Shown here: positions 1 to 26,733 of the stretch, in pieces
Numbering within the stretch: the stretch's first letter is position 1
How the letters are laid out: the number at the start of each line of letters is the position of its first letter
Assembly: GCA_964514005.1 (NCBI GenBank)
Contig: CAZEOW010000003.1
Span: 1-26,733 of the forward strand
Length of the DNA stretch: 26,733 nucleotides
Source of the DNA: an uncultured Nautiliales bacterium
GTDB lineage: Bacteria > Campylobacterota > Campylobacteria > Campylobacterales > Nautiliaceae
Direction: 5' to 3'
The notes under the pieces: model-generated
What the model was told of the DNA's origin: nothing
What the model saw: only the letters and a program-made list of their open reading frames with translations
Database searches by the model: none
Position numbers and translations under genes: made by a program

Positions 1-1358
1 TGAAGCGAGGTTTTAATAGTTTTATTAGTTTCTTTAGTTTTATTAGTTTCTTTAGTTTTATTAGTTTCTTTAGTTTTATTAGTTTCTTTAGCAGATTTAT
101 TCTCTTTAGAGGTTATTTTTTGATTTGAAGGTTTAGTAGGAATTTTGTCTACTTTCGGTGATAAATGTGTAGATATAACCTTTTTATGTAATTTTATTTT
201 AGTTTTTTGAGTTTTATTAGTATCTAAAGCTTGTTTAGGAAGAATAACAGGAATTATATGAGTTTTATCTTCAAGCTGAGGAATTGAATCTATGTCTATA
301 TCTAAGTCTTCATTTTCTATTTTAATTAAACCTAATTCATTTAAAAATGGGTCTATTGATATAGTATGAATTTTATTTGTAGGTAATTTTTTATAAGGTT
401 TTAAATAAATTAATTTTCTTTTTGTAAATTTATTTTTTTCTAACTGAATATCATCTTCAATTTTTATTATTTTAGCTTTAATATGGTTGTTTATTAACGC
501 TATATACTCTTTTTTTATATCTGTATCTAAAGGTAAGTAAGCTTTTATTATATAATCTGGTTTTAAGAAAGCTAAAATAATACTTTCTCCTTTTTTTACA
601 AATTCTTTATTTTGAACTAAAGGTTTAATATACTCTAAATCTTTTGGAGCAAGTAGGGTATAAGTTTTTTTATTTAATGTTATAATTTTTGCTATTTTAT
701 CATTTAAATAAGCTCTGTTTTTTTCTTCTAAATATACATACCCATCTACTGGAGCTTTTATTTTAAAAGTTTTTGCTTCAACTATACCTTCTGTTGTAAT
801 AATATTCATTTTATCATATATAAAAACCATAAGAAATACAATTACAGTTATAGCACTTATAATCATTCCAATAATAGAAACTTTTTTTAGTAACTCTTTT
901 TTATCAATTCTTTTATCCTCTTCAAGATTTACTCTATCTTCTATCATAATTTGTTTTACAATATTATTAGAGATAATATAGTTTAATATCTCCATTTGTT
1001 CTTTTGTCAAATGAACAAATTTAGCAACAAGCCCCATATCTTCTCTAACTTTTAAAAATTCAAGTTCTATATTCTCTATTTTTATTACTTCATCTTCAAA
1101 TACAAAAAGCATATCTGCTTTTATATATCTTTTATTTAGAAAATATTGAGGATTAGGAGCTTTTATTACACATCTTATGGTAGACCATTCAATAACTTCA
1201 TAGTTTTTACCCTCTATTTTTATAAATATTTTACTTGTATCATCAGATTTGCTTTCTTGAAGAGGGGTATTTATATCTTTCTTTTTAAAAAAAGAACTTA
1301 ATTCTTGTAGTTTGCTGGATATTTTGTTTAAAGTTAATGTAAAATCTATTTTTTTCAT
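1..1358 (-). CDS. Alg44-like protein (degenerate PilZ-like domain, one TM helix, HlyD/MFP-type periplasmic domain, low-complexity linker); 3' end lies outside the window
   Basis: Not in the ORF track. Hand translation from ATG 1358 (GAGGAG SD at 1365-1370) is open for 452 codons to the window edge. It contains IEGKNYEVIEWSTIRCVI (PilZ DxSxxG-like strand), TM VSIIGMIISAITVIVFLMVFIY (about 816-881), and lipoyl half-motifs IKAPVDGYV and VQNKEFVKKGESI. Confidence 0.75.
   Translation of the reverse strand, partial: MKKIDFTLTLNKISSKLQELSSFFKKKDINTPLQESKSDDTSKIFIKIEGKNYEVIEWSTIRCVIKAPNPQYFLNKRYIKADMLFVFEDEVIKIENIELEFLKVREDMGLVAKFVHLTKEQMEILNYIISNNIVKQIMIEDRVNLEEDKRIDKKELLKKVSIIGMIISAITVIVFLMVFIYDKMNIITTEGIVEAKTFKIKAPVDGYVYLEEKNRAYLNDKIAKIITLNKKTYTLLAPKDLEYIKPLVQNKEFVKKGESIILAFLKPDYIIKAYLPLDTDIKKEYIALINNHIKAKIIKIEDDIQLEKNKFTKRKLIYLKPYKKLPTNKIHTISIDPFLNELGLIKIENEDLDIDIDSIPQLEDKTHIIPVILPKQALDTNKTQKTKIKLHKKVISTHLSPKVDKIPTKPSNQKITSKENKSAKETNKTKETNKTKETNKTKETNKTIKTSL
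18..89 (-). repeat. Perfect in-frame 18-bp tandem repeat, 4 copies, encoding (KETNKT)4
   Basis: Plus-strand unit agttttattagtttcttt at 18-35, 36-53, 54-71 and 72-89, with no spacers. Confidence 0.97.
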
Positions 1359-1386
1359 AAGAAGCTCCTCTTTTTTAATTTATAAA

Positions 1387-1395
1387 ATTATAACA
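1387..1395 (-). promoter_or_regulatory. Extended -10 sigma70-type element TGTTATAAT upstream of the Alg44-like gene
   Basis: Exact TGnTATAAT on the minus strand in the 42-nt gap between two genes, 28 nt upstream of ATG 1358. The AT-rich background raises the chance-match rate. Confidence 0.5.
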
Positions 1396-1400
1396 ATTTA

Positions 1401-2345
1401 TTATTTTATTGTTGAAAAAATTTTATATGATTTTTTTCTTTTACCATTAGAGTTTATTACTCCCCAATATTTTTCTGCTTGTTTAAAATATCCTGTATGA
1501 TTAGGATTATCTATAAAATTAAAAAAATTAAATCCTATTAAGTTAGCCCCATTTTTGAAAATTGGTATTAGTTTTTTAAATTCTTTTAATACATAGCTTT
1601 GAAGGTTAGTTTTATAGCTTGAAATAGCTAAATATGCTAGAAAAGTTGGTTTTTTATACTTTTTATTTAAGTATAAAGCAAATGCAAGTGCTCTTAGGGG
1701 AGTATTTTTTATCTCTTTTATATTATTTCTTGTTATTGCTCTCATTTCTTGAAAAGCTATAAAGTCACTTATTTTAGCACTCTCTTTCATTGAAGGAGAA
1801 TATAAATTCCAGTTATATTCATCCCATATTTTATTGTAATCTCCAAAATCTCCTAAACATATTCCAACTAAAGTGTTTTTATCTTTTAAAAGTTTTATTG
1901 ATTTTACTTGTAATTTATCAAATTGTTTTGAAGAGGCCATATTGTTTTCGTTATATTCTGGATTGATTATAACAATTTTTTTGCCTTTAATTTTTTTTAA
2001 AAAATTTTTAAATTTTTTTAATTTAGCAAAATACTCTTTTTTATGTTTTTTTACAAATTCTGGTGAAATTTCATCTGCAAAGTAATAAAAAATAAAAATA
2101 GGAGTAAATCCTTTTTTAATTGCTTTATTAATTGTTTTAGCCGGATACCAAAACTCTTTCCAATCTCTTGTGATCCAAATAGAAAATGAGTTTACATTTT
2201 TTGGAGTAATTTTATAAATAGGAATTCTATCTTTATAGGAGCATTTTTTATAAAAGGCTTTATTTTTGCAAACAGTAAATCCTCCAACTCCAATATAAAA
2301 AGCAAAACTAAATGAAAAAGAGAGTATTAATAATAATTTACTCAT
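1401..2345 (-). CDS. Secreted (beta/alpha)8 glycoside hydrolase-like protein, clan GH-A-like
   Basis: Signal peptide MSKLLLILSFSFSFA; IIINPEYNE acid/base-like motif; KPTFLAY strand; C-terminal AEKYWGVINSNGKRKKSY resembles the E..fGl...dg..K motif. ATG 2345 is preferred; the track start 2351 is TTG. Confidence 0.65.
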   Translation of the reverse strand: MSKLLLILSFSFSFAFYIGVGGFTVCKNKAFYKKCSYKDRIPIYKITPKNVNSFSIWITRDWKEFWYPAKTINKAIKKGFTPIFIFYYFADEISPEFVKKHKKEYFAKLKKFKNFLKKIKGKKIVIINPEYNENNMASSKQFDKLQVKSIKLLKDKNTLVGICLGDFGDYNKIWDEYNWNLYSPSMKESAKISDFIAFQEMRAITRNNIKEIKNTPLRALAFALYLNKKYKKPTFLAYLAISSYKTNLQSYVLKEFKKLIPIFKNGANLIGFNFFNFIDNPNHTGYFKQAEKYWGVINSNGKRKKSYKIFSTIK

Positions 2346-4107
2346 AATCAATTATAAGGGAAATTGTGGATTTTGGATAAAGTTTTTTAATTCTAACATC
2401 TATAAACCTTTCTTTTTTATTGATGTTTATAATTTTTATTTTTGTTTTTAATACTTCAGGGGCAATGTGTTTAATTTTTACATTTGGATAATATATCCTA
2501 AAAGTAAAATTATCTATATCTACTTCGTTATCGTTAGAAATACCTATAAAAATCTTTTTTTCTGTAATTGTATCTATATGAAGTGAAATATTCTTTAAAA
2601 GTTTTGCTCTTTTGGCTATATCTTTTCCTTTTAGAGTTGGAATTTTTTGTTGTTTTAAAAATTTAAAATACTCTTTTAATATATGAATATTTTCTGGAGC
2701 ACTTAAAAGATGAGTATGAACACTTAGAGTGTATAATGTATTAAGAGATGTTAGTAATTTAGTCTCTTTTTTTATATGATCTAATATTTGCTTATCGTTG
2801 AAATTGTATTCAATAAGATATAAATAATCATCTGTTCCATGACGAGGAAGTAAAACAAAATTATCTATTATTGTTGGTTGCAAAGAAGGAATAGATTTTG
2901 CCATAACATATAAGTAATTGGCTTTTTTAATGTATTCTTTTATGATATTATTAATTTCCTCTCTTGGAGGTCTAAAACCTAAAACTTCTTTTTTAGTTAT
3001 TTTTTGTAAAATATTTTTAGATGCGATTATTTCTTGAGAAGCGTTTTTATTATTAATTTTAGAATGAGAAAAACTATGAGAAGCTATTTCTATATTCTTA
3101 AAAGAAGATGCTTTTTTTGTAATTTTTTTATGTTCTTGAGCAAGTTTTGCTACACAAAATAGAGTTGTATTTATATCATACTCTTTTGCTAATTTAGCAA
3201 AATTTATCATATTTTTATATTTATATTCTGTATCTTCTGATATAAAAACGGCCATTTTTTTATCTAAAAAAGGATATTTTACAAGAGTAATGGGATTTTT
3301 GAAATAGCTAAATATATTTTTAAAAATTGTATTAAAAGTTTTTTCACTCATATCTAAAAATGTGTATGCTGGAGTATTGAAATAAAACCATTTTCCTTTT
3401 TTATAAAATCCGTGCCATAAAATCCCTGCTTTTTTTACATTTAAATGTTTTGGAGTATCGGTAAGTGCCCAATTAGTAAGTGCTAAATCGGGAGTTTTTG
3501 TGAATAAATCTATATAATCATTTCCATAAAGAGTAATGAAAGAGGTTTTTAAGTTTTCTGCTTTTGCAATAGGGGATAGAAGCTTATATGTAAAAAAAGA
3601 TAAATCTTTTTTATAGAGTTTATAATCAGTTGACTTTAGATTAGTAAGATTTATTAAATATAGATTATTTGTAGGAATTAAATTTTCATTAAAATATCCA
3701 AAGTGGTAATTAAATATTAAATTCCCCCCTTTTTTTAAAAATTCTTGAATTTTAAAAAAAGTTTCTCTGCTTAATACATAATTATCGGGAATTATTAAAA
3801 TATCTTTTTTGGAAAGTTGCCTAATTTCATTAGGATATATAGTTTTTGTATTAAATCCTAATGTTTGGATTCTTTGTTGGAATTTTTCAAATACTCTATT
3901 GTAATTGTTTAATAATCCGTTCTTTTCTAAATATAAATCGTTTAATTGAGTTTTTAAAAAATATATATTCTGTTTAGGAGGTTGAAAAAAGCTAAAATTA
4001 TCATTTTTAGGAAGTATTTGATATAAAACATAACCAGAAATAGTAATCATTATAAATACTGATAAAAAAACAAAAAGAGGGTAGGTATATCTATTCGAAA
4101 AAGACAT
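2338..4107 (-). CDS. Membrane-anchored polysaccharide deacetylase (CE4/NodB-like) with an N-terminal class-I GATase-like domain
   Basis: N-terminal TM; ILIIPDNYVLS...FLKKGGNLIF (GATase/GH42-middle-like); VFISEDTE (motif 1 variant), EIASHSFSH (HxxxH), GFRPP and LSVHTH. AGGAG SD at 4114-4118. Confidence 0.85.
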   Translation of the reverse strand: MSFSNRYTYPLFVFLSVFIMITISGYVLYQILPKNDNFSFFQPPKQNIYFLKTQLNDLYLEKNGLLNNYNRVFEKFQQRIQTLGFNTKTIYPNEIRQLSKKDILIIPDNYVLSRETFFKIQEFLKKGGNLIFNYHFGYFNENLIPTNNLYLINLTNLKSTDYKLYKKDLSFFTYKLLSPIAKAENLKTSFITLYGNDYIDLFTKTPDLALTNWALTDTPKHLNVKKAGILWHGFYKKGKWFYFNTPAYTFLDMSEKTFNTIFKNIFSYFKNPITLVKYPFLDKKMAVFISEDTEYKYKNMINFAKLAKEYDINTTLFCVAKLAQEHKKITKKASSFKNIEIASHSFSHSKINNKNASQEIIASKNILQKITKKEVLGFRPPREEINNIIKEYIKKANYLYVMAKSIPSLQPTIIDNFVLLPRHGTDDYLYLIEYNFNDKQILDHIKKETKLLTSLNTLYTLSVHTHLLSAPENIHILKEYFKFLKQQKIPTLKGKDIAKRAKLLKNISLHIDTITEKKIFIGISNDNEVDIDNFTFRIYYPNVKIKHIAPEVLKTKIKIININKKERFIDVRIKKLYPKSTISLIIDYE

Positions 4108-4267
4108 ACTTTTCTCCTAATTCATTTAAAACATCTTCATAAGTTAATTCTTTTTTTGTTTTCTTTCTTTCTCTAGCTTTGTATAAAAAGTAAGCTATTA
4201 CTCCAAATATTAAAGTAAGCAGGGTTATTATTAAAATAAGCATTGATAAAAAACTTAAAATATTCAT
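4091..4267 (-). CDS. Small single-pass membrane protein, 58 aa; candidate PgaD/IcaD-like synthase partner
   Basis: Hand translation: MNILSFLSMLILIITLLTLIFGVIAYFLYKARERKKTKKELTYEDVLNELGEKYVFFE*. ATGA overlap with the GT2 stop, AAGGA SD upstream, 17-nt overlap with the deacetylase start. Below the ORF-track length cutoff. Confidence 0.8.
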   Translation of the reverse strand: MNILSFLSMLILIITLLTLIFGVIAYFLYKARERKKTKKELTYEDVLNELGEKYVFFE

Positions 4268-5589
4268 AAATTTCCTTTTCTATCTAATTTCCCCCAGCTC
4301 ATTTTTACACCAAACCACTCTTCAAATGTAGATAATATTTTAGCAAGATTTATCACTTGAATAAAAAATAATCTATAATATATAGCATAAAATGCTAAAC
4401 TTAATTTATCTCCTGTTACTAATATACAAAACAAAGCTCCAGCAATATCTACTATTGTAAACATTACCCACCAGTAAAACATTAATATACTATACCCAGA
4501 TACCATAGCACTATATAAAATAAACATATTAGCCCATAAATCCATAAAGGGCCAAAAAATTGCTTCAAACAGCATATACCACATTGTAAAAGATGCGGCT
4601 ATATTGCCTCTCCATTTCCATAAAAGTTTTTTATGTTTTCTAATAGCCTGTAATATTCCCCTTGTCCATCTATATCTTTGTTTTATTAAGTTTAATAATT
4701 CTTCTGGAGCTTCTGTATAGGCTACTGCATCGGGTTCAAAATCGATTTTATAACCTTTAGATATAAGCTTTAATGTAACATCACAATCTTCTGCAAATGT
4801 ATCATCATCATATAAGCCTACTTCAATTAATGCATTTTTTCTAAACATTCCAATAGGACCGGGAATTATATTTACAAGTTTTAAAAAAGCCTGACCATTT
4901 CTTACCATATTAAGCCCTTCTAAATACTCAAGGGCTTGAAGTTTTGTCCATAGGTTATTTTGATTGCTTACATAAACTGAACCGGCTACTGCGGCTATGT
5001 CTTCATCTTCAAAATGGGTTACCATTAAAGCTACTGCATCTTTATCAAGTTTTGAATCAGCATCAACTACCATTATTAAATCGCCCTCCGCTCTTTCTAT
5101 ACCATAATTAATCGCCATAGCTTTTCCACCATTTTTTTTTCTAAATACTCTAATCTCTTTTTTAGGGTGATTTTCATATCTTTTTGCAATGGAGTATGTT
5201 TTGTCTTTTGAACCATCATCAATTACTATAATTTCTAAATTTTGATAAGTTTGTTGAGTAAGAGATTCTATTGATTTTGCAATTACAACTTCTTCATTAT
5301 ATGCAGGAACTATTATACTTACTTTTAAAGATGTGTTTTTATTTATCTCTTTTTCTGAATTAATAGCTATTTTAATTATTGAAAAAAATAAAAGTAAAAA
5401 GTATCTTAAAATAATTAGGGTAGTAAAAAATAGAATTAATATCATTCCGGCTTTTGCAAAAATATTTTGGATATTGTAAAAAGTCTGATAAAAGTGAAAA
5501 AGCGTATAACCAAGTCCTGTTATTAAAATAAAACTTAAAAATATAATAACAGGAAGTTTTACCAAACTTTTAATATTTCTAATAAACAT
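4264..5589 (-). CDS. Processive GT2 synthase, PgaC/IcaA/MatB-like (poly-beta-1,6-GlcNAc synthase-like)
   Basis: Two N-terminal and several C-terminal TMs; DDGS (124-127), NGGKA, DAD (176-178), AED, QRYRW (304-308); C-terminal WGKLDRKG; no PilZ domain, so not BcsA. Confidence 0.88.
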   Translation of the reverse strand: MFIRNIKSLVKLPVIIFLSFILITGLGYTLFHFYQTFYNIQNIFAKAGMILILFFTTLIILRYFLLLFFSIIKIAINSEKEINKNTSLKVSIIVPAYNEEVVIAKSIESLTQQTYQNLEIIVIDDGSKDKTYSIAKRYENHPKKEIRVFRKKNGGKAMAINYGIERAEGDLIMVVDADSKLDKDAVALMVTHFEDEDIAAVAGSVYVSNQNNLWTKLQALEYLEGLNMVRNGQAFLKLVNIIPGPIGMFRKNALIEVGLYDDDTFAEDCDVTLKLISKGYKIDFEPDAVAYTEAPEELLNLIKQRYRWTRGILQAIRKHKKLLWKWRGNIAASFTMWYMLFEAIFWPFMDLWANMFILYSAMVSGYSILMFYWWVMFTIVDIAGALFCILVTGDKLSLAFYAIYYRLFFIQVINLAKILSTFEEWFGVKMSWGKLDRKGNL

Positions 5590-8500
5590 TCTATACTTTC
5601 ATAATCATTAGTATTAGTTGTGTTTGAGCTGTTTGAAAAACTACAACCGGTTTTAAATATTTTATTTTTATAAAAAGCTGATATTTTATATAAATTTTTG
5701 CTATCAAAAAAACTATATCCTATAGCACCTTTTAATGTTAAGTAATTTTTTTGATATTTTATCCCTATAAAATTTGAATCTGTCTTTTTAGGAGAATAGT
5801 AGCAACTATTTTTTGAGTTAAATTGATACCATCCTTCAGCAAACATTGTAAATGGAAATGATTCATAAAAGTCATAATAAAATTGAGGAGTAAAAACATT
5901 ATTTTTATTGTTTACATACTCATATGCTAAGCTATACCACAAATCTCTAATAGGAGAAATTTGATTAAAGTATGAAATTTCAGCTTTAATTCTGTTGTAT
6001 TTAATAGAACAGATACTTTTTCTTGAATATGCTAAATTATGTTTATTTATTCTAAAAGTGTATTTGTTAAAATATTCAATATCCCATCCTACCATTTTTT
6101 CAATATCATAAAAAATATCTATTAAGAAGTTTTTATTTTTATATCCTATACCGTAGTAGTAACTTTTATGGTTTTGGTTATTTTGAGTTAGATTATATCC
6201 TCTAATTAACCCAAAAATATTTTTTCCCGCTGTTAAATAGTAAGTTGTCATATCAGTTTTTTGATTATCTTTGAAGTAGTTTAATTTAAAATTTAAAAAA
6301 TAATTTTTTAAAGTTTTTATTACTACTATACTTTTTTTAGGTTGAGTTTTTTTAGGAGTTGTTTTAATGGGTTTAATTATTTTTTTAGGAGGTTTTTTTA
6401 TAGTAATTTTTTTAATAAGAGGTTTTTTTATAATATTTTTATGTGAAACTACTTTTTTTGATTTAGATTTTTTAGCTTCAATAGCTTTTAAATTTTCTAA
6501 TATATATTTTTTTAAAGAGTTTTCTTTTTTAAATGGAACATATTTGCCTTTTTCCCAACTTTCTCTAATAATTTTACACTTTTTTTCGCATTTAATATAT
6601 AAAGTTTTATATCCTTTATCTTTTTTTCTTTTAGATGCAAATACTTGGTAAAACTTTACTATATATACATTTTTTCTTTTTTCTAATAATATAGGGTCAT
6701 ATATTCCTACACTTATAAAATAGGAGTTTTTAAATAGAGCCTGTTTTCTTAATACCCATCCTAAATTATTAGTATAATTTTTTCCATAAAATTTTGAATA
6801 CTCTCTAAAATTCATACTCTCCCAAGCTTTTTTCCAATTATTTAAAAACTCTTTTAAAGAATTAGGAAGAGGTTTTGGCATTTGAGAGAGAAGTTTTTTA
6901 TATATTTTTTTTGCCTCTTCTATTTTTCCGGATTTTTGAAGAGAATAAGCATAGTTATACTCAATAGTAGGAGTTTTTTTATACCACATTAAAAGATAAA
7001 ATTCTCCTGCTGCTTTAGCGTATTGTTTTGAGTATTCTAATGTATAAGCATATTTTTCATGAACATCATAATCATCAGGATTATATGATAGATACATCTT
7101 ATAATAATCTGCAGCTGTTGCATAATTATTTGAAAAATAGGCTCTATCTCCTAAAATAAGTAGCTTTTTACTTCTGTTGTTAAAATATTCATCTATTGTA
7201 GCAGCAGTGCTTGAAGTTACAAAATTGGGAGATATTTTTAATATTTTTGCTTTTAAAATGGCAGCTTTTTTATAATTGGGATATTTATTTAATAATTGAT
7301 TTAATACTCTTAAAGCTTCTTTATTAAAACCATTCCAATAGTATCTTTTTGCAAGTTCTAAATAAGCTTCTTTTGTGTTTTTATAGTTTGCATAATATTC
7401 CCAATTTCCAAAACCTTTATAATAATTTTTTAATTCAAGATATATATCTCCTAAAGTTTTATAGATTTGAGCATTTTCAGGGTGAAGTTTCAAATATCTT
7501 TCATAATAATAAGCTGATTGCTGATAATTTTTTATCATATAATAAAAATCTGCTAATTTTAATAAATACTCTTCATTAGCAGGGTCTTTTTTAAGAAGTT
7601 TTTTATATTTTTTTATAAGTGGAGCGATATTTTTATTTAAAATCATTAAACTCTCTTTTGCATCTTCGTCAAATGGATTTTCTTTTAATACCTTTTTAAA
7701 CATACTTTTTGCTTTTTTCTTATTTCCTTGCCACATTTGAATGTAAGCCAACATTTTATAAGCTTCATATTTTTCTTTTTTATTGCCGTGTTCTAAAACA
7801 TCACTTAAATAGATTGTAGCTTGATAATATTTTCCTTCCCATGCAAGGATTTTTCCAAGTAAAAGTTTTACTTTTGGATTATTTGTGTGTTGAAGTTTTT
7901 TTAAATATTCTAAAGCTTCTTTATTATTTCCACTCCAACTTAGAAGTTTTGCAAGTAAAATTTTTGCATTGTCATTATGGGGATTTTTATTAATAAAATC
8001 CTGAACTAATAATACTGCTTTTTTATGATTTTGTTGGAATAAAGCAAAAGCAAGTGCTTCTAAATTTTTGTAAGATGGGTCTTTTTTATAGGCTTCTTCT
8101 AAATTTTTAATAACTCTTTTTTTAGCTTCTTCGATTTTTTTAGAATATTTTTGGGTAAATTTTTTATCATATTTTGTAATTTGTTTAAGCAGTTTTTCAG
8201 CTTTGTTATACTCTCCTAAATAATAGTATATTTCAATTAGCTTTTTTGCATAGTCTAATTTAAATGAAGAGTAATAGAGTAATTTAAAATAGTTTTTTGC
8301 TTCTTTATATTTTCCAAGATAATATAAATTATAAGCTTTTATTTCAAAATAATCTATACTTTTTTTGTTTTTTATTTTAGATAGAACAAAAAGAGAGTCT
8401 TTATATTTTCCTTCCCACATCAACACTCTTGCTATTTTTATTTTTGAATCATCAGTTAAAGAGTCTATTTTTTTTATTGCATTAAGAGCATAAAAGAATT

Positions 8501-8828
8501 GTAAAAGCTTTTTATATTTTCCTTTTTCGTAAAAGTAAGAGACTGTATTATTTGGATTTTTGATTAAATATTTTTTATAAATAAAAAAAGATTCTATTTG
8601 TCTTTTTAATTTTTTTGCTATTTTATTTTTTTTATCTATTTTTAAAACTTTTTCTATATATTTTTTAGCTTCTTTATAATTTCCTTTTTGAATATAATAT
8701 TTTGCTAATAAAAGGCGGTTTTTTGTATCGTATTTGTGAGTTTTTACATATTGGATTAAACCTTTTACATCAATATTTAAAGCAAAAAGAGGAATAAAAA
8801 ATAAAAGCAGCAATACTCTTATTTGCAT
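5559..8828 (-). CDS. Outer-membrane polysaccharide export protein: signal peptide, TPR scaffold, NTF2-like domain, K/P-rich linker, C-terminal beta-barrel (PgaA/BcsC/PelB functional class)
   Basis: MQIRVLLLLFFIPLFA signal (ATG 8828 preferred over 8846); many TPRs with recurrent LA..L.W.G; about 250 C-terminal residues of alternating aromatic strands including CYYSP, ending in Trp. Confidence 0.78.
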   Translation of the reverse strand: MQIRVLLLLFFIPLFALNIDVKGLIQYVKTHKYDTKNRLLLAKYYIQKGNYKEAKKYIEKVLKIDKKNKIAKKLKRQIESFFIYKKYLIKNPNNTVSYFYEKGKYKKLLQFFYALNAIKKIDSLTDDSKIKIARVLMWEGKYKDSLFVLSKIKNKKSIDYFEIKAYNLYYLGKYKEAKNYFKLLYYSSFKLDYAKKLIEIYYYLGEYNKAEKLLKQITKYDKKFTQKYSKKIEEAKKRVIKNLEEAYKKDPSYKNLEALAFALFQQNHKKAVLLVQDFINKNPHNDNAKILLAKLLSWSGNNKEALEYLKKLQHTNNPKVKLLLGKILAWEGKYYQATIYLSDVLEHGNKKEKYEAYKMLAYIQMWQGNKKKAKSMFKKVLKENPFDEDAKESLMILNKNIAPLIKKYKKLLKKDPANEEYLLKLADFYYMIKNYQQSAYYYERYLKLHPENAQIYKTLGDIYLELKNYYKGFGNWEYYANYKNTKEAYLELAKRYYWNGFNKEALRVLNQLLNKYPNYKKAAILKAKILKISPNFVTSSTAATIDEYFNNRSKKLLILGDRAYFSNNYATAADYYKMYLSYNPDDYDVHEKYAYTLEYSKQYAKAAGEFYLLMWYKKTPTIEYNYAYSLQKSGKIEEAKKIYKKLLSQMPKPLPNSLKEFLNNWKKAWESMNFREYSKFYGKNYTNNLGWVLRKQALFKNSYFISVGIYDPILLEKRKNVYIVKFYQVFASKRKKDKGYKTLYIKCEKKCKIIRESWEKGKYVPFKKENSLKKYILENLKAIEAKKSKSKKVVSHKNIIKKPLIKKITIKKPPKKIIKPIKTTPKKTQPKKSIVVIKTLKNYFLNFKLNYFKDNQKTDMTTYYLTAGKNIFGLIRGYNLTQNNQNHKSYYYGIGYKNKNFLIDIFYDIEKMVGWDIEYFNKYTFRINKHNLAYSRKSICSIKYNRIKAEISYFNQISPIRDLWYSLAYEYVNNKNNVFTPQFYYDFYESFPFTMFAEGWYQFNSKNSCYYSPKKTDSNFIGIKYQKNYLTLKGAIGYSFFDSKNLYKISAFYKNKIFKTGCSFSNSSNTTNTNDYESIECLLEILKVW

Positions 8829-10120
8829 ATTTTTGTCTCTTCCCATTCAAATGCTTCTATAATATCCGCTTTTGATATATACAATTTTTCAAAAATTGGT
8901 TTTAAATTCCCTTTTCTTACATTAATTAAAACTACATAATAAAATTTTCCATCAAAATATATAATATCTTTATTTCTTAATTTATCGGCTATTTTTTCTA
9001 AATTAAGTTCAGATGTAAATTTAATTAAAGTAAATACAATTCTTTCTAAATATAATGAATTAATAATTTTGCAAAAATTTTCTAATGAATTTGCAATTTT
9101 ATTTTTAGGAAATTTATTTAATAAAGATGTATAAAAGTGAAACTTTATAAGTTTTTCGACTTCTAAAATGTATTCTCCTATTAAAAATTTATTTGGTAAT
9201 ATATCTTCGCATCCTTCTTTAATTGCAAGCATTTTATCTTCTACTCTTACATACTCTTTATTTACTATATATAAAATCTTTGAATCTATTTTTTCTTTCA
9301 TTTTACATATACTTATATCTAATCTATCTGAATTATAAATGACAATATGAGGATTTTCTAAAATTTTTGAAATTACATCCGAAGTGTTTGTAGCAATTTT
9401 TAATTCAAACATAGGTTTATCAAAAATATACCTGTTTAAATTGAGTAGATTTTTGTCTTGCGATACTATTAAAATTTTCTTTTTATTGATAGAGACTTTT
9501 TTTTCTTTTGAATCTGAAAGGTTTAATCTCTCTCCATTGTATAAAAATTGACACTCTTCATATCTTATAGGAAAAATAGAGTGTTTAATAGATAATATTC
9601 TTTGAGATGTTCTTTTTACTATTAAATTTAAATCACTAAAATTTTCCATTATTTCTATACAGGAAGTATTGTCTTTATTGGGAACTGCTGTTATCCATAG
9701 TTTTATTTTTCCTTTTATTTCTATTAATTCTTCCATAAAAGGTTTAACTTCTTCTATATCCGAAATTGAAAATAAAAGGTCAATTCTTTGAAAGATTAAA
9801 ATATCAGGATTAAAAGTTTTAATTATTCTTTTTAGATCTTCTAACAAAAACTTATATCCAAATTGAATTTTAAAGTCTTCCCAATTCTCTTTTAAATTTA
9901 AATATTCTAATTTTTTAATAGTTTGTTGCAGTTTTTCATCTTTTATAAAAGAAATTGCTTTTAATCTTTTTTCAAAAATTTGTTTAGGATAAGCGGATAA
10001 AATTAAAACTTTTGCTTTTTGTCTTGAAATTTCAAATAAACTAAAAGTTAATTTTCCAACTTTTTTACTCCCTTCTATTAAAATTATATCAGATTGTTGT
10101 AATGCATCATGTATTGTCAT
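8819..10120 (-). CDS. BcsE-like protein: degenerate RecA/KaiC-like domain, degenerate receiver, degenerate GGDEF with intact I-site
   Basis: GSKKVGKLT (Walker A-like, aa 17-25); KKILIVSQD...PHIVIYN receiver lacking the phospho-Asp; RVED (292-295); LRNKDIIYFDGKFYYVVL (RxxD 382-385, GGDEF lost). AAGGA SD. Confidence 0.7.
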   Translation of the reverse strand: MTIHDALQQSDIILIEGSKKVGKLTFSLFEISRQKAKVLILSAYPKQIFEKRLKAISFIKDEKLQQTIKKLEYLNLKENWEDFKIQFGYKFLLEDLKRIIKTFNPDILIFQRIDLLFSISDIEEVKPFMEELIEIKGKIKLWITAVPNKDNTSCIEIMENFSDLNLIVKRTSQRILSIKHSIFPIRYEECQFLYNGERLNLSDSKEKKVSINKKKILIVSQDKNLLNLNRYIFDKPMFELKIATNTSDVISKILENPHIVIYNSDRLDISICKMKEKIDSKILYIVNKEYVRVEDKMLAIKEGCEDILPNKFLIGEYILEVEKLIKFHFYTSLLNKFPKNKIANSLENFCKIINSLYLERIVFTLIKFTSELNLEKIADKLRNKDIIYFDGKFYYVVLINVRKGNLKPIFEKLYISKADIIEAFEWEETKICK

Positions 10121-11957
10121 TTAATTCCTTTAATTGATTCTCAAATACCTTTACAAGAGGCGATTTTTCATATTTTAATACTTTTATTATCAATATAATA
10201 GCCTCTTTATTGTAAGGGTCTTTTTCTAAAACTTTATAAAGGTATTTTTTTGCCTTTTTATACTCTTTTAAGTAAAAATAGTCTTTTGCTATTACAAGAT
10301 AACTTTCGCTATTTTTTAAAATATCTAAACTTTTTTTAAATTTTTTTAAATTAAATAAGATTTCTCCTAAAACAGATTTAGTCTCTTTATTAGGATTTAA
10401 GTTATATGCTATATTGGCAAAATTTAAAGCCTCTTTTGGAGAAGATAATTTAGCTTTTAATAAATAAGGTTTATAAGAAGCTTTATTTATTGTTTCTAAA
10501 CTTTTTTCTATATATGTTTTTGCAAGAGGCAGATTTTTTTCTTTATAAGCTTTTAGGGCTTTTTTGTAATTTGTTAAAGAGAGATATTTTATAGTTTTTG
10601 GTTTTGAAAACAAATTGTTTTTTATTGCTTGAATTTTAATATACCACCATCCATCGTTAAGCTCGCTTAAAGAAAAATATTTTTTAGAAGTTTTATATCT
10701 TAAAATAGGAGTTTTTATAAATTTTTTATCTCTACTGATAGTAATTACAAACTTTTTATAAGGACTTGTCCATTTTAATATATTTTCTATTTTTAACTCT
10801 TTAACAGGAAGAGGAAGTATTGTTTTAATAATCTCTCCATTCTTTGTATAAAAACCTTCATTTTCTTTTATTTTAATTTTATCTGTTGTAATTGCCCCGC
10901 TATACACACTTGTAGCTAATGTTTTTTCGTTTTTTATTACTTCAAAATCTGTTCCGTAATTTTTTATTTTATTATTTTCTGCTATTATTTCTACTTTGTT
11001 GTTATTAGTAATAAATTCAGCATCAGCTTTTTTTATAATAATCTTATTTTTAAAATTTGTTGAAAATAAATTTTTATAAGCTCTTATTTCTAACTTATCA
11101 TTTTTATAAGTCTTTATTATTACATTGTTTTCAAGTTTGTATATTTTCATATTATTTGAACTGCCAATATCTATTTTTTGGGGAAAAAGACAGTAAAAAT
11201 AATCTATTGAAAACAATAGAACAATCGTAACAGTTGATAAAGCAGCGGCAAGTCTTTTTATTCTTATAATTTTTGCTGTTTTTGGAAGATATATAAAAAA
11301 ACTTGTTCCTTCTTTCTCTTTACTCTCTACAGCAATTGAACCTCCTAATTTTTCTATTACCACTTTAGTTAAATTAAGTCCAATTCCACTCCCTTCTTTT
11401 TTATCAGTTGTATAATATTTTTTAAATATTTTTGTTATTTCTTCTTTGCTAATTCCTTCTCCCGTATCTTTTATAGAAATTAAATAACCGCTTTTTTCTT
11501 TTTCTACTTTTATAAAAACAACACCTTTGTATTTATTATATTTTATAGCATTATGCAAGAGATTAAAAAAAGCCTTTTTTAACCACTCTTTATTAGCAGT
11601 AATAGGAAGCTTTTCGTGTTTAAAAACTATTTCTATCTCTTTTCTTTCAATATCGCTTTTTAACTCTTCTAAAATCTCCCATATTAACTCATTTAAATTA
11701 AATCTATGATTTTTTAATTTACTTCTTTTATATCTTTCAACTTCAATAAAATCTTTTAACATCTCAATAACTATATTAAGATTGGTTTTTATATTTCTTA
11801 AAAGTTCTTCTTTTTTCTCTTTTGGAATCTTTTTTTCTAAAATGGAAACTGAAAATTTAATACTTGCAAGTTTATTTTTTATATCGTGATAAAAAACATG
11901 TGCAAAAGGTGTTTTTTTTTTAACATTATTCTCCCCCTTTTCTAAAAATATATCCAA
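10107..11957 (-). CDS. Histidine kinase with inverted architecture: HisKA-HATPase, TM, FecR-like, FN3-like, TPR
   Basis: H-box YHDIKNKL, N-box NLLHNAIKY, G1 KDTGEG, G2 GSGIGL; TM aa 236-258; YGTDFEV...SVYSG (FecR-like); GWWYIKIQAI (FN3-like). The track start 11957 is a weak TTG; a stronger ATG at 11926 is out of frame. Confidence 0.85.
   Translation of the reverse strand: MDIFLEKGENNVKKKTPFAHVFYHDIKNKLASIKFSVSILEKKIPKEKKEELLRNIKTNLNIVIEMLKDFIEVERYKRSKLKNHRFNLNELIWEILEELKSDIERKEIEIVFKHEKLPITANKEWLKKAFFNLLHNAIKYNKYKGVVFIKVEKEKSGYLISIKDTGEGISKEEITKIFKKYYTTDKKEGSGIGLNLTKVVIEKLGGSIAVESKEKEGTSFFIYLPKTAKIIRIKRLAAALSTVTIVLLFSIDYFYCLFPQKIDIGSSNNMKIYKLENNVIIKTYKNDKLEIRAYKNLFSTNFKNKIIIKKADAEFITNNNKVEIIAENNKIKNYGTDFEVIKNEKTLATSVYSGAITTDKIKIKENEGFYTKNGEIIKTILPLPVKELKIENILKWTSPYKKFVITISRDKKFIKTPILRYKTSKKYFSLSELNDGWWYIKIQAIKNNLFSKPKTIKYLSLTNYKKALKAYKEKNLPLAKTYIEKSLETINKASYKPYLLKAKLSSPKEALNFANIAYNLNPNKETKSVLGEILFNLKKFKKSLDILKNSESYLVIAKDYFYLKEYKKAKKYLYKVLEKDPYNKEAIILIIKVLKYEKSPLVKVFENQLKELNDNT
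11912..11921 (-). repeat. A10 homopolymer in the first codons of the histidine kinase
   Basis: Ten T on the plus strand. Minus strand reads GGGGGAGAATA-ATG-TT-A10-CACC. It is the longest run I noticed in the window. Confidence 0.9.
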
Positions 11958-12582
11958 GCTCTCTTTTATTTATAATTAAATCTTTTTTTCCAAGTTTTTC
12001 TCTTAATCTTTTTACCAAAACATTTAAAGTATTTTTTGGAACATATTCTTGCCATATGTGAGATATGATAAAATCAGAACTTAAAATCTTTCCTTCATTA
12101 TTTAAAAATAATTCCAATAAATCACTTTCTCTTCTTGTAAGATTGATTACTTTTGCTTTTTTTATTAAAAGTTTTTCTTCATAGTTATACTTAATATCAT
12201 CGTCTATATAAATAATTTTTTTAGGTTTAAAAATTTTATTAATTCTCAAAATTATTTCTTCATAATCAAACGGTTTTTTTATAAAATCTTCTGCACCAAG
12301 CTCAAAGGCTTTTTTTATATTTTCTATTTCAGTATGACTTGACATAATAATAATTTTGTATCTTTCAAAGATTTGAAAATGTTTTTTCATCTCTTCTAAA
12401 AAATTCCCATCAGGTAAAGTTATATCAGCCAAAATCAAATCAGGATCTATTTTTTCAAAGTTTTGTAAAAACTCTTTAAGGGTATAATATGAATATATTC
12501 TAAACTCTTCTGCTTCAAGAATTAAACTTATAGCATAATTTAAATCTTTTTCGTCTTCTAGGATAACTATCTTCAACTTCAC
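11926..12582 (-). CDS. OmpR/PhoB-family response regulator
   Basis: ILEDE acidic pocket, DLILADITLPDG phospho-Asp, KKPF, winged-helix LTRRE...LNVLVKRLREKL...GY. GTG start at 12582 or TTG at 12576. Confidence 0.93.
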   Translation of the reverse strand: MKLKIVILEDEKDLNYAISLILEAEEFRIYSYYTLKEFLQNFEKIDPDLILADITLPDGNFLEEMKKHFQIFERYKIIIMSSHTEIENIKKAFELGAEDFIKKPFDYEEIILRINKIFKPKKIIYIDDDIKYNYEEKLLIKKAKVINLTRRESDLLELFLNNEGKILSSDFIISHIWQEYVPKNTLNVLVKRLREKLGKKDLIINKRELGYIFRKGGE

Positions 12583-12589
12583 CCCCCCC
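12582..12589 (-). repeat. G8 homopolymer forming the ribosome-binding region of the response regulator
   Basis: Eight C on the plus strand between the rsmE stop (12591) and the regulator start. It is the longest G/C run seen in this AT-rich window. Confidence 0.85.
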
Positions 12590-12590
12590 T

Positions 12591-13247
12591 TTATAATAAA
12601 ACTTTTGCACTAACTGAAAATGCGGCTGTTTCGCTTTTTAATATAAATCCATCAAGAGACACTTTTTGTTTAAACATTTCTTTTTCTTTTTTACTAAATC
12701 CACCTTCAGGTCCTATTATAAAAGGCAGATTATAGCTTTTACACTCTATTTTTGGTGCATTAAAATCTAATGCTATAAAATTTTTGTATTTTTTAATAAA
12801 CTCTTCTAACGAATCTAAAATCTCTATTTCTAACTTATTGCTTCTTCCACACTGCTGAGAAGAGTTGATTATAATTTTATCTAATCTTTCTTGTTTTAAC
12901 CTAAAATTTCTTTGAGAATATTCACAATAAAAAAAACTTATTTTACTTACGCCTATTTCATTTAGACTTGGAAGAGTCTTTTCTATATTTTTTGGTTCTA
13001 TTATACACCATCCTAAATGGAAAAATTTTAATGGTTTGTTAGGCTTTAAAATTTTTTCTTCTAAGGTTAAATATGCCTCTTTTTTATTAATCTCCTCTAT
13101 TTTATAGATATATAAATAATCGTCTTTTAAATTTCTGATTTTTACTTTTTCATTTTTTTTTATTCTTCTTACCTTAAATAAATACTTATGATTTTCTCCT
13201 TTTATAATTATATTATTTATAGGATTAGGCTCATATAAAAATTGCAT
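12591..13247 (-). CDS. rsmE: 16S rRNA m3U1498 methyltransferase RsmE
   Basis: H...VRRIK N-terminus, QQCGRS, IIGPEGGFS and ILKSETA SPOUT motifs. Confidence 0.93.
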   Translation of the reverse strand: MQFLYEPNPINNIIIKGENHKYLFKVRRIKKNEKVKIRNLKDDYLYIYKIEEINKKEAYLTLEEKILKPNKPLKFFHLGWCIIEPKNIEKTLPSLNEIGVSKISFFYCEYSQRNFRLKQERLDKIIINSSQQCGRSNKLEIEILDSLEEFIKKYKNFIALDFNAPKIECKSYNLPFIIGPEGGFSKKEKEMFKQKVSLDGFILKSETAAFSVSAKVLL

Positions 13248-13298
13248 ATTTGACCTTTTTTGATTAAAATTATATAAAAATTTTAAGGAGAGAGGGTT
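13248..13298. promoter_or_regulatory. Compact divergent promoter region (rsmE operon / AAA ATPase)
   Basis: 51-nt gap; minus-strand TATAAT at 13269-13274 overlaps plus-strand TAAAAT at 13265-13270; SD-like motifs precede both starts. Confidence 0.45.
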
Positions 13299-15008
13299 TT
13301 GAAGAGTATTATAGATTTTTTAGAAGACCCTAAAAAGACAAAAATTTACGAAGTATTAAATGTAAGTGATGAAGAATTGGTTATTTTGCAAAGGATGGTG
13401 GAAAGTTATTTAGATGAAATTGAAGATGTAAAAGTAAGGTCATTGCTCTCTTTTATTTTTGGAGAAGAGAAAATAGAACTTTTAAAAAAAGTTAAATATA
13501 TTAAAAATCTTATAGATGAAGGTTGGCTTGTTTTAAGTGTTTTTGGAGATGTAAAAAGCCATAATGTTACATCTCTTGAACTTTTTAATTCATCTGTTTC
13601 TCTCTCTGTTACTTTTTTAAAACTTTTAGAAGAGGGAAATCTGGATATTATAGTGCCTGAAAAAACACCTTATGAAGAACATTTAGAATATCTGCACGAT
13701 GAATTTTTAAGAATAGAGATTTATGAACAGATAGCTAACTTTTATCACAATAATTCTAATCATAAAGAAACAGCCAATATAAAAAGACTTCAAAGTAAAT
13801 TAAAACTAATAGAAAACACTATAAAAGACAGAATTAAACTTACTCTTATAGATTTGCCTGTTAGAAATTTTATTATAGAAAAGGAATTGAGTGAAGAAGA
13901 AGAGATTTTATTTTTAGCTCTTTTAAAAGAAGAATTTATTGGAAATAATGAAAAAATAAGAGACCTAAACTATCTTTTAAACCTTATTAGTCATGATGAA
14001 ATAGAGAGAATTAAAAACAGAACCCTCTTAGATGATAACTCCAAACTTATTAGTGAAGGTATTTTTGATTACGATGAAGTTTTTGGAATGTTAGGAAATG
14101 GATATACAAAAATATTTATGTTAAATGAAGAAATTTTAAATGAGTTTGCCCATCCAAGAATAAAGAAAAAAACAGAATCTATTGTAAAAGAGACTATTTT
14201 TGAAATAATTGAACCAGAACAAGGATTAGATGAAATAGTTTTACCTAAAAAAACAAGGGATATGCTTGATATTTTATTAAAACAGATAGATAAAAGAGTT
14301 TTAAAACTTTTAAAAGAGTGGGGTATTAAGAAAAGCTCTGATGTAGAAGCCAAAATTATATTTTATGGAGCTCCCGGAACCGGTAAAACTATTACAGCAT
14401 ATGCAATAGCAAAAGAGCTTAAAAAACCTATTTTAAGTTTAGACTCAAGTAAAATACTCTCTATGTATGTTGGTGAGAGTGAAAAAAATGTGAGAAAAAT
14501 GTTTGATGATTACTATCATATCAGTGAAAAATTAAAAACAAAACCAATTTTACTTTTAAATGAGGCTGATCAATTTTTTAGCGTAAGAACAACAGGGGCA
14601 ATTAGTAGTGCTGATAAAATGCATAATCAAATGCAAAATATTTTCCTTGAACAACTTGAAAAGTTTGATGGAGTTTTAATAGCTACTACTAATTTACTCG
14701 AAAATATAGATGCGGCATTTTCAAGAAGATTTGAATATAAAATAGAGTTTACAAAACCAAATTATAAAGATAGGAAAAAAATATGGGAGATAAAATTGCC
14801 TAAAAATGCCCCTTATGAAGAAAATTTTGATGTTTCTAAATTAGCAAAATATGACTTAACAGGAGCACAGATAGAAGTAATCATAAAAAATACAGCCTAT
14901 AAAGTAGCACGAAGAAAAAAACCGCTTTTTAAAGTAGAAGATTTTATAGAAGAGATTAAAAAAGAAAAAGAAAACTCTTTTGACGCTGAAAAAGAAGTAG
15001 GTTTTTAA
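13299..15008 (+). CDS. AAA-family ATPase (Campylobacterota Cj0377-like)
   Basis: FYGAPGTGKT Walker A, LLLNEAD Walker B variant, TTNL sensor, AFSRRF arginine finger. TTG start after AGGAGAGAGG. Confidence 0.9.
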   Translation: MKSIIDFLEDPKKTKIYEVLNVSDEELVILQRMVESYLDEIEDVKVRSLLSFIFGEEKIELLKKVKYIKNLIDEGWLVLSVFGDVKSHNVTSLELFNSSVSLSVTFLKLLEEGNLDIIVPEKTPYEEHLEYLHDEFLRIEIYEQIANFYHNNSNHKETANIKRLQSKLKLIENTIKDRIKLTLIDLPVRNFIIEKELSEEEEILFLALLKEEFIGNNEKIRDLNYLLNLISHDEIERIKNRTLLDDNSKLISEGIFDYDEVFGMLGNGYTKIFMLNEEILNEFAHPRIKKKTESIVKETIFEIIEPEQGLDEIVLPKKTRDMLDILLKQIDKRVLKLLKEWGIKKSSDVEAKIIFYGAPGTGKTITAYAIAKELKKPILSLDSSKILSMYVGESEKNVRKMFDDYYHISEKLKTKPILLLNEADQFFSVRTTGAISSADKMHNQMQNIFLEQLEKFDGVLIATTNLLENIDAAFSRRFEYKIEFTKPNYKDRKKIWEIKLPKNAPYEENFDVSKLAKYDLTGAQIEVIIKNTAYKVARRKKPLFKVEDFIEEIKKEKENSFDAEKEVGF

Positions 15009-15134
15009 TTATTACAAAATGTAACAGAATTAATCAAAAGTTAATAGAAGATTTGAGATATTTATAATTTTAATTTATAATTTGTTAAATTAATGTAGTA
15101 TATTTATGGTAAGATACAAAAAAAAGGAGAATGA
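15009..15134 (+). promoter_or_regulatory. Probable promoter region of the complex I-like operon
   Basis: 126-nt gap with TATAAT at 15063-15068 and 15076-15081 and an AGGAG SD before ATG 15135. The exact promoter cannot be resolved. Confidence 0.35.
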
Positions 15135-15473
15135 ATGGGAACAGTCTTAATTTATGCAGCTGGTATTTTAGCTGGAATTTTTTTGCTTTATTTAATTGGT
15201 ATTAGTGTAGCCCCTTTTAATCCAAGTGATATTAAAAATGATCACTTTGAGTGTGGGCTTCCACCAAGTTCTGAAGTTCCTATGAAAGCGAACTTTGGAT
15301 ATTTTATTTTTGCAATTGCTTTTATTGTTTTTGATATGGCAGGGTTGTTTTTTAGTCTATTTGTATTTGCTGATAGTAAAGAGGCTTTAAATTGGGCAAT
15401 GGTATTTGGGATACTTTTATTTGCCGCTATTACTATTTCGATGAAGGAGTATAGAAATGCTAAAGATTCTTGA
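15135..15473 (+). CDS. nuoA: Complex I-like subunit A
   Basis: Three TMs, HFECG loop, FIVFD motif. Confidence 0.88.
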   Translation: MGTVLIYAAGILAGIFLLYLIGISVAPFNPSDIKNDHFECGLPPSSEVPMKANFGYFIFAIAFIVFDMAGLFFSLFVFADSKEALNWAMVFGILLFAAITISMKEYRNAKDS

Positions 15474-15930
15474 TTTTTTTAATTATGCAAGAAGTAAATC
15501 ACCTTGGATAGTGCACTTTTGTAGTGGATGTTGTTCTCTTGAGATACTTGCGGCAATGGGACCAAGATATGATTGGGAAAGGTATGGATATATAATGACA
15601 CCAACTCCAAGACAAGCAGATATTATCTTTATTACCGGATTAGTTAGTAAAAAAATTTTACCGGCTCTTCTTAGAACTTATGAACAAATGCCAGAGCCAA
15701 GATATGTAGCAGCAATAGGAGCTTGTGCTTATGATGGAGGCCCTTATAATGATAGTGTTTCAGTTATCAAAAATATGACAGAGATTTTGCCTGCAGATAT
15801 ATTTGTAGCAGGATGTCCTCCAAAACCTGAAGCAATTATTGCTGGTCTTGAAGAGTTAAAAGAAAAAATTAAAAGAGGGGAGCCAAGTGCATCAAGCCAA
15901 GGCGGCCTTTGGAAACAAATGAAATTTTAA
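15457..15930 (+). CDS. nuoB: Complex I-like subunit B (N2 cluster)
   Basis: GCCSLE, YDWERYG, PRQAD, MPEPRYV, IGACA, GCPPKPEA. Confidence 0.93.
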   Translation: MLKILDFFNYARSKSPWIVHFCSGCCSLEILAAMGPRYDWERYGYIMTPTPRQADIIFITGLVSKKILPALLRTYEQMPEPRYVAAIGACAYDGGPYNDSVSVIKNMTEILPADIFVAGCPPKPEAIIAGLEELKEKIKRGEPSASSQGGLWKQMKF

Positions 15931-15933
15931 GGG

Positions 15934-17589
15934 ATGACAATGGAGAGAATTAAAGAGATACTTAATAAATTTGATATGGAGTATGTTGAAGATTATAAAC
16001 AAAAATGGGTAAAAGCTAAATTAAAAAATAAAGAAGATTTATTAAATGTAGTTAAAGCTTTAAAAGAAGAGGGAGTTAGGACCTGTTCTACTGTATCTCC
16101 TACAGATTTTATTGATGAAAATAAAATAGAAGTAAATTATTTTCTAGAAGATTTAAGAAATAGAAGAAATATTTGGTTAAAAGTTGATATAGATAGAGAA
16201 CTTGATAAATGTGAAATTGATTCAATTACTCCTTTATTTCCAAGTGCTGATTGGCATGAATTAGAAGCTTATTCTACTTATGGAGTGAAATTTAAAGGTC
16301 ATCCAAATTTAAGATATTTCTTAATTAGCAGAGATTATTATGGGAAATTTCCATTTAGAAAAGATTTTGAGTGGAAAGAGCATGAAAAAAATTTAATAGA
16401 AAATGTAAACTCTATTACAGAAGAGTTTTTAGAAGAGTATGAAGAACATGAAAAAACAATGGGACATGAGGAAAGTAAAACAGTTCTTCACTGGGGTCCT
16501 ACTCATCCAGCAAGTGGTCCTATGAGATTAAAAGTTTATATAGATGGTGAAAATATTAAAAAAGTAGAGCCAGATATAGGATATGTTTGGAGGGCATTAG
16601 AACATTTAGCAGAGAGAAAAGATTTTATAGGAACAATAGTAGCAGTTGAGAGAATTTGTTTTATGGATAATCCAAATCCTATGATTTGTTATTCTCAAGC
16701 AGTAGAAGAAATTGCCGGAAAAGAGATTACAGAATTTGCTAAATATATGAGAGTTATCCTAGGAGAGACAGGAAGAATAGCTTCTCATTTAATTTCCCTT
16801 GGTGGATTTTTTGGCACAATGGGGCTTGCAACATTTTTAATGTGGAATTTAGATGTTAGAGAGTATTTTCTTGATGTTTTAGAAGAGTATAGTGGGGCAA
16901 GAATTGCAACTGCATGTGTAGAACCAGGTGGTGTAAGATATCCTTTAGAGGATGCAGAAGCTTGGTTTAAGAAAATTGAAGAAGCAATTGAAAAGTGGGA
17001 ATCTGTTAAAAAAGATATAGAAGATATATTTATAAATAACCCTCTTATGACTGTAAGAGCAAAAGGAGTAGGAGTATTTACACAAGATGATGTAGAAGAA
17101 TTTTATTTAGCAGGTCCTATTGCAAGAAGTACAGGCTTTAAAACCGATGTAAGAATTGATGAACCTTATGCAGCTTATGCAGATTTAGATATAGATTATG
17201 TTACATGTGAAAGTGGAGATACAAGAGATAGACTTTATATAATCTATAAAGAGATTAATCAATCAATTGATTTAATTAAACAAGCTATTGCAAAAATTAG
17301 AGCAGGAATTGAAGCAGGTGAAATGGACCCTAAAAAAGACCATCTTGTAAAAATGCCAAAAAGACTTCCAGCAGGTGAAGCGGTAAATAGAATTGAATGG
17401 GCAAGAGGAGAGATTTTAATGCATCTTGTAACAAAAGATAAAGCTACAAGTCCTTACAGACTTAAAATTAAAGCCCCAAGTGTAAATCATACAATGGTTC
17501 TTGATAAGTTATTAAGTGGAAAAACATTATCAGATATTCCACTATTTTATGGAAGTATGCATATTTGTCAGGGTGACTTAGATAGATAA
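15934..17589 (+). CDS. nuoCD: Complex I-like fused subunit C/D (no complete NiFe-binding motifs)
   Basis: NuoC part ADWHELE...FKGHPNLR...PFRKDF; NuoD part WGPTHP, GYVWR, EWARGE, RLKIKAPS, GDLDR. The real start may be ATG 15940. Confidence 0.9.
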   Translation: MTMERIKEILNKFDMEYVEDYKQKWVKAKLKNKEDLLNVVKALKEEGVRTCSTVSPTDFIDENKIEVNYFLEDLRNRRNIWLKVDIDRELDKCEIDSITPLFPSADWHELEAYSTYGVKFKGHPNLRYFLISRDYYGKFPFRKDFEWKEHEKNLIENVNSITEEFLEEYEEHEKTMGHEESKTVLHWGPTHPASGPMRLKVYIDGENIKKVEPDIGYVWRALEHLAERKDFIGTIVAVERICFMDNPNPMICYSQAVEEIAGKEITEFAKYMRVILGETGRIASHLISLGGFFGTMGLATFLMWNLDVREYFLDVLEEYSGARIATACVEPGGVRYPLEDAEAWFKKIEEAIEKWESVKKDIEDIFINNPLMTVRAKGVGVFTQDDVEEFYLAGPIARSTGFKTDVRIDEPYAAYADLDIDYVTCESGDTRDRLYIIYKEINQSIDLIKQAIAKIRAGIEAGEMDPKKDHLVKMPKRLPAGEAVNRIEWARGEILMHLVTKDKATSPYRLKIKAPSVNHTMVLDKLLSGKTLSDIPLFYGSMHICQGDLDR

Positions 17590-17598
17590 GGAGTGAAA

Positions 17599-18570
17599 AT
17601 GGGTATTGGTGAAATGTTATTTTATATTTTAGTGTTTCCGGGTTTTTTATTTTTATTAGGTTGGACATTTTTTGTTTTTTATTTTGCAAGAAAAACTCTT
17701 GCATATGTGCATAAAAGGGTAGGTCCTCACTATAATGGACCAGCAGGTAGTTTACAAACTGTTTATGATATTTTTAAACTTTTAGTAAAAGAATCTGTAA
17801 CACCAAAGAGTGCCGATCCATATTTATTTAATATTATCCCAATTTTAACTCCTCTTATAGCGGCACTTCCTGTTATCTTAATTCCATGGACTCCTCTTAT
17901 TAACAATGGACATGGAATTGTAGATACTCAATATGGAGTGTTAGGACTTGTTGTTTTAATTGGAGTTGAACCTTTCTTATTGTTCCTAACAGGGTTTGGA
18001 AGTAATAATAAATACTCTTTTCTTGGTGGTATGAGGATATTATCTCAGATGATATCGATGGAAGCTCCGTTTTTCTTAGCGGCACTTTCACCTGCACTTT
18101 TATTTGGTACAATGAATTTATATGAGATTATGTATAGCAATACTTGGCTTACAACTCTTATATTATTACCTGGTGCTATTATTTTTATTATTGCAATGCT
18201 TGGTATTTTAGAACAACCACCTTTTCATATTCCTGATGCAGAACAAGAAATTGTTTATGGATTTTATACAGAGTATGCAGGAACAAATTATGTTCTTTTA
18301 AAATTTGCTGAATTTACAGAAATTTTAGTTGTATCAGCAGCAGCAGTTGTTTTATTTTTTGGAGGGTATAAAGGATTATTCTTCGATAGTTTTTGGTGGC
18401 TGTTTTTAAAAATTATTTTAATTGCGATAGTAATGATAGGTATTAGAGCTTCTAATCCAAGACTTAGACTTGATCAAATGCTTAAATTCTGTTGGAGTTG
18501 GCTAACCCCTCTTGCAGTATTAAATCTTGTGTGGATAGCATTTGCAAAAATTTATATTTTAGGAGCATAA
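17599..18570 (+). CDS. nuoH: Complex I-like subunit H
   Basis: RVGP, DIFKLLVKE, GSNNKYSFLGGMR, EYAG, PRLRLDQ. ATG 17599 after AGGAG is preferred over GTG 17593. Confidence 0.93.
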   Translation: MGIGEMLFYILVFPGFLFLLGWTFFVFYFARKTLAYVHKRVGPHYNGPAGSLQTVYDIFKLLVKESVTPKSADPYLFNIIPILTPLIAALPVILIPWTPLINNGHGIVDTQYGVLGLVVLIGVEPFLLFLTGFGSNNKYSFLGGMRILSQMISMEAPFFLAALSPALLFGTMNLYEIMYSNTWLTTLILLPGAIIFIIAMLGILEQPPFHIPDAEQEIVYGFYTEYAGTNYVLLKFAEFTEILVVSAAAVVLFFGGYKGLFFDSFWWLFLKIILIAIVMIGIRASNPRLRLDQMLKFCWSWLTPLAVLNLVWIAFAKIYILGA

Positions 18571-18571
18571 G

Positions 18572-19090
18572 ATGTTATTTCAAATAGCTGAAAAAGTTAC
18601 AAAAGTTTTTAAATCTGTAACAGAACCAAGAATAGCAACAAAAGATGTTGTAAAAGATCCAGCACATAAATCTCAGATTTTTAGAGGAAAACATCAAATT
18701 AAATATGATTTATGTATAGGATGTGATGCTTGTAATAAAATTTGTCCTGTTGATGCAATTGTAATGAAAAAATTACCTATTAAAAAACCAAGAATTATTC
18801 CTGAAGTAAATCTTGCTATTTGTATTTTTTGTGGATTATGTGAGGATGTTTGTCCAACAAAACCAGAAAAAGCAATTAAATTAAGCGGTGGTGATATAGA
18901 AATGATTGCAGGTGGAACTCATGAAGATTTAACAAACTTTTGGGTAAGAGTAGATGTGCCAGAAGAGTGGATTGAAAAAAAGAAAAAAGAGGAAGAAGAA
19001 AAAGCTAGAAAAAAAGCTGAAGCTCTTAAAAAGAAAAAAGAGGCTGAAGCTGCTAAAAAAGCTGCTGCTAATAAAGGAGAGGGAAAATGA
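18572..19090 (+). CDS. nuoI: Complex I-like subunit I (2x[4Fe-4S]) with charged C-terminal tail
   Basis: CIGCDACNKICP and CIFCGLCEDVCP. Confidence 0.92.
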   Translation: MLFQIAEKVTKVFKSVTEPRIATKDVVKDPAHKSQIFRGKHQIKYDLCIGCDACNKICPVDAIVMKKLPIKKPRIIPEVNLAICIFCGLCEDVCPTKPEKAIKLSGGDIEMIAGGTHEDLTNFWVRVDVPEEWIEKKKKEEEEKARKKAEALKKKKEAEAAKKAAANKGEGK

Positions 19091-19554
19091 GTGTTTTAAT
19101 TTTAGCGTTGGCTCTTATTTTAGCGGTTATGAGTCTAACTCAGAGAAATACAGTAGGAGCAGTTCTTTCATTTGTTATAATGATGTTTTTATTAGGAATT
19201 TATTATATTCTTATGAATGAAAAACTTTTAGGATTGTTTCAAATATTTGTATATACAGGTGGTATAGTTGTTTTAACTCTATTTGGGATAACAGTAATAG
19301 GTGCTAAATTTCCTAAATTTGAAATTAGACCGTGGGCAGTAGCAGTAGTTAGTATTGTAATGATTGGACTTTTAATTATTCCATTTTTATTACCTGATAC
19401 TGAAACGCCATCACAAGCTATACCTTTAAAAGATCAAGTAAAAATATTTACGGATTTTTACGCTGAACTTGCAATATTTATGGGAGTTGTAGCAGCAAGT
19501 GTATTGTATGGAAGTATAAGAATGCTACATACTCTAAAACATGAAAAGGAATAA
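19087..19554 (+). CDS. nuoJ: Complex I-like subunit J
   Basis: Five hydrophobic segments; QIFVYTGGIVVL motif; position between I and K. Confidence 0.88.
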   Translation: MSVLILALALILAVMSLTQRNTVGAVLSFVIMMFLLGIYYILMNEKLLGLFQIFVYTGGIVVLTLFGITVIGAKFPKFEIRPWAVAVVSIVMIGLLIIPFLLPDTETPSQAIPLKDQVKIFTDFYAELAIFMGVVAASVLYGSIRMLHTLKHEKE

Positions 19555-19557
19555 AAA

Positions 19558-19866
19558 ATGGTAGGGTTTTATATAGATGCAATTTTTGCAATAGCCCTTT
19601 TTGGAGTGGGGTTATATGGAGTAACAAGTAAAACTGACTTTTTAAAGATTTTCTTTTCACTTGAGATTCTTTTAAATGCAGTTATTTTACTTTTAGCAAG
19701 TGGGGCGTATCATTTTGGACTTACTAAAAATTTAGCAATTGCTTATGTTATTATTGTTATTGCTACTCTTGAAGCAGCAGCTGGAGTTTTAATTTTCTTA
19801 CTTACATATAGAATTACTAATGAAGTAATTCCAGACAATTTAAATAAGGCGGTGAAAGATGAGTAG
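19558..19866 (+). CDS. nuoK: Complex I-like subunit K
   Basis: SLEILLNA and LEAAAG (both conserved Glu present). Confidence 0.9.
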   Translation: MVGFYIDAIFAIALFGVGLYGVTSKTDFLKIFFSLEILLNAVILLLASGAYHFGLTKNLAIAYVIIVIATLEAAAGVLIFLLTYRITNEVIPDNLNKAVKDE

Positions 19867-21709
19867 TGCAGTATTAATATTACTAACAGCACCGTTTATA
19901 GGTTCGGTGTTAGCTTATGTGTTAGGGAAATTAAAAATAAATTTAGCTTTTTGGGTAGCAGAAATAGTAGGTGCTATGCTATTTGCTGCAAGTATTTCTA
20001 TTTTTATGAACTATTCTCATACAGTTATTGATATAGATTATACTTGGATTGCGTATGGTGATTTAAGATTACCATTTGGTATTTATATTGATCATCTTTC
20101 AATGGTAATGCTTTTAATTGCAACAGGATTAGGGTTTGCAGATATTCATTTTGCTCATGATTATATGGGTGAAGATCCAGATCAACCAAGATATTATTCA
20201 AAAGTATTATTCTTTATTGGTGGTATGATTTTACTTGTTATTACAAAAGATTTAATTGGTGCATTTGTTGGTTGGGAGTTTATGGGGCTTGCAAGTTATG
20301 CATTAATTAGCTTTTGGTATTATAAACATTCAGCAGCAAGTGCAGGGATGCAGGCATTTCTTTATACAAGATTTGGTGATATCTTTATTTTAGCAGCAAT
20401 TGGTTTATTAGTTTATTATGCAGGAACTTTAAATTTAGTAGAACTTAATGAAATGGCAAATAATGGAGAAATTCCAAAAGTAGCTGCTCTTGTTATTGCT
20501 CTATTCATATTTATGGGAGCTATTGGTAAATCTGGACAATTTCCTCTTTATCCATGGCTTATGAATGCAATGGAAGGTCCGACTACTGTTTCAGCTTTAA
20601 TCCATGGTGCAACAATGGTTAACTCTGGTATTTATATTGTTGCAAGAATGTTTGACTTTTTTGCTTATACTGAAGCTTTATTTATTGTTGCAAATGTAGC
20701 GGCTCTTTCGGCATTTATTGGAGCAACATCGGCTCTTGTTCAAAAAGAGATTAAAAAAATCCTTGCTTACTCAACAATGTCGCATCTTTCAATTGCTTTT
20801 GTAGGACTTGGAGTTGGAAGTTTAGCAGCGGGAATGCTACATCTTGTAAACCATGCTATTTTTAAAGCATTACTATTCTTAAGTGCTGGTGCAGTAATTT
20901 ATATTGCACATCATACAAAAGATGCATGGAAATTAGGAGGGCTTATTAAAACAGCGCCTTTTGTTGCTTTATTTATGGGAATGGGTTCTTTAAGTTTAGC
21001 AGGTGTTCCTCCGTTTAGCGGATTTTTCTCAAAAGAGCTTGTGGTAACAAATGCTTGGGTTCATGGAAATGATTTCATTAAAGTATTTGCAACCATTGCG
21101 GCACTTTTATCAATTGGATATATCACAAGACTTTGGATATTAATCTTTTTAGGTGAAACAAGACATGAAGATCTAAAAGGAAGTATGCACTCTCCAAGTA
21201 ATTTATGGATTAGATTACCACTTGGAGTATTAGCTGTTGTAACATTGGCTATTGCAATTTGGCAAAGTGATATTATTCATTTTATTGTAGGTGGTGAAGA
21301 GATTGAACCACATGTAGCAGGTTTAACTGCATTTATGTTAACAGGAATGATAATTATTTTTTTAATAATTGTTGGCCTTTATGTAAAAGAATTAAAATTA
21401 CTTGAAAAAATTTCATCTCATCACTTTATGAAAACTATACATCAAGTATTATTTAATGGATATTATGTTGAAGCTATGATTACATGGATTTCAAAAACAA
21501 TTGTTGTAAACTCTTTTGGAAAATCTGCAAGATGGTTTGATACTTACGTAATAGATTGGCTTGTAAATGCTACTGTTCCTGCTACAAAAGGGGTATATAA
21601 AGCATTTAGAACAGGACATACTGGTAGAATTGGTGATTATATGGGGCTATTTGTAATAGGTGTAGCAATTATCGTAGTTGCAATACTAATAATTGTAAAG
21701 GGTCTGTAA
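19859..21709 (+). CDS. nuoL: Complex I-like antiporter subunit L
   Basis: GWEFMGLASY, TRFGD, GKSGQFPL.PWL..AMEGPT.VSALIH, KILAYST, HAIFKALLFL. Confidence 0.95.
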   Translation: MSSAVLILLTAPFIGSVLAYVLGKLKINLAFWVAEIVGAMLFAASISIFMNYSHTVIDIDYTWIAYGDLRLPFGIYIDHLSMVMLLIATGLGFADIHFAHDYMGEDPDQPRYYSKVLFFIGGMILLVITKDLIGAFVGWEFMGLASYALISFWYYKHSAASAGMQAFLYTRFGDIFILAAIGLLVYYAGTLNLVELNEMANNGEIPKVAALVIALFIFMGAIGKSGQFPLYPWLMNAMEGPTTVSALIHGATMVNSGIYIVARMFDFFAYTEALFIVANVAALSAFIGATSALVQKEIKKILAYSTMSHLSIAFVGLGVGSLAAGMLHLVNHAIFKALLFLSAGAVIYIAHHTKDAWKLGGLIKTAPFVALFMGMGSLSLAGVPPFSGFFSKELVVTNAWVHGNDFIKVFATIAALLSIGYITRLWILIFLGETRHEDLKGSMHSPSNLWIRLPLGVLAVVTLAIAIWQSDIIHFIVGGEEIEPHVAGLTAFMLTGMIIIFLIIVGLYVKELKLLEKISSHHFMKTIHQVLFNGYYVEAMITWISKTIVVNSFGKSARWFDTYVIDWLVNATVPATKGVYKAFRTGHTGRIGDYMGLFVIGVAIIVVAILIIVKGL

Positions 21710-23136
21710 TGGTAGCAATAGATATAATTTTTGCACCGATAGTGCTATCGGCACTACTTTATTTTTTAACTCGTGCAAATGAAGGACTTGCTAAATATAT
21801 AGCACTTGGGTGGTTTATTGTACAGTTTATAATTGCTTTTAACTGGTATAATCAATTACCTGAAAATGGATTTTTAGAACTCGGTACTTTTTTACAAGTT
21901 TCTCAATTTGATTTTAATTTAACTTTAAGAGTTGATGCATTGAGTGTAGCAATGCTTCTTTTAACAGCAGCACTTTTAATTTTAGTTGTATTTACTTCTT
22001 GGGAAGAGAAAAAACAAGCAGCTTATTTTAGTCTACTTGTAATGTTTAGTGGACCTATTTTTGGTGTGTTTATGACAACAAATGTATTATGGTTTTTTAT
22101 GTTTTGGGAACTGACTCTTGTGCCTATGCTATTTTTAGTAGGTATTTGGGGAGCTGAAGAAAGAATTTATGCAGCAATTAAATTTTTCTTATATACACAT
22201 GTATTTTCTATGTTTATGTTTGTTGGGTTTTATTTACTTTATAAACAAACAGGATATTGGGATTTAACTTTAATTAAAGAAACAGCAATTGCAACCCCTT
22301 TTCTTGTTTGGTGGTTAATATTTATTGGATTTGCAGCAAAACTACCGGTATTTCCTTTTCATACTTGGCTTCCAGATGCACACGTTCAAGCACCAAGCAG
22401 TATATCAGTATTACTTGCAGGTGTATTATTAAAAATGGGTGCTTATGGTTTAATTAGATTTACGGTTGAATTAATGCCACAAACTACAATTCACTTTTCA
22501 TCATATATGTTATTCTTTGGTATTGCTACTACTTTATTTGCAGGTATGCTTGCTATTTATGAAAGACATATTAAAAAAATGGTTGCTTATTCTTCAATCT
22601 CTCATATGGGACTTGTAGTAGTTGCTATTGCTACAATGACATATGATGGTTTAAGTGCAGCTCTTTATGAAATGATAGGACATGCCCTTGTTATATCACC
22701 ACTATTTTTAATAGCAGGATGGCTACATCATAAAACACATACCTGGTATATGGATGAAATGGGTGGTATTATGAAAAAAGCTCCATATGTAAGTGCTATA
22801 TTTGTATTAGCCGGTATGGCGGCTCTTGGTCTTCCGGGAACTATGGGATTTGTTGGAGAACTTACAATTATAGTATCAGCAATTAAATCTTTTGGATGGT
22901 GGATTGCAGTCATTGCAATATCTTCATTAATTAGTGCAGGATATATTATTTGGGCTATTAGAAGGGCAATTCATGGTCCTATATCAGATATTGTTGCTAA
23001 ATATAATTTTCATATGAGTTTAGCAGAAAAATTTGCATTAGCTGTATTTGCTTTATTAATTATATATTTTGGAATTCAGCCACAACCAATTTTTGATATA
23101 GCAAATCAAGCATTTAGCTTTCTTGGAGGTATGTGA
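21709..23136 (+). CDS. nuoM: Complex I-like antiporter subunit M
   Basis: FWELTLVP, AAIKFFLYT, KLPVFPFHTWLPDAH, LLKMGAYG, AYSSISHMG. TAATG overlap with nuoL. Confidence 0.95.
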   Translation: MVAIDIIFAPIVLSALLYFLTRANEGLAKYIALGWFIVQFIIAFNWYNQLPENGFLELGTFLQVSQFDFNLTLRVDALSVAMLLLTAALLILVVFTSWEEKKQAAYFSLLVMFSGPIFGVFMTTNVLWFFMFWELTLVPMLFLVGIWGAEERIYAAIKFFLYTHVFSMFMFVGFYLLYKQTGYWDLTLIKETAIATPFLVWWLIFIGFAAKLPVFPFHTWLPDAHVQAPSSISVLLAGVLLKMGAYGLIRFTVELMPQTTIHFSSYMLFFGIATTLFAGMLAIYERHIKKMVAYSSISHMGLVVVAIATMTYDGLSAALYEMIGHALVISPLFLIAGWLHHKTHTWYMDEMGGIMKKAPYVSAIFVLAGMAALGLPGTMGFVGELTIIVSAIKSFGWWIAVIAISSLISAGYIIWAIRRAIHGPISDIVAKYNFHMSLAEKFALAVFALLIIYFGIQPQPIFDIANQAFSFLGGM

Positions 23137-24473
23137 TGAGTTTTATAGTATTAATCGCAACAGGATTATTGGTACCTGTTTTTTATAAAAACCATATTAC
23201 AATAGCAAAGCTCATTGCTGTATTGGCATTTATAGCTTCTGCTTACTTTGTATATAATAATATGAGTTTAAATAGTGTGTTTCCTTATTTTGTATTAGAT
23301 GATGCTACAAAACTTATGGAATATGTAATGCTAATTACATTAGCAGCAGCATCTTTAACATTTAGTGGCTTTGAAAGACCTTTAATTTCTCAAATGCTTT
23401 TACTTGCAGGTGCAAGTTTAGGAATACTTGAGACAAATAATTTCTTTGTATTTATTGTATTGTTTGAAGTTATTGCTATAATTTCTTATATATTAGTAGC
23501 TAATATTAGAAATGCTTACAACGCAGAAGGTGCTATTAAAGCGTTTATTGCTGGTGCAGTTGCAAGCGGTATTATTTTAATCGGTTTTGCAATGTTTAGT
23601 TTTGTAACAGACAGTTTTAATTATGCTCAAATAAATGTAGATGGTAAATTTACATTAATTGCAGTAGCTATTATGTTAGCGGGTATTTTTTATAAACTTA
23701 CAATTGTTCCAATGCATGGATGGGCAAGTGATACTTATTCTCAAGTAAATCATGCAGCGGCTGGAATTTTAAGTGGGGTTATTAAAAGTGTAGTATTAGT
23801 TGCTATCTTTAAAGCTTTTTATAAATTTTTAATTGCTTATCCTACTGCAACTGTATTAATTTTTAGTTTCTTTGCTATTTTAACTATGACACTTGCAAAC
23901 TTTATGGCTTTATGGCAAAAAAGAATTTCAAAAATTTTAGCTTATTCTTCAATTGCTCATAGTGGATATGCTCTTATTCCATTTGCTGCAGCAGCAAGTG
24001 CATATTCTTATGCAGGGGTTTTATATTATGCAATTGCATATATCTTTATGCAAACAAGTGTATTTTTAATTTTAAACGATTTAAGAAGAGAGGGTGGAAT
24101 TAAATATCTTGATGATATTAAAGGACTTTATAAAAAATCACCAATGCATGCTTTATTGTTTACAATTCAATTATTTTCTTTAGCAGGTATTCCTCTACTT
24201 GCAGGATTTTTAAGTAAAGCTGTTGCATTTTATGCAGGAGTAGATGCTGGTTTATGGCCAATAGTATTAGTTGCTTTATTAAATTCGGCTCTTGCAGTTG
24301 CTTATTATGCATGGATTGTAAAACATATCTATTTTGATGAGCCTCAAGAAGGAAGTGTAGCAGAAATTCCAATGACAACGGGGAGTTTAATAGGTCAGCT
24401 TATATTATTAGCAGGAACTATCTATTTTGGAATAATAGCTTCAGATATATTTAATGCAACAATTCAAATGTAA
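23136..24473 (+). CDS. nuoN: Complex I-like antiporter subunit N
   Basis: EGAIK, YKLTIVPMHGW, KILAYSSIAHSGY, SLAGIP..AGF.SK. ATG 23136 (TGATG overlap, GGAGG SD) is preferred over GTG 23133. Confidence 0.93.
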   Translation: MSFIVLIATGLLVPVFYKNHITIAKLIAVLAFIASAYFVYNNMSLNSVFPYFVLDDATKLMEYVMLITLAAASLTFSGFERPLISQMLLLAGASLGILETNNFFVFIVLFEVIAIISYILVANIRNAYNAEGAIKAFIAGAVASGIILIGFAMFSFVTDSFNYAQINVDGKFTLIAVAIMLAGIFYKLTIVPMHGWASDTYSQVNHAAAGILSGVIKSVVLVAIFKAFYKFLIAYPTATVLIFSFFAILTMTLANFMALWQKRISKILAYSSIAHSGYALIPFAAAASAYSYAGVLYYAIAYIFMQTSVFLILNDLRREGGIKYLDDIKGLYKKSPMHALLFTIQLFSLAGIPLLAGFLSKAVAFYAGVDAGLWPIVLVALLNSALAVAYYAWIVKHIYFDEPQEGSVAEIPMTTGSLIGQLILLAGTIYFGIIASDIFNATIQM

Positions 24474-26698
24474 TGAGGTTATTTTTTCTTTTTTTTTCTT
24501 TTATTTTTGCTTTTGAATTAAATATTAGTTATTTAAAAAAACCTTCTTTAGAAATTTTAACTCTTAATAGTGCTTCTCCTATTGAATGTCGAAAAAGTAA
24601 TAATTTAATAATCTGTAAGTTTAATAAGATTCCTTCTACTCCTACTTTTAAGACAAAAAGTATATATTTTGAAATAACTCCTATTTTTGATAAAAATTTT
24701 TACTTATATATAAAAGTAAAAAAGCCTTTTATTTTAAAAGGATTTAGTGGTAACTTATATAATAATGCTCTTATAAATCCTTTTAAAGTGAAAAAAGCAA
24801 AAAAATGGGTAGTTATTGCTCCTTTTTATCGAATAAAAAAAAATAAAGGATTGAATTTTTATTTTATAAATTCTCCTAGACCTTTTGTAGGAGCAGTAGA
24901 TGAGTATGGAAATCCTCTTGATATTAAAAAAAGTGCAGAAGATATTATAAAATATTTTGCGATTCAAAGAGCTTATAAAAAAAGAAAAGATGTTTTAGAT
25001 GATATTAATGAATTTTTAAAAGCGTATCAAAATTCTATTTTTGTTCCAGATATACTATTTTTAAAGATGAGTATTTTGGATAAAAATAATAAATCTGATG
25101 AAGTTATAAATATTGGTAAAAAATGGATAAAAGAGTATGCATATAATGAGTATTTGCCTAATGTGTTACTGTTAATTGCTAGAAATTATTCAAAACTTGG
25201 TTTTATGAGTGATGCAAGCTATTTTTATCAAAGAATTCTTACAGAATATCCTAAAACTGATTTTGCCTATAAAGCTATGATTTATTTGGCTGATCAATTA
25301 TATTCTCTAGGAGAGAGTAAAAAAGCATTAAAGTTATATAAAAAAGCATTATTTTCTACAAAAGATATTGAAATAGCTTCTCTTGCAGCTATGAGACTTG
25401 CTCAAAGATATATAGATAAAGGAGATGTAAAAACTGCAATTGTCTATTATCAAAAGGTTTTTGATGTTAATAAAGAGTATATTTTAAAAGATAAGAAAAA
25501 AGCTTTTGAACTTGCAAAAAATTTAGCTTTTAATAAAGTGTATAACCTTGCTATTAAAATAGGAACTGATTTATTAAGTAGACTAAAAAAGCTTGATGAT
25601 TTGTATGAACCACTGGAATATTATCTTGCTTTATGGAGTTTTAATTCTAAAAATTATAAGCTTGCTTTTAAATGGATTGATAAATATCTAAATGAGTTTC
25701 CTTATGGAGAATATAGTAATTCTGTTGCTATTTTAAGAGATAAAGTATTATTTGAGGTAGGAGATAATAATTTAACTAAACAACTTGCAAATGTAAATGA
25801 ACTTATTAAAAAGTATCACGGAAGTGAGATTGCATTTAAAGCTTTGAAAAAGAAAATAGAGATTTTAAAAAAATTAAAAAGATATAAAGAAATATTGGAA
25901 ATATCTAAGAAATCTAAGTTAGACAAAAAATTAATAAAAAAAGTTGCAAAAGAGTATGCATTAGAACTTTTACAAAAGGATAAATGTTTTGAATTTAGCA
26001 ATGTAGTAAATGAATATAATGTTGTATTACCTAAGAAGTATGATAATAAAGTATATAAATGTGCTTTTAAAGCAAGAGATTATAAATTAGCTTCTATTAT
26101 TTGCAATAAATATCTTAATTCTCCAGATGATAAAGTGTTTGTTAAATGGATGAAAAGAAAAATTGAAGCACTTTACAAGTTAAAAGATTATAAGGAGGTA
26201 GTAAAAGGAGTTGAAGACTTGTGTCAAGTAGAAAAAAGATGTTTTGATTTTAGATTAAAAGAGTTTTTTGCTTTATGGAATTTAAAAGAGTATAAACAAG
26301 CTTTAAAAATTGCCTCTTATTTAAATAAAAAAGATATTAGAGCAACAGATGCGTTTATAAAGATAATAAAATATGCTCTTAATAATAAAAATCACTTGCT
26401 TGCGGCTACATATGCTAAAAAAATTGTATTTTTACAAAACTATTTTCATAGTTATCCTTATTCACCTTTTGCAGATTTTATATATGCAAAATATACTAAA
26501 AACAAAGAAGCTGCTATTAAAGTATTAAAAGAACTTATTCAAAGAGTAAAAGGGGATAATTTAGCAAGGGCTTACTTTATGTTAGCTAATTTAACAGATA
26601 AAAAAGAGTATTTAAATAAATGTGTCAATGTAAAAAATTCAACTTTATGGAAAAAGCTTTGTAAAGAAGCATTAGAATTAATGCTTATTAAGAATTGA
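24473..26698 (+). CDS. pflA: Paralysed-flagellum TPR protein PflA (flagellar motor periplasmic scaffold)
   Basis: Signal peptide, TPRs, GLNF...PFVGAVD...P, SIF, GDNN and C-terminal C......W..LC match my recollection of C. jejuni PflA. It follows nuoN, as in C. jejuni and H. pylori. Confidence 0.85.
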   Translation: MRLFFLFFSFIFAFELNISYLKKPSLEILTLNSASPIECRKSNNLIICKFNKIPSTPTFKTKSIYFEITPIFDKNFYLYIKVKKPFILKGFSGNLYNNALINPFKVKKAKKWVVIAPFYRIKKNKGLNFYFINSPRPFVGAVDEYGNPLDIKKSAEDIIKYFAIQRAYKKRKDVLDDINEFLKAYQNSIFVPDILFLKMSILDKNNKSDEVINIGKKWIKEYAYNEYLPNVLLLIARNYSKLGFMSDASYFYQRILTEYPKTDFAYKAMIYLADQLYSLGESKKALKLYKKALFSTKDIEIASLAAMRLAQRYIDKGDVKTAIVYYQKVFDVNKEYILKDKKKAFELAKNLAFNKVYNLAIKIGTDLLSRLKKLDDLYEPLEYYLALWSFNSKNYKLAFKWIDKYLNEFPYGEYSNSVAILRDKVLFEVGDNNLTKQLANVNELIKKYHGSEIAFKALKKKIEILKKLKRYKEILEISKKSKLDKKLIKKVAKEYALELLQKDKCFEFSNVVNEYNVVLPKKYDNKVYKCAFKARDYKLASIICNKYLNSPDDKVFVKWMKRKIEALYKLKDYKEVVKGVEDLCQVEKRCFDFRLKEFFALWNLKEYKQALKIASYLNKKDIRATDAFIKIIKYALNNKNHLLAATYAKKIVFLQNYFHSYPYSPFADFIYAKYTKNKEAAIKVLKELIQRVKGDNLARAYFMLANLTDKKEYLNKCVNVKNSTLWKKLCKEALELMLIKN

Positions 26699-26733
26699 AT
26701 TAACTTTTATGTATAAGTTTATATATTTGGGTT

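What the first reader, a model, noticed from the sequence alone, without database searches (positions are those of the whole stretch)
1..12582. Candidate undescribed hybrid synthase-dependent exopolysaccharide system with its own signalling module
Seen: nine co-oriented genes, all but one junction overlapping (4-32 nt), encoding synthase, small membrane partner, deacetylase, hydrolase, TPR-porin, c-di-GMP receptor-like protein, PilZ-MFP adaptor, kinase and regulator. Known: PNAG (pgaABCD), cellulose (bcs), alginate (alg) and Pel each have characteristic parts lists. Inference: this locus pairs a PNAG-type synthase with a cellulose-type BcsE and an alginate-type Alg44. I know of no described system with that combination, nor a characterised synthase-dependent EPS machine in vent Campylobacterota. 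It may drive biofilm formation on chimney surfaces.
Basis: partly seen in the sequence, partly recalled or inferred. Interest (0 to 1): 0.92.

Follow-up and report, generated by a model that had tools for sequence, protein, structure and literature searches.

The report
Uncharacterised exopolysaccharide secretion operon, BcsE-like sensor
A vent bacterium of the Nautilia/Caminibacter group carries a gene cluster for making and exporting a sugar polymer. Its six core genes recur in the same order in many marine bacteria, match none of the described systems, and include a likely c-di-GMP sensor of a type so far known only from cellulose secretion.

Summary
Nine co-oriented minus-strand genes lie between positions 12582 and 1, with mechanical overlaps of 4-32 nt and one 42-nt gap. 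The ninth gene runs about 141 codons past the window start.

- The GT2 is PgaC-like (31% identity) but scores below the PgaC equivalog cut-off.
- The deacetylase is CE4.
- The "hydrolase" models as a clan GH-A TIM barrel and has no Pfam family.
- The 433-aa protein models as NTPase*-REC*-GGDEF*. Its top five PDB fold matches are all E. coli BcsE. Its two RxxD motifs are invariant in 17 orthologues and align with BcsE's two I-sites.
- The ninth gene is a remote Alg44 relative (PilZ-TM-MFP), but it has lost both PilZ c-di-GMP motifs.

The "hybrid" reading needs correcting. The real unit is a six-gene core: BcsE-like, TPR/outer-membrane protein, GT2, 58-aa membrane protein, CE4, GH. This core keeps the same order in about 17 species of Campylobacterota and Gammaproteobacteria. 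The two-component system is specific to Nautiliaceae, and the Alg44-like gene is found only in this population.

The cluster fails the membership tests for pga, bcs, alg and pel, and I found no published description. I rate it a new variant of a known kind. The polymer and c-di-GMP binding are untested.

The parts
11926..12582 (-). OmpR-family response regulator (receiver plus winged-helix domain). Linked to the cluster only in Nautiliaceae.
   Evidence: Pfam Response_reg 6.8e-19 and Trans_reg_C 2.5e-17. Syntenic in L004, L008, L015, L017 and L059. Absent next to the core in other lineages.
10107..11957 (-). Histidine kinase with inverted topology. The HisKA/HATPase core is N-terminal and cytoplasmic, one TM helix lies at aa 233-258, and a 358-aa C-terminal periplasmic part carries TPR repeats.
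   Evidence: HATPase_c 3.5e-24, HisKA 2.9e-4, TPR_1 1.8e-5. NCBIfam kinase cores align from about aa 13-24. Hydropathy. C-terminal fragment scan.
8819..10120 (-). g3: cytoplasmic BcsE-like protein with a degenerate RecA/KaiC-like NTPase domain, a degenerate receiver domain and a degenerate GGDEF-like domain. Inferred c-di-GMP sensor. First gene of the conserved six-gene core.
   Evidence: No Pfam or NCBIfam family. Profile against PDB sequences: receiver domains 1e-6 and KaiC 0.007. AF2 model pLDDT 86.5. The top five Foldseek PDB hits are all E. coli BcsE over the full length (1.7e-16 to 1.6e-14), ahead of KaiC at 4.6e-11. Always lies directly upstream of the TPR/OMP gene, in 21 loci.
9236..9247 (-). 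g3 R292-V-E-D295: first RxxD motif, in the receiver-like domain.
   Evidence: R292 and D295 are invariant in 14 and 17 orthologues. hhalign places them on E. coli BcsE R306ATD309, the REC* I-site described in PMC11470070.
8966..8977 (-). g3 R382-N-K-D385: second RxxD motif, four to five residues upstream of a beta-hairpin (FDGKF) that occupies the place of GGDEF.
   Evidence: Invariant in all orthologues. hhalign places it on BcsE R415TGD418, the canonical I-site. Strands 386-389 and 394-399 in the model.
5559..8846 (-). Periplasmic TPR scaffold fused to a C-terminal beta-rich domain, inferred to be the outer-membrane export pore. Order: signal peptide, TPR (about aa 40-640), NTF2-like Cds6_C domain (aa 664-762, nt 6561-6857), Lys/Pro-rich linker, C-terminal domain (about aa 845-1095, nt 5562-6314).
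   Evidence: TPR_19 2e-37 and other TPR families. Cds6_C 6.7e-9. The C-terminal domain is conserved in 15 orthologues, ends in an invariant Trp and has two invariant Cys. It has about 14-16 segments of period-2 hydrophobicity. It has no Pfam or PDB sequence match. It is a separate gene in Nitratiruptor and Sulfuricurvum. PgaA model 22.9 bits against a cut-off of 366.65.
4264..5589 (-). Membrane-embedded family-2 glycosyltransferase, the inferred processive synthase and translocase. PgaC/IcaA-like, with a QRYRW motif.
   Evidence: Glycos_transf_2 2.7e-39. TIGR03937 PgaC_IcaA is the best model at 206 bits, below its cut-off of 422.3; NodC scores 129 bits. 31% identity to E. coli PgaC, E 3e-48. 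PDB sequence hits include hyaluronan and cellulose synthases. TM segments at both ends.
4091..4267 (-). 58-aa single-pass membrane protein with a short cytoplasmic tail ending in the conserved Y-x-F-F-E. Inferred synthase partner and possible anchor for g3.
   Evidence: Strongly conserved from Nautiliaceae to Pontibacterium. No similarity to PgaD (137 aa) or BcsF in sequence, although the topology resembles BcsF. Always sits between the GT2 and the deacetylase.
2338..4107 (-). Membrane-anchored or periplasmic CE4 polysaccharide deacetylase with a GH42M-like (class I amidotransferase-like) N-terminal domain and a C-terminal extension.
   Evidence: Polysacc_deac_1 1.3e-12 and Glyco_hydro_42M 1.5e-5. 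Profile against PDB: peptidoglycan and chitin deacetylases 7e-11. Invariant SEDTE, HSxxH, RPP and HTH motifs. No BLAST similarity to PgaB.
1401..2351 (-). g8: secreted (beta/alpha)8 glycoside hydrolase of clan GH-A type, belonging to a family with no Pfam model. Candidate catalytic residues are E132 (NPEYNEN, nt 1956-1958) and E202 (FQEMR, nt 1746-1748).
   Evidence: No Pfam, NCBIfam or PDB sequence hit. The family has 208 proteins, all named hypothetical. Invariant residues. AF2 pLDDT 93.2, pTM 0.90. Foldseek matches GH53, GH5_18, GH26, GH2 and GH10, with PslG at rank 37.
1..1358 (-). g9 (5' 452 codons; the gene continues about 141 codons beyond the window). Alg44-like protein with a degenerate PilZ domain, a TM helix (aa 162-180), an MFP/HlyD-like periplasmic domain, a Lys/Thr-rich linker and a weak SPOR-like C-terminus. 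Lineage-specific add-on.
   Evidence: No word-index homologues and no Pfam or PDB hit on its own. Exhaustive phmmer finds 9 remote homologues, best 9.6e-11. These carry HlyD_3 (7 of 10 scanned members) and PilZ (4 of 10). The family profile hits the Alg44 PilZ domain 4RT1 at 9e-8 and then MFPs. Homologues sit beside Alg8-like GT2 genes in alginate operons. g9 lacks RxxxR, and DxSxxG reads EWSTIR. Tail and stop come from L057. SPOR E 0.15 only.
17..91 (-). Perfect 18-nt tandem repeat, 4.2 copies, encoding (KETNKT)n in the g9 linker.
   Evidence: TRF gives 100% matches. There are two units in L057 against four here. Every contig found ends in or near it.

Best explanation
**What it is.** The cluster encodes a synthase-dependent secretion machine for an exopolysaccharide in a Gram-negative envelope. 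It is built around a conserved six-gene core and probably controlled by c-di-GMP.

**How it most likely works** (steps marked shown or inferred):
1. The PgaC-like GT2, with its 58-aa single-pass partner, polymerises a beta-linked N-acetylhexosamine (most likely GlcNAc) chain from a UDP-sugar and threads it across the inner membrane. The fold and family are shown; the sugar and linkage are inferred.
2. The cytoplasmic BcsE-like protein g3 binds c-di-GMP between its two invariant RxxD motifs, as BcsE does with its REC*/GGDEF* I-site tandem. It then docks on or stabilises the synthase, possibly through the tail of the small membrane protein, as BcsF does for BcsE. The fold and motifs are shown; binding and docking are inferred.
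3. In the periplasm the CE4 enzyme partly de-N-acetylates the chain, and the clan GH-A hydrolase g8 trims or clears it. The domain identities are shown; the substrate is inferred.
4. The TPR/NTF2-like scaffold guides the polymer to the C-terminal beta-rich domain, which forms the outer-membrane pore. The TPR is shown; the pore is inferred.

**Lineage-specific additions.** In Nautiliaceae an OmpR-type regulator and a kinase with a periplasmic TPR sensor were placed in front of the core and probably control its transcription. In this population alone, a decayed Alg44 paralogue with no c-di-GMP motifs, an MFP domain and a possible peptidoglycan-binding tail was added at the end. It may act as a periplasmic bridge.
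For: - **Core gene order.** g3, TPR/OMP, GT2, small, CE4 and g8 keep the same order in about 17 species-level genomes of Campylobacterota and Gammaproteobacteria.
- **GT2.** PgaC_IcaA is the best NCBIfam model at 206 bits, and identity to E. coli PgaC is 31%.
- **g3.** AF2 pLDDT is 86.5. The five best PDB fold matches are full-length E. coli BcsE. Of only 9 residues invariant in 17 orthologues, 4 are R292/D295 and R382/D385. These align with BcsE R306ATD and R415TGD, the tandem I-sites that bind an intercalated c-di-GMP dimer (PMC11470070; PMC7439463). The receiver domain lacks a conserved phospho-acceptor.
- **Deacetylase.** CE4 with conserved His and Asp motifs.
- **g8.** pLDDT 93.2, clan GH-A fold, invariant NE and E.
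- **Topology.** Signal peptides and TM segments fit the proposed compartments.
- **Outer-membrane domain.** Terminal Trp and amphipathic beta periodicity.
- **c-di-GMP context.** GGDEF/EAL genes lie next to the cluster in Caminibacter and Pontibacterium.
- **g9.** Alg44 ancestry and lost motifs.
Against: - No experiment supports any step. The polymer is unknown, and GT2 sequence does not fix the sugar or linkage.
- g3 has no significant sequence match to BcsE (hhalign E 0.13, probability below 1%; no Pfam hit). Foldseek TM-scores are only about 0.3 because the domains are arranged differently. The BcsE link therefore rests on fold order plus motif positions.
- BcsE's known partners BcsQ and BcsR are absent from the cluster.
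- The small protein also occurs in distant clusters where no g3 was detected (Firestonebacteria and a deltaproteobacterium). This favours a synthase-partner role over a g3-anchor role.
- The pore domain has no detectable relative and was not modelled.
- Promoter-like and terminator-like sites are no more frequent than in shuffled sequence, so co-transcription is inferred only from spacing.
Confidence: 0.68

Rival explanations
1. It is simply a divergent, rearranged pgaABCD operon that makes PNAG (poly-beta-1,6-GlcNAc). PgaB is split into a deacetylase gene and a hydrolase gene, and regulatory genes have been added.
For: The parts list is functionally the same as pga: TPR porin, deacetylase, hydrolase, GT2, small membrane partner. 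PgaC_IcaA is the GT2's best model, with 31% identity to E. coli PgaC. Bundalovic-Torma et al. 2020 noted environmental pga-like arrangements in which pgaB and pgaD were "too divergent to detect" (PMC7112194).
Against: - The GT2 scores 206 bits against an equivalog cut-off of 422.3. The PgaA model scores 22.9 against 366.65.
- There is no BLAST or profile similarity to PgaA, PgaB or PgaD.
- The hydrolase matches clan GH-A folds, and PgaB is not among the listed matches.
- The deacetylase carries a GH42M-like domain that PgaB lacks.
- Gene order differs.
- c-di-GMP sensing would go through a separate BcsE-like protein, not a PgaC-PgaD interface.
Confidence: 0.2
2. g3 is not a c-di-GMP receptor. 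It is an NTPase-receiver signalling protein, an atypical response regulator or KaiC-like switch, that acts downstream of the adjacent kinase.
For: Public annotations call orthologues "response regulator" or "CheY-like". The receiver domain is detectable by sequence at 1e-6. The Walker-A-like GK is kept in most orthologues. In the window, g3 overlaps the kinase gene.
Against: - The phospho-acceptor position is Asn here and varies among orthologues: N, S, F, V, A, Y, D.
- g3 accompanies the core in about 12 lineages that have no adjacent kinase.
- The residues under the strictest conservation are the two RxxD motifs, not NTPase or phosphorylation residues.
- BcsE outranks KaiC in the fold search.
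Confidence: 0.1
3. g9 is not part of this machine. It is a decaying leftover, or an independently transcribed paralogue, of an alginate-type alg44 gene that happens to lie downstream.
For: - It is absent from every related cluster.
- It is the only junction with a gap, and it has its own AGGAG and a promoter-like site with an extended -10 at 1415..1387.
- Both PilZ motifs are lost.
- Its homologues sit in alginate operons next to Alg8-like genes.
Against: The reading frame is intact for about 593 codons. The segments covered by other contigs are identical or near-identical: 313 and 300 aa in L001/L002, 440 aa in the 98%-related L059, and 100% nucleotide identity over 164 nt in L057. It is co-oriented and terminal, and a convergent gene follows. 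The promoter-like match is not above chance.
Confidence: 0.35

Closest known systems
PNAG system pgaABCD / hmsHFRS (E. coli, Yersinia)
   Same: It has the same logic and functional parts list: an inner-membrane GT2 synthase with a small membrane partner, a CE4 deacetylase, a glycoside hydrolase and a TPR protein leading to an outer-membrane pore. The GT2 is a recognisable PgaC relative (31% identity).
   Different: Only the GT2 is detectably homologous, and it falls below the equivalog cut-off. Deacetylase and hydrolase are separate genes with different domain make-up and fold class. The small partner has one TM and 58 aa, against two TM and 137 aa in PgaD. The TPR protein carries an NTF2-like domain and an unrelated C-terminal domain. 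A BcsE-like protein is present, which pga lacks.
BcsE of the E. coli type II cellulose secretion system (with BcsF, BcsR, BcsQ)
   Same: g3 has the same three-domain order, NTPase*-REC*-GGDEF*. It has two RxxD motifs at the positions of BcsE's REC* and GGDEF* I-sites, and a non-phosphorylatable receiver. Like bcsE, it is the leading gene of its unit. A short single-pass membrane protein is encoded nearby, as BcsF is.
   Different: There is no significant sequence similarity and no Pfam BcsE/GIL hit. g3 is 433 aa against 523 aa. It serves a PgaC-like synthase without a PilZ domain, not BcsA. No BcsQ, BcsR, BcsB or BcsG is present. The small membrane protein is not similar to BcsF in sequence.
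Alg44 of the alginate system (Pseudomonas)
   Same: g9 belongs, remotely, to the same PilZ-TM-MFP family. The family profile hits the Alg44 PilZ structure first (9e-8) and then HlyD/EmrA-type adaptors. Its homologues lie in alginate operons.
   Different: g9 has lost RxxxR and DxSxxG. It has no Alg8 partner and no other alginate genes nearby. It carries a repeat-rich linker and a possible SPOR-like end. It is confined to one population.
Gram-positive clusters that pair a GT2 synthase with a degenerate-GGDEF I-site receptor: Listeria pssA-E (PssE) and Bacillus ydaJKLMN (YdaK). Recalled from my own knowledge, not tested here.
   Same: A separate I-site-type c-di-GMP receptor activates a membrane GT2 synthase, and a hydrolase (plus, in pss, a deacetylase-like gene) is encoded in the same cluster.
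   Different: Those receptors are membrane-anchored and lack the NTPase* and REC* domains. The clusters have a BcsB-like subunit and no outer-membrane parts. I ran no sequence comparison against them.
Pel system (PelA-G)
   Same: A partially deacetylated hexosamine polymer, a TPR-porin protein (PelB), a hydrolase/deacetylase (PelA), and a degenerate-GGDEF I-site receptor (PelD).
   Different: Pel uses a cytosolic GT4 (PelF) and the PelD/E/G membrane proteins. Here a membrane GT2 synthase does the job. None of the Pel-specific families was hit.

Membership tests
pgaABCD (PNAG) operon | Synthase is a PgaC/IcaA equivalog (NCBIfam TIGR03937, cut-off 422.3 bits) | tested here: not met
   206 bits. 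It is the best model but sits well below the cut-off. 31% identity to E. coli PgaC.
pgaABCD (PNAG) operon | PgaA-type TPR porin (TIGR03939, cut-off 366.65 bits) | tested here: not met
   22.9 bits, from TPR repeats only. BLAST against E. coli PgaA gives no significant match. The C-terminal domain has no PDB sequence hit.
pgaABCD (PNAG) operon | PgaB: one protein with an N-terminal CE4 domain and a C-terminal GH153 domain | tested here: not met
   Two separate genes. Neither is similar to E. coli PgaB. g8's fold matches are clan GH-A families.
pgaABCD (PNAG) operon | PgaD: two-TM partner that binds c-di-GMP together with PgaC | tested here: not met
   The partner here has 58 aa and one TM, with no resemblance to the 137-aa PgaD.
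pgaABCD (PNAG) operon | Product is poly-beta-1,6-N-acetylglucosamine | not testable with these tools
   Needs polymer isolation, dispersin B or F598 tests, and NMR or methylation analysis.
BcsE (c-di-GMP sensor of type II cellulose systems) | Three-domain architecture NTPase*-REC*-GGDEF* | tested here: met
   AF2 model pLDDT 86.5. The five best PDB fold hits are full-length BcsE chains. The receiver domain is also seen by sequence, with a weak KaiC match at the N-terminus.
BcsE (c-di-GMP sensor of type II cellulose systems) | Tandem RxxD I-sites on REC* and GGDEF* | tested here: met
   R292xxD295 and R382xxD385 are invariant in 17 orthologues and aligned to BcsE R306ATD and R415TGD. The motifs are defined in PMC11470070.
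BcsE (c-di-GMP sensor of type II cellulose systems) | Sequence-family membership (Pfam/NCBIfam BcsE or GIL model, or significant profile match) | tested here: not met
   No Pfam hit even at E 10. No NCBIfam hit. hhalign E 0.13.
BcsE (c-di-GMP sensor of type II cellulose systems) | Works with BcsF, BcsR/BcsQ and the BcsA synthase | tested here: not met
   No BcsA, BcsB, BcsQ or BcsR in the cluster. The small membrane protein shares BcsF's topology but not its sequence. A physical contact could not be modelled.
BcsE (c-di-GMP sensor of type II cellulose systems) | Binds c-di-GMP | not testable with these tools
   Needs a binding assay (DRaCALA, ITC) on wild type and RxxD mutants.
Alg44 (alginate co-polymerase) | N-terminal PilZ, one TM helix, periplasmic MFP domain | tested here: met
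   Met only through remote homologues: phmmer best 9.6e-11, HlyD_3 and PilZ in those homologues, family profile against Alg44 PilZ 4RT1 at 9e-8, TM at aa 162-180. g9 alone hits no family.
Alg44 (alginate co-polymerase) | PilZ c-di-GMP motifs RxxxR and D/NxSxxG | tested here: not met
   g9 has no Arg in the first motif, and the second reads EWSTIR, whereas its homologues keep RQHAR and DWSVSG.
Alg44 (alginate co-polymerase) | Encoded beside alg8 in an alginate operon (algD, algK, algE, algG and others) | tested here: not met
   No such genes in the window. g9 follows g8 and is followed by a convergent CapD-like gene. Its homologues do sit in such operons.
Synthase-dependent exopolysaccharide secretion systems of Gram-negative bacteria (general class) | Membrane-embedded processive GT2 synthase | tested here: met
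   GT2 families, a QRYRW motif, TM segments at both ends, and matches to hyaluronan and cellulose synthases.
Synthase-dependent exopolysaccharide secretion systems of Gram-negative bacteria (general class) | Periplasmic TPR scaffold coupled to an outer-membrane beta-barrel | tested here: inconclusive
   The TPR is clear. The barrel is inferred from the terminal Trp, conservation and beta periodicity. It has no homologue and was not modelled.
Synthase-dependent exopolysaccharide secretion systems of Gram-negative bacteria (general class) | Dedicated cyclic-di-GMP receptor and periplasmic polymer-modifying enzymes | tested here: met
   BcsE-like g3, with receptor function inferred. CE4 deacetylase. 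GH-fold g8.

The most novel reading that the evidence does not exclude
The six-gene core is a fifth, so far unnamed family of Gram-negative synthase-dependent exopolysaccharide machines, widespread in vent Campylobacterota and marine Gammaproteobacteria. In it, a BcsE-type tandem I-site sensor regulates a non-cellulose, PilZ-less synthase. That would show BcsE-like "activation by proxy" to be a portable module rather than a cellulose speciality. The system would also bring a new glycoside-hydrolase family (g8) and a new type of outer-membrane export domain.
Probability: 0.5. Interest if true: 0.75.

Novelty: new variant of a known kind. Interest (0 to 1): 0.62.

Why it matters
- **A gap in the catalogue.** Synthase-dependent systems (cellulose, alginate, PNAG, Pel) are the reference models for how Gram-negative bacteria build biofilm matrix. 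This operon type is conserved across two phyla, yet three of its six proteins have no family annotation at all. It includes culturable carriers such as Marinobacterium jannaschii, Pontibacterium sinense, Nitratiruptor sp. SB155-2 and Caminibacter species.
- **BcsE outside cellulose.** The papers I found describe BcsE-type sensors only with cellulose synthases of Gamma- and Betaproteobacteria. A structural counterpart wired to a PgaC-like synthase would show whether the mechanism generalises, and it offers a small, simple system to test that.
- **Ecology.** Nautiliaceae and other Campylobacterota dominate vent biofilms. This cluster is a concrete candidate for their matrix polymer, and in Nautiliaceae for its environmental control through a dedicated two-component system.
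- **Enzymes.** g8 is a candidate founding member of a new GH family, with likely catalytic residues already identifiable.

Tried and rejected
**Searches that found nothing**
- Direct family scans of g3, g8 and g9 found nothing in Pfam or NCBIfam, even with Pfam at E 10.
- PDB sequence searches of g8 and g9 alone found nothing useful.
- The word-indexed protein search found no g9 homologue. Only the exhaustive search did.
- Rfam found no RNA family, such as a c-di-GMP riboswitch, in the window.
- Five literature searches gave no description of the operon. The library does not hold most subscription-journal papers.

**Comparisons that gave no answer**
- BLAST or profile comparison of the TPR/OMP, deacetylase and g8 with E. 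coli PgaA and PgaB found no similarity.
- hhalign of g3 against a single BcsE sequence was not significant. I used it only to see which residues pair up.
- The profile of the C-terminal outer-membrane domain hit nothing in the PDB or Pfam.
- The promoter and terminator scan was uninformative in this AT-rich DNA: 73 promoter-like sites against 92.6 expected, and one internal terminator-like site.
- The GT2's best plasmid matches were a 1116-aa multidomain Bacillus mycoides glycosyltransferase of unknown function. This did not help with the product.

**Recovering the rest of g9**
- The first exact look-up of g8 failed because the public gene call uses the ATG two codons downstream.
- Longer contigs did not help. 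All of them end at the repeat.
- Only the 1.2-kb contig L057 crosses it, and its first 208 nt do not match the window, so that end may be chimeric.

**Ideas considered and dropped**
- g3 as a phosphorylatable response regulator (see rivals).
- The small protein as PgaD.
- The cluster as Pel (no GT4 or PelD/E/G) or as cellulose (no BcsA/B).

Full report
**1. What is in the sequence**

The left 12.6 kb of the window is very AT-rich: 21-25% G+C, against 30-33% in the nuo genes to the right. In order of transcription they are:
- RR (12582..11926)
- HK (11957..10107)
- g3 (10120..8819)
- a 1095-aa TPR protein (8846..5559)
- a GT2 (5589..4264)
- a 58-aa membrane protein (4267..4091)
- a 589-aa deacetylase (4107..2338)
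- g8 (2351..1401)
- g9 (1358 to beyond position 1)

With longest-ORF starts the junctions overlap by 32, 14, 28, 31, 4, 17 and 14 nt. Only g8-g9 has a gap, of 42 nt with an AGGAG. The overlaps are upper bounds, because a public gene call on a near-identical contig starts HK later. That start would remove the H-box that the kinase models align to.

First, rsmE ends 8 nt upstream of RR on the same strand. Second, g9 is incomplete in the window. A short metagenomic contig (L057) overlaps window 200-1 at 100% identity and extends g9 by 141 codons to a stop. A convergent CapD-like gene follows. The cluster therefore ends with g9, about 420 nt left of the window.

A perfect 18-nt x 4.2 repeat (17-91, encoding KETNKT units) lies in g9. 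L057 has two units where the window has four. Every longer contig I could find breaks there.

**2. Identity of each product**

*Regulators.* RR is an OmpR-type regulator. HK has a normal HisKA/HATPase core but an unusual layout: the core is N-terminal, a single TM helix lies at aa 233-258, and a 358-aa C-terminal part with TPR repeats lies beyond the membrane.

*Synthase.* The GT2 matches GT2 families strongly. Its best NCBIfam model is PgaC_IcaA (206 bits), which is under the 422.3-bit equivalog cut-off; NodC follows at 129 bits. It is 31% identical to E. coli PgaC. It has a QRYRW motif and TM segments at both ends.

*Deacetylase.* This is a CE4 enzyme: Pfam 1.3e-12, and a family profile against peptidoglycan and chitin deacetylases at 7e-11. 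It has invariant metal and catalytic motifs and an N-terminal GH42M-like domain.

*TPR protein.* It has a signal peptide, about 600 aa of TPR and an NTF2-like Cds6_C domain (6.7e-9). A Lys/Pro-rich linker and a roughly 250-aa C-terminal domain follow. That last domain is conserved in 15 orthologues, ends in an invariant Trp and has two invariant Cys. It shows about 14-16 stretches of alternating hydrophobicity. It is a separate gene in Nitratiruptor and Sulfuricurvum. Nothing in the PDB or Pfam resembles it by sequence. "Porin" is therefore a reasonable inference, not a result.

*g8.* It had no family, name or PDB relative. With 46 homologues it gave a confident model (pLDDT 93.2, pTM 0.90). 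The model matches (beta/alpha)8 glycoside hydrolases of clan GH-A: GH53, GH5_18, GH26, GH2 and GH10, with PslG further down. The invariant NPEYNEN and FQEMR motifs fit the usual acid/base and nucleophile glutamates of that clan (my own knowledge).

**3. The BcsE-like protein**

g3 has only 14 relatives in the word-indexed search, none with a Pfam domain. A profile of these detects a receiver domain (aa ~215-335, 1e-6) and, weakly, KaiC at the N-terminus.

The AlphaFold model (pLDDT 86.5) finds five full-length E. coli BcsE chains as its best matches in the PDB (1.7e-16 to 1.6e-14). These come from the 2024 cryo-EM structures and rank ahead of KaiC at 4.6e-11. TM-scores are low (~0.3) because the three domains are oriented differently. 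The match is therefore one of domain order and fold, not of a rigid body.

I recovered 17 orthologues from genomes of two phyla. In these only nine residues are invariant, and four of them form two RxxD motifs: R292/D295 and R382/D385. The second motif lies just upstream of a beta-hairpin, where a diguanylate cyclase has its I-site upstream of GGDEF. A statistically insignificant hhalign alignment to E. coli BcsE nevertheless pairs these motifs with R306ATD and R415TGD. Those are the REC* and GGDEF* I-sites that together clamp an intercalated c-di-GMP dimer with nanomolar affinity (PMC11470070; PMC7439463).

The receiver's phospho-acceptor position is Asn here and varies among orthologues. I conclude that g3 works like BcsE. 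By sequence criteria it is not a member of the BcsE family, and BcsE's partners BcsQ and BcsR are absent.

**4. The Alg44-like protein**

On its own g9 hits nothing. The exhaustive search found nine remote homologues, the best at 9.6e-11 and 30% identity. These carry HlyD_3 and PilZ domains. A profile of the set hits the Alg44 PilZ crystal structures first (9e-8) and then membrane-fusion proteins. One homologue sits in a full alginate-type operon, after an Alg8-like GT2 and before AlgG- and AlgE-like genes. Another also follows an Alg8-like GT2.

However, the homologues keep RQHAR ... DWSVSG, whereas g9 has no arginine in the first motif and reads EWSTIR in the second. It is unlikely to bind c-di-GMP in the canonical way. 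Its tail has a weak SPOR-like match (E 0.15), which is only a lead.

**5. Conservation**

Neighbourhood look-ups were combined with a genome scan using the g8 profile. That scan returned 42 species-level loci, which I annotated with my own HMMs.

- **Core.** The order g3, TPR/OMP, GT2, small, CE4, g8 is kept in Nautiliaceae, Nitratiruptor, Sulfuricurvum and Sulfurimonadaceae. It is also kept in Gammaproteobacteria: Pontibacterium, Marinobacterium jannaschii, Methylococcales, and a partial locus in Piscirickettsiaceae.
- **Small protein.** It is strikingly conserved across this range.
- **Two-component system.** RR-HK lies directly upstream only in Nautiliaceae. There the whole block sits in the same nuo/AAA/rsmE context as in the window.
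- **g9.** It occurs only in the window population (L001, L002, L059).
- **Distant versions.** Clusters in Myxococcales, Firestonebacteria and a deltaproteobacterium keep the GT2, CE4 and g8, and mostly a small protein, but have no detectable g3.
- **Weaker relatives.** The lowest-scoring g8 relatives, in Sulfurovum, Hydrogenimonas and Persephonella, stand alone.

**6. Mechanism and rivals**

The most economical reading is a synthase-dependent secretion machine for a partly de-N-acetylated, beta-linked hexosamine polymer, switched on by c-di-GMP through g3. In Nautiliaceae it would also be under transcriptional control of the adjacent two-component system. Diguanylate cyclase and phosphodiesterase genes lie next to the cluster in Caminibacter and Pontibacterium. 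The N. profundicola genome paper discusses c-di-GMP signalling and tabulates signal-transduction domains for vent Epsilonproteobacteria (PMC2628731).

Shown here: folds, families, motifs, topology and synteny. Inferred: the sugar, c-di-GMP binding, the g3-synthase contact, the pore and co-transcription.

The main rival is that this is just a very divergent PNAG operon. That is partly a matter of naming. It fails every sequence-based pga membership test, but it could still make PNAG.

The idea that the small protein anchors g3 as BcsF anchors BcsE is attractive, since the two share topology and a conserved C-terminal tail. It is weakened because a small-protein relative persists in distant clusters without g3.

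**7. Novelty**

None of the searches of the paper library turned up this operon, a BcsE-like protein outside cellulose systems, or an EPS synthase system in these taxa. The closest remark is in Bundalovic-Torma et al. 2020. They saw environmental pga-like arrangements with undetectable pgaB and pgaD.

The library does not cover most subscription journals, so "undescribed" is provisional. The class (synthase-dependent EPS system) is well known. The composition is new: a BcsE-like sensor with a PgaC-like synthase, a new GH family and an unrelated outer-membrane domain. I therefore rate it a new variant of a known kind, with moderate to high interest. The "three-system hybrid" is largely one lineage's add-on to a widespread core, and nothing about the product or the regulation has been tested.

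Noticed in passing
window 17-91 (minus strand, inside g9); L057 300-360: A perfect 18-nt tandem repeat (4.2 copies) encodes KETNKT units. A second contig from another sample has two units. All longer contigs stop here, so the repeat both varies in copy number and breaks assemblies.
   Followed up: partly
window 10107-11957 (minus strand): The histidine kinase is built "backwards". The catalytic core is at the N-terminus in the cytoplasm, followed by one TM helix and a 358-aa C-terminal extracytoplasmic part with TPR repeats and a faint FecR-like match, E 0.2. What it senses is unknown.
   Followed up: partly
window 12591-13247 (minus strand): rsmE (16S rRNA methyltransferase; PUA_4 and Methyltrans_RNA in orthologues) is co-oriented and ends 8 nt before RR. 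Either transcription reads through, or the cluster's promoter lies inside rsmE. In Nautilia lithotrophica the gap is 142 nt.
   Followed up: no
L009 9039-10004; L010 487-1755; L020, L021, L029 upstream of g3; L022, L023, L025 downstream of g8: A HupE_UreJ_2-family membrane protein is encoded inside or directly beside the six-gene core in at least eight loci from both phyla. It is absent from the window and other Nautiliaceae. It may be a seventh, optional component.
   Followed up: partly
window 6561-6857 (minus strand); L004 20840-21335: An NTF2-like Cds6_C domain sits between the TPR region and the C-terminal domain of the export protein (6.7e-9). The same domain is fused to a YkuD L,D-transpeptidase encoded just after the Nautilia cluster. 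This hints at a link to peptidoglycan.
   Followed up: no
L009 1-1273; L005 19041-21452: In Nitratiruptor the core follows an AlgK-like Sel1/TPR gene and an alginate lyase gene directly. In a distant epsilonproteobacterial MAG it abuts BcsQ-like and BcsC-like genes on the other strand. Different EPS systems seem to cluster in these genomes.
   Followed up: no
L005 18462-19067; L006 16871-17488: In the distant epsilonproteobacterial MAGs a 201-205-aa protein with no Pfam hit follows g8 on the same strand, at the position g9 has in the window. I did not test whether it is related to g9.
   Followed up: no
window 1-13000 versus 15000-24000: The EPS cluster has 21-25% G+C, except about 28.5% in the 1-kb bin (4001-5000) that lies mostly within the GT2 gene. 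The neighbouring nuo operon has 30-33%. The step could reflect weaker codon constraint or foreign origin. The cluster is nevertheless syntenic in related genera.
   Followed up: no
window 13299-15008 (+) and 15135-26698 (+): Divergent from the cluster are an AAA+ ATPase (WHD and AAA domains in orthologues) and a NADH:quinone oxidoreductase operon with a fused NuoC/D subunit of 551 aa. This flank is conserved in Nautilia and Caminibacter.
   Followed up: no
L057 1-208: The first 208 nt of the contig that extends g9 do not match the window, although the next 164 nt are identical to it. The contig may be chimeric or record a rearrangement. The g9 tail taken from it should be confirmed.
   Followed up: partly
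L058 3733-7083 (Bacillus mycoides plasmid): The GT2's best plasmid-borne relatives (37-39% identity) are the C-terminal part of a 1116-aa multidomain glycosyltransferase on large Bacillus mycoides plasmids, with no neighbouring EPS genes annotated.
   Followed up: no

What the first reader, a model, noticed from the sequence alone, without database searches (positions are those of the whole stretch)
18..224. Tandem repeat encodes an array of bacterial N-glycosylation sequons, a natural glyco-tag
Seen: each 18-bp unit encodes E-T-N-K-T, an exact D/E-X-N-X-S/T sequon; a fifth, D-T-N-K-T, lies at 210-224. All are in a predicted periplasmic, disordered K/T/P-rich linker. Known: Campylobacterota PglB glycosylates this extended sequon in flexible regions, the C. 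jejuni MFP CmeA/AcrA is a model substrate, and engineered tags use tandem sequons. Inference: repeat copy number could set the glycan load on the adaptor without changing the frame.
Basis: partly seen in the sequence, partly recalled or inferred. Interest (0 to 1): 0.72.

Follow-up and report, generated by a model that had tools for sequence, protein, structure and literature searches.

The report
Repeat-encoded N-glycosylation sequons in periplasmic tether
A perfect 18-base repeat (four copies here, two in other samples) sits in the floppy periplasmic tether of an exopolysaccharide-synthesis protein of an uncultured deep-sea-vent Nautiliaceae bacterium, and each copy spells a textbook bacterial N-glycosylation site; the sites could plausibly be used, but nothing shows that they are.

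Summary
Window 18-89 (minus strand) holds four identical 18-bp units encoding (KETNKT)x4, which gives four E-T-N-K-T sequons. A D-T-N-K-T sequon lies at 224-210.

The host gene (1358 to beyond position 1, minus strand) is not a CmeA/AcrA efflux adaptor. It encodes an Alg44-like protein: a degenerate PilZ domain, one TM helix, a hairpin-less MFP domain, a Lys/Thr-rich tether of about 170 residues, and a small weakly SPOR-like C-terminal domain. It is the last gene of a PgaC-type exopolysaccharide operon.

Two other vent-metagenome contigs complete the gene. Their flanks are 100% identical to the window, but they carry only two units, so copy number does appear to vary.

NuoCD places the organism in Nautiliaceae, a family reported to have PglB homologues. 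The next gene, convergent with this one, is a PglF-type dehydratase. For 10 of that gene's 16 closest genomic relatives, a PglB gene lies within 10 kb.

No pglB from this organism was seen and no orthologue exists to test conservation. The sequon excess is only suggestive: P about 0.12 if counted as one event, about 0.006 if counted as two.

Verdict: a real copy-variable repeat in a periplasmic tether and a plausible, unproven PglB substrate. Selection on glycan load is speculative.

The parts
18..89 (-). Four identical 18-bp units AAAGAAACTAATAAAACT encoding (K-E-T-N-K-T)x4, aa 424-447. Each unit holds one E-T-N-K-T sequon (Asn codons 80-78, 62-60, 44-42, 26-24). Two other assemblies carry two units.
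   Evidence: TRF 17-91, 4.2 copies, 100%; translation; coordinates; 36-nt indel against L004/L005 with identical flanks
210..224 (-). Fifth sequon D-T-N-K-T (aa 379-383, Asn codon 218-216). The surrounding 30 nt are 24/30 identical to the repeat and may be an old degenerate copy.
3..320 (-). Window part of the Lys/Thr-rich low-complexity tether. The full tether is aa 347-518, net charge +21, 67% K/T/S/N/Q/P, with Thr at period 3. It continues beyond the window start.
   Evidence: composition and periodicity; pLDDT below 50 from aa 327; remainder read from L004/L005
1..1358 (-). CDS of the Alg44-like protein: 452 codons in the window, and 593 aa in full when completed from L005/L004. ATG at 1358-1356, GAGGAG ribosome-binding site upstream.
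969..1235 (-). PilZ-like beta-barrel (aa 42-130), cytoplasmic. The c-di-GMP motifs RxxxR and DxSxxG are absent (EWSTIR).
   Evidence: family profile against PDB, best hit the Alg44 PilZ domain 4RT1, E 8.7e-8; Foldseek TM 0.67 to 4RT1; alignment
813..881 (-). The single transmembrane helix (aa ~160-182), the only hydrophobic segment in 593 aa.
   Evidence: Kyte-Doolittle scan; AF2 helix 154-184
369..794 (-). Periplasmic MFP-like barrel-sandwich/beta-barrel domain (aa ~189-330) with no alpha-hairpin.
   Evidence: homologues hit HlyD_3 in 7 of 10 cases; PDB profile hits to MFPs; Foldseek hits to BesA, CusB, AcrA; all-beta DSSP
1401..8846 (-). Upstream genes of the same operon: TPR+porin (5559-8846), GT2 synthase of PgaC/IcaA type (4264-5589), polysaccharide deacetylase (2338-4107), and an unknown 316-aa protein (1401-2351).
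   Evidence: Pfam and NCBIfam

Best explanation
Shown:
- The 18-bp array is an in-frame tandem repeat with four perfect copies here. Two other hydrothermal-vent assemblies whose flanks are base-for-base identical carry two copies.
- It lies in the Lys/Thr-rich low-complexity tether (about 170 residues) of a 593-aa protein. The architecture is degenerate PilZ domain, one TM helix, hairpin-less MFP-like domain, tether, then a small C-terminal domain that is predicted beta-alpha-beta-alpha-beta in the P0121 model.
- This is the Alg44 architecture plus an extension. It is the last gene of a PgaC-type synthase-dependent exopolysaccharide operon in an uncultured Nautiliaceae with 26% GC.

Inferred from homology:
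- The PilZ side is cytoplasmic. Everything after the TM helix, including all five sequons, is periplasmic, and the tether is flexible.

Inferred mechanism:
- The array arose by replication slippage in AAA/ACT/AAT-rich DNA. Slippage adds or removes 6-residue units without changing the frame.
- Each unit is a canonical PglB acceptor (E-T-N-K-T), the family has PglB homologues, and a PglF-type gene is adjacent. The organism's N-oligosaccharyltransferase therefore probably modifies at least some of these sites. On that reading the two alleles offer 5 and 3 acceptor sites.
- A plausible benefit is shielding a Lys-rich, protease-exposed tether.

I rate the parts separately: the anatomy about 0.9, glycosylation of at least one site about 0.5, and selection on copy number to tune glycan load about 0.1.
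For: - Repeat and frame.
- Copy-number difference with identical flanks.
- Alg44-like family. Only 10 remote homologues exist among 1.84 billion representatives. They hit PilZ (6 of 10) and HlyD_3 (7 of 10). The family profile's best PDB hits are the Alg44 PilZ domain (8.7e-8), then MFPs. Foldseek finds 4RT1 and BesA. JGI names P0121 and P0125 'Alg44'.
- Single TM helix. Unstructured tail.
- Operon.
- Taxon: NuoCD is 83% identical to Lebetimonas, 82% to Nautilia and 80% to Caminibacter.
- PglB homologues are reported in Nautilia profundicola and Caminibacter mediatlanticus (PMC2952790).
- The convergent neighbour is a PF02719 UDP-GlcNAc 4,6-dehydratase. Of the 16 closest loci in species-representative genomes, 10 carry a WWDYG ORF of 705-946 aa within 10 kb. 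Three were checked against Pfam and all three matched STT3/PglB. In a 78%-identical relative the upstream gene is a PglE-type DegT aminotransferase.
- Tandem DQNAT tags can be fully occupied by PglB (PMC8728485). Deep-sea vent PglBs are functional with altered specificity (PMC6494827).
- Sequon density is about 50 times the background.
Against: - No pglB was seen on any contig of this organism. Its contigs break 125 codons into the pglF-like gene.
- CapD/PglF-type dehydratases also serve O-antigen and capsule pathways, and 6 of the 16 closest loci show no PglB within 10 kb.
- The statistical excess rests on counting DTNKT as independent. Counted as one event, P is about 0.12.
- The units are 100% identical, so the expansion is very recent and shows no sign of selection.
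- No orthologue exists to test conservation.
- The only homologue with a comparable tether (P0121) has no sequon in it.
- A repeat-borne EQNAT array occurs in a Clostridia MAG, a group with no known PglB.
- The acceptor preferences of Nautiliaceae PglB are unknown.
Confidence: 0.5

Rival explanations
1. The sequons are incidental. The repeat is an ordinary slippage-prone low-complexity repeat in a flexible, polycationic spacer. The spacer only has to bridge the inner-membrane synthase complex and the C-terminal wall- or polymer-binding domain. The sequons are a by-product of a K/T/N/E composition with Thr at every third residue, and they are not glycosylated or only trivially so.
For: - Thr shows period 3 along the whole tether.
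- 10% of the orderings of K2T2EN give a sequon in tandem, and P(>=1 sequon) is 0.12 by shuffling.
- The units are identical, so the expansion is recent.
- The P0121 tether has no sequon.
- An EQNAT x3 repeat occurs in a Clostridia MAG.
- No pglB was seen for this organism.
Against: - There are two sequons after collapsing the array (P = 0.006 if they are independent).
- Only 6 acidic residues remain in the collapsed tether segment (137 aa, from aa 364), and 2 of them sit exactly at -2 of an N-X-T.
- The family has PglB homologues and a pglF-type neighbour.
- The sites are exposed, which is the condition PglB needs.
Confidence: 0.4
2. The 4-against-2 copy difference is an assembly artefact, either a collapse or a loop expansion of a short tandem repeat at a contig end. 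It would not be a biological polymorphism.
For: - The window ends 17 nt beyond the array.
- L004 has an unrelated 5' part, bases 1-205.
- All contigs of this population break close to this region.
Against: - The 72-bp array is shorter than a normal read and shorter than the final k-mers of common metagenome assemblers.
- Two independent assemblies (ENA OFCB01007605 and JGI 3300041958) agree on two copies with perfect flanks.
- Contig breaks beside a repeat are what co-existing alleles would produce.
Confidence: 0.2
3. The Thr/Lys-rich tether is modified or used in some other way. It could carry O-linked glycans on the periodic Thr residues. Alternatively, it could act as a polycationic segment that binds the exported polymer or the cell wall. 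In either case the Asn residues would be irrelevant.
For: - 22% Thr with period 3 and net charge +21.
- The protein belongs to an exopolysaccharide export operon.
Against: - No O-oligosaccharyltransferase or known O-glycosylation motif was identified.
- The operon includes a polysaccharide deacetylase, so I infer its polymer is probably cationic. That argues against electrostatic binding by a cationic tether.
- This rival is pure inference.
Confidence: 0.07
4. One reading: the protein is a CmeA/AcrA-type periplasmic adaptor of a tripartite efflux pump.
For: - The periplasmic domain is MFP-like.
- NCBI names one homologue 'HlyD family efflux transporter periplasmic adaptor'.
Against: - The N-terminus is a PilZ domain followed by a TM helix, not a lipoprotein signal.
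- The model has no alpha-hairpin.
- No RND, ABC or MFS transporter or TolC gene is adjacent. The gene closes a GT2/deacetylase/TPR-porin operon.
- The full-length collinear match is to Alg44.
Confidence: 0.03

Closest known systems
Natural PglB substrates of Campylobacter jejuni (e.g. CmeA/AcrA, PEB3, CgpA)
   Same: An extended D/E-X-N-X-S/T sequon on an extracytoplasmic, flexible segment, in a Campylobacterota organism.
   Different: Known substrates carry one or a few scattered, non-repeated sites. Here four sites come from a perfect tandem DNA repeat whose copy number differs between samples. Occupancy is untested, and the oligosaccharyltransferase gene of this organism was not seen.
Engineered glycotags (tandem DQNAT tags; Fisher et al. 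2011, as cited in PMC8728485 and PMC6494827)
   Same: Several sequons a few residues apart in an unstructured stretch. Such arrays can be fully occupied and give a ladder of glycoforms.
   Different: Glycotags are artificial and terminal and use the optimised DQNAT. This array is natural and internal, reads ETNKT with a 6-residue period, and sits in a Lys-rich context.
Alg44 of Pseudomonas aeruginosa (PilZ-TM-MFP alginate co-polymerase; PilZ structures 4RT0/4RT1/4XRN)
   Same: The same domain order and a full-length collinear profile match, plus partnership with a membrane GT2 synthase and a TPR/porin export protein.
   Different: The RxxxR and DxSxxG c-di-GMP motifs are lost. The synthase is PgaC/IcaA-like and comes with a deacetylase, not the alg8/algK/algE/algG/algX set. 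There is an extra tether of about 170 residues and a C-terminal domain of about 75 residues.
SPOR-domain proteins with long disordered linkers (FtsN, DamX, DedD, RlpA)
   Same: A membrane-anchored protein with a long low-complexity periplasmic linker that ends in a small folded C-terminal domain. For this protein a beta-alpha-beta-beta-alpha-beta fold is my own reading of the sequence; the only model is of homologue P0121 and shows beta-alpha-beta-alpha-beta.
   Different: Similarity to SPOR is weak and below threshold (Pfam E = 0.044; hhalign probability 4%). The function in cell division or wall binding is not established here.
Copy-variable repeat-encoded glycosylated linkers (eukaryotic mucin repeats; bacterial serine-rich repeat glycoproteins)
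   Same: The idea that the copy number of a coding tandem repeat sets the number of glycan attachment sites.
   Different: Those are O-linked systems with long arrays and dedicated glycosyltransferases. This would be N-linked through a general oligosaccharyltransferase, with only 2-4 units. The comparison rests on general knowledge.

Membership tests
PglB-dependent N-glycoprotein (acceptor substrate) | Acceptor sequon D/E-X-N-X-S/T with neither X being Pro | tested here: met
   ETNKT x4 and DTNKT x1
PglB-dependent N-glycoprotein (acceptor substrate) | Sequon located on the periplasmic side of the inner membrane | tested here: met
   Met by inference. There is a single TM helix, a PilZ domain N-terminal to it and an MFP-like domain C-terminal to it, as in Alg44. 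No experimental topology is available.
PglB-dependent N-glycoprotein (acceptor substrate) | Sequon in a flexible, exposed segment | tested here: met
   Low-complexity composition: 67% K/T/S/N/Q/P and 20% hydrophobic. pLDDT is below 50 from aa 327 to the end of the modelled part. The sequons themselves (aa 379-447) were not modelled.
PglB-dependent N-glycoprotein (acceptor substrate) | The same genome encodes a PglB/STT3 oligosaccharyltransferase and a lipid-linked glycan pathway | tested here: inconclusive
   No contig of this organism reaches a pglB gene. Indirect support: Nautiliaceae placement; PglB homologues reported in Nautilia and Caminibacter (PMC2952790); an adjacent PglF-type dehydratase; and, for 10 of that gene's 16 nearest relatives, a PglB gene within 10 kb.
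PglB-dependent N-glycoprotein (acceptor substrate) | Glycan shown on the Asn by mass spectrometry or a PglB-dependent mobility shift | not testable with these tools
   Needs experiment.
Alg44-like PilZ-MFP co-polymerase | N-terminal PilZ fold | tested here: met
   Profile against 4RT1, E 8.7e-8; Foldseek TM 0.67, rmsd 3.4 A over 104 columns.
Alg44-like PilZ-MFP co-polymerase | c-di-GMP-binding motifs RxxxR and D/NxSxxG | tested here: not met
   The alignment shows no RxxxR, and EWSTIR stands in place of DWSxxG. All nine homologues keep both motifs.
Alg44-like PilZ-MFP co-polymerase | Single TM helix followed by a periplasmic MFP-like domain | tested here: met
Alg44-like PilZ-MFP co-polymerase | Encoded with an alginate set (alg8, algK, algE, algG, algX, algL and others) | tested here: not met
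   The operon has a PgaC/IcaA-like GT2 synthase, a deacetylase and a TPR+porin protein. The protein works like Alg44 but does not belong to the alginate system.
Tripartite-pump periplasmic adaptor (CmeA/AcrA type) | Lipoprotein or signal-anchored N-terminus, an alpha-hairpin, and adjacent inner-membrane transporter and outer-membrane channel genes | tested here: not met
   A PilZ domain precedes the TM helix. There is no helix between aa 189 and 330. The neighbours are exopolysaccharide genes.
SPOR domain (PF05036) | Significant match to the SPOR profile or fold | tested here: inconclusive
   SPOR is the top Pfam hit for the C-terminal 82 aa, but at E = 0.044 and 14.6 bits against a cut-off of 21, though in register. 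No SPOR chain appears in the PDB profile search. The single-sequence model of the P0121 C-terminus shows beta-alpha-beta-alpha-beta with pLDDT 60-85 and weak RRM-like Foldseek hits.

The most novel reading that the evidence does not exclude
A natural 'glycotag' with variable copy number. In a vent Nautiliaceae, slippage of an 18-bp coding repeat adds or removes PglB acceptor sites in the periplasmic tether of an exopolysaccharide co-polymerase. Individual cells or strains would then differ in the N-glycan load on that tether, which could affect its protease resistance, stiffness or reach. It would be an N-linked bacterial counterpart of copy-variable mucin-type repeats, maintained by selection.
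Probability: 0.1. Interest if true: 0.7.

Novelty: new variant of a known kind. Interest (0 to 1): 0.4.

Why it matters
If the sites are used, this would be, to my knowledge, the first natural tandem-repeat array of bacterial N-glycosylation acceptor sites. It would show that simple repeat slippage can change the number of glycans on a protein. It would also supply a naturally evolved multi-site acceptor from a thermophilic lineage, of interest for glycoengineering.

Separately, the host protein extends the Alg44 architecture. It has a long tether and an extra C-terminal domain, it has lost the c-di-GMP-binding motifs, and it is attached to a PgaC-type synthase. That bears on how synthase-dependent exopolysaccharide machines are built and regulated outside model organisms.

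If the sites are not used, this is an ordinary low-complexity repeat.

Tried and rejected
- Pfam and NCBIfam on the target found no hit.
- The word-indexed homology search of 5.8 billion proteins found nothing.
- The species-representative genome scan with the target found no relative. Conservation of the array in orthologues therefore could not be tested.
- I tried to reach pglB by walking contigs. All contigs of this population stop before or just inside the pglF-like gene.
- The genome scan with the PglF fragment returned no Nautiliaceae among the best 80 loci.
The single-sequence model of P0121 was poor, with mean pLDDT 43.
- The SPOR assignment could not be confirmed.
- Mills et al. 2016, on deep-sea vent PglB enzymes, is not held in the paper library.
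- A literature search for natural repeated sequons in Campylobacter glycoproteomes returned nothing relevant.
- PDB sequence searches for the two unknown operon proteins were uninformative.
- Rejected: the efflux-adaptor reading.
- Rejected: a coding or regulatory role on the plus strand, because the repeat has in-frame TAG codons there.
- Rejected: phase variation by frameshift, because the unit is a multiple of 3.
Full report
1. WHAT IS IN THE SEQUENCE

Tandem Repeats Finder reports one outstanding repeat in the window: 17-91, period 18, 4.2 copies, 100% identity, score 150.

The plus strand has in-frame TAG codons there. The minus strand is open from an ATG at 1358-1356, preceded by GAGGAG, and runs off the window start.

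In that frame the four units occupy 89..18 and read K-E-T-N-K-T four times (aa 424-447). D-T-N-K-T is aa 379-383 at 224..210.

All five fit D/E-X-N-X-S/T with no proline.

2. THE GENE AND ITS MISSING END

An exact search of metagenome contigs for two repeat units found OFCB01007605.1 (L004). Looking up the nearly identical product of the neighbouring gene gave a JGI contig (L005).

Both contigs match the window base for base on the unique flanks but carry two units instead of four, an exact 36-nt difference.

They also supply the rest of the gene: about 70 further residues of Thr/Lys-rich sequence, then a conserved domain of about 75 residues and a stop. The full protein is 593 aa in the four-unit form.

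L004 bases 1-205 do not match the window, so that contig is partly chimeric or rearranged.

3. WHAT THE PROTEIN IS

Pfam, NCBIfam and a word-indexed search of 5.8 billion proteins found nothing. A full HMMER pass over 1.84 billion cluster representatives found only ten remote relatives, at 25-33% identity.

Those relatives define the family:
- 6 of 10 match PilZ and 7 of 10 match HlyD_3.
- The family profile's best hits among solved structures are the Alg44 PilZ domain (4RT1, E 8.7e-8), followed by membrane-fusion proteins.
- A profile comparison with Alg44 is collinear over 327 columns with probability 99.4%.
- JGI itself names two of the relatives 'Alg44'.

An AlphaFold model of residues 1-375 gives these parts:
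- a confident PilZ-like barrel (aa 42-130);
- one long helix (aa 154-184);
- an all-beta domain (aa 189-~330);
- nothing ordered after aa 327.

Foldseek matches the model to the Alg44 PilZ domain (TM 0.67) and to BesA, CusB and AcrA.

A hydropathy scan shows a single hydrophobic segment in the whole protein.

The protein is therefore Alg44-like: cytoplasmic PilZ, one TM helix, periplasmic MFP-like domain. It is not a CmeA/AcrA efflux adaptor. It has no lipoprotein start, no alpha-hairpin and no pump genes beside it.

It closes an operon encoding a TPR+porin protein, a PgaC/IcaA-type GT2 synthase, a polysaccharide deacetylase and an unknown protein.

Unlike all nine aligned relatives, it lacks the RxxxR and DxSxxG c-di-GMP motifs.

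4. THE TETHER AND THE C-TERMINAL DOMAIN

Residues 347-518 are 67% K/T/S/N/Q/P, carry net charge +21, and have Thr preferentially at every third position. Proline is only 4%.

The C-terminal domain is 40% identical to the C-terminus of relative P0121, the only other family member with such an extension.

Its best Pfam match is SPOR, in register but below threshold (E = 0.044). hhalign against remembered SPOR sequences is not significant, and no SPOR structure was recovered. I call it SPOR-like only tentatively.

By topology, all five sequons are periplasmic and lie in a flexible segment between two folded domains. Those are the conditions PglB needs.

5. WHOSE GENOME, AND IS THERE A PglB?

The window is 26.3% GC. 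Its contigs come from hydrothermal-vent metagenomes.

NuoCD is 83% identical to Lebetimonas natsushimae, 82% to Nautilia species and 80% to Caminibacter. The organism is therefore an uncultured Nautiliaceae (Campylobacterota).

A review records strong PglB hits, with the WWDXG motif, in Nautilia profundicola and Caminibacter mediatlanticus (PMC2952790). PglB orthologues from deep-sea vent epsilonproteobacteria are reported to be active with altered specificity (PMC6494827).

The gene convergent with the target, 21 nt beyond its stop, is a PF02719 UDP-GlcNAc 4,6-dehydratase of the PglF/CapD type.
- Its nearest relatives in species-representative genomes are Campylobacterota.
- In 10 of the 16 closest loci an ORF of 705-946 aa with WWDYG lies within 10 kb. 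Three were checked against Pfam and all three matched STT3/PglB.
- In a 78%-identical relative the upstream gene is a DegT aminotransferase, matching the pglE-pglF order of the C. jejuni pgl locus as I recall it.

This makes a pgl locus next to the target likely. But no contig of this organism reaches a pglB gene, and CapD-type dehydratases also serve other glycan pathways.

6. IS THE SEQUON CONTENT MORE THAN CHANCE?

Background density is 0.6 per 1000 aa in the other window proteins and about 0.5 per 1000 in 469,000 residues of ORFs from 80 loci. The tether has 5 in 155 residues.

The four repeat copies are a single event:
- With the array collapsed to one unit, shuffling gives P(>=1) = 0.12 and P(>=2) = 0.006.
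- The DNA around DTNKT is 24/30 identical to the repeat, so the two may share ancestry.
- One in ten orderings of the unit's residues gives a sequon in tandem.
- The only other cluster of three or more sequons in the 80 loci is an EQNAT repeat in a Clostridia MAG.
- The P0121 tether has no sequon.

Chance cannot be excluded.

7. MECHANISM AND VERDICT

Shown: an in-frame repeat whose copy number differs between assemblies, in the periplasmic tether of an Alg44-like exopolysaccharide protein of a Nautiliaceae.

Inferred:
- Slippage generates alleles with 3 or 5 acceptor sites.
- PglB probably uses at least some of them (about 0.5).
- Tandem sequons can all be occupied in engineered proteins (PMC8728485).

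Speculative (about 0.1): copy number is selected to tune glycan load, for example to shield a Lys-rich tether from proteases.

The main rival, at 0.4, is an unglycosylated spacer with incidental sequons.

The 4-against-2 difference could be an assembly artefact (0.2), but the array is shorter than a read and two independent assemblies agree.

Interest is moderate.

Noticed in passing
window 969-1235 (-), aa 20-63 of the target: The target's PilZ domain lacks both c-di-GMP-binding motifs: there is no RxxxR, and EWSTIR stands in place of DWSxxG. All nine remote homologues keep both. The regulator input of this Alg44-like protein may be lost or changed.
   Followed up: partly
L004 572-796 (+) and L005 421-645 (-), outside the window: The target ends in a conserved domain of about 75 residues, which I read from the sequence as beta-alpha-beta-beta-alpha-beta. 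It is 40% identical to the C-terminus of homologue P0121. Similarity to SPOR is weak and in register but below threshold. An Alg44-like protein with such a tail has, to my knowledge, not been described.
   Followed up: partly
L004 818-1195 (-); L005 22-399 (+): The convergent neighbour is a PglF/CapD-type UDP-GlcNAc 4,6-dehydratase, 21 nt from the target's stop. L004 and L005 both end about 125 codons into it, and the window ends 17 nt past the repeat. These are recurrent assembly break points and may mark strain-variable sequence.
   Followed up: partly
L004 1-205: The first 205 bases of this 1197-nt contig do not match the window, whereas L005 does across the same stretch. The contig is probably chimeric or rearranged.
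   Followed up: partly
homologues P0121 aa 194, P0122 aa 187, P0129 aa 193: Three remote homologues share a D-[AT]-N-[IM]-T sequon at the same alignment position just after the TM helix. The target has E-A-K-T there. The shared site could be a conserved PglB site or plain sequence conservation.
   Followed up: no
window 1401-12582 (-): A synthase-dependent exopolysaccharide operon: TPR+porin (1095 aa), PgaC/IcaA-like GT2 synthase, deacetylase, and a 316-aa protein with no detectable relatives. Upstream are a 433-aa protein with a weak receiver-like segment, a histidine kinase with a C-terminal TPR region, and a response regulator.
   Followed up: partly
window 6374-6440 (-): The TPR+porin protein has its own Lys/Pro-rich low-complexity linker (KKPLIKKITIKKPPKKIIKPIKTTPKKTQPKKS). 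It lies in or next to a 30-bp imperfect tandem repeat (TRF 6374-6440). Basic repeat linkers recur in this operon.
   Followed up: no
window 15135-24473 (+): An 11-gene nuo operon with fused nuoCD and no nuoE/F/G. NuoI carries a Lys/Glu/Ala-rich C-terminal tail encoded by a 27-bp repeat (19009-19061).
   Followed up: no
L085 15386-17083 (+): A Clostridia MAG protein carries EQNAT three times in a 13-residue tandem repeat. Repeat-borne arrays of the extended sequon can therefore arise in lineages with no known PglB.
   Followed up: no
window 24473-26698 (+): A 741-aa secreted TPR protein with an N-terminal DUF7494 domain follows nuoN directly. It carries two extended sequons (ELNIS at aa 15, DNNLT at aa 431).
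   Followed up: no

What the first reader, a model, noticed from the sequence alone, without database searches (positions are those of the whole stretch)
5559..8828. Export protein carries a Csd6/Pgp2-type NTF2 domain between TPRs and barrel
Seen at about 6550-6860: FLNNWKKAWESMNFREYSKFY...W...K...YIVKFYQVF...DKGYKTLY...KIIRESW, followed by a K/P-rich linker (about 6325-6490) and the barrel. Known: this pattern typifies the C-terminal NTF2-like domain of Helicobacter Csd6 and Campylobacter Pgp2, implicated in peptidoglycan or glycan binding; PgaA, BcsC, PelB and AlgK are not known to have it. Inference: a lineage-specific cell-wall anchor or polymer-binding module in the export conduit.
Basis: partly seen in the sequence, partly recalled or inferred. 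Interest (0 to 1): 0.66.

Follow-up and report, generated by a model that had tools for sequence, protein, structure and literature searches.

The report
Polysaccharide export porin with NTF2 domain
A hydrothermal-vent bacterium's outer-membrane exporter for a PNAG-like biofilm polysaccharide carries, between its periplasmic TPR scaffold and its 16-stranded pore, a domain of the kind that lets cell-shape enzymes grip the cell wall; relatives conserve this layout, but E. coli PgaA and BcsC lack it.

Summary
ORF 5559..8846 (minus strand, 1095 aa) has a signal peptide and about 18 TPR hairpins (aa 27-655). An NTF2-like domain follows (aa 658-768). It matches Pfam Cds6_C at E 2e-9, and the family profile hits only Bd1075, Pgp2 and Csd6 in the PDB. 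After it come a helix and a disordered K/P-rich tether (aa 795-848). The C-terminus is a confidently modelled 16-stranded beta-barrel (aa 849-1095, pLDDT above 90) whose closest geometry is the PgaA porin.

The gene sits in a conserved cassette: unknown REC-like protein, this exporter, a PgaC-like GT2, a 58-aa membrane protein and a CE4 deacetylase. The cassette occurs in Nautiliaceae, Nitratifractor and a Desulfurobacterium.

The barrel matches no Pfam or NCBIfam model and is rare: 65 clusters among 1.84 billion representatives. Of 49 long members, 38 carry the NTF2 domain; the distant ones are TPR plus barrel only. Residues that line the peptidoglycan-binding pocket of Pgp2 are nearly invariant here.

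The most likely function, inferred and not shown, is a tethered peptidoglycan-binding anchor for the export conduit. Binding of the GlcNAc polymer itself is the main rival. This is a new variant of a known kind, of moderate interest.

The parts
8778..8828 (-). Probable Sec signal peptide (aa 7-23, MQIRVLLLLFFIPLFAL), counted from the alternative start M7. It has no lipobox cysteine.
   Evidence: Read directly from the translation. Orthologues align from about residue 10. No signal-peptide predictor was run.
6882..8768 (-). Periplasmic TPR superhelix, aa 27-655, with about 37 helices (roughly 18 hairpins).
   Evidence: Pfam TPR_19 at E 2e-37, TPR_14 at 1.7e-27 and others. The AF2 model is all-helical with pLDDT mostly 85-97. 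Foldseek on the full model returns only TPR proteins.
6543..6875 (-). NTF2-like domain of the Csd6/Pgp2/Bd1075 type (Pfam Cds6_C), aa 658-768. It has helices 662-676, 680-684, 689-692 and 695-707, and strands 711-724, 727-738, 742-753 and 757-766. A family-specific C753/C757 pair sits in the last hairpin.
   Evidence: sequence matches. (pLDDT about 87-97). (conservation of W671, W675, Y683, Y687, K701, K747, E762, W764).
6465..6515 (-). Single helix after the NTF2 domain (aa 778-794).
   Evidence: AF2 secondary structure. Column conservation is 0.58.
6303..6464 (-). Disordered, very basic K/P-rich tether (aa 795-848; 37% K+R, 11% P, no D/E).
   Evidence: pLDDT below 50 in both models. In 44 relatives the length ranges from 17 to 100 aa (median 72) and conservation is the lowest of all segments at 0.40.
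5562..6302 (-). C-terminal 16-stranded outer-membrane beta-barrel (aa 849-1095). It ends in Trp and has four nearly invariant cysteines (C946, C1015, C1068, C1087). The stop codon is at 5559-5561.
   Evidence: Both AF2 models give 16 strands at pLDDT 91-97. Foldseek gives OmpG at 4e-8, then PgaA 4Y25 at 2.5e-7 with TMt 0.61 and rmsd 4.6 A, then BcsC, PelB and OmpF/C. Strand residues alternate between hydrophobic/aromatic and polar. No Pfam, NCBIfam or PDB sequence hit.
4264..5589 (-). Downstream GT2 synthase, PgaC-like (441 aa).
   Evidence: Pfam Glycos_transf_2 at 2.7e-39. Best NCBIfam hit is PgaC_IcaA at 206 bits, below the cutoff of 422. It is 31% identical to E. coli PgaC at E 3e-48.
4091..4267 (-). 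58-aa single-pass membrane protein in the PgaD/IcaD position.
   Evidence: Conserved in every related cassette. No family hit. The role is inferred from position only.
2338..4107 (-). CE4 polysaccharide deacetylase (589 aa) with an N-terminal membrane anchor and a GH42M-like domain.
   Evidence: Pfam Polysacc_deac_1 at 1.3e-12. No BLAST similarity to E. coli PgaB. Conserved in the cassette.
8819..10120 (-). Conserved upstream gene (433 aa) with a central degenerate receiver domain.
   Evidence: Present directly upstream in all relatives. The family profile hits the PhoP, NtrC1 and ArlR receiver domains at E 2e-6 to 1e-5.

Best explanation
The gene encodes the outer-membrane export component of a synthase-dependent, PNAG-like exopolysaccharide system of a hydrothermal-vent Campylobacterota bacterium (Nautiliaceae-like).

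Shown here: a secreted protein with a long periplasmic TPR scaffold, a Csd6/Pgp2/Bd1075-type NTF2 domain, a disordered tether and a 16-stranded PgaA-like barrel. It is co-transcribed with a PgaC-like GT2 synthase, a small membrane protein and a CE4 deacetylase.

Inferred mechanism: the barrel sits in the outer membrane as the polymer's exit pore. The tether of roughly 50-100 residues lets the NTF2 domain hang at the level of the sacculus. There its conserved pocket binds peptidoglycan as the homologous pocket of Pgp2 does. This would fix the TPR scaffold, and with it the inner-membrane synthase and deacetylase, in register with the pore across the cell wall. The NTF2 domain would therefore be an accessory anchoring or positioning module, not part of the pore.
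For: Domain identity.

Pocket residues: the residues needed for PG binding or shape function in Pgp2 are Y233, K257, K307 and E324, plus W225 and Y237 from the NMR work (PMC8038945). In the HMMER alignments they align with Y683, K701, K747, E762, W675 and Y687. Across 85 distinct family NTF2 sequences these are conserved as follows: Y683 78/85, K701 81/85, K747 75/85 plus 6 R, E762 83/85, W675 75/85 and Y687 85/85.

The C-terminal 'IIRESW' matches Bd1075 'IIREEW'. That motif includes W303, which is needed for the NTF2-dependent localisation of Bd1075. W764 is W in 74/85 sequences.

Selection: the NTF2 domain is the most conserved segment of the protein (0.73 mean column identity, against 0.66 for the TPRs and 0.56 for the barrel). 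The tether is the least conserved (0.40) and varies in length. That pattern fits a functional domain on a flexible leash.

Barrel.

Operon and synteny.

Natural variation: distant cassettes keep the TPR-barrel protein without the NTF2 domain, as expected for an accessory module.
Against: No binding data exist for any member. The pocket similarity cannot tell peptidoglycan from another GlcNAc-containing glycan. In all characterised proteins this NTF2 domain accompanies an LD-carboxypeptidase domain, which is absent here. The K307 equivalent is not invariant.

Eleven of 49 long members lack the domain, so it is not required for export as such. The inter-domain geometry is not predicted with confidence (pTM 0.45). 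The NTF2 fold itself was not confirmed by a structure search, because barrel hits filled the Foldseek list. No transcripts were found in the available metatranscriptomes.
Confidence: 0.5

Rival explanations
1. The NTF2 pocket binds the exported GlcNAc-based polymer rather than peptidoglycan. It would act as a hand-off or guide site between the TPR scaffold and the barrel mouth.
For: The synthase is PgaC/NodC-like, so the product is probably a GlcNAc polymer that is chemically related to the PG glycan. The domain lies exactly on the path between TPRs and pore. I recall that the Csd6 structure paper (PMC4599014, listed, not read here) proposed a sugar ligand for its NTF2 pocket.
Against: A disordered tether of 17-100 residues between the NTF2 domain and the barrel is a poor design for a rigid conduit. 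The conserved residues are those shown to matter for PG binding in Pgp2. TPR-barrel members without the domain sit in the same cassette.
Confidence: 0.27
2. The NTF2 domain is a protein-protein or localisation module. It would recruit the deacetylase or another partner, or direct the exporter to a particular site on the cell surface, as the Bd1075 NTF2 domain targets that enzyme to one cell face.
For: The Bd1075 NTF2 domain is necessary for asymmetric localisation, including residue W303, which is conserved here as W764. Bd1075 is the closest solved relative, closer than Pgp2 or Csd6.
Against: In Bd1075, targeting is itself thought to work through a wall feature, so this overlaps with the PG-binding model. 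No partner is indicated by any data here.
Confidence: 0.15
3. The resemblance is a chance or compositional match in a lysine-rich, AT-rich protein, and the segment is really more TPR or part of the barrel.
For: The whole-protein Pfam scan did not list Cds6_C, and the precomputed annotation of this protein lacks it.
Against: The isolated segment scores above Pfam's cutoff. The family profile hits the three solved Csd6-type NTF2 domains and nothing else. Most orthologues carry the precomputed PF24125 hit. AF2 gives an alpha+beta domain, not TPR or barrel, at pLDDT about 90.
Confidence: 0.01

Closest known systems
PgaA, the poly-beta-1,6-GlcNAc export porin of E. coli (PDB 4Y25; Pfam PgaA_barrel PF21197; NCBIfam TIGR03939)
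   Same: Both have a signal peptide, a periplasmic TPR region and a C-terminal 16-stranded barrel. PgaA has the best geometric Foldseek match (TMt 0.61, rmsd 4.6 A). Both are encoded next to a PgaC-type GT2 synthase (31% identity), a small membrane protein and a CE4 deacetylase.
   Different: There is no sequence membership. TIGR03939 scores 22.9 bits against a cutoff of 366.65, and only over the TPRs. PF21197 gives no hit. hhalign of the barrels gives probability 4.7%. PgaA has no NTF2 domain and no disordered tether, and its TPRs abut the barrel. The TPR region here is about twice as long. The deacetylase is not PgaB-like. Gene order is also different, and an extra REC-like gene precedes the exporter.
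BcsC (cellulose) and PelB (Pel) TPR-porins
   Same: Both are long TPR superhelices (about 18-20 repeats) joined to a 16-stranded barrel. Foldseek hits: 9B8A at 1.1e-6, 6TZK at 5e-6 and PelB 9H80 at 4.5e-6.
   Different: No BCSC_C (PF05420) hit. The BcsC equivalog scores 28 bits against a cutoff of 858. E. coli BcsC has no NTF2 domain. The synthase is of a different type.
NTF2 domains of the LD-carboxypeptidases Bd1075 (7O21), Pgp2 (6XJ6) and Csd6 (4XZZ); Pfam Cds6_C PF24125
   Same: Significant full-length sequence homology and conserved pocket residues. The extended C-terminal strand with a Trp is as in Bd1075. All are periplasmic.
   Different: Here the domain is not attached to a YkuD-type LD-carboxypeptidase domain. 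It is inserted between a TPR scaffold and an outer-membrane barrel. It also has a family-specific Cys753/Cys757 pair, which is absent from the aligned Bd1075, Pgp2 and Csd6 sequences.

Membership tests
Cds6_C / Csd6-Pgp2-Bd1075-type NTF2-like domain (PF24125) | Scores above the Pfam gathering threshold over the whole domain | tested here: met
   38.1 bits against a cutoff of 27, E 2e-9, profile positions 2-110 of 111, when the segment is scanned alone. Not listed in the whole-protein scan.
Cds6_C / Csd6-Pgp2-Bd1075-type NTF2-like domain (PF24125) | Sequence homology to the solved members | tested here: met
   Family profile: 7O21 at 7.5e-19, 6XJ6 at 1e-8, 4XZZ at 7e-7, with no other significant PDB hit.
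Cds6_C / Csd6-Pgp2-Bd1075-type NTF2-like domain (PF24125) | NTF2 fold (three or four helices packed on a curved antiparallel sheet) | tested here: inconclusive
   AF2 secondary structure and pLDDT agree with the fold. No structural superposition was obtained, because barrel hits filled the Foldseek list.
Cds6_C / Csd6-Pgp2-Bd1075-type NTF2-like domain (PF24125) | Conserved pocket residues (Pgp2 W225, Y233, Y237, K257, K307, E324) | tested here: met
   The aligned residues W675, Y683, Y687, K701, K747 and E762 are conserved in 75 to 85 of 85 family sequences.
Cds6_C / Csd6-Pgp2-Bd1075-type NTF2-like domain (PF24125) | Binds peptidoglycan | not testable with these tools
   Needs sacculus pull-down, NMR or ITC.
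Csd6/Pgp2 LD-carboxypeptidase (whole protein) | YkuD-type catalytic domain with a Cys/His active site | tested here: not met
   No YkuD or other catalytic domain appears in any scan of the 1095-aa protein. Only the accessory domain is shared.
PgaA (PNAG export porin) | Periplasmic TPR region plus a C-terminal 16-stranded barrel | tested here: met
PgaA (PNAG export porin) | Sequence membership (TIGR03939 equivalog; PF21197 PgaA_barrel) | tested here: not met
   TIGR03939 scores 22.9 bits against 366.65. No PF21197 hit even at E up to 10, although E. coli PgaA scores 463.7 bits. hhalign probability is 4.7%.
PgaA (PNAG export porin) | Linked to pgaC, pgaD and pgaB | tested here: inconclusive
   A PgaC-like GT2 is present but below the equivalog cutoff (206 against 422 bits; 31% identity). 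A small membrane protein occupies the PgaD position but is not homologous by any scan. The CE4 deacetylase is not PgaB-like.
PgaA (PNAG export porin) | Electronegative pore lumen suited to a cationic deacetylated polymer (property recalled from the PgaA structure paper) | tested here: inconclusive
   A rough assignment by strand parity gives lumen D+E 11 against K+R 12, with family medians of 12 and 12. No coordinates were available for a proper electrostatics calculation.
BcsC (cellulose export porin) | BCSC_C barrel (PF05420) and the NF008520 equivalog | tested here: not met
   No PF05420 hit. NF008520 scores 28.2 bits against a cutoff of 858.

The most novel reading that the evidence does not exclude
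The Csd6-type NTF2 domain is a portable wall-reading module. In this exporter it would do what it does for Bd1075, recognising a particular state or place of the sacculus. Exopolysaccharide secretion pores would then be installed and held at defined sites of the envelope. The tether would set the distance between outer membrane and wall, and the exporter would be mechanically coupled to peptidoglycan. That would be the first wall-anchoring or wall-targeting element in a synthase-dependent polysaccharide secretion system.
Probability: 0.15. Interest if true: 0.7.

Novelty: new variant of a known kind. Interest (0 to 1): 0.45.

Why it matters
It is poorly understood how synthase-dependent polysaccharide secretion systems (PNAG, cellulose, Pel, alginate) cross and register with the peptidoglycan layer. 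As far as I recall, none of the model exporters has a recognised wall-binding element. E. coli PgaA and BcsC showed no Cds6_C domain ahead of their barrels here.

This family offers a natural experiment. The same cassette exists with and without a Csd6/Pgp2-type NTF2 domain placed on a flexible leash below the pore. If the domain binds peptidoglycan, it shows one way such machines are anchored. It would also extend the known role of this NTF2 type beyond cell-shape carboxypeptidases.

The practical points are smaller. The barrel is a distinct family not modelled in Pfam or NCBIfam. The proteins are annotated only as 'tetratricopeptide repeat protein', so this exopolysaccharide system of vent Campylobacterota and Aquificota is invisible to standard annotation.

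Tried and rejected
1. A whole-protein Pfam scan found only TPR families. The NTF2 hit appeared only when the segment was scanned alone.

2. The C-terminal 257 aa gave nothing against Pfam or NCBIfam at E up to 10. The family profile gave nothing against PDB sequences.

3. The first homologue search with aa 657-1095 (NTF2 to barrel) returned only 5 short barrel fragments. The exhaustive profile search was needed to see the family.

4. The third and last homologous-protein search, with the NTF2 profile A4, was meant to survey which architectures carry Cds6_C. It returned 1 hit from 234 candidates and was uninformative, so the census of PF24125 architectures was not obtained.

5. Foldseek with the full-length model returned only TPR proteins. 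The second model (aa 655-1095) returned barrels but no NTF2 hits in the top 50.

6. hhalign of the barrel profile against the E. coli PgaA barrel found only a 13-residue GWYxFN motif, at probability 4.7%.

7. The idea that the gene is split, as in L001, was rejected. The L001 split is a frameshift in an A10 run. The window gene has no homopolymer longer than 8, and eight genome loci carry the fused or continuously open frame.

8. The BcsE-like idea for the upstream 433-aa protein got limited support. Only a degenerate receiver domain was supported. The KaiC-like N-terminus scored E 0.73, and there was no BcsE hit.

9. PDB sequence searches for the 316-aa and 589-aa downstream proteins gave nothing beyond weak CE4 hits.

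10. The RNA run search found no run holding the gene.

11. Literature searches for NTF2 with PgaA, and for PNAG in Nautiliaceae, found no description of this architecture.

Full report
**What is there**

The finding lies in one ORF on the minus strand, 5559..8846 (1095 aa). An alternative ATG at 8828 (M7) gives a typical signal peptide, MQIRVLLLLFFIPLFAL. The window is very AT-rich (about 22% GC in this part). It comes from a hydrothermal-vent metagenome.

**The NTF2 domain**

- A Pfam scan of the whole protein lists only TPR families.
- The segment aa 657-793 scanned alone matches PF24125, 'Cds6 C-terminal NTF2-like domain'. The hit is E 2e-9 at 38.1 bits, above the curated cutoff of 27, and covers almost the whole profile.
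- Against PDB sequences, the single segment finds Bd1075 of Bdellovibrio (7O21) at E 8.8e-10 and Pgp2 only weakly.
- A profile of 28 family NTF2 segments (A4) finds Bd1075 at 7.5e-19, Pgp2 (6XJ6/6XJ7) at 1e-8 and Csd6 (4XZZ) at 7e-7. Nothing else is significant.
- 7O21 is the LD-carboxypeptidase Bd1075. [quoted passage not shown]
- AF2 models built with 49 homologues give four helices followed by four long antiparallel strands for aa 662-766, at pLDDT about 87-97.
- I could not obtain a structural superposition of this domain alone.

**Pocket conservation**

In Pgp2 the NTF2 pocket binds peptidoglycan fragments. Y233, K257, K307 and E324 (and F242) are needed for function, and K307A loses sacculus pull-down. 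W225 and Y237 shift in NMR titrations (PMC8038945). The PDB chain numbering is offset by 38 from the residue numbering in the paper; I checked this on A224/W225, Y233, Y237, M256/K257 and K307.

With that offset, the HMMER alignments pair these residues with the window residues below. Counts are over 85 distinct NTF2 sequences of this family.

| Pgp2 residue | Window residue | Conservation |
|---|---|---|
| W225 | W675 | 75/85 W |
| Y233 | Y683 | 78/85 Y |
| Y237 | Y687 | 85/85 Y |
| K257 | K701 | 81/85 K |
| K307 | K747 | 75/85 K, 6 R |
| E324 | E762 | 83/85 E |

W671 and G745 are invariant. The C-terminal 'IIRESW' matches Bd1075 'IIREEW', including W303, the residue needed for Bd1075 targeting; W764 is W in 74/85. 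A C753/C757 pair in the last hairpin (84/85 and 79/85) is absent from the three solved proteins in the alignments.

**The tether**

After the domain come one helix (aa 778-794) and a segment that both models leave disordered (aa 794-846, pLDDT below 50). In the window this segment is 37% K+R, 11% P and has no acidic residue. In 44 relatives it is 17-100 residues long (median 72). It is the least conserved part of the protein, at 0.40 mean column identity. The NTF2 domain is the most conserved at 0.73, the TPRs score 0.66 and the barrel 0.56.

**The barrel**

- Aa 849-1095 have no hit in Pfam, NCBIfam or PDB sequences.
- Both AF2 models give 16 strands with very short turns at pLDDT 91-97.
- The strands alternate aromatic/aliphatic and polar residues, and the protein ends in Trp.
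- Foldseek of the aa 655-1095 model against the PDB returns outer-membrane barrels only. OmpG scores 4e-8 at rmsd 9.5 A. The PgaA porin 4Y25 scores 2.5e-7 with the best geometry of the list (TMt 0.61, rmsd 4.6 A over 288 columns). BcsC (9B8A, 6TZK), PelB (9H80) and the 16-stranded general porins follow at about 1e-6.
- At sequence level the barrel is a separate family. E. coli PgaA scores 463.7 bits on PF21197 and BcsC 404.7 bits on PF05420. The window barrel hits neither, and hhalign against the PgaA barrel gives probability 4.7%.
- A rough parity-based count shows no net negative lumen. I treat that as inconclusive.

**The family**

An exhaustive profile search of 1.84 billion representatives with the barrel alignment finds only 65 clusters. 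Most are proteins of 1100-1200 aa with the domain at the very C-terminus.

A local iterative search shows the NTF2 domain in 38 of 49 members longer than 600 aa, usually 340-400 residues before the C-terminus (range 321-608). I scanned ten of the eleven that lack it, and all ten are TPR plus barrel only.

Full-length orthologues (31-55% identity) occur in Nautilia lithotrophica, Caminibacter mediatlanticus TB-2, Caminibacter pacificus, Lebetimonas natsushimae and many vent MAGs. Every name a source supplies is just 'tetratricopeptide repeat protein', and most carry a precomputed PF24125 hit. More distant NTF2-bearing members include a Desulfurobacterium sp. (Aquificota) and a Campylobacterales MAG. 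A genome scan found eight loci in Nautiliaceae, Nitratifractor and other Campylobacterota MAGs.

In one metagenome contig (L001) the gene is split into 812-aa and 293-aa ORFs. This is a one-base frame change inside an A10 run, and the second ORF has no signal peptide. It is therefore a sequencing error, a pseudogene or slippage, not a two-gene version.

**Genomic context**

The minus-strand order is: rsmE, an OmpR-type response regulator, a histidine kinase, a 433-aa unknown protein, the exporter, GT2, a 58-aa membrane protein, a CE4 deacetylase and a 316-aa unknown protein.

- This order is conserved in four Nautiliaceae loci.
- The core (433-aa gene, exporter, GT2, small protein, deacetylase) is also found in Nitratifractor, in Desulfurobacterium and in an NTF2-less distant member.
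- The best NCBIfam hit of the GT2 is PgaC/IcaA (206 bits, below the cutoff of 422), followed by NodC. It is 31% identical to E. coli PgaC.
- The deacetylase has a CE4 domain but no similarity to PgaB.
- The product is therefore most likely a partly de-N-acetylated GlcNAc polymer. This is inferred and was not tested.

**How it most likely works**

Shown: domain identities, their order, the disorder of the tether, the barrel, the operon, and conservation of the pocket.

Inferred: the barrel is the exit pore in the outer membrane. With 16 strands, both barrel ends face the periplasm, so everything N-terminal to it is periplasmic. A tether of roughly 50-100 residues plus a helix is long enough to reach the sacculus, which lies several nanometres below the outer membrane (general knowledge of Gram-negative envelopes). 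The NTF2 pocket binds peptidoglycan as in Pgp2. This holds the TPR scaffold, and through it the synthase and deacetylase, under the pore.

I give this about 0.5. The main rival, at about 0.27, is that the pocket binds the GlcNAc polymer itself. The conserved residues cannot discriminate between the two, and the flexible tether argues mildly against a rigid conduit role. A protein-docking or site-targeting role like that of Bd1075 gets about 0.15. A chance match is excluded.

**Comparison and novelty**

Functionally and architecturally this is a PgaA/BcsC/PelB-type TPR-porin, but it fails the sequence membership tests for PgaA and BcsC. The NTF2 domain is a true member of the Csd6/Pgp2/Bd1075 (Cds6_C) family, but the protein is not an LD-carboxypeptidase.

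E. coli PgaA and BcsC have TPRs running directly into their barrels with no Cds6_C. PelB and AlgK were not tested. Full-text searches found no description of an NTF2 domain in a polysaccharide exporter, or of this system in Nautiliaceae.

The domain hit is already visible in precomputed Pfam annotation of the orthologues. What is new is recognising the architecture and its context, not the domain family. I rate it a new variant of a known kind, with interest about 0.45.

Noticed in passing
window 8819-10120 (-): This 433-aa protein is always encoded directly upstream of the exporter, including in the Desulfurobacterium cassette and the NTF2-less cassette. Its middle part (aa about 213-330) is a receiver-like domain (family profile against the PhoP REC domain, E 2.3e-6). 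In the alignment, the phospho-acceptor Asp position reads 'IIIYn' rather than 'lIvlD', so it looks like a pseudo-receiver. The N-terminus (IEGSKKVGKLTF) weakly resembles KaiC/RecA (E 0.73). It could be a BcsE-like regulator, but no BcsE hit was found.
   Followed up: partly
L001 2530-2600 (JGI 3300021792 contig; the same contig appears in ENA and Logan assemblies): The orthologous exporter gene is split into 812-aa and 293-aa ORFs by a frame change inside an A10 run in the linker-coding region. The downstream frame is open across the junction. This could be an assembly error, a pseudogene or slipped-strand variation.
   Followed up: partly
window 12582-12589: There is a C8 run (G8 on the coding strand) immediately upstream of the response-regulator start, in the ribosome-binding region (AGGGGGGGGTGAAGTTG). 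This is striking in a genome of about 22% GC. It is absent from the same position in four related loci, and could be a phase-variable tract.
   Followed up: partly
window 10107-11957 (-): The histidine kinase has an inverted layout. HisKA and HATPase lie at the N-terminus (aa 24-227). One hydrophobic helix follows (about aa 236-258), then about 350 residues with TPRs at the C-terminal end, presumably periplasmic. It is conserved next to the cassette in Nautiliaceae.
   Followed up: no
window 5559-8846 (-), protein P0080: Cds6_C is missed for this protein in a whole-protein Pfam scan and in the precomputed annotation. It is found when the segment is scanned alone and in most orthologues. This looks like a sensitivity loss in a long, lysine-rich, TPR-dominated sequence.
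   Followed up: partly
window 5562-6302 (-), aa 946, 1015, 1068, 1087: Four nearly invariant cysteines lie in the barrel. C946 is in the loop next to the short helix at aa 945-949. C1015 is in the invariant CYYSP loop. C1068 and C1087 are on the last two neighbouring strands. This suggests two disulfides that staple loops or strands, which I believe is unusual for outer-membrane barrels.
   Followed up: no
L013 (Desulfurobacterium sp. GCA_054029275.1) 5662-13568: The same five-gene cassette, with the NTF2-bearing exporter, occurs in an Aquificota genome. This suggests transfer between vent thermophiles of different phyla.
   Followed up: partly
window 1401-2351 (-) and 2338-4107 (-): The last gene of the cluster (316 aa, with a signal peptide) has no hit in Pfam or the PDB. 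Among the related loci it was detected only in L004 (61% identity). The deacetylase carries an extra N-terminal GH42M-like domain (E 1.5e-5) that PgaB lacks.
   Followed up: partly
window 15934-17589 (+): In the adjacent nuo operon, one 551-aa ORF carries both the 30-kDa (NuoC) and 49-kDa (NuoD) subunit domains, so it is a fused NuoCD.
   Followed up: no

What the first reader, a model, noticed from the sequence alone, without database searches (positions are those of the whole stretch)
8819..10120. BcsE-like tripartite c-di-GMP receptor with both RxxD motifs, outside a cellulose operon
Seen: RecA/KaiC-like N-domain with degenerate Walker A, receiver without phospho-Asp, and GGDEF remnant with RNKD (8966-8977). 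RVEDKMLAIKEGCEDILP (from 9247) aligns gap-free with E. coli BcsE RATDERLLLACGANMVIP as I recall it. Known: BcsE has this NTD-REC*-GGDEF* order and binds dimeric c-di-GMP via two RxxD motifs. Inference: the c-di-GMP input to a synthase that has no PilZ, extending BcsE-like proteins to a non-cellulose system in another phylum.
Basis: partly seen in the sequence, partly recalled or inferred. Interest (0 to 1): 0.82.

Follow-up and report, generated by a model that had tools for sequence, protein, structure and literature searches.

The report
BcsE-like c-di-GMP sensor, PNAG-type operon
A 433-residue protein in a vent bacterium's polysaccharide-export operon has the same three-domain build and the same two signal-binding motifs as E. 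coli's cellulose regulator BcsE, so this type of c-di-GMP sensor probably also controls a non-cellulose biofilm sugar in two other phyla.

Summary
ORF 8819-10120 (minus strand, 433 aa) matches no Pfam or NCBIfam family. Its AlphaFold model (pLDDT 86.5) has full-length E. coli BcsE as its five best PDB matches (Foldseek E 1.7e-16), followed by KaiC. The C-terminal 108 residues modelled alone (pLDDT 91) match BcsE's degenerate GGDEF domain best (TM 0.54-0.64), ahead of canonical GGDEF domains.

The protein has exactly two RxxD motifs: R292VED in the pseudo-receiver and R382NKD in the GGDEF remnant. Across 65 family representatives (14-43% identical), these four residues rank 1, 2, 4 and 5 of 433 columns in conservation. 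Profile-profile alignment puts both motifs in register with BcsE R306ATD and R415TGD (score 29.9; column-shuffle null 15.2±2.2).

The family has about 80 clusters at 50% identity, in Campylobacterota and in Desulfurobacterium (Aquificota). In all eight loci examined the gene lies beside a PgaC-like GT2 synthase without PilZ, a CE4 deacetylase and (wherever the contig reaches) a TPR outer-membrane protein and a 58-71-aa single-pass membrane peptide. It is never inside a bcs operon.

It differs from BcsE in three ways. It fails the BcsE Pfam model, two-thirds of members keep a near-canonical P-loop, and there is no BcsQ/R partner in the operon. c-di-GMP binding is inferred, not shown. I class it as a new variant of a known kind.

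The parts
8819..10120 (-). BcsE-like protein, 433 aa: NTPase-like domain, pseudo-receiver (REC*) and GGDEF remnant (GGDEF*)
   Evidence: ORF. No Pfam/NCBIfam hit. AlphaFold pLDDT 86.5. Top 5 PDB Foldseek hits are E. coli BcsE, E 1.7e-16.
9506..10120 (-). N-terminal RecA/KaiC-like domain (about residues 1-205)
   Evidence: KaiC Foldseek hits. KaiC 8zn7 E 0.007. Pfam KaiC in 5/65 relatives. Weak colinear hhalign to the BcsE NTD: 17.8 against null 12.4±2.0.
10046..10072 (-). Walker-A-like loop G17-SKKV-G22-K23-L24-T25 (Ser/Thr position after Lys is Leu)
   Evidence: Invariant G17, G22, K23 in the Nautiliaceae-level alignment. Kept in about 2/3 of 65 representatives and lost in the divergent clade.
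9146..9490 (-). Degenerate receiver domain REC* (about residues 211-325) with no phospho-acceptor Asp (Y262/N263)
   Evidence: Profile vs PDB receivers, E 1e-6. Asp at position 263 in only 5/65.
9236..9247 (-). R292-V-E-D295, the RxxD in REC* at the start of helix alpha4; counterpart of BcsE I-site II (R306ATD)
   Evidence: R in 62/65 and D in 61/65 (KxxE in two Desulfurobacterium-type members). In register with R306ATD.
8822..9145 (-). Linker with near-invariant F329-Y330, plus truncated GGDEF-fold domain GGDEF* (residues 326-433)
   Evidence: Domain model pLDDT 91, pTM 0.82. 12 of the top 17 PDB hits are BcsE chains matched over their GGDEF* region (TMq 0.54-0.64); four of the other five are canonical GGDEF domains.
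8966..8977 (-). R382-N-K-D385, the RxxD five residues before the degenerate signature position (G391-KFYY); counterpart of BcsE I-site I (R415TGD)
   Evidence: R in 64/65 and D in 64/65. Aligned to RTGD of BcsE and to the RQTD I-site of a genuine cyclase.
5559..8846 (-). 1095-aa TPR protein with a C-terminal region, the putative outer-membrane export component (PgaA/BcsC/PelB-like role); its start overlaps the BcsE-like stop by 28 nt
   Evidence: TPR Pfam hits and weak PgaA/BcsC NCBIfam hits. Conserved neighbour in related loci.
4264..5589 (-). Membrane-embedded processive GT2 synthase, PgaC/IcaA-like, QRYRW motif, no PilZ
   Evidence: Glycos_transf_2 2.7e-39. TIGR03937 PgaC_IcaA 206 bits, below the 422 cut-off. 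PDB matches to hyaluronan and cellulose synthases.
4091..4267 (-). 58-aa single-pass membrane peptide with a basic cytoplasmic tail ending in YVFFE
   Evidence: ORF. A 58-71-aa counterpart sits between GT2 and deacetylase in every related locus whose contig covers that stretch; conserved tail.
2338..4107 (-). 589-aa membrane-anchored CE4 polysaccharide deacetylase (PgaB/IcaB-like role)
   Evidence: Polysacc_deac_1 1.3e-12. PDB chitin/peptidoglycan deacetylases.
1401..2351 (-). 316-aa secreted protein with no family match; the same slot holds a GH8 hydrolase in L010/L014
   Evidence: No hits. Context.
10107..11957 (-). Histidine kinase (N-terminal kinase core, one TM, C-terminal TPR part); its stop overlaps the BcsE-like start by 14 nt
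   Evidence: HATPase_c 3.5e-24, HisKA. Present upstream only in the Nautiliaceae/Nitrosophilus loci.
11926..12582 (-). OmpR-type response regulator, first gene of the operon
   Evidence: Response_reg + Trans_reg_C.

Best explanation
The gene encodes a cytoplasmic, BcsE-type c-di-GMP sensor that is a dedicated subunit of a Pga-like (poly-N-acetylglucosamine-type) synthase-dependent exopolysaccharide secretion system.

What is shown:
- It has BcsE's three-domain architecture: a RecA/KaiC-like domain, a phosphorylation-incompetent receiver, and a truncated catalytically dead GGDEF domain.
- It carries one RxxD on the receiver (R292VED) and one at the canonical I-site position of the GGDEF remnant (R382NKD).
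- These motifs are the most conserved features of the family.
- The gene is always linked to, and here translationally coupled within, an operon for a TPR outer-membrane protein, a PilZ-less GT2 synthase, a small single-pass membrane peptide and a CE4 deacetylase.

What is inferred by analogy with BcsE (PMC7439463, PMC7840130, PMC11470070):
- An intercalated c-di-GMP dimer is clamped between the two RxxD motifs.
- This compacts the REC*-GGDEF* tandem.
- The compact form, held at the membrane through its N-domain (possibly by the cytoplasmic tail of the 58-aa peptide, as BcsF holds BcsE), stabilises the active state of the synthase.

Transcription of the whole operon would be set separately by the upstream OmpR-type two-component system.
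For: Structure: the five best of 350,542 PDB chains are full-length E. coli BcsE (E 1.7e-16 to 1.6e-14, about 480 aligned columns). The C-terminal domain alone hits BcsE GGDEF* first (6ybb, 9fo7, 6tj0, 6ybu; TMq 0.54-0.64, rmsd 3.5-5.2 Å), ahead of canonical GGDEF domains (TMq 0.41-0.49).

Sequence: hhalign of the 65-member family against an 18-member BcsE alignment gives P 0.0055, colinear over 343 columns, with both RxxD motifs in register. The score of 29.9 compares with 15.2±2.2 (maximum 19.8) for 100 column shuffles. Each of the three domains taken separately exceeds all 40 of its shuffles.

Conservation: the protein has only two RxxD motifs, and R382, D385, R292 and D295 rank 1, 2, 4 and 5 of 433 columns over 65 representatives with 27% mean column identity.

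I-site geometry: RNKD aligns to the RQTD I-site of a real REC-GGDEF cyclase and lies five residues before the degenerate signature position.

Context: the same gene neighbourhood is found in eight loci from Nautiliaceae, Nitrosophilus, other Campylobacterota MAGs and Desulfurobacterium. One locus has a GGDEF-EAL gene directly upstream.

Signalling background: Nautilia and Caminibacter genomes carry many GGDEF/EAL genes (PMC2628731).

Precedent: operon-encoded degenerate-GGDEF I-site receptors activate EPS synthases elsewhere, for example PssE in Listeria (PMC4125290).
Against: No binding or genetic data exist.

The protein does not match the BcsE Pfam model PF10995 or any GGDEF model at sequence level. 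The sequence link to BcsE is weak in absolute terms (hhalign probability 6.6%, Foldseek E 7e-3 for the isolated domain).

Whole-protein TM-scores are low (0.29-0.32) because domain orientations differ, and model pTM is 0.52. Whether the two RxxD motifs can face each other is therefore not established.

BcsE's partners BcsQ and BcsR are absent from the operon, so the route from sensor to synthase is unknown.

PNAG synthases can sense c-di-GMP directly (E. coli PgaCD), so a separate receptor is not required a priori.

The near-canonical P-loop in most members hints at a nucleotide-dependent activity that BcsE lacks.
Confidence: 0.62

Rival explanations
1. It is a BcsE-like scaffold or assembly factor that no longer binds, or never bound, c-di-GMP. 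The conserved Arg/Asp pairs would serve as intramolecular or protein-protein salt bridges, and the protein would simply organise the secretion complex at the membrane.
For: BcsE itself has c-di-GMP-independent assembly roles: BcsQ and BcsF binding persists in an I-site mutant (PMC7439463). No sequence model for a nucleotide-binding domain is matched.
Against: The conserved residues are exactly the R and D of both BcsE I-sites, in register and with the same spacing. One of them lies at the canonical I-site position of a GGDEF fold. Structural salt bridges rarely outrank every core residue in conservation.
Confidence: 0.15
2. It is primarily an active RecA/KaiC-type ATPase that powers or gates polymer export or complex assembly. 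The REC*-GGDEF* tandem would be a regulatory appendage that may sense c-di-GMP or another nucleotide.
For: GxxxxGK, a Walker-B-like hhhhxRxD114 and an acidic residue after strand 2 (E78) are invariant in the Nautiliaceae-level alignment. The P-loop is kept in about two-thirds of representatives. Several members hit Pfam KaiC, DnaB_C or AAA models.
Against: The Ser/Thr after the Walker Lys is Leu. A whole clade with the same operon context has lost the P-loop (TCA, SCL and similar) while keeping both RxxD motifs, so ATPase activity cannot be the conserved core function. BcsE's equivalent domain is inactive (PMC7439463).
Confidence: 0.13
3. It is a conventional response regulator that is phosphorylated by the adjacent histidine kinase, as the public annotations of its relatives ('response regulator', 'CheY-like') imply.
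For: The middle domain is a genuine receiver fold. The gene overlaps the kinase gene's stop codon. NCBI/JGI names for relatives say response regulator.
Against: The phospho-acceptor Asp is missing (Y262/N263; Asp in only 5/65), and the acidic pocket and the beta5 Lys are not conserved. The kinase already has an OmpR-type partner in the operon. The kinase is absent from the loci of the more distant relatives.
Confidence: 0.04
4. The resemblance to BcsE is convergent: an independent fusion of a KaiC-like domain with a REC-GGDEF protein that retained its I-site, with no special relationship to BcsE.
For: REC-GGDEF tandems with I-sites are very common. The family profile matches an ordinary Hpt-REC-GGDEF cyclase more strongly (E 1.5e-7) than it matches BcsE (P 0.0055).
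Against: Several shared derived features make independent origin unlikely:
- the same N-terminal KaiC-like domain in the same order;
- the same truncated GGDEF topology (one helix between beta1 and beta2, no C-terminal strands);
- an RxxD at the same receiver position with identical spacing, which PMC7840130 describes as the first such case known in a REC fold;
- BcsE as best structural match for the whole protein and for the last domain.
Even if the origin were convergent, the predicted mechanism would be the same.
Confidence: 0.06

Closest known systems
BcsE (Pfam PF10995 CBP_BcsE; formerly the 'GIL domain' protein) of the E. coli/Salmonella type II cellulose secretion system
   Same: Same domain order: NTPase-like, then REC*, then GGDEF*. 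RxxD on REC* (R306ATD vs R292VED) with identical local spacing. RxxD at the GGDEF I-site (R415TGD vs R382NKD) five residues before the dead signature. Truncated GGDEF topology. Best PDB structural match. Encoded inside a synthase-dependent EPS cluster that also encodes a short single-pass membrane peptide.
   Different: No match to PF10995, with only 12-16% identity in structural alignments. It is 433 aa against 523 aa and lacks BcsE's about 40-residue C-terminal tail. The P-loop is near-canonical in most members, whereas BcsE's is destroyed. The operon is PgaC-like GT2 plus CE4 deacetylase rather than bcsRQAB/EFG. There is no BcsQ/BcsR, and the synthase has no PilZ. The host phyla are Campylobacterota and Aquificota rather than Gamma/Betaproteobacteria.
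PssE (Listeria monocytogenes), PelD (Pseudomonas Pel system) and YdaK (Bacillus subtilis): operon-encoded degenerate-GGDEF I-site receptors that switch on an EPS synthase
   Same: A catalytically dead GGDEF domain with an RxxD I-site, encoded in the EPS operon and presumed to pass the c-di-GMP signal to a synthase that has no PilZ (PssE: PMC4125290; PelD and YdaK from my own knowledge).
   Different: Those proteins are membrane-anchored and have other N-terminal modules (TM, or TM plus GAF). They have a single I-site, no KaiC-like domain, and no receiver-borne second RxxD.
PgaC-PgaD of the E. coli PNAG system
   Same: The surrounding machinery is of this type: a PgaC/IcaA-like GT2 (best NCBIfam hit TIGR03937), a small membrane protein next to it, a CE4 deacetylase and a TPR outer-membrane protein.
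   Different: In E. coli, c-di-GMP binds directly to the PgaC-PgaD pair and there is no BcsE-like subunit (PMC7112194, for the PgaCD mechanism). Here the small protein has one TM rather than two, the GT2 scores below the PgaC equivalog cut-off (206 vs 422 bits), and an extra cytoplasmic sensor gene is present.
KaiC / RecA-superfamily ATPases
   Same: The fold of the N-terminal domain, including the Walker-A Lys and Walker-B Asp positions.
   Different: A single domain rather than a double-domain hexamer. The Walker A Ser/Thr is replaced by Leu. It is fused to REC*-GGDEF*.

Membership tests
BcsE (PF10995 CBP_BcsE) | Significant match to the family's sequence model | tested here: not met
   The window protein has no PF10995 hit even at E<=10. 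None of 65 relatives hits it at E<=0.01. E. coli BcsE scores 756.7 bits on the same scan. NCBIfam gives nothing.
BcsE (PF10995 CBP_BcsE) | Tripartite architecture: degenerate NTPase, degenerate REC, degenerate GGDEF, in that order | tested here: met
   AlphaFold model plus Foldseek: BcsE full-length chains are the top five hits over about 480 columns. Receiver confirmed by sequence. GGDEF* confirmed by a domain-only model.
BcsE (PF10995 CBP_BcsE) | I-site I: RxxD on the GGDEF* domain (R415TGD) | tested here: met
   R382NKD, conserved in 64/65, in register with RTGD and with a cyclase I-site.
BcsE (PF10995 CBP_BcsE) | I-site II: RxxD intrinsic to the REC* domain (R306ATD) | tested here: met
   R292VED, with R in 62/65 and D in 61/65, in register and with identical spacing to the flanking strand and Pro.
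BcsE (PF10995 CBP_BcsE) | Binds dimeric c-di-GMP | not testable with these tools
   Needs ITC, DRaCALA or a structure. Only motif conservation is available.
BcsE (PF10995 CBP_BcsE) | Encoded in a bcs cellulose cluster (bcsEFG next to bcsRQABZC) and acting through BcsQ/BcsR/BcsF | tested here: not met
   The operon holds a PgaC-like GT2, a CE4 deacetylase and a TPR protein. No BcsA/B/Q/R/G is present in the window or inside the cluster in the related loci. A 58-aa single-TM peptide is present, but homology to BcsF is not established.
BcsE (PF10995 CBP_BcsE) | N-domain Walker A destroyed (catalytically incompetent NTPase) | tested here: inconclusive
   The loop here is GSKKVGKL(T), which has the Lys but Leu in place of Ser/Thr. 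GxxxxGK is kept in about 2/3 of the family and lost in one clade. Activity is unknown.
Response regulators (PF00072 receivers that are phosphorylated) | Phospho-acceptor Asp at the end of beta3, plus acidic pocket, Thr/Ser and Lys | tested here: not met
   Y262/N263 occupy the acceptor position. Asp is there in 5/65. The other signature residues are not conserved.
Diguanylate cyclases (PF00990 GGDEF) | GG[DE]EF active-site signature and a full-length (about 160 aa) domain | tested here: not met
   The signature position reads G391-KFYY. The domain is about 100 aa and lacks the C-terminal strands. No PF00990 hit in any of the 65 members.
PNAG (pgaABCD/icaADBC) systems, for the operon as a whole | PgaC/IcaA equivalog synthase, with PgaD/IcaD, PgaB/IcaB and (in Gram-negatives) PgaA | tested here: inconclusive
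   The GT2's best hit is TIGR03937 but below the cut-off (206 vs 422 bits). A CE4 domain is present but there is no PgaB equivalog hit. The TPR protein hits PgaA only weakly. The polymer's identity is not known.

The most novel reading that the evidence does not exclude
This family could be a less-decayed relative of BcsE in which the N-terminal KaiC-like domain still binds ATP. Together with the conserved 58-71-aa single-pass peptide, which would act as a BcsF-like membrane anchor, it would form a portable 'sensor plus anchor' cassette. That cassette would confer high-affinity, dual-I-site c-di-GMP control on unrelated synthase-dependent polysaccharide machines. BcsE/BcsF would then be the enterobacterial offshoot of an older module that is shared among thermophilic vent lineages across phyla.
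Probability: 0.25. Interest if true: 0.8.

Novelty: new variant of a known kind. Interest (0 to 1): 0.66.

Why it matters
BcsE has been treated as a speciality of enterobacterial-type cellulose secretion. [quoted passage not shown]

A sister family with the same dual-RxxD tandem, in Campylobacterota and Aquificota and wired to a PNAG-like machine, would show that this nanomolar-type c-di-GMP clamp is an old, transferable module and not a one-off.

It would also give a concrete candidate for how c-di-GMP reaches PilZ-less GT2 synthases in vent bacteria. These bacteria have many GGDEF/EAL genes but few known effectors.

The family further offers a set of natural variants (P-loop kept or lost; KxxE in place of RxxD) for dissecting what the BcsE N-domain does.

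Finally, about 80 protein clusters now annotated 'hypothetical' or 'response regulator' could be renamed.

Tried and rejected
- Direct sequence-model searches found no named family. Pfam at E<=10, NCBIfam, and phmmer against PDB gave only weak receiver hits.
- The family profile against PDB found receivers and, weakly, KaiC, but not BcsE or GGDEF.
- hhalign against a single BcsE sequence was not significant (E 0.13), although it was already colinear.
- My BcsE alignment is shallow: only enterobacterial sequences at >=63% identity were listed. This limits the profile-profile score.
- The search for related loci with the 65-member alignment failed because no block was conserved enough. With the 14-member alignment it returned only three loci.
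- In the exhaustive search, hits beyond the family were generic receivers. Two that seemed to span both C-terminal domains (P0106, P0124) turned out to be REC-PAS-kinase or REC-kinase proteins and were discarded.
- I considered the conventional phosphorylated response regulator reading and rejected it, because there is no acceptor Asp.
- I considered an active diguanylate cyclase and rejected it, because there is no GGDEF signature and the domain is truncated.
- The MAFFT alignment of the small membrane peptide with E. coli BcsF (29% identity) is too short and too dominated by the TM helix to count as evidence of homology.
- The 316-aa last gene gave no hit in Pfam, NCBIfam or PDB.
- Literature searches for BcsE-like proteins outside cellulose systems, or in PNAG operons, found nothing.
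Full report
**1. What is there**

The finding's coordinates correspond to one open reading frame on the minus strand, 10120 down to 8819, ATG start, 433 residues. It lies inside a run of eight same-strand genes whose ends overlap or abut:

| Gene | Coordinates |
|---|---|
| OmpR-type response regulator | 11926-12582 |
| Histidine kinase | 10107-11957 |
| This ORF | 8819-10120 |
| 1095-aa TPR protein | 5559-8846 |
| GT2 glycosyltransferase | 4264-5589 |
| 58-aa single-pass membrane peptide | 4091-4267 |
| CE4 deacetylase | 2338-4107 |
| 316-aa protein with no family match | 1401-2351 |

- The GT2's best named match is PgaC/IcaA (TIGR03937), at 206 bits against a cut-off of 422. It also matches NodC, cellulose synthases and hyaluronan synthases, and it has no PilZ domain.
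- This is therefore a synthase-dependent exopolysaccharide cluster of the PNAG/chitin-like kind, not a cellulose operon.
- The rest of the window holds rsmE, an AAA ATPase gene and a nuo cluster.

**2. Checking the observation**

- The quoted nucleotide positions are right for the minus strand: R292 starts at 9247, and R382-D385 occupy 8977-8966.
- The ORF matches no Pfam or NCBIfam model, even at E<=10.
- A profile of the family matches solved receiver domains at E 1e-6 over residues about 213-325, and KaiC at E 0.007 over the N-terminal 170 residues.
- The receiver lacks the phospho-acceptor. The position is Y262/N263, and only 5 of 65 relatives have Asp there.
- The Walker A loop is GSKKVGKL-T, so it is only mildly degenerate.

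**3. The family**

- A word-indexed search found 14 relatives, from Nautilia, Caminibacter and MAGs.
- An exhaustive profile search of 1.84 billion cluster representatives found 229 hits. About 82 of them, at E<1e-10, are proteins of the same length and architecture. Below that come ordinary receivers.
- Named sources are Nautilia lithotrophica, Caminibacter sp., Nitrosophilus labii, a Sulfurospirillum MAG, Campylobacterales and Nautiliaceae MAGs, and Desulfurobacterium sp. TC5-1, which belongs to Aquificota.
- Public annotations for these proteins read 'hypothetical protein' or 'response regulator'.

I aligned 65 representatives, which are 14-43% identical to the window protein with 27% mean column identity.

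- The only columns at >=90% are M1, F117, R292, D295, Y330, R382 and D385.
- Counts are R292 62/65, D295 61/65, R382 64/65 and D385 64/65. Two Desulfurobacterium-type members have KxxE at the first motif.
- The window protein contains exactly two RxxD motifs (0.74 expected from composition), and their four residues rank 1, 2, 4 and 5 of 433 columns in conservation.
- The P-loop GxxxxGK is kept in about two-thirds of members. A divergent clade has lost it but still has both RxxD motifs and the same gene neighbourhood.

**4. Relationship to BcsE**

Structure:
- The AlphaFold model of the whole protein has mean pLDDT 86.5 and pTM 0.52.
- Searched against 350,542 PDB chains, its five best matches are all full-length E. 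coli BcsE from the 2024 cryo-EM structures (9fo7_E, 9fnn_E/U, 9fp0_E, 9fp2_D). E-values run from 1.7e-16 to 1.6e-14 over about 480 alignment columns. KaiC follows at 5e-11 and weaker.
- Global TM-scores are low (about 0.3). That is expected for a three-domain protein whose domains swing; BcsE's own REC* moves 45 Å and 144° between crystal forms (PMC7840130).
- I therefore modelled residues 326-433 alone (pLDDT 91, pTM 0.82).
- Twelve of that model's top 17 matches are BcsE GGDEF* chains (TMq 0.54-0.64, rmsd 3.5-5.2 Å). Four of the other five are canonical GGDEF domains at TMq 0.41-0.49, and one is an unrelated fold. The best E-value is only 7e-3 because the domain is small.

Sequence:
- hhalign of the 65-member family against 18 enterobacterial BcsE sequences gives P 0.0055 and 343 colinear columns spanning all three domains. 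R292VED falls on R306ATD and R382NKD on R415TGD.
- Against 100 column-shuffled BcsE alignments the score of 29.9 compares with 15.2±2.2 (maximum 19.8). The reversed alignment gives 18.6.
- Taken separately, each domain exceeds all 40 of its shuffles: NTD 17.8 vs 12.4±2.0, REC* 20.0 vs 10.5±1.9, GGDEF* 17.8 vs 10.2±2.1.
- The family profile also aligns to a genuine Hpt-REC-GGDEF cyclase at 94% probability, with RNKD on that enzyme's RQTD I-site just before GGDEF.
- Read directly from the sequences, both proteins share three spacings. There are 11 residues from the Lys at the start of beta4 to the REC* Arg and 14 from the REC* Asp to the Pro after beta5. Five residues separate the second Asp from the dead signature (GKFYY here, GNRLV in BcsE).

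**5. Genomic context in relatives**

I inspected eight loci:
- a 98% identical contig (L012);
- Nautilia lithotrophica (L005);
- Nitrosophilus labii (L011);
- Desulfurobacterium (L009);
- a 25%-identical 'Epsilonproteobacteria' MAG (L002-L004);
- two members of the P-loop-less clade (L010, L013/L014).

In every one the gene is next to the TPR protein and/or the GT2. Wherever the contig reaches and gene calling is complete, a 58-71-aa peptide and the CE4 deacetylase follow, and then either the unknown roughly 320-aa protein or a GH8 hydrolase. L012 was fetched only as far as the TPR gene, and L013 lacks calls for the GT2 and the peptide.

- The two-component genes are present only in the Nautiliaceae and Nitrosophilus loci.
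- One locus has a GGDEF-EAL gene immediately upstream.
- Nautilia and Caminibacter genomes are known to be rich in GGDEF/EAL genes (PMC2628731).

**6. How it most likely works**

Shown: the architecture, the motif positions and their conservation, and the operon linkage.

Inferred by analogy with BcsE:
- In BcsE, the GGDEF* I-site alone binds c-di-GMP at about 2.5 µM. Adding the REC* I-site clamps an intercalated dimer at about 140 nM and compacts the protein (PMC7840130, PMC11470070).
- I propose the same clamp here between R292/D295 and R382/D385, and that the compact form stabilises the active state of the PilZ-less synthase.

How the signal reaches the synthase is open, because BcsQ and BcsR are absent.

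- One lead is the small peptide. Its basic segment after the TM helix places the tail in the cytoplasm, and its tail (Y-x-F-F-E/K) is conserved.
- BcsF is likewise a short single-pass peptide, and its cytoplasmic tail adds a strand to the BcsE N-domain sheet (PMC11470070).
- This parallel is only an analogy. The sequences are too short to test for homology.

**7. Rivals**

- A c-di-GMP-blind scaffold, an ATPase-centred function, a true phosphorylated response regulator, and convergence are weighed in the Rival explanations section.
- The response-regulator reading fails on the missing Asp.
- The ATPase reading cannot be the conserved core, because one clade has lost the P-loop but kept everything else.

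**8. Comparison with what is known, and novelty**

- The protein works like BcsE and shares its defining structural features.
- It fails the family's sequence model (PF10995) and its genomic definition (bcs operon, BcsQ/R/F partners).
- I therefore file it as a distant sister family and a new variant of a known kind, not as a BcsE orthologue.
- Functionally it also belongs with the operon-encoded degenerate-GGDEF receptors PssE, PelD and YdaK. Unlike them it is soluble, carries a KaiC-like domain and has a second, receiver-borne I-site.
- Full-text searches found no report of BcsE-like proteins outside cellulose systems or in PNAG-type operons. That covers only the open-access library I could search.

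**9. Verdict**

Ligand binding and the effect on the synthase still need experiments.
- Approximate confidence by step: 0.9 for a BcsE-type architecture and relationship, 0.7 for c-di-GMP binding, 0.55 for direct activation of the neighbouring synthase, and 0.62 overall.

Noticed in passing
window 4091-4267 (-): 58-aa single-pass membrane peptide between the GT2 and the deacetylase. It overlaps both neighbours. A 58-71-aa counterpart is present in every related locus whose contig covers that stretch, with a conserved cytoplasmic tail ending Y-x-F-F-E/K. It could be a BcsF-like anchor for the BcsE-like protein or a PgaD/IcaD-like synthase partner.
   Followed up: partly
window 10107-11957 (-): The histidine kinase has an inverted layout: HisKA and HATPase at the N-terminus (residues 1-230), one predicted TM helix (about 236-258), then a roughly 350-residue C-terminal part with TPR repeats that would lie outside the cytoplasm.
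   Followed up: no
window 1401-2351 (-): The 316-aa last gene of the operon has a signal-peptide-like N-terminus and no hit in Pfam, NCBIfam or PDB. The equivalent slot in L010 and L014 holds a GH8 glycoside hydrolase, so this may be an unrecognised hydrolase for the polymer.
   Followed up: partly
window 15135-24473 (+): The nuo cluster has NuoA, B, fused CD, H, I, J, K, L, M and N but no NuoE/F/G (the NADH-oxidising module). The same layout is seen in Nautilia lithotrophica (L005).
   Followed up: no
L002 19041-21452 and L003 17462-19873: In the distant MAG, a BcsQ-like ATPase gene and a BcsC gene (the end of a cellulose cluster) lie convergent, immediately after the pga-like cluster that carries the BcsE-like gene. 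One genome therefore has both systems side by side.
   Followed up: no
L010 5439-7235: A GGDEF-EAL protein gene lies divergently just upstream of the cluster in a member of the P-loop-less clade. Gene order there is TPR, BcsE-like, GT2, rather than BcsE-like, TPR, GT2.
   Followed up: no
window 5559-8846 (-), residues about 790-850: The TPR export protein contains a long Lys/Pro-rich low-complexity linker (…KKSKSKKVVSHKNIIKKPLIKKITIKKPPKKIIKPIKTTPKKTQPKK…) between the TPR part and the C-terminal region. Homologues carry a Cds6_C (PF24125) hit in the middle.
   Followed up: no
window 13299-15008 (+): AAA+ ATPase with a winged-helix domain, conserved next to rsmE in Nautilia lithotrophica. Its best NCBIfam hit is the anti-phage ATPase IteA, but far below the cut-off (110 vs 510 bits).
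   Followed up: no
window 24473-26698 (+): 741-aa protein with a DUF7494 domain and TPR repeats directly after nuoN. Its function is unknown.
   Followed up: no

What the first reader, a model, noticed from the sequence alone, without database searches (positions are those of the whole stretch)
11881..11957. Best kinase start codon is out of frame across an A10 tract: possible phase-variable switch
Seen: ATG 11926 overlaps the regulator stop (TAATG, as at nuoL/nuoM and nuoN/pflA) and follows a GGGGGAG SD, but gives only MLKKKHLLHMFFITI*. With A11 or A8 it reads MLKKKTPFAHVFYH (or one Lys fewer) in frame with the kinase. The in-frame alternative is a TTG with weak SD. Known: C. jejuni flgR and flgS phase-vary at poly-A/T tracts, and long A runs also permit transcriptional slippage. 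Inference: this copy is in an OFF or low state, giving biofilm bet-hedging. A homopolymer sequencing error is equally possible.
Basis: partly seen in the sequence, partly recalled or inferred. Interest (0 to 1): 0.7.

Follow-up and report, generated by a model that had tools for sequence, protein, structure and literature searches.

The report
Conserved frameshift after kinase start codon
In a deep-sea-vent bacterium, a sensor kinase gene is one base out of frame with its original start codon next to a run of ten A's; the shift is real and shared by almost the whole population, so the kinase is probably made at a low level by slippage on the A run or from a weak upstream start.

Summary
On the minus strand the regulator stop overlaps an ATG (TAATG, 11928-11924). 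That ATG has one of the strongest ribosome-binding sites in the window. It is followed by TT and A10 (11921-11912) and gives only a 15-residue peptide; the kinase lies in the -1 frame.

It is not an assembly error. Ten of 11 assemblies of the same Nautiliaceae population carry ATG-TT-A10. One (L020) carries ATG-TTT-A10, in frame (MFKKKTPF...). Orthologues begin MFKFNKTPF..., so the ATG is the ancestral start and the TTG extension is not conserved.

DNA-level phase variation is not supported. A10 is invariant. The frame difference is T2 versus T3, and the T3 allele sits at the edge of a recombination block.

The kinase ORF is intact in all five full copies, with dN/dS about 0.1, so it is still made. 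The genome avoids long A runs: 7 of 8 Lys-Lys-Lys runs are broken by AAG, and this run is the only unbroken one.

My best reading (about 45%) is initiation at the ATG, with frame restoration by transcriptional slippage (A10 to A11) and/or an SD-stimulated -1 ribosomal slip. The main rival (about 30%) is initiation at TTG 11957. This would be a new member of a known kind.

The parts
11926..12582 (-). OmpR-family response regulator gene. Its last codons (AGA AAA GGG GGA GAA TAA = RKGGE*) encode the SD for the kinase ATG.
   Evidence: Pfam Response_reg 6.8e-19 and Trans_reg_C 2.5e-17. An orthologous regulator lies upstream of the kinase in 19 of the 24 orthologue loci searched.
11931..11937 (-). 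Shine-Dalgarno GGGGGAG. It lies 4 nt before the ATG, and 9 and 12 nt before the two in-phase A_AAA_AAA heptamers.
   Evidence: Duplex with the anti-SD is -10.9 kcal/mol; only 0.9% of window positions reach -9 or lower. A spacing of 9-14 nt is the range reported for SD-stimulated -1 frameshifting (PMC5009743).
11924..11926 (-). Ancestral kinase start codon ATG, overlapping the regulator stop (TAATG). In this allele it is out of frame with the kinase.
   Evidence: L020 uses this ATG in frame.
11922..11923 (-). TT, where the in-frame relative L020 and the orthologues have TTT/TTC (Phe2). This is the site of the 1-nt deletion.
11912..11921 (-). A10 run, the proposed slippage site. It is invariant in 11 assemblies and is the longest homopolymer in the window.
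11879..11926 (-). Short ORF read from the ATG without a shift: MLKKKHLLHMFFITI plus stop.
11955..11957 (-). In-frame TTG inside the regulator gene: an alternative start giving a 10-residue longer N-terminus.
   Evidence: It is out of frame in L019, which has T6 instead of T5 at 11944-11948.
11886..11888 (-). Codon of the phospho-accepting His (YHDIKNKL H-box). It would be residue 14 of the ATG-initiated protein.
   Evidence: The HisKA match begins at this His. HDIKNKL is invariant or nearly so in orthologues.
10107..11912 (-). Kinase body: DHp and HATPase_c, a hydrophobic stretch that is a likely membrane span, then a C-terminal domain with TPR. It is intact (601 codons) in all five full-length copies.

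Best explanation
This is a real 1-nt deletion (TTT to TT) directly after the ancestral ATG start of a two-component sensor kinase, at the 5' edge of an A10 run. Nearly the whole population carries it. The polycistronic mRNA runs rsmE, regulator, kinase and then the exopolysaccharide genes.

Ribosomes load at the strong SD/ATG that overlaps the regulator stop. Most of them make a 15-residue peptide and stop. A minority produce the full kinase (MLKKKTPFAHVFYHD...) by one or both of two routes:
(a) RNA polymerase slips on the T10 template and adds one A, so the mRNA carries A11.
(b) The ribosome slips -1 on A_AAA_AAA, helped by the same SD, which sits 9-12 nt upstream.

The result is a permanently low kinase-to-regulator ratio rather than an ON/OFF switch.

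Shown: the anatomy, the ancestral start, the persistence of the allele, and constraint on the ORF. Inferred: that slippage, rather than the upstream TTG, supplies the protein.
For: (1) The allele is real and common. ATG-TT-A10 occurs in 10 of 11 assemblies from SPAdes, MEGAHIT, JGI and Logan.
(2) The ATG is ancestral. L020 has ATG TTT A10 in frame (MFKKKTPF), and orthologues start MFKFNKTPF....
(3) The SD of the ATG is among the strongest in the window; the TTG has a weak SD with no spacer.
(4) The kinase ORF is 601 codons without stop or indel in 5 copies, with dN/dS 0.06-0.19, including pairs that both carry the frameshift. Only 3 indel columns occur in 3.7 kb, and all are in homopolymers at the regulator's borders.
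(5) L019 carries an extra T that puts the TTG out of frame, leaving no canonical in-frame start, yet its kinase ORF is intact.
(6) The genome breaks its lysine runs with AAG in 7 of 8 cases although AAA is 91% of Lys codons (P=4e-4). The exception is exactly this run.
(7) A single added A, or a -1 slip, gives the orthologue-like N-terminus.
(8) Precedents exist. Citrobacter tssM has an A11 run with about 20% frameshifting, through mRNAs carrying 10-15 A (PMC4256274). Slippage occurs on runs of 9 A/T, SD stimulators act 9-14 nt upstream of -1 sites, and one SD serves both initiation and frameshifting in an IS element (PMC5009743).
Against: - There are no RNA or protein data.
- The in-frame TTG exists in 9 of the 10 frameshifted assemblies, and TTG starts that overlap the regulator's end occur in orthologues L042 and L043.
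- In E. coli cell-free translation A9 and A10 gave little ribosome sliding, whereas A11 was robust (PMC4363877). A_AAA_AAA is also less shift-prone than A_AAA_AAG (PMC5009743).
- No downstream stimulatory structure was found (z=0.35).
- The A10 run is also present in the in-frame allele L020, so it was not selected because of the frameshift.
- Recombination means that some kinase divergence may predate the spread of the deletion, which weakens the dN/dS argument.
- The T6 in L019 rests on a single assembly.
Confidence: 0.45

Rival explanations
1. Start-codon replacement. After the deletion, the kinase is translated from TTG 11957, 31 nt inside the regulator gene, with ten extra N-terminal residues. 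The ATG then only yields a wasted peptide. No recoding is involved.
For: The TTG is in frame and the stretch to the H-box is open in the window and in L021, L022 and L048-L053. Gene callers chose it. Orthologues tolerate weak or overlapping starts: TTG in L042 and L043, GTG in L001, ATT in L025. C. mediatlanticus has a 10-residue longer N-terminus. Kinases are needed in small amounts (established knowledge of two-component systems).
Against: SD pairing is -4.3 kcal/mol and abuts the codon, which is not exceptional against background. The TTG lies inside a translated ORF and within a ribosome footprint of the strong SD/ATG. The extension is not conserved in any orthologue. The TTG is out of frame in L019. 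A start codon in a 13-codon open stretch of this composition is roughly a coin flip (my estimate).
Confidence: 0.3
2. DNA-level phase variation. Slipped-strand mispairing in the T/A run switches the kinase between ON and OFF in individual cells, and the assemblies show only the majority state.
For: The run sits right after the start codon, as in L. monocytogenes inlA A6/A7 (PMC2831843) and C. jejuni flgR/flgS (PMC3930126). Both frames occur in the population (T2 and T3). Other homopolymers nearby do vary: G7/G8/G9 and T5/T6. A purifying-selection signal is compatible with frequent ON phases.
Against: A10 is invariant in 11 assemblies. No A9, A11 or A8 allele was seen, and no MLKKKTPF-type kinase is among the five members read in the two clusters (90% identity) that hold the near-identical kinases. 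The only in-frame allele differs in the T count and is linked to 12 private SNPs within 223 nt, so it is a haplotype rather than a recent switch.
Confidence: 0.1
3. Loss of function. The kinase is simply inactivated in this population and is an early pseudogene, with the regulator acting alone or with another kinase.
For: The ancestral start is out of frame in 10 of 11 assemblies. L019 has a second indel that also removes the TTG.
Against: The 601-codon ORF in about 23% GC DNA has no stop or indel in any of five copies and dN/dS is about 0.1. Frameshift-bearing lineages differ by dS up to 0.08.
Confidence: 0.08
4. Homopolymer assembly or sequencing error. The true sequence would be A11 or T3.
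For: Long homopolymers are error-prone in some platforms.
Against: The same TT-A10 occurs in 10 assemblies from different samples and assemblers. The one in-frame contig has the same A10 with an extra T plus linked SNPs.
Confidence: 0.02

Closest known systems
Citrobacter rodentium / Yersinia pseudotuberculosis tssM transcriptional frameshifting (PMC4256274)
   Same: A genomic frameshift at a poly-A run (A11) inside a functional gene. The full-length protein is restored in a fixed fraction (about 20%) by added A's in the mRNA, and the ratio of products matters.
   Different: There the run is near the 3' end and gives two functional length variants. Here it is at codons 2-5, the unshifted product is a 15-residue peptide, and nothing has been measured.
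Conserved homopolymer frameshifts rescued by polymerase slippage in Buchnera and Blochmannia (cited in PMC5009743; PMC3017870)
   Same: AT-rich genome, frameshift in a poly-A tract, downstream ORF kept intact, and persistence across strains.
   Different: Those are obligate endosymbionts with relaxed selection. This is a free-living vent Nautiliaceae whose genes otherwise avoid long A runs.
E. coli dnaX and IS-element -1 programmed frameshifting (PMC5009743)
   Same: An A_AAA_AAN heptamer with an SD-like stimulator 9-14 nt upstream. In one IS element a single SD serves both initiation and frameshifting.
   Different: No downstream stem-loop was found. The heptamer ends in A rather than G. The shift occurs only 2-4 codons after initiation.
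Listeria monocytogenes inlA 5' poly-A tract (A6/A7) and C. jejuni flgR/flgS homopolymer phase variation (PMC2831843, PMC3930126)
   Same: A poly-A/T run close to the start of a gene, here a two-component gene in a Campylobacterota relative. The out-of-frame allele gives a very short peptide.
   Different: In those cases tract length itself is polymorphic and switches. Here the tract length is constant in 11 assemblies.

Membership tests
Homopolymer (SSR) phase-variable contingency gene | A homopolymer at or near the 5' end of the CDS whose length sets the reading frame | tested here: met
   A10 at codons 2-5. A11 or A8 would restore the ATG frame.
Homopolymer (SSR) phase-variable contingency gene | Tract length polymorphic between or within populations | tested here: not met
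   A10 in all 11 assemblies. The only frame polymorphism is T2/T3, and it is tied to a recombination block. Within-sample read data were not available.
Homopolymer (SSR) phase-variable contingency gene | High-frequency reversible switching | not testable with these tools
   Needs reads, amplicons or culture.
Transcriptional-slippage-dependent gene | A run of 9 or more A or T at the junction of the two frames | tested here: met
   A10 at 11912-11921. The threshold is from PMC5009743.
Transcriptional-slippage-dependent gene | The frameshifted arrangement is conserved and the downstream ORF is under purifying selection | tested here: met
   10 of 11 assemblies; 601 intact codons; dN/dS 0.06-0.19. 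Caveat: recombination.
Transcriptional-slippage-dependent gene | An mRNA population with heterogeneous run length | not testable with these tools
   No transcript data.
-1 programmed ribosomal frameshift (dnaX / IS type) | An X_XXY_YYZ slippery heptamer in the zero frame | tested here: met
   UUA AAA AAA AAA C contains two in-phase A_AAA_AAA heptamers.
-1 programmed ribosomal frameshift (dnaX / IS type) | An SD-like stimulator 9-14 nt upstream | tested here: met
   GGGGGAG ends 9 and 12 nt before the heptamers.
-1 programmed ribosomal frameshift (dnaX / IS type) | A downstream stem-loop or pseudoknot | tested here: not met
   MFE -13 kcal/mol, z=0.35 against shuffles. No Rfam element.
HisKA-type two-component sensor kinase with an OmpR-type partner | H-box His, an HATPase_c domain, and an adjacent receiver/wHTH regulator | tested here: met
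   HATPase_c 3.5e-24. HisKA 2.9e-4, which is below the gathering score, but HDIKNKL is conserved. Response_reg and Trans_reg_C in the upstream gene.

The most novel reading that the evidence does not exclude
A free-living hydrothermal-vent Campylobacterota has fixed a frameshift two codons into a sensor kinase gene. It depends on start-proximal slippage on an A10 run (RNA polymerase and/or an SD-tethered ribosome) to make the kinase. One SD/ATG then serves as coupling site, initiator and frameshift stimulator, and the kinase-to-regulator ratio for an exopolysaccharide operon is hard-wired.
Probability: 0.35. Interest if true: 0.6.

Novelty: new member of a known kind. Interest (0 to 1): 0.42.

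Why it matters
If slippage supplies the kinase, this would be a natural case of recoding used to set stoichiometry within a two-component operon. It would be in a free-living, uncultured vent bacterium rather than an endosymbiont, pathogen or mobile element. It would also warn annotators: pipelines called this gene either from an unconserved TTG or from Met66, and the Met66 call deletes the phospho-His. If the TTG is used instead, it illustrates how a lucky upstream start lets a start-proximal frameshift survive. In either case it shows that a homopolymer frameshift seen in a single metagenome contig can be checked against population data.

Tried and rejected
- An exact-pattern scan of metagenome contigs for the 23-mer downstream of the run found nothing. 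Near-identical contigs were instead reached through cluster members and exact-protein look-ups.
- A protein search with the hypothetical A11 N-terminus (133 aa) returned no scored hits, so it gave no extra alleles.
- I first considered that T2 in both sub-clades, with in-frame outgroups, implied recurrent (hypermutable) indels. I rejected this after mapping the SNPs: the T3 allele of L020 ends a 223-nt block with 12 private SNPs, which is a recombination mosaic.
- A downstream frameshift-stimulating structure is not supported.
- Rfam gave only chance snoRNA-like matches.
- The promoter and terminator scan was not above shuffled background, so there is no evidence for an internal kinase promoter.
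- Base-composition expectation alone does not make an A/T run of 10 unusual. The signal appears only with synonymous-codon shuffles.

Full report
Anatomy. All genes of interest lie on the minus strand. In order they are:
- rsmE (13247-12591);
- an OmpR-type response regulator (12582-11926);
- a histidine kinase (ORF 11957-10107);
- a 433-aa protein;
- a 1095-aa TPR protein;
- a family-2 glycosyltransferase;
- a polysaccharide deacetylase.

The kinase is unusual in that its phospho-accepting His (YHDIKNKL) lies almost at the N-terminus. It is followed by HATPase_c, a hydrophobic stretch that is a likely membrane span (inferred by eye from the sequence), and a long C-terminal domain with TPR. 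The window has 23-31% GC. NuoCD is 83% identical to Lebetimonas natsushimae and 82% to Nautilia, so the organism is an uncultured Nautiliaceae. Related contigs come from hydrothermal-vent metagenomes.

Checking the observation. The minus strand reads ...AGAAAAGGGGGAGAATAATGTTAAAAAAAAAACACCTTTTGCACAT....
- The regulator stop TAA (11928-11926) overlaps ATG 11926-11924.
- GGGGGAG (11937-11931) lies 4 nt upstream of the ATG.
- TT and A10 (11921-11912) follow it.
- The ATG frame gives MLKKKHLLHMFFITI* (stop at 11881-11879).
- The kinase frame is -1 relative to the ATG.
- A11 or a -1 slip gives MLKKKTPFAHVFYHD, and A8 gives one Lys fewer.
- The only canonical in-frame start that keeps the H-box is TTG 11957.

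The same TAATG overlap occurs at two nuo junctions.

Is it more than chance? By base composition a run of 10 or more is expected about 1.6 times in the window. Within coding sequence the picture differs. Synonymous-codon shuffles predict 4.5 A runs of 10 or more, 9.1 of 9 or more, and 21.5 of 8 or more. The observed counts are 1, 4 and 9 (P no higher than 0.006). AAA makes up 91% of Lys codons, yet 7 of the 8 runs of three or more Lys codons contain an AAG (P=4e-4). The single unbroken AAA AAA AAA is the one at the kinase start. This organism therefore avoids slippery A runs, as E. coli does (PMC5009743; PMC4363877), except here.

Which start is ancestral? Orthologues occur only in Nautiliaceae-like genomes and metagenomes, at 36-53% identity. 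They begin MF(K/R)(F/L)(N/K)K(T/E)PFA..., with ATG TTY AAA... lying 36-39 nt before the FHD of the H-box. None has the MDIFLEKGE extension. A close relative, L020 (JGI 3300028834), has GGGGGAGGATAATGTTTAAAAAAAAAACACC, that is, the same ATG in frame, giving MFKKKTPF... (606 aa). The ATG is thus the ancestral start, and the window allele differs by loss of one T (TTT to TT). SD pairing supports this. It is -10.9 kcal/mol with good spacing for the ATG, and only 0.9% of positions in the window reach -9 or lower. For the TTG it is -4.3 kcal/mol with no spacer.

Error or real? Using cluster members and exact-protein look-ups I recovered the junction from L019, L020, L021, L022/L047, L048, L049, L050, L051, L052 and L053. 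These come from ENA, JGI and Logan, built with several assemblers. Ten of 11 sequences, counting the window, are ATG-TT-A10. Only L020 is ATG-TTT-A10. The A run is 10 in every one. An assembly error is excluded for practical purposes.

Phase variation? Tract-length variation is the defining feature of phase variation, and it is absent for the A run. The 3.7 kb shared by five contigs have only three indel columns, all in homopolymers at the regulator's borders:
- G8/G9 at the regulator start, with G7 in L050;
- T5/T6, in L019 only;
- T2/T3 after the ATG.

The tree is ((window, L022), L019), (L021, L020). Because the outgroups are in frame, this at first suggested two independent events. The SNP map changes that reading. 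L020 carries 12 private SNPs in the 223 nt that end exactly at the extra T, while L021 is window-like there. The in-frame allele is therefore part of a divergent haplotype block. One old indel plus recombination suffices, and I do not count this as evidence for hypermutability.

Is the kinase still used? In all five full-length copies the 601 codons after the run are free of stops and indels. dN/dS is 0.06-0.19, including pairs that both carry the frameshift; window against L021 has 28 synonymous and 12 non-synonymous differences. Recombination blurs the timing, but an unconstrained 1.8-kb ORF at 23% GC would not stay open. The allele is therefore not simply OFF.

How is the kinase made? There are two candidates.

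(i) Slippage from the ATG. A single extra A in the mRNA, or a -1 ribosomal slip on A_AAA_AAA, yields the orthologue-like MLKKKTPF.... Added A's are the products seen at the A11 run of Citrobacter tssM, with about 20% frameshifting (PMC4256274). Slippage on runs of 9 A/T is well known (PMC5009743). The SD lies 9 and 12 nt before the two in-phase heptamers, inside the 9-14 nt range that stimulates -1 shifts, and an IS element is known in which one SD both initiates and stimulates. In L019 an extra T (T6) puts the TTG out of frame and truncates the regulator by 5 residues. That leaves no canonical in-frame start, while the ATG/A10 arrangement is untouched.

(ii) Initiation at TTG 11957. It is in frame in 9 of the 10 frameshifted assemblies. 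Orthologues L042 and L043 use TTG starts that overlap the regulator's end. L025 even has ATT in place of ATG, so weak starts are tolerated in this family.

Points against (i):
- A10 gave little ribosome sliding in an E. coli cell-free system, whereas A11 was robust.
- A_AAA_AAA is less shift-prone than A_AAA_AAG.
- There is no downstream structure.
- A10 also exists in the in-frame allele.

Points against (ii):
- The SD is poor.
- The TTG lies inside a translated ORF next to a much stronger initiation site.
- The extension is not conserved.
- The TTG is out of frame in L019.

I put (i) at about 0.45 and (ii) at about 0.30. Both may contribute. DNA-level switching gets about 0.10, loss of function about 0.08, and artefact about 0.02.

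Comparison with known systems. The locus works most like the transcriptional-slippage genes (tssM, Shigella mxiE, Thermus dnaX, endosymbiont poly-A frameshifts) or an SD-stimulated -1 frameshift (dnaX, IS elements). It meets the sequence-level criteria of both, apart from the downstream structure. The product-level criteria cannot be tested here. It resembles the inlA A6/A7 and flgR/flgS phase-variable tracts in position but fails their defining feature, length polymorphism. I found no paper on homopolymer frameshifts in Nautiliaceae.

Verdict. The 'phase-variable OFF switch' reading is not supported. The best reading is a fixed frameshift with leaky expression. It is a new member of a known kind and of moderate interest. 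The raw reads and metatranscriptomes from these vent samples would give a direct test.

Noticed in passing
window 12582-12589 (+ strand C8; minus strand AAAGGGGGGGGTGAAGTTGAAG): The poly-G run that forms the SD of the response regulator does vary between assemblies: G7 (L050), G8 (eight sequences, counting the window) and G9 (L020, L021). It is the only tract here with real length polymorphism. If the true regulator start is the TTG two codons in (MKIVILEDE), as my own count from the sequence suggests, SD spacing would be 7-9 nt.
   Followed up: partly
window 10107-11957 (-) and orthologues P0003-P0020: The kinase family has a reversed layout. The phospho-His is at about residue 14, DHp and HATPase come first, then a hydrophobic stretch that is a likely membrane span, and then a C-terminal domain of about 350 aa with TPR (FecR hit in P0017). 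Close relatives were found only in Nautiliaceae-like sequences.
   Followed up: no
L019 2814-2819 (equivalent to window 11944-11948): L019 has T6 instead of T5. This ends the regulator at GYIF* (213 aa) and puts the TTG out of frame with the kinase. The gene caller then started the kinase at Met66, which removes the H-box.
   Followed up: yes
L025 about 1199 (start of the orthologous kinase): An orthologue has ATT (AAGGAG-N6-ATT TTT AAT...) where the others have ATG, and has no canonical in-frame start. L001 uses GTG, and L042 and L043 use TTG overlapping the regulator's end. Weak kinase starts seem common in this family.
   Followed up: partly
L026 798-1431: The orthologous response regulator matches in two overlapping tblastn segments (residues 3-165 and 141-213), which suggests a frameshift or duplication in that regulator.
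   Followed up: no
window 1401-10120 (-): Downstream of the kinase lie a 433-aa protein with no Pfam match, a 1095-aa TPR protein, a GT2 glycosyltransferase, a polysaccharide deacetylase and a 316-aa protein. This looks like a Pga-like exopolysaccharide locus that the two-component pair probably controls.
   Followed up: no
L048, L052, L053 (contig ends about 530 nt into the kinase): Three independent contigs break at the same point inside the kinase, next to a block of L020-private SNPs (+407 to +512). This is probably strain mosaicism that fragments the assemblies.
   Followed up: no

What the first reader, a model, noticed from the sequence alone, without database searches (positions are those of the whole stretch)
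16495..17586. D subunit lacks both quinone ligands but keeps two hydrogenase cysteines, as in Fpo and MBS
Seen: GPTHPASGPMRL lacks the second His of GPqHPstHG; ERICFMD replaces DRLDY (Tyr to Phe, Cys242 at 16657); the C-terminus is HICQGDLDR (Cys545 at 17566). Each CxxC survives as CxxD. Known: NuoD binds quinone through that His and Tyr; NiFe hydrogenases need both CxxC; Pyrococcus sulfane reductase MbsL retains two of the four Cys, and FpoD has similar motifs (recalled). Inference: neither hydrogenase nor canonical quinone reductase; a candidate polysulfide or low-potential-carrier reductase, fitting a sulfur-reducing vent organism.
Basis: partly seen in the sequence, partly recalled or inferred. 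Interest (0 to 1): 0.7.

Follow-up and report, generated by a model that had tools for sequence, protein, structure and literature searches.

The report
Complex I relative with odd acceptor pocket
A hydrothermal-vent bacterium (family Nautiliaceae) carries a stripped-down relative of respiratory complex I whose substrate pocket lacks the usual quinone-binding residues and keeps two leftover hydrogenase cysteines; this was already described in 2015, and what the enzyme reduces is still untested.

Summary
The D domain of a fused NuoCD (15934-17589) has GPTHPASGPMRL (the quinone-binding His is deleted), RICFMD (Tyr->Phe, Cys242 kept) and HICQGDLDR (Cys545 kept). Cys242, Phe243, Asp245, Cys545 and Asp548 are invariant in 203 distinct orthologues.

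It belongs to a 10-gene nuoA-B-CD-H-I-J-K-L-M-N operon with no nuoEFG. The operon forms one well-supported clade in Nautiliaceae, some Sulfurimonas/Sulfurovum-labelled MAGs, and Aquificota including Desulfurobacterium and Thermovibrio.

The pattern was published for Nautiliales and Desulfurobacteriales by Degli Esposti (2015), so the finding is already known.

The sulfane-reductase reading is only partly supported:
- The D domain's best solved-structure match is MbsL, and it shares MbsL's hallmark positions.
- The B subunit keeps complex I's tandem-Cys ligands (CSGCC), not the CxxCG behind the three-Cys catalytic cluster of MBS.
- NuoH, L and M are complex-I type, not Mrp type.
- The clade does not group with MBS in a tree.
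- The MbsL cysteines are dispensable for MBS activity.

Best guess (about 0.45): a ferredoxin-linked, reversible, proton-pumping menaquinone reductase with a non-canonical pocket, as in Fpo. Sulfane reduction remains possible (about 0.2).

The parts
15053..15081 (+). sigma-70-like promoter candidate upstream of nuoA (TTGAGA-17-TATAAT)
   Evidence: 11 of 12 consensus matches. This is a consensus match only.
15135..15473 (+). nuoA (112 aa)
   Evidence: Pfam Oxidored_q4, E 1e-12. Conserved as the first gene of the operon in all clade loci.
15457..15930 (+). nuoB (157 aa), carrier of the proximal [4Fe-4S] cluster. Cys motif F-C22-S-G-C25-C26-S-L-E at nt 15520-15534.
   Evidence: Pfam Oxidored_q6. 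NCBIfam NuoB subfamily models pass their cut-offs (181.7 > 116; 160.3 > 142.7). Gap-free alignment to MbsJ FCTGCGGIE and to PSST FGLACCAVE. C[ST]GCCSLE is present in every clade locus in which the motif scan found nuoB.
15934..16470 (+). NuoC domain of the fused NuoCD
   Evidence: Pfam Complex1_30kDa over aa 32-150. The fusion is present in Campylobacterota members; C and D are separate genes in Aquificota.
16471..17589 (+). NuoD domain of the fused NuoCD. This is the finding.
   Evidence: AF2 model with pLDDT 93 and a NuoD/49-kDa fold, TM 0.87-0.93.
16495..16530 (+). beta1-beta2 loop GPTHPASGPMRL: one residue shorter than in complex I, with the quinone His (Thermus H38) deleted
   Evidence: alignments. 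Within HPASGP, His191, Pro192, Ser194 and Gly195 are invariant in 203/203; Ala193 is kept in 200 and Pro196 in 198.
16651..16668 (+). RICFMD: Cys242 (first NiFe Cys kept), Phe243 (in place of quinone Tyr87), Asp245 (in place of the second NiFe Cys)
   Evidence: alignments. All three residues are invariant in 203/203.
17560..17586 (+). C-terminal HICQGDLDR: Cys545 (third NiFe Cys kept), Asp548 (in place of the fourth)
   Evidence: alignments. Cys545, Gly547, Asp548 and Arg551 are invariant.
17593..18570 (+). nuoH (325 aa), membrane anchor and wall of the substrate tunnel
   Evidence: Pfam NADHdh, E 2.5e-84. Nqo8 151 bits against MbsM 56 and MbhM 51.
18572..19090 (+). nuoI (172 aa), two [4Fe-4S] motifs plus a Lys/Glu/Ala-rich C-terminal tail (about nt 18959-19087)
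   Evidence: Fer4 families, TIGR01971 NuoI. The tail is present in Campylobacterota members and much shorter in Aquificota.
19087..19554 (+). nuoJ (155 aa)
   Evidence: Pfam Oxidored_q3.
19558..19866 (+). nuoK (102 aa), with two membrane Glu residues (in SLEILL and ATLEAA)
   Evidence: Pfam Oxidored_q2; sequence. Their assignment as the conserved NuoK glutamates is from my own knowledge.
19859..21709 (+). nuoL (616 aa), antiporter-like subunit, full length
   Evidence: TIGR01974 NDH_I_L 424 bits (cut-off 407.5), covering residues 5-609.
21709..23136 (+). nuoM (475 aa), antiporter-like subunit
   Evidence: TIGR01972 406.9 bits (cut-off 263.8). The equivalents of E. coli NuoM E144, K234, K265 and E407 are conserved in the alignment; residue numbers are from my own knowledge.
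23133..24473 (+). nuoN (446 aa), antiporter-like subunit
   Evidence: Pfam Proton_antipo_M. TIGR01770 215 bits, below its cut-off of 332.6.

Best explanation
The region is the D (49-kDa-like) domain of a fused NuoCD subunit. It belongs to a complex-I-like enzyme made from ten genes, nuoA-B-CD-H-I-J-K-L-M-N, with no NADH-oxidising NuoEFG module, in a Nautiliaceae bacterium.

Proposed working (inferred, not shown):
1. A low-potential soluble carrier, most likely ferredoxin, donates electrons at NuoI.
2. The electrons pass through the two NuoI [4Fe-4S] clusters to an N2-type cluster in NuoB, which is ligated by the tandem Cys25-Cys26 plus two further Cys.
3. They then go to a lipophilic acceptor in the NuoD/NuoB/NuoH cavity. 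The most probable acceptor is the organism's menaquinone, bound without the classical His/Tyr/Asp triad, much as Fpo binds methanophenazine without the His and Asp.
4. The reaction is coupled to proton pumping by a normal complex-I membrane arm. It may run backwards (menaquinol plus proton-motive force gives reduced ferredoxin) to feed the reductive TCA cycle.

Cys242 and Cys545 are the two terminal Ni ligands of the ancestral [NiFe] site. They are kept under strong selection next to the proximal cluster, and their role is unknown.

Shown here: the operon's identity and make-up, the pocket substitutions, their invariance, and the clade's distribution.
Inferred: the donor, the acceptor and the direction.
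For: Operon and family assignments.

Pocket substitutions and their invariance.

NuoB keeps the tandem Cys-Cys.
- In characterised systems this goes with quinone, plastoquinone or phenazine acceptors: complex I and NDH (PMC8165549) and Fpo (PMC4758237; Fpo locus L088 reads PMGCCGVE).
- MBS-type operons read CxxCG.

The membrane arm is complex-I type and looks competent to pump.
- NuoH is complex-I type.
- NuoL and NuoM pass the subfamily cut-offs.
- The key charged residues of NuoM are conserved.

Energetics. A published review ties complex I's four pumps to a much larger free-energy span than the 41 kJ/mol per 2e- of ferredoxin-to-polysulfide in MBS, which has two pumps (PMC8165549).

Precedent. 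Fpo has the same Cys pair and lacks H38 and D139, yet reduces a membrane quinone analogue.

Physiology of carriers.
- N. profundicola has this complex as its only Nuo, plus a quinone pool and quinol-dependent PsrABC for polysulfide (PMC2628731).
- Two Aquificota loci place an Ech-type ferredoxin-linked [NiFe] hydrogenase operon directly upstream on the same strand.
- NuoC and NuoI are detectable in D. thermolithotrophum (PMC12724263).
Against: - All three residues known to hold and protonate the quinone head group are missing, and here the Tyr is gone too, unlike in Fpo. In that respect the pocket looks more like MbsL than like any proven quinone site.
- The D domain's best solved-structure hit by sequence is MbsL (178 bits against 164 or less for 49-kDa/NuoD).
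- No biochemical data exist for any member of the clade.
- Fpo shows that three antiporter-like subunits can go with a small redox span, so the energetic argument is soft.
- The donor is guessed: no ferredoxin or flavodoxin gene is linked to the operon.
Confidence: 0.45

Rival explanations
1. Sulfane/polysulfide reductase. The pocket would reduce polysulfide or organic polysulfides on the cytoplasmic side, as P. furiosus MBS does, but joined to a complex-I-type proton-pumping arm.
For: - The D domain's best PDB hit is MbsL. It shares MbsL's loop length, the loss of the His and Tyr, and the CxxD/E...CxxD pattern.
- NuoB also keeps the MbsJ-C25-equivalent Cys22.
- The clade is confined to S0-reducing, H2-oxidising vent lineages.
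- D. thermolithotrophum respires sulfur compounds yet is reported to lack psr/sre, sqr and mbs (PMC12724263).
Against: - The feature that defines MBS catalysis, a three-Cys proximal cluster arising from CxxCG, is not met: CxxCC supplies the fourth ligand.
- MbsL C85/C385 and MbsJ C25 mutants keep activity, so the shared cysteines say nothing about sulfane chemistry.
- NuoH and the antiporter set are complex-I type, not Mrp type.
- There is no tree support for a sister relation with MBS (0-5%).
- Nautilia already has PsrABC.
- Most Nuo subunits were undetected in D. thermolithotrophum grown on thiosulfate and H2, which is odd for a main terminal reductase.
- Ferredoxin-to-polysulfide gives only about 41 kJ per 2e-.
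Confidence: 0.2
2. NAD(P)H-linked complex. The 11-subunit core would dock a separately encoded NuoEFG-like module, or pass electrons on to NAD(P)+, as earlier genome papers proposed (reverse electron transport to NAD(P)H).
For: - Campbell 2009 proposed reverse electron flow to NAD(P)H for N. profundicola.
- Degli Esposti 2015 guessed ferredoxin-to-NADP+, by analogy with the old view of Mbx.
- D. thermolithotrophum has a separate nuoGFE operon whose abundance changes with H2.
Against: - nuoEFG is absent from the operon in every clade locus, and nuoE, F and G are reported missing from the N. profundicola genome.
- The Mbx analogy is out of date: Mbx is now MBS, a sulfane reductase.
- This concerns the donor side only and does not explain the changed pocket.
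Confidence: 0.1
3. Thiol/disulfide chemistry at the vestigial site. Cys242 and Cys545, perhaps with NuoB Cys22, would form a redox-active dithiol or persulfide relay next to the proximal cluster (in the style of FTR or Hdr) that reduces a disulfide, persulfide or protein partner.
For: - Three cysteines and two aspartates around the former NiFe site are invariant across two phyla.
- In MBS the equivalent three cysteines lie within tunnelling distance of the proximal cluster.
- An Fpo-like complex has been proposed to feed a disulfide reductase directly (PMC4758237).
Against: - There is no direct evidence.
- The equivalent MBS mutants have no phenotype in vitro.
- Fpo keeps the D pair without the extra NuoB Cys.
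- No conserved partner gene flanks the operon.
Confidence: 0.08
4. Decaying or non-functional relic of complex I.
For: The D, H, A, J, K and N subunits fall below the NCBIfam equivalog cut-offs.
Against: - All ten ORFs are intact and tightly packed.
- There are 203 distinct orthologues with invariant pocket residues.
- The pump residues are conserved.
- Subunits are detected as protein in D. thermolithotrophum.
Confidence: 0.02

Closest known systems
'Ancestral' NUO11/NUO10 complex of Nautiliales and Desulfurobacteriales (Degli Esposti 2015, Genome Biol Evol, PMC4758237)
   Same: This is the same thing. The operon has no nuoEFG, NuoC and NuoD are fused in Nautiliales, NuoD keeps the first and third NiFe Cys (Thermus positions 86 and 403), and H38, Y87 and D139 are absent or substituted. 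The window protein is 82-83% identical to the Nautilia, Lebetimonas and Caminibacter orthologues.
   Different: Three points refine that description.
- The paper's text says the NuoB Cys doublet 'abruptly appears' in Fpo. Here, every clade locus in which the motif scan found nuoB reads CxxCC, so the doublet is already present together with the hydrogenase/MBS-type first Cys. I could not see the paper's tables or figures.
- The clade also occurs in MAGs labelled Sulfurimonas, Sulfurovum or Sulfuricurvum.
- The paper's functional guess, ferredoxin to NADP+, rested on the old view of Mbx.
[quoted passage not shown]
   Same: - MbsL is the D domain's best solved-structure hit by sequence.
- The beta1-beta2 loop has the same length.
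- The quinone His and Tyr are absent.
- The first and third NiFe Cys are kept, and the second and fourth become acidic residues.
- MbsJ C25 has an equivalent here, NuoB Cys22.

   Different: - MbsJ reads CxxCG, giving a three-Cys catalytic cluster; here CxxCC.
- The MBS membrane arm is Mrp type with two antiporter-like subunits (a true MBS-like operon is locus L086); here NuoA/H/J/K/L/M/N.
- MbsM matches NuoH at only 56 bits.
- There is no tree support for a sister relation.

Fpo, F420H2:methanophenazine oxidoreductase of Methanosarcinales, and Fpo-like ferredoxin-dependent complexes
   Same: An 11-subunit Nuo-type core with L, M and N. FpoD keeps the same two Cys and lacks the His. FpoB has the tandem Cys-Cys. 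There is no NuoEFG.
   Different: - FpoD keeps the Tyr (RICYLV) and has Glu rather than Asp at the fourth-Cys position.
- FpoB lacks the first Cys.
- FpoO (and FpoF) are absent here.
- The NCBIfam FpoD score is 252.8 against a cut-off of 600.
- The hosts here are bacteria, which I would expect to use menaquinone rather than methanophenazine (my own knowledge).
Canonical complex I / NDH-1, including the 11-subunit menaquinone- or plastoquinone-reducing forms of Bacteroidota, Chlorobi and cyanobacteria
   Same: Same gene set and order for the core. NuoB has the tandem Cys. NuoH, L and M are of the same type. The D domain has the same fold (TM 0.87-0.93).
   Different: The canonical forms have HPxTHGV, R-x-D-Y and D-x-V-x-x-E/D, with no cysteines in the pocket.
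Archaeal Nuo11 of the Sulfolobales/Korarchaeum type, and rare archaeal 'CF-type' Nuo operons (loci L004, L089)
   Same: - These are the nearest groups by distance in the NJ analysis.
- They have the same shortened loop: HPGSGHMR against HPASGPMR.
- The CF-type operons share RxCF..[DE], CxxD and NuoB CxxCC.

   Different: The Sulfolobales type has no pocket cysteines (ERPAILD, DYFPPEADR) and has a His in the loop. The function of these complexes is also untested.

Membership tests
'Ancestral' NUO11/NUO10 of Nautiliales/Desulfurobacteriales (Degli Esposti 2015) | nuo operon with A, B, C, D, H-N but no nuoEFG | tested here: met
   The same order is found in the Nautiliaceae, Sulfurimonas/Sulfurovum-labelled and Aquificota loci.
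'Ancestral' NUO11/NUO10 of Nautiliales/Desulfurobacteriales (Degli Esposti 2015) | NuoD keeps the first and third NiFe Cys and lacks H38, Y87 and D139 | tested here: met
'Ancestral' NUO11/NUO10 of Nautiliales/Desulfurobacteriales (Degli Esposti 2015) | Groups with Nautilia, Desulfurobacterium and Thermovibrio NuoD in a tree | tested here: met
   The clade has 100% bootstrap support (NJ, 300 replicates).
MBS (membrane-bound sulfane reductase) | MbsL-type large subunit: two of four NiFe Cys kept, quinone His and Tyr absent | tested here: met
   PMC7684303.
MBS (membrane-bound sulfane reductase) | MbsJ CxxCG motif, giving a proximal [4Fe-4S] cluster with only three Cys ligands (the proposed catalytic site) | tested here: not met
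   NuoB reads FCSGCCSLE, gap-free against MbsJ FCTGCGGIE, so the Gly is a Cys here. This holds in every clade locus in which the motif scan found nuoB. Actual ligation cannot be read from sequence.
MBS (membrane-bound sulfane reductase) | Mrp-type membrane arm (MbsA-H' homologues) | tested here: not met
   The operon has only Nuo-type A/H/J/K/L/M/N subunits. A real MBS-like operon (L086) shows MnhE, MrpF, MnhG, MbhD and MbhE.
MBS (membrane-bound sulfane reductase) | Phylogenetic grouping with MbsL | tested here: not met
   0-5% bootstrap for query clade plus MBS groupings. Deep nodes are unresolved, so this is absence of support, not proof of distance.
MBS (membrane-bound sulfane reductase) | Ferredoxin-dependent polysulfide/DMTS reduction | not testable with these tools
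   Needs an enzyme assay.
Fpo (F420H2 dehydrogenase) | FpoD with the Tyr87 equivalent plus the vestigial Cys pair | tested here: not met
   The Cys pair is present but the Tyr is Phe243. Genuine FpoD reads RICYLV.
Fpo (F420H2 dehydrogenase) | NCBIfam FpoD, FpoH, FpoI, FpoK and FpoL models above their cut-offs; FpoO/FpoF present | tested here: not met
   FpoD scores 252.8 against a cut-off of 600, and the others are also far below. There is no FpoO-like gene after nuoN, unlike L088.
Canonical complex I / NDH-1 quinone reductase | Quinone head-group ligands His38 and Tyr87, with partner Asp139, in NuoD | tested here: not met
   alignments; invariantly absent across the clade.
Canonical complex I / NDH-1 quinone reductase | Tandem Cys-Cys ligands of cluster N2 in NuoB | tested here: met
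   Cys25-Cys26 align with the PSST Cys-Cys.
Canonical complex I / NDH-1 quinone reductase | Complex-I-type NuoH and antiporter-like L/M/N with their key charged residues | tested here: met
   NuoN falls below its subfamily cut-off. The key residues of L and N were not checked one by one.
Canonical complex I / NDH-1 quinone reductase | NCBIfam NuoD equivalog score above the cut-off | tested here: not met
   Best is NF004739 at 313.3 bits against a cut-off of 360; TIGR01962 scores 252 against 459.
Group 4 membrane-bound [NiFe] hydrogenase | Four Cys ligands (RxCGxC ... DPCxxC) in the large subunit | tested here: not met
   Only two of the four remain. Compare the true Ech large subunit in L057, with RVCGLC and DPCLSC.

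The most novel reading that the evidence does not exclude
This Nuo-type complex could be the missing energy-conserving sulfur reductase of H2-oxidising, S0-reducing vent bacteria. Desulfurobacteriaceae are reported to lack psr/sre, sqr and mbs. The complex would reduce polysulfide or a persulfide carrier at, or next to, the proximal cluster, perhaps through the invariant Cys242/Cys545/NuoB-Cys22 trio. It would drive a full complex-I proton-pumping arm: a functional intermediate between MBS and quinone-reducing complex I.
Probability: 0.15. Interest if true: 0.8.

Novelty: already known. Interest (0 to 1): 0.35.

Why it matters
The sequence pattern is not new: Degli Esposti described it for this lineage in 2015. 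The function of the complex is still unknown, and it is the only complex I relative in Nautilia-type bacteria.

In its pocket sequence it sits between the sulfur-reducing MBS and the quinone-reducing complex I and Fpo:
- D subunit: RMCGIC (MBH), then RICVPE (MBS), then RICFMD (here), then RICYLV (Fpo), then RLDYxx (complex I).
- B subunit: CxxC (MBH), then CxxCG (MBS), then CxxCC (here), then xxxCC (Fpo and complex I).

Finding its acceptor would therefore bear on two questions. One is how quinone reactivity arose in complex I. The other is how sulfur-respiring Aquificota that lack any known membrane sulfur reductase conserve energy. Cultured hosts exist (Nautilia, Caminibacter, Desulfurobacterium, Thermovibrio), so the question can be tested by ordinary membrane biochemistry and cryo-EM.

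Tried and rejected
- Profile-based locus search with a nine-sequence alignment (A1) failed because no stretch was conserved enough. A three-sequence alignment (A2) worked.
- A first tree script with Biopython BLOSUM distances timed out. It was replaced by numpy Kimura distances. Deep nodes stayed unresolved, so I make no claim about the sister group.
- I looked for a vestigial-Cys D subunit inside an operon that contains nuoEFG, namely the first cluster reported for T. ammonificans, Theam_0731-0745. The Aquificota and Desulfurobacteriaceae loci I could fetch all lack EFG. T. ammonificans ADU97456 belongs to the 90%-identity cluster of P0298, whose representative lies in an EFG-less 11-subunit operon.
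- I searched for conserved flanking genes that might name a donor or acceptor. None is shared among the Sulfurimonas/Sulfurovum-type loci. The Nautiliaceae flanks (AAA+ ATPase, DUF7494/TPR) look like plain synteny.
- I searched the literature for expression data on S0 against nitrate, and for any post-2018 link between this clade and MBS. Nothing usable turned up.
- Wu et al. 2018 (PMC6204914) is not held.
- I could not confirm from the library my recollection that Methanothrix FpoI has a Lys-rich tail proposed to bind ferredoxin. It stays a recollection.
- The AF2 model and Foldseek search confirm a NuoD fold but do not separate MbsL from NuoD. The tools give no coordinates, so cavity and Cys-Cys distances could not be measured.
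- The hydrogenase and pseudogene readings were rejected (see the rival explanations).
Full report
**What is there.**
The window is AT-rich (21-32% G+C). On the + strand it carries ten tightly packed genes: nuoA (15135-15473), nuoB (15457-15930), a fused nuoCD (15934-17589), nuoH, nuoI, nuoJ, nuoK, nuoL, nuoM and nuoN (ending at 24473). Pfam assigns each gene to the matching complex I family, and there is no NuoE, F or G. Against NCBIfam:
- NuoB, NuoL and NuoM pass the subfamily cut-offs.
- NuoD fails every equivalog. The best is NF004739 at 313 bits against a cut-off of 360; FpoD scores 253 against 600.

The NuoCD protein is 82-84% identical to proteins from Nautilia, Lebetimonas and Caminibacter. 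The window therefore comes from a member of the Nautiliaceae (Campylobacterota).

**Checking the observation.**
Cys242 is encoded from 16657 and Cys545 from 17566. HMMER alignments to solved chains fix the equivalences:

| Position | Query | MbsL | MbhL | 49-kDa |
|---|---|---|---|---|
| beta1-beta2 loop | GPTHPASGPMRL | GPQHMATENF | not compared | GPQHPAAHGVLRL |
| first NiFe motif | RICFMD | RICVPE | RMCGIC | RLDYVS |
| C-terminus | HICQGDLDR | DNCPPDIDR | DPCLSCTD | DVVFGEIDR |

- The query and MbsL lack one residue where 49-kDa/NuoD has the quinone-binding His.
- Each hydrogenase CxxC survives as CxxD, the Tyr is Phe, and the His is deleted.
- The Asp of the 'HALDVG' motif is Thr295. Its assignment as Thermus D139 is mine.
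- A genuine FpoD, taken from an operon with fpoO next to F420-biosynthesis genes, reads RICYLV and GCTSEADR. Fpo therefore shares the Cys pair but keeps the Tyr.

**Conservation.**
In 123 sequences (the window protein plus 122 relatives) the Cys pair, Phe243 and both Asp residues are invariant. In an enlarged set of 203 distinct sequences, reaching 44% identity, they are still invariant, while only 71 of 369 D-domain positions are.

**Who has it.**
A scan of one genome per species found the same operon in three groups:
- Nautiliaceae;
- MAGs labelled Sulfurimonas, Sulfurovum or Sulfuricurvum, at 58-64% identity and with variable flanks;
- Aquificota, at 43-46% identity with C and D as separate genes.

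Named members include Desulfurobacterium thermolithotrophum, D. pacificum and Thermovibrio ammonificans ADU97456. None of these loci contains nuoEFG. In an NJ tree the clade has 100% bootstrap support, but its deep position is unresolved. It groups with MBS in 0-5% of replicates. By distance it is nearest to the archaeal Sulfolobales/Korarchaeum-type NuoD and to rare archaeal 'CF-type' NuoD.

**The other subunits.**
- *NuoB.* It aligns without gaps to both MbsJ and complex I PSST. It reads FCSGCCSLE, against MbsJ FCTGCGGIE and PSST FGLACCAVE. It thus has the MbsJ-C25-like Cys and also the complex I tandem Cys-Cys. C[ST]GCCSLE is present in every clade locus in which the motif scan found nuoB.
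- *NuoB in related operons.* Two archaeal Nuo operons with CF-type D subunits read CIACC. A true Mrp-type MBS-like operon reads YCTGCG. Fpo reads PMGCCG.
- *NuoH.* It is clearly complex-I type: Nqo8 151 bits, MbsM 56 bits.
- *NuoM.* It keeps the four key charged residues of E. coli NuoM (residue numbers from my own knowledge).
- *The D-domain model.* It is confident (pLDDT 93) and matches complex I 49-kDa/NuoD chains at TM 0.87-0.93. The fold does not discriminate between the candidates.

**What is already published.**
- Degli Esposti (2015, PMC4758237) states that the 'ancestral' Nuo complexes of Nautiliales and Desulfurobacteriales keep the first and third NiFe Cys ligands (Thermus positions 86 and 403). 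He also states that they lack H38 and have Y87 and D139 substituted. He guessed a ferredoxin-to-NADP+ function by analogy with Mbx.
- Campbell et al. (2009, PMC2628731) note that N. profundicola has only this partial Nuo, together with a quinone pool and PsrABC. They proposed reverse electron transport.

One detail may refine the record. The 2015 text says the NuoB Cys doublet 'abruptly appears' in Fpo, whereas these bacteria already have it. I could not see that paper's tables.

**Weighing the sulfane-reductase idea.**
Against it:
- The MBS structure paper (PMC7684303) shows that MbsL C85 and C385 and MbsJ C25 can be mutated without loss of polysulfide reduction.
- The same paper places catalysis at a proximal cluster held by only three Cys, because the motif lacks a fourth ligand. 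Here that ligand is present.
- The membrane arm is not Mrp type.
- The review by the same group links ferredoxin-to-polysulfide (41 kJ per 2e-) to two pumps and complex I to four.
- Fpo shows that the Cys pair is compatible with a membrane quinone analogue.

For it:
- The pocket has lost the Tyr as well, like MbsL.
- The hosts are S0-reducing, H2-oxidising vent organisms.
- D. thermolithotrophum is reported to lack psr/sre, sqr and mbs. In that study only NuoC and NuoI of this operon were detected by proteomics.

I found no paper after 2018 that proposes or tests this link.

**Most likely mechanism.**
My best reading is a ferredoxin-linked (donor inferred), proton-pumping and probably reversible oxidoreductase. 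An N2-type cluster would hand electrons to menaquinone bound in a non-canonical pocket. Weak support for a shared ferredoxin pool comes from two Aquificota loci, where a true Ech-type [NiFe] hydrogenase operon lies directly upstream on the same strand. I put this reading at about 0.45 and sulfane reduction at about 0.2. The rest is spread over an NAD(P)-linked role, thiol-based chemistry at the vestigial site, and unknowns.

**Verdict.**
The finding is already known as a sequence pattern, and the window adds a new species-level member. The open question of the acceptor is real and testable, which keeps the interest moderate.

Noticed in passing
window 15520-15534 (nuoB, aa 22-26): NuoB has three cysteines in C-S-G-C-C. 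This combines the hydrogenase/MBS-type CxxC with complex I's tandem CC. Across the loci examined, CxxCC occurs together with the vestigial Cys pair in NuoD, including in two archaeal operons. Fpo (xxxCC) and an I-B-D fusion (FTGCC) keep the D pair without the first B Cys.
   Followed up: yes
window 18959-19087 (nuoI C-terminus); overlapping ORF 18954-19220: NuoI ends in a Lys/Glu/Ala-rich tail of about 40 residues (EEWIEKKKKEEEEKARKKAEALKKKKEAEAAKKAAANKGEGK). The tail is present, with variable length, in Campylobacterota members and much shorter in Aquificota. It may be a docking surface for an acidic donor such as ferredoxin (my speculation). The 88-aa ORF 18954-19220 in another frame is probably an artefact of this low-complexity stretch.
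   Followed up: partly
window 24473-26698 (+) and 13299-15008 (+): A 741-aa DUF7494/TPR protein starts at the very base where nuoN stops, and no terminator-like site was found in the scanned stretch 24300-26733. A 569-aa AAA+ ATPase lies upstream. Both neighbours are conserved next to the operon in Nautiliaceae only, not in the Sulfurimonas/Sulfurovum-type or Aquificota loci, so this is probably plain synteny.
   Followed up: partly
window 1401-10120 (- strand): A possible exopolysaccharide cluster: a family-2 glycosyltransferase (4264-5589), a polysaccharide-deacetylase protein (2338-4107), a 1095-aa TPR protein (5559-8846), and two ORFs with no Pfam match (1401-2351, 8819-10120). It is reminiscent of a PGA-like system, but this was not checked.
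   Followed up: no
window 10107-13247 (- strand): A histidine kinase with a C-terminal TPR (10107-11957), an OmpR-type response regulator (11926-12582) and an RsmE-type 16S rRNA methyltransferase (12591-13247). Genes switch strand near 13.25 kb, and GC skew changes sign there with them. The nuo operon is richer in G+C (30-32%) than the left half (21-27%).
   Followed up: no
L057 3210-8334 and L053 3-1549 (Aquificota MAGs): A true Ech-type group 4 [NiFe] hydrogenase operon lies directly upstream of the Nuo-like operon on the same strand. Its large subunit has RVCGLC and DPCLSC, and its small subunit has CNGCDIE.
   Followed up: partly
L087 6566-8572 (protein P0127): A 668-aa single polypeptide fuses NuoI-like, NuoB-like (FTGCCFIE) and NuoD-like (ICVLD, NCPADHDR) parts. 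It sits next to a NuoC-like gene and TPP-enzyme genes, with no membrane subunits nearby. It looks like a soluble derivative of the Q-module.
   Followed up: no
L024-L050, L059, L060 (MAGs labelled Sulfurimonas, Sulfurovum, Sulfuricurvum): The same EFG-less operon (58-64% identity) occurs in vent Sulfurimonadaceae/Sulfurovaceae-labelled MAGs, with no conserved flanking genes. This suggests an accessory, possibly transferred, second complex in lineages that normally carry a larger Nuo. The rest of those genomes was not examined.
   Followed up: partly
proteins P0424-P0542 (Sulfolobales, Korarchaeum and others): The archaeal NuoD of this type has the same one-residue-shorter loop but with a His (HPGSGHMR). 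It has no pocket cysteines and no Tyr (ERPAILD, DYFPPEADR). This is another non-canonical pocket whose acceptor chemistry is unclear.
   Followed up: no
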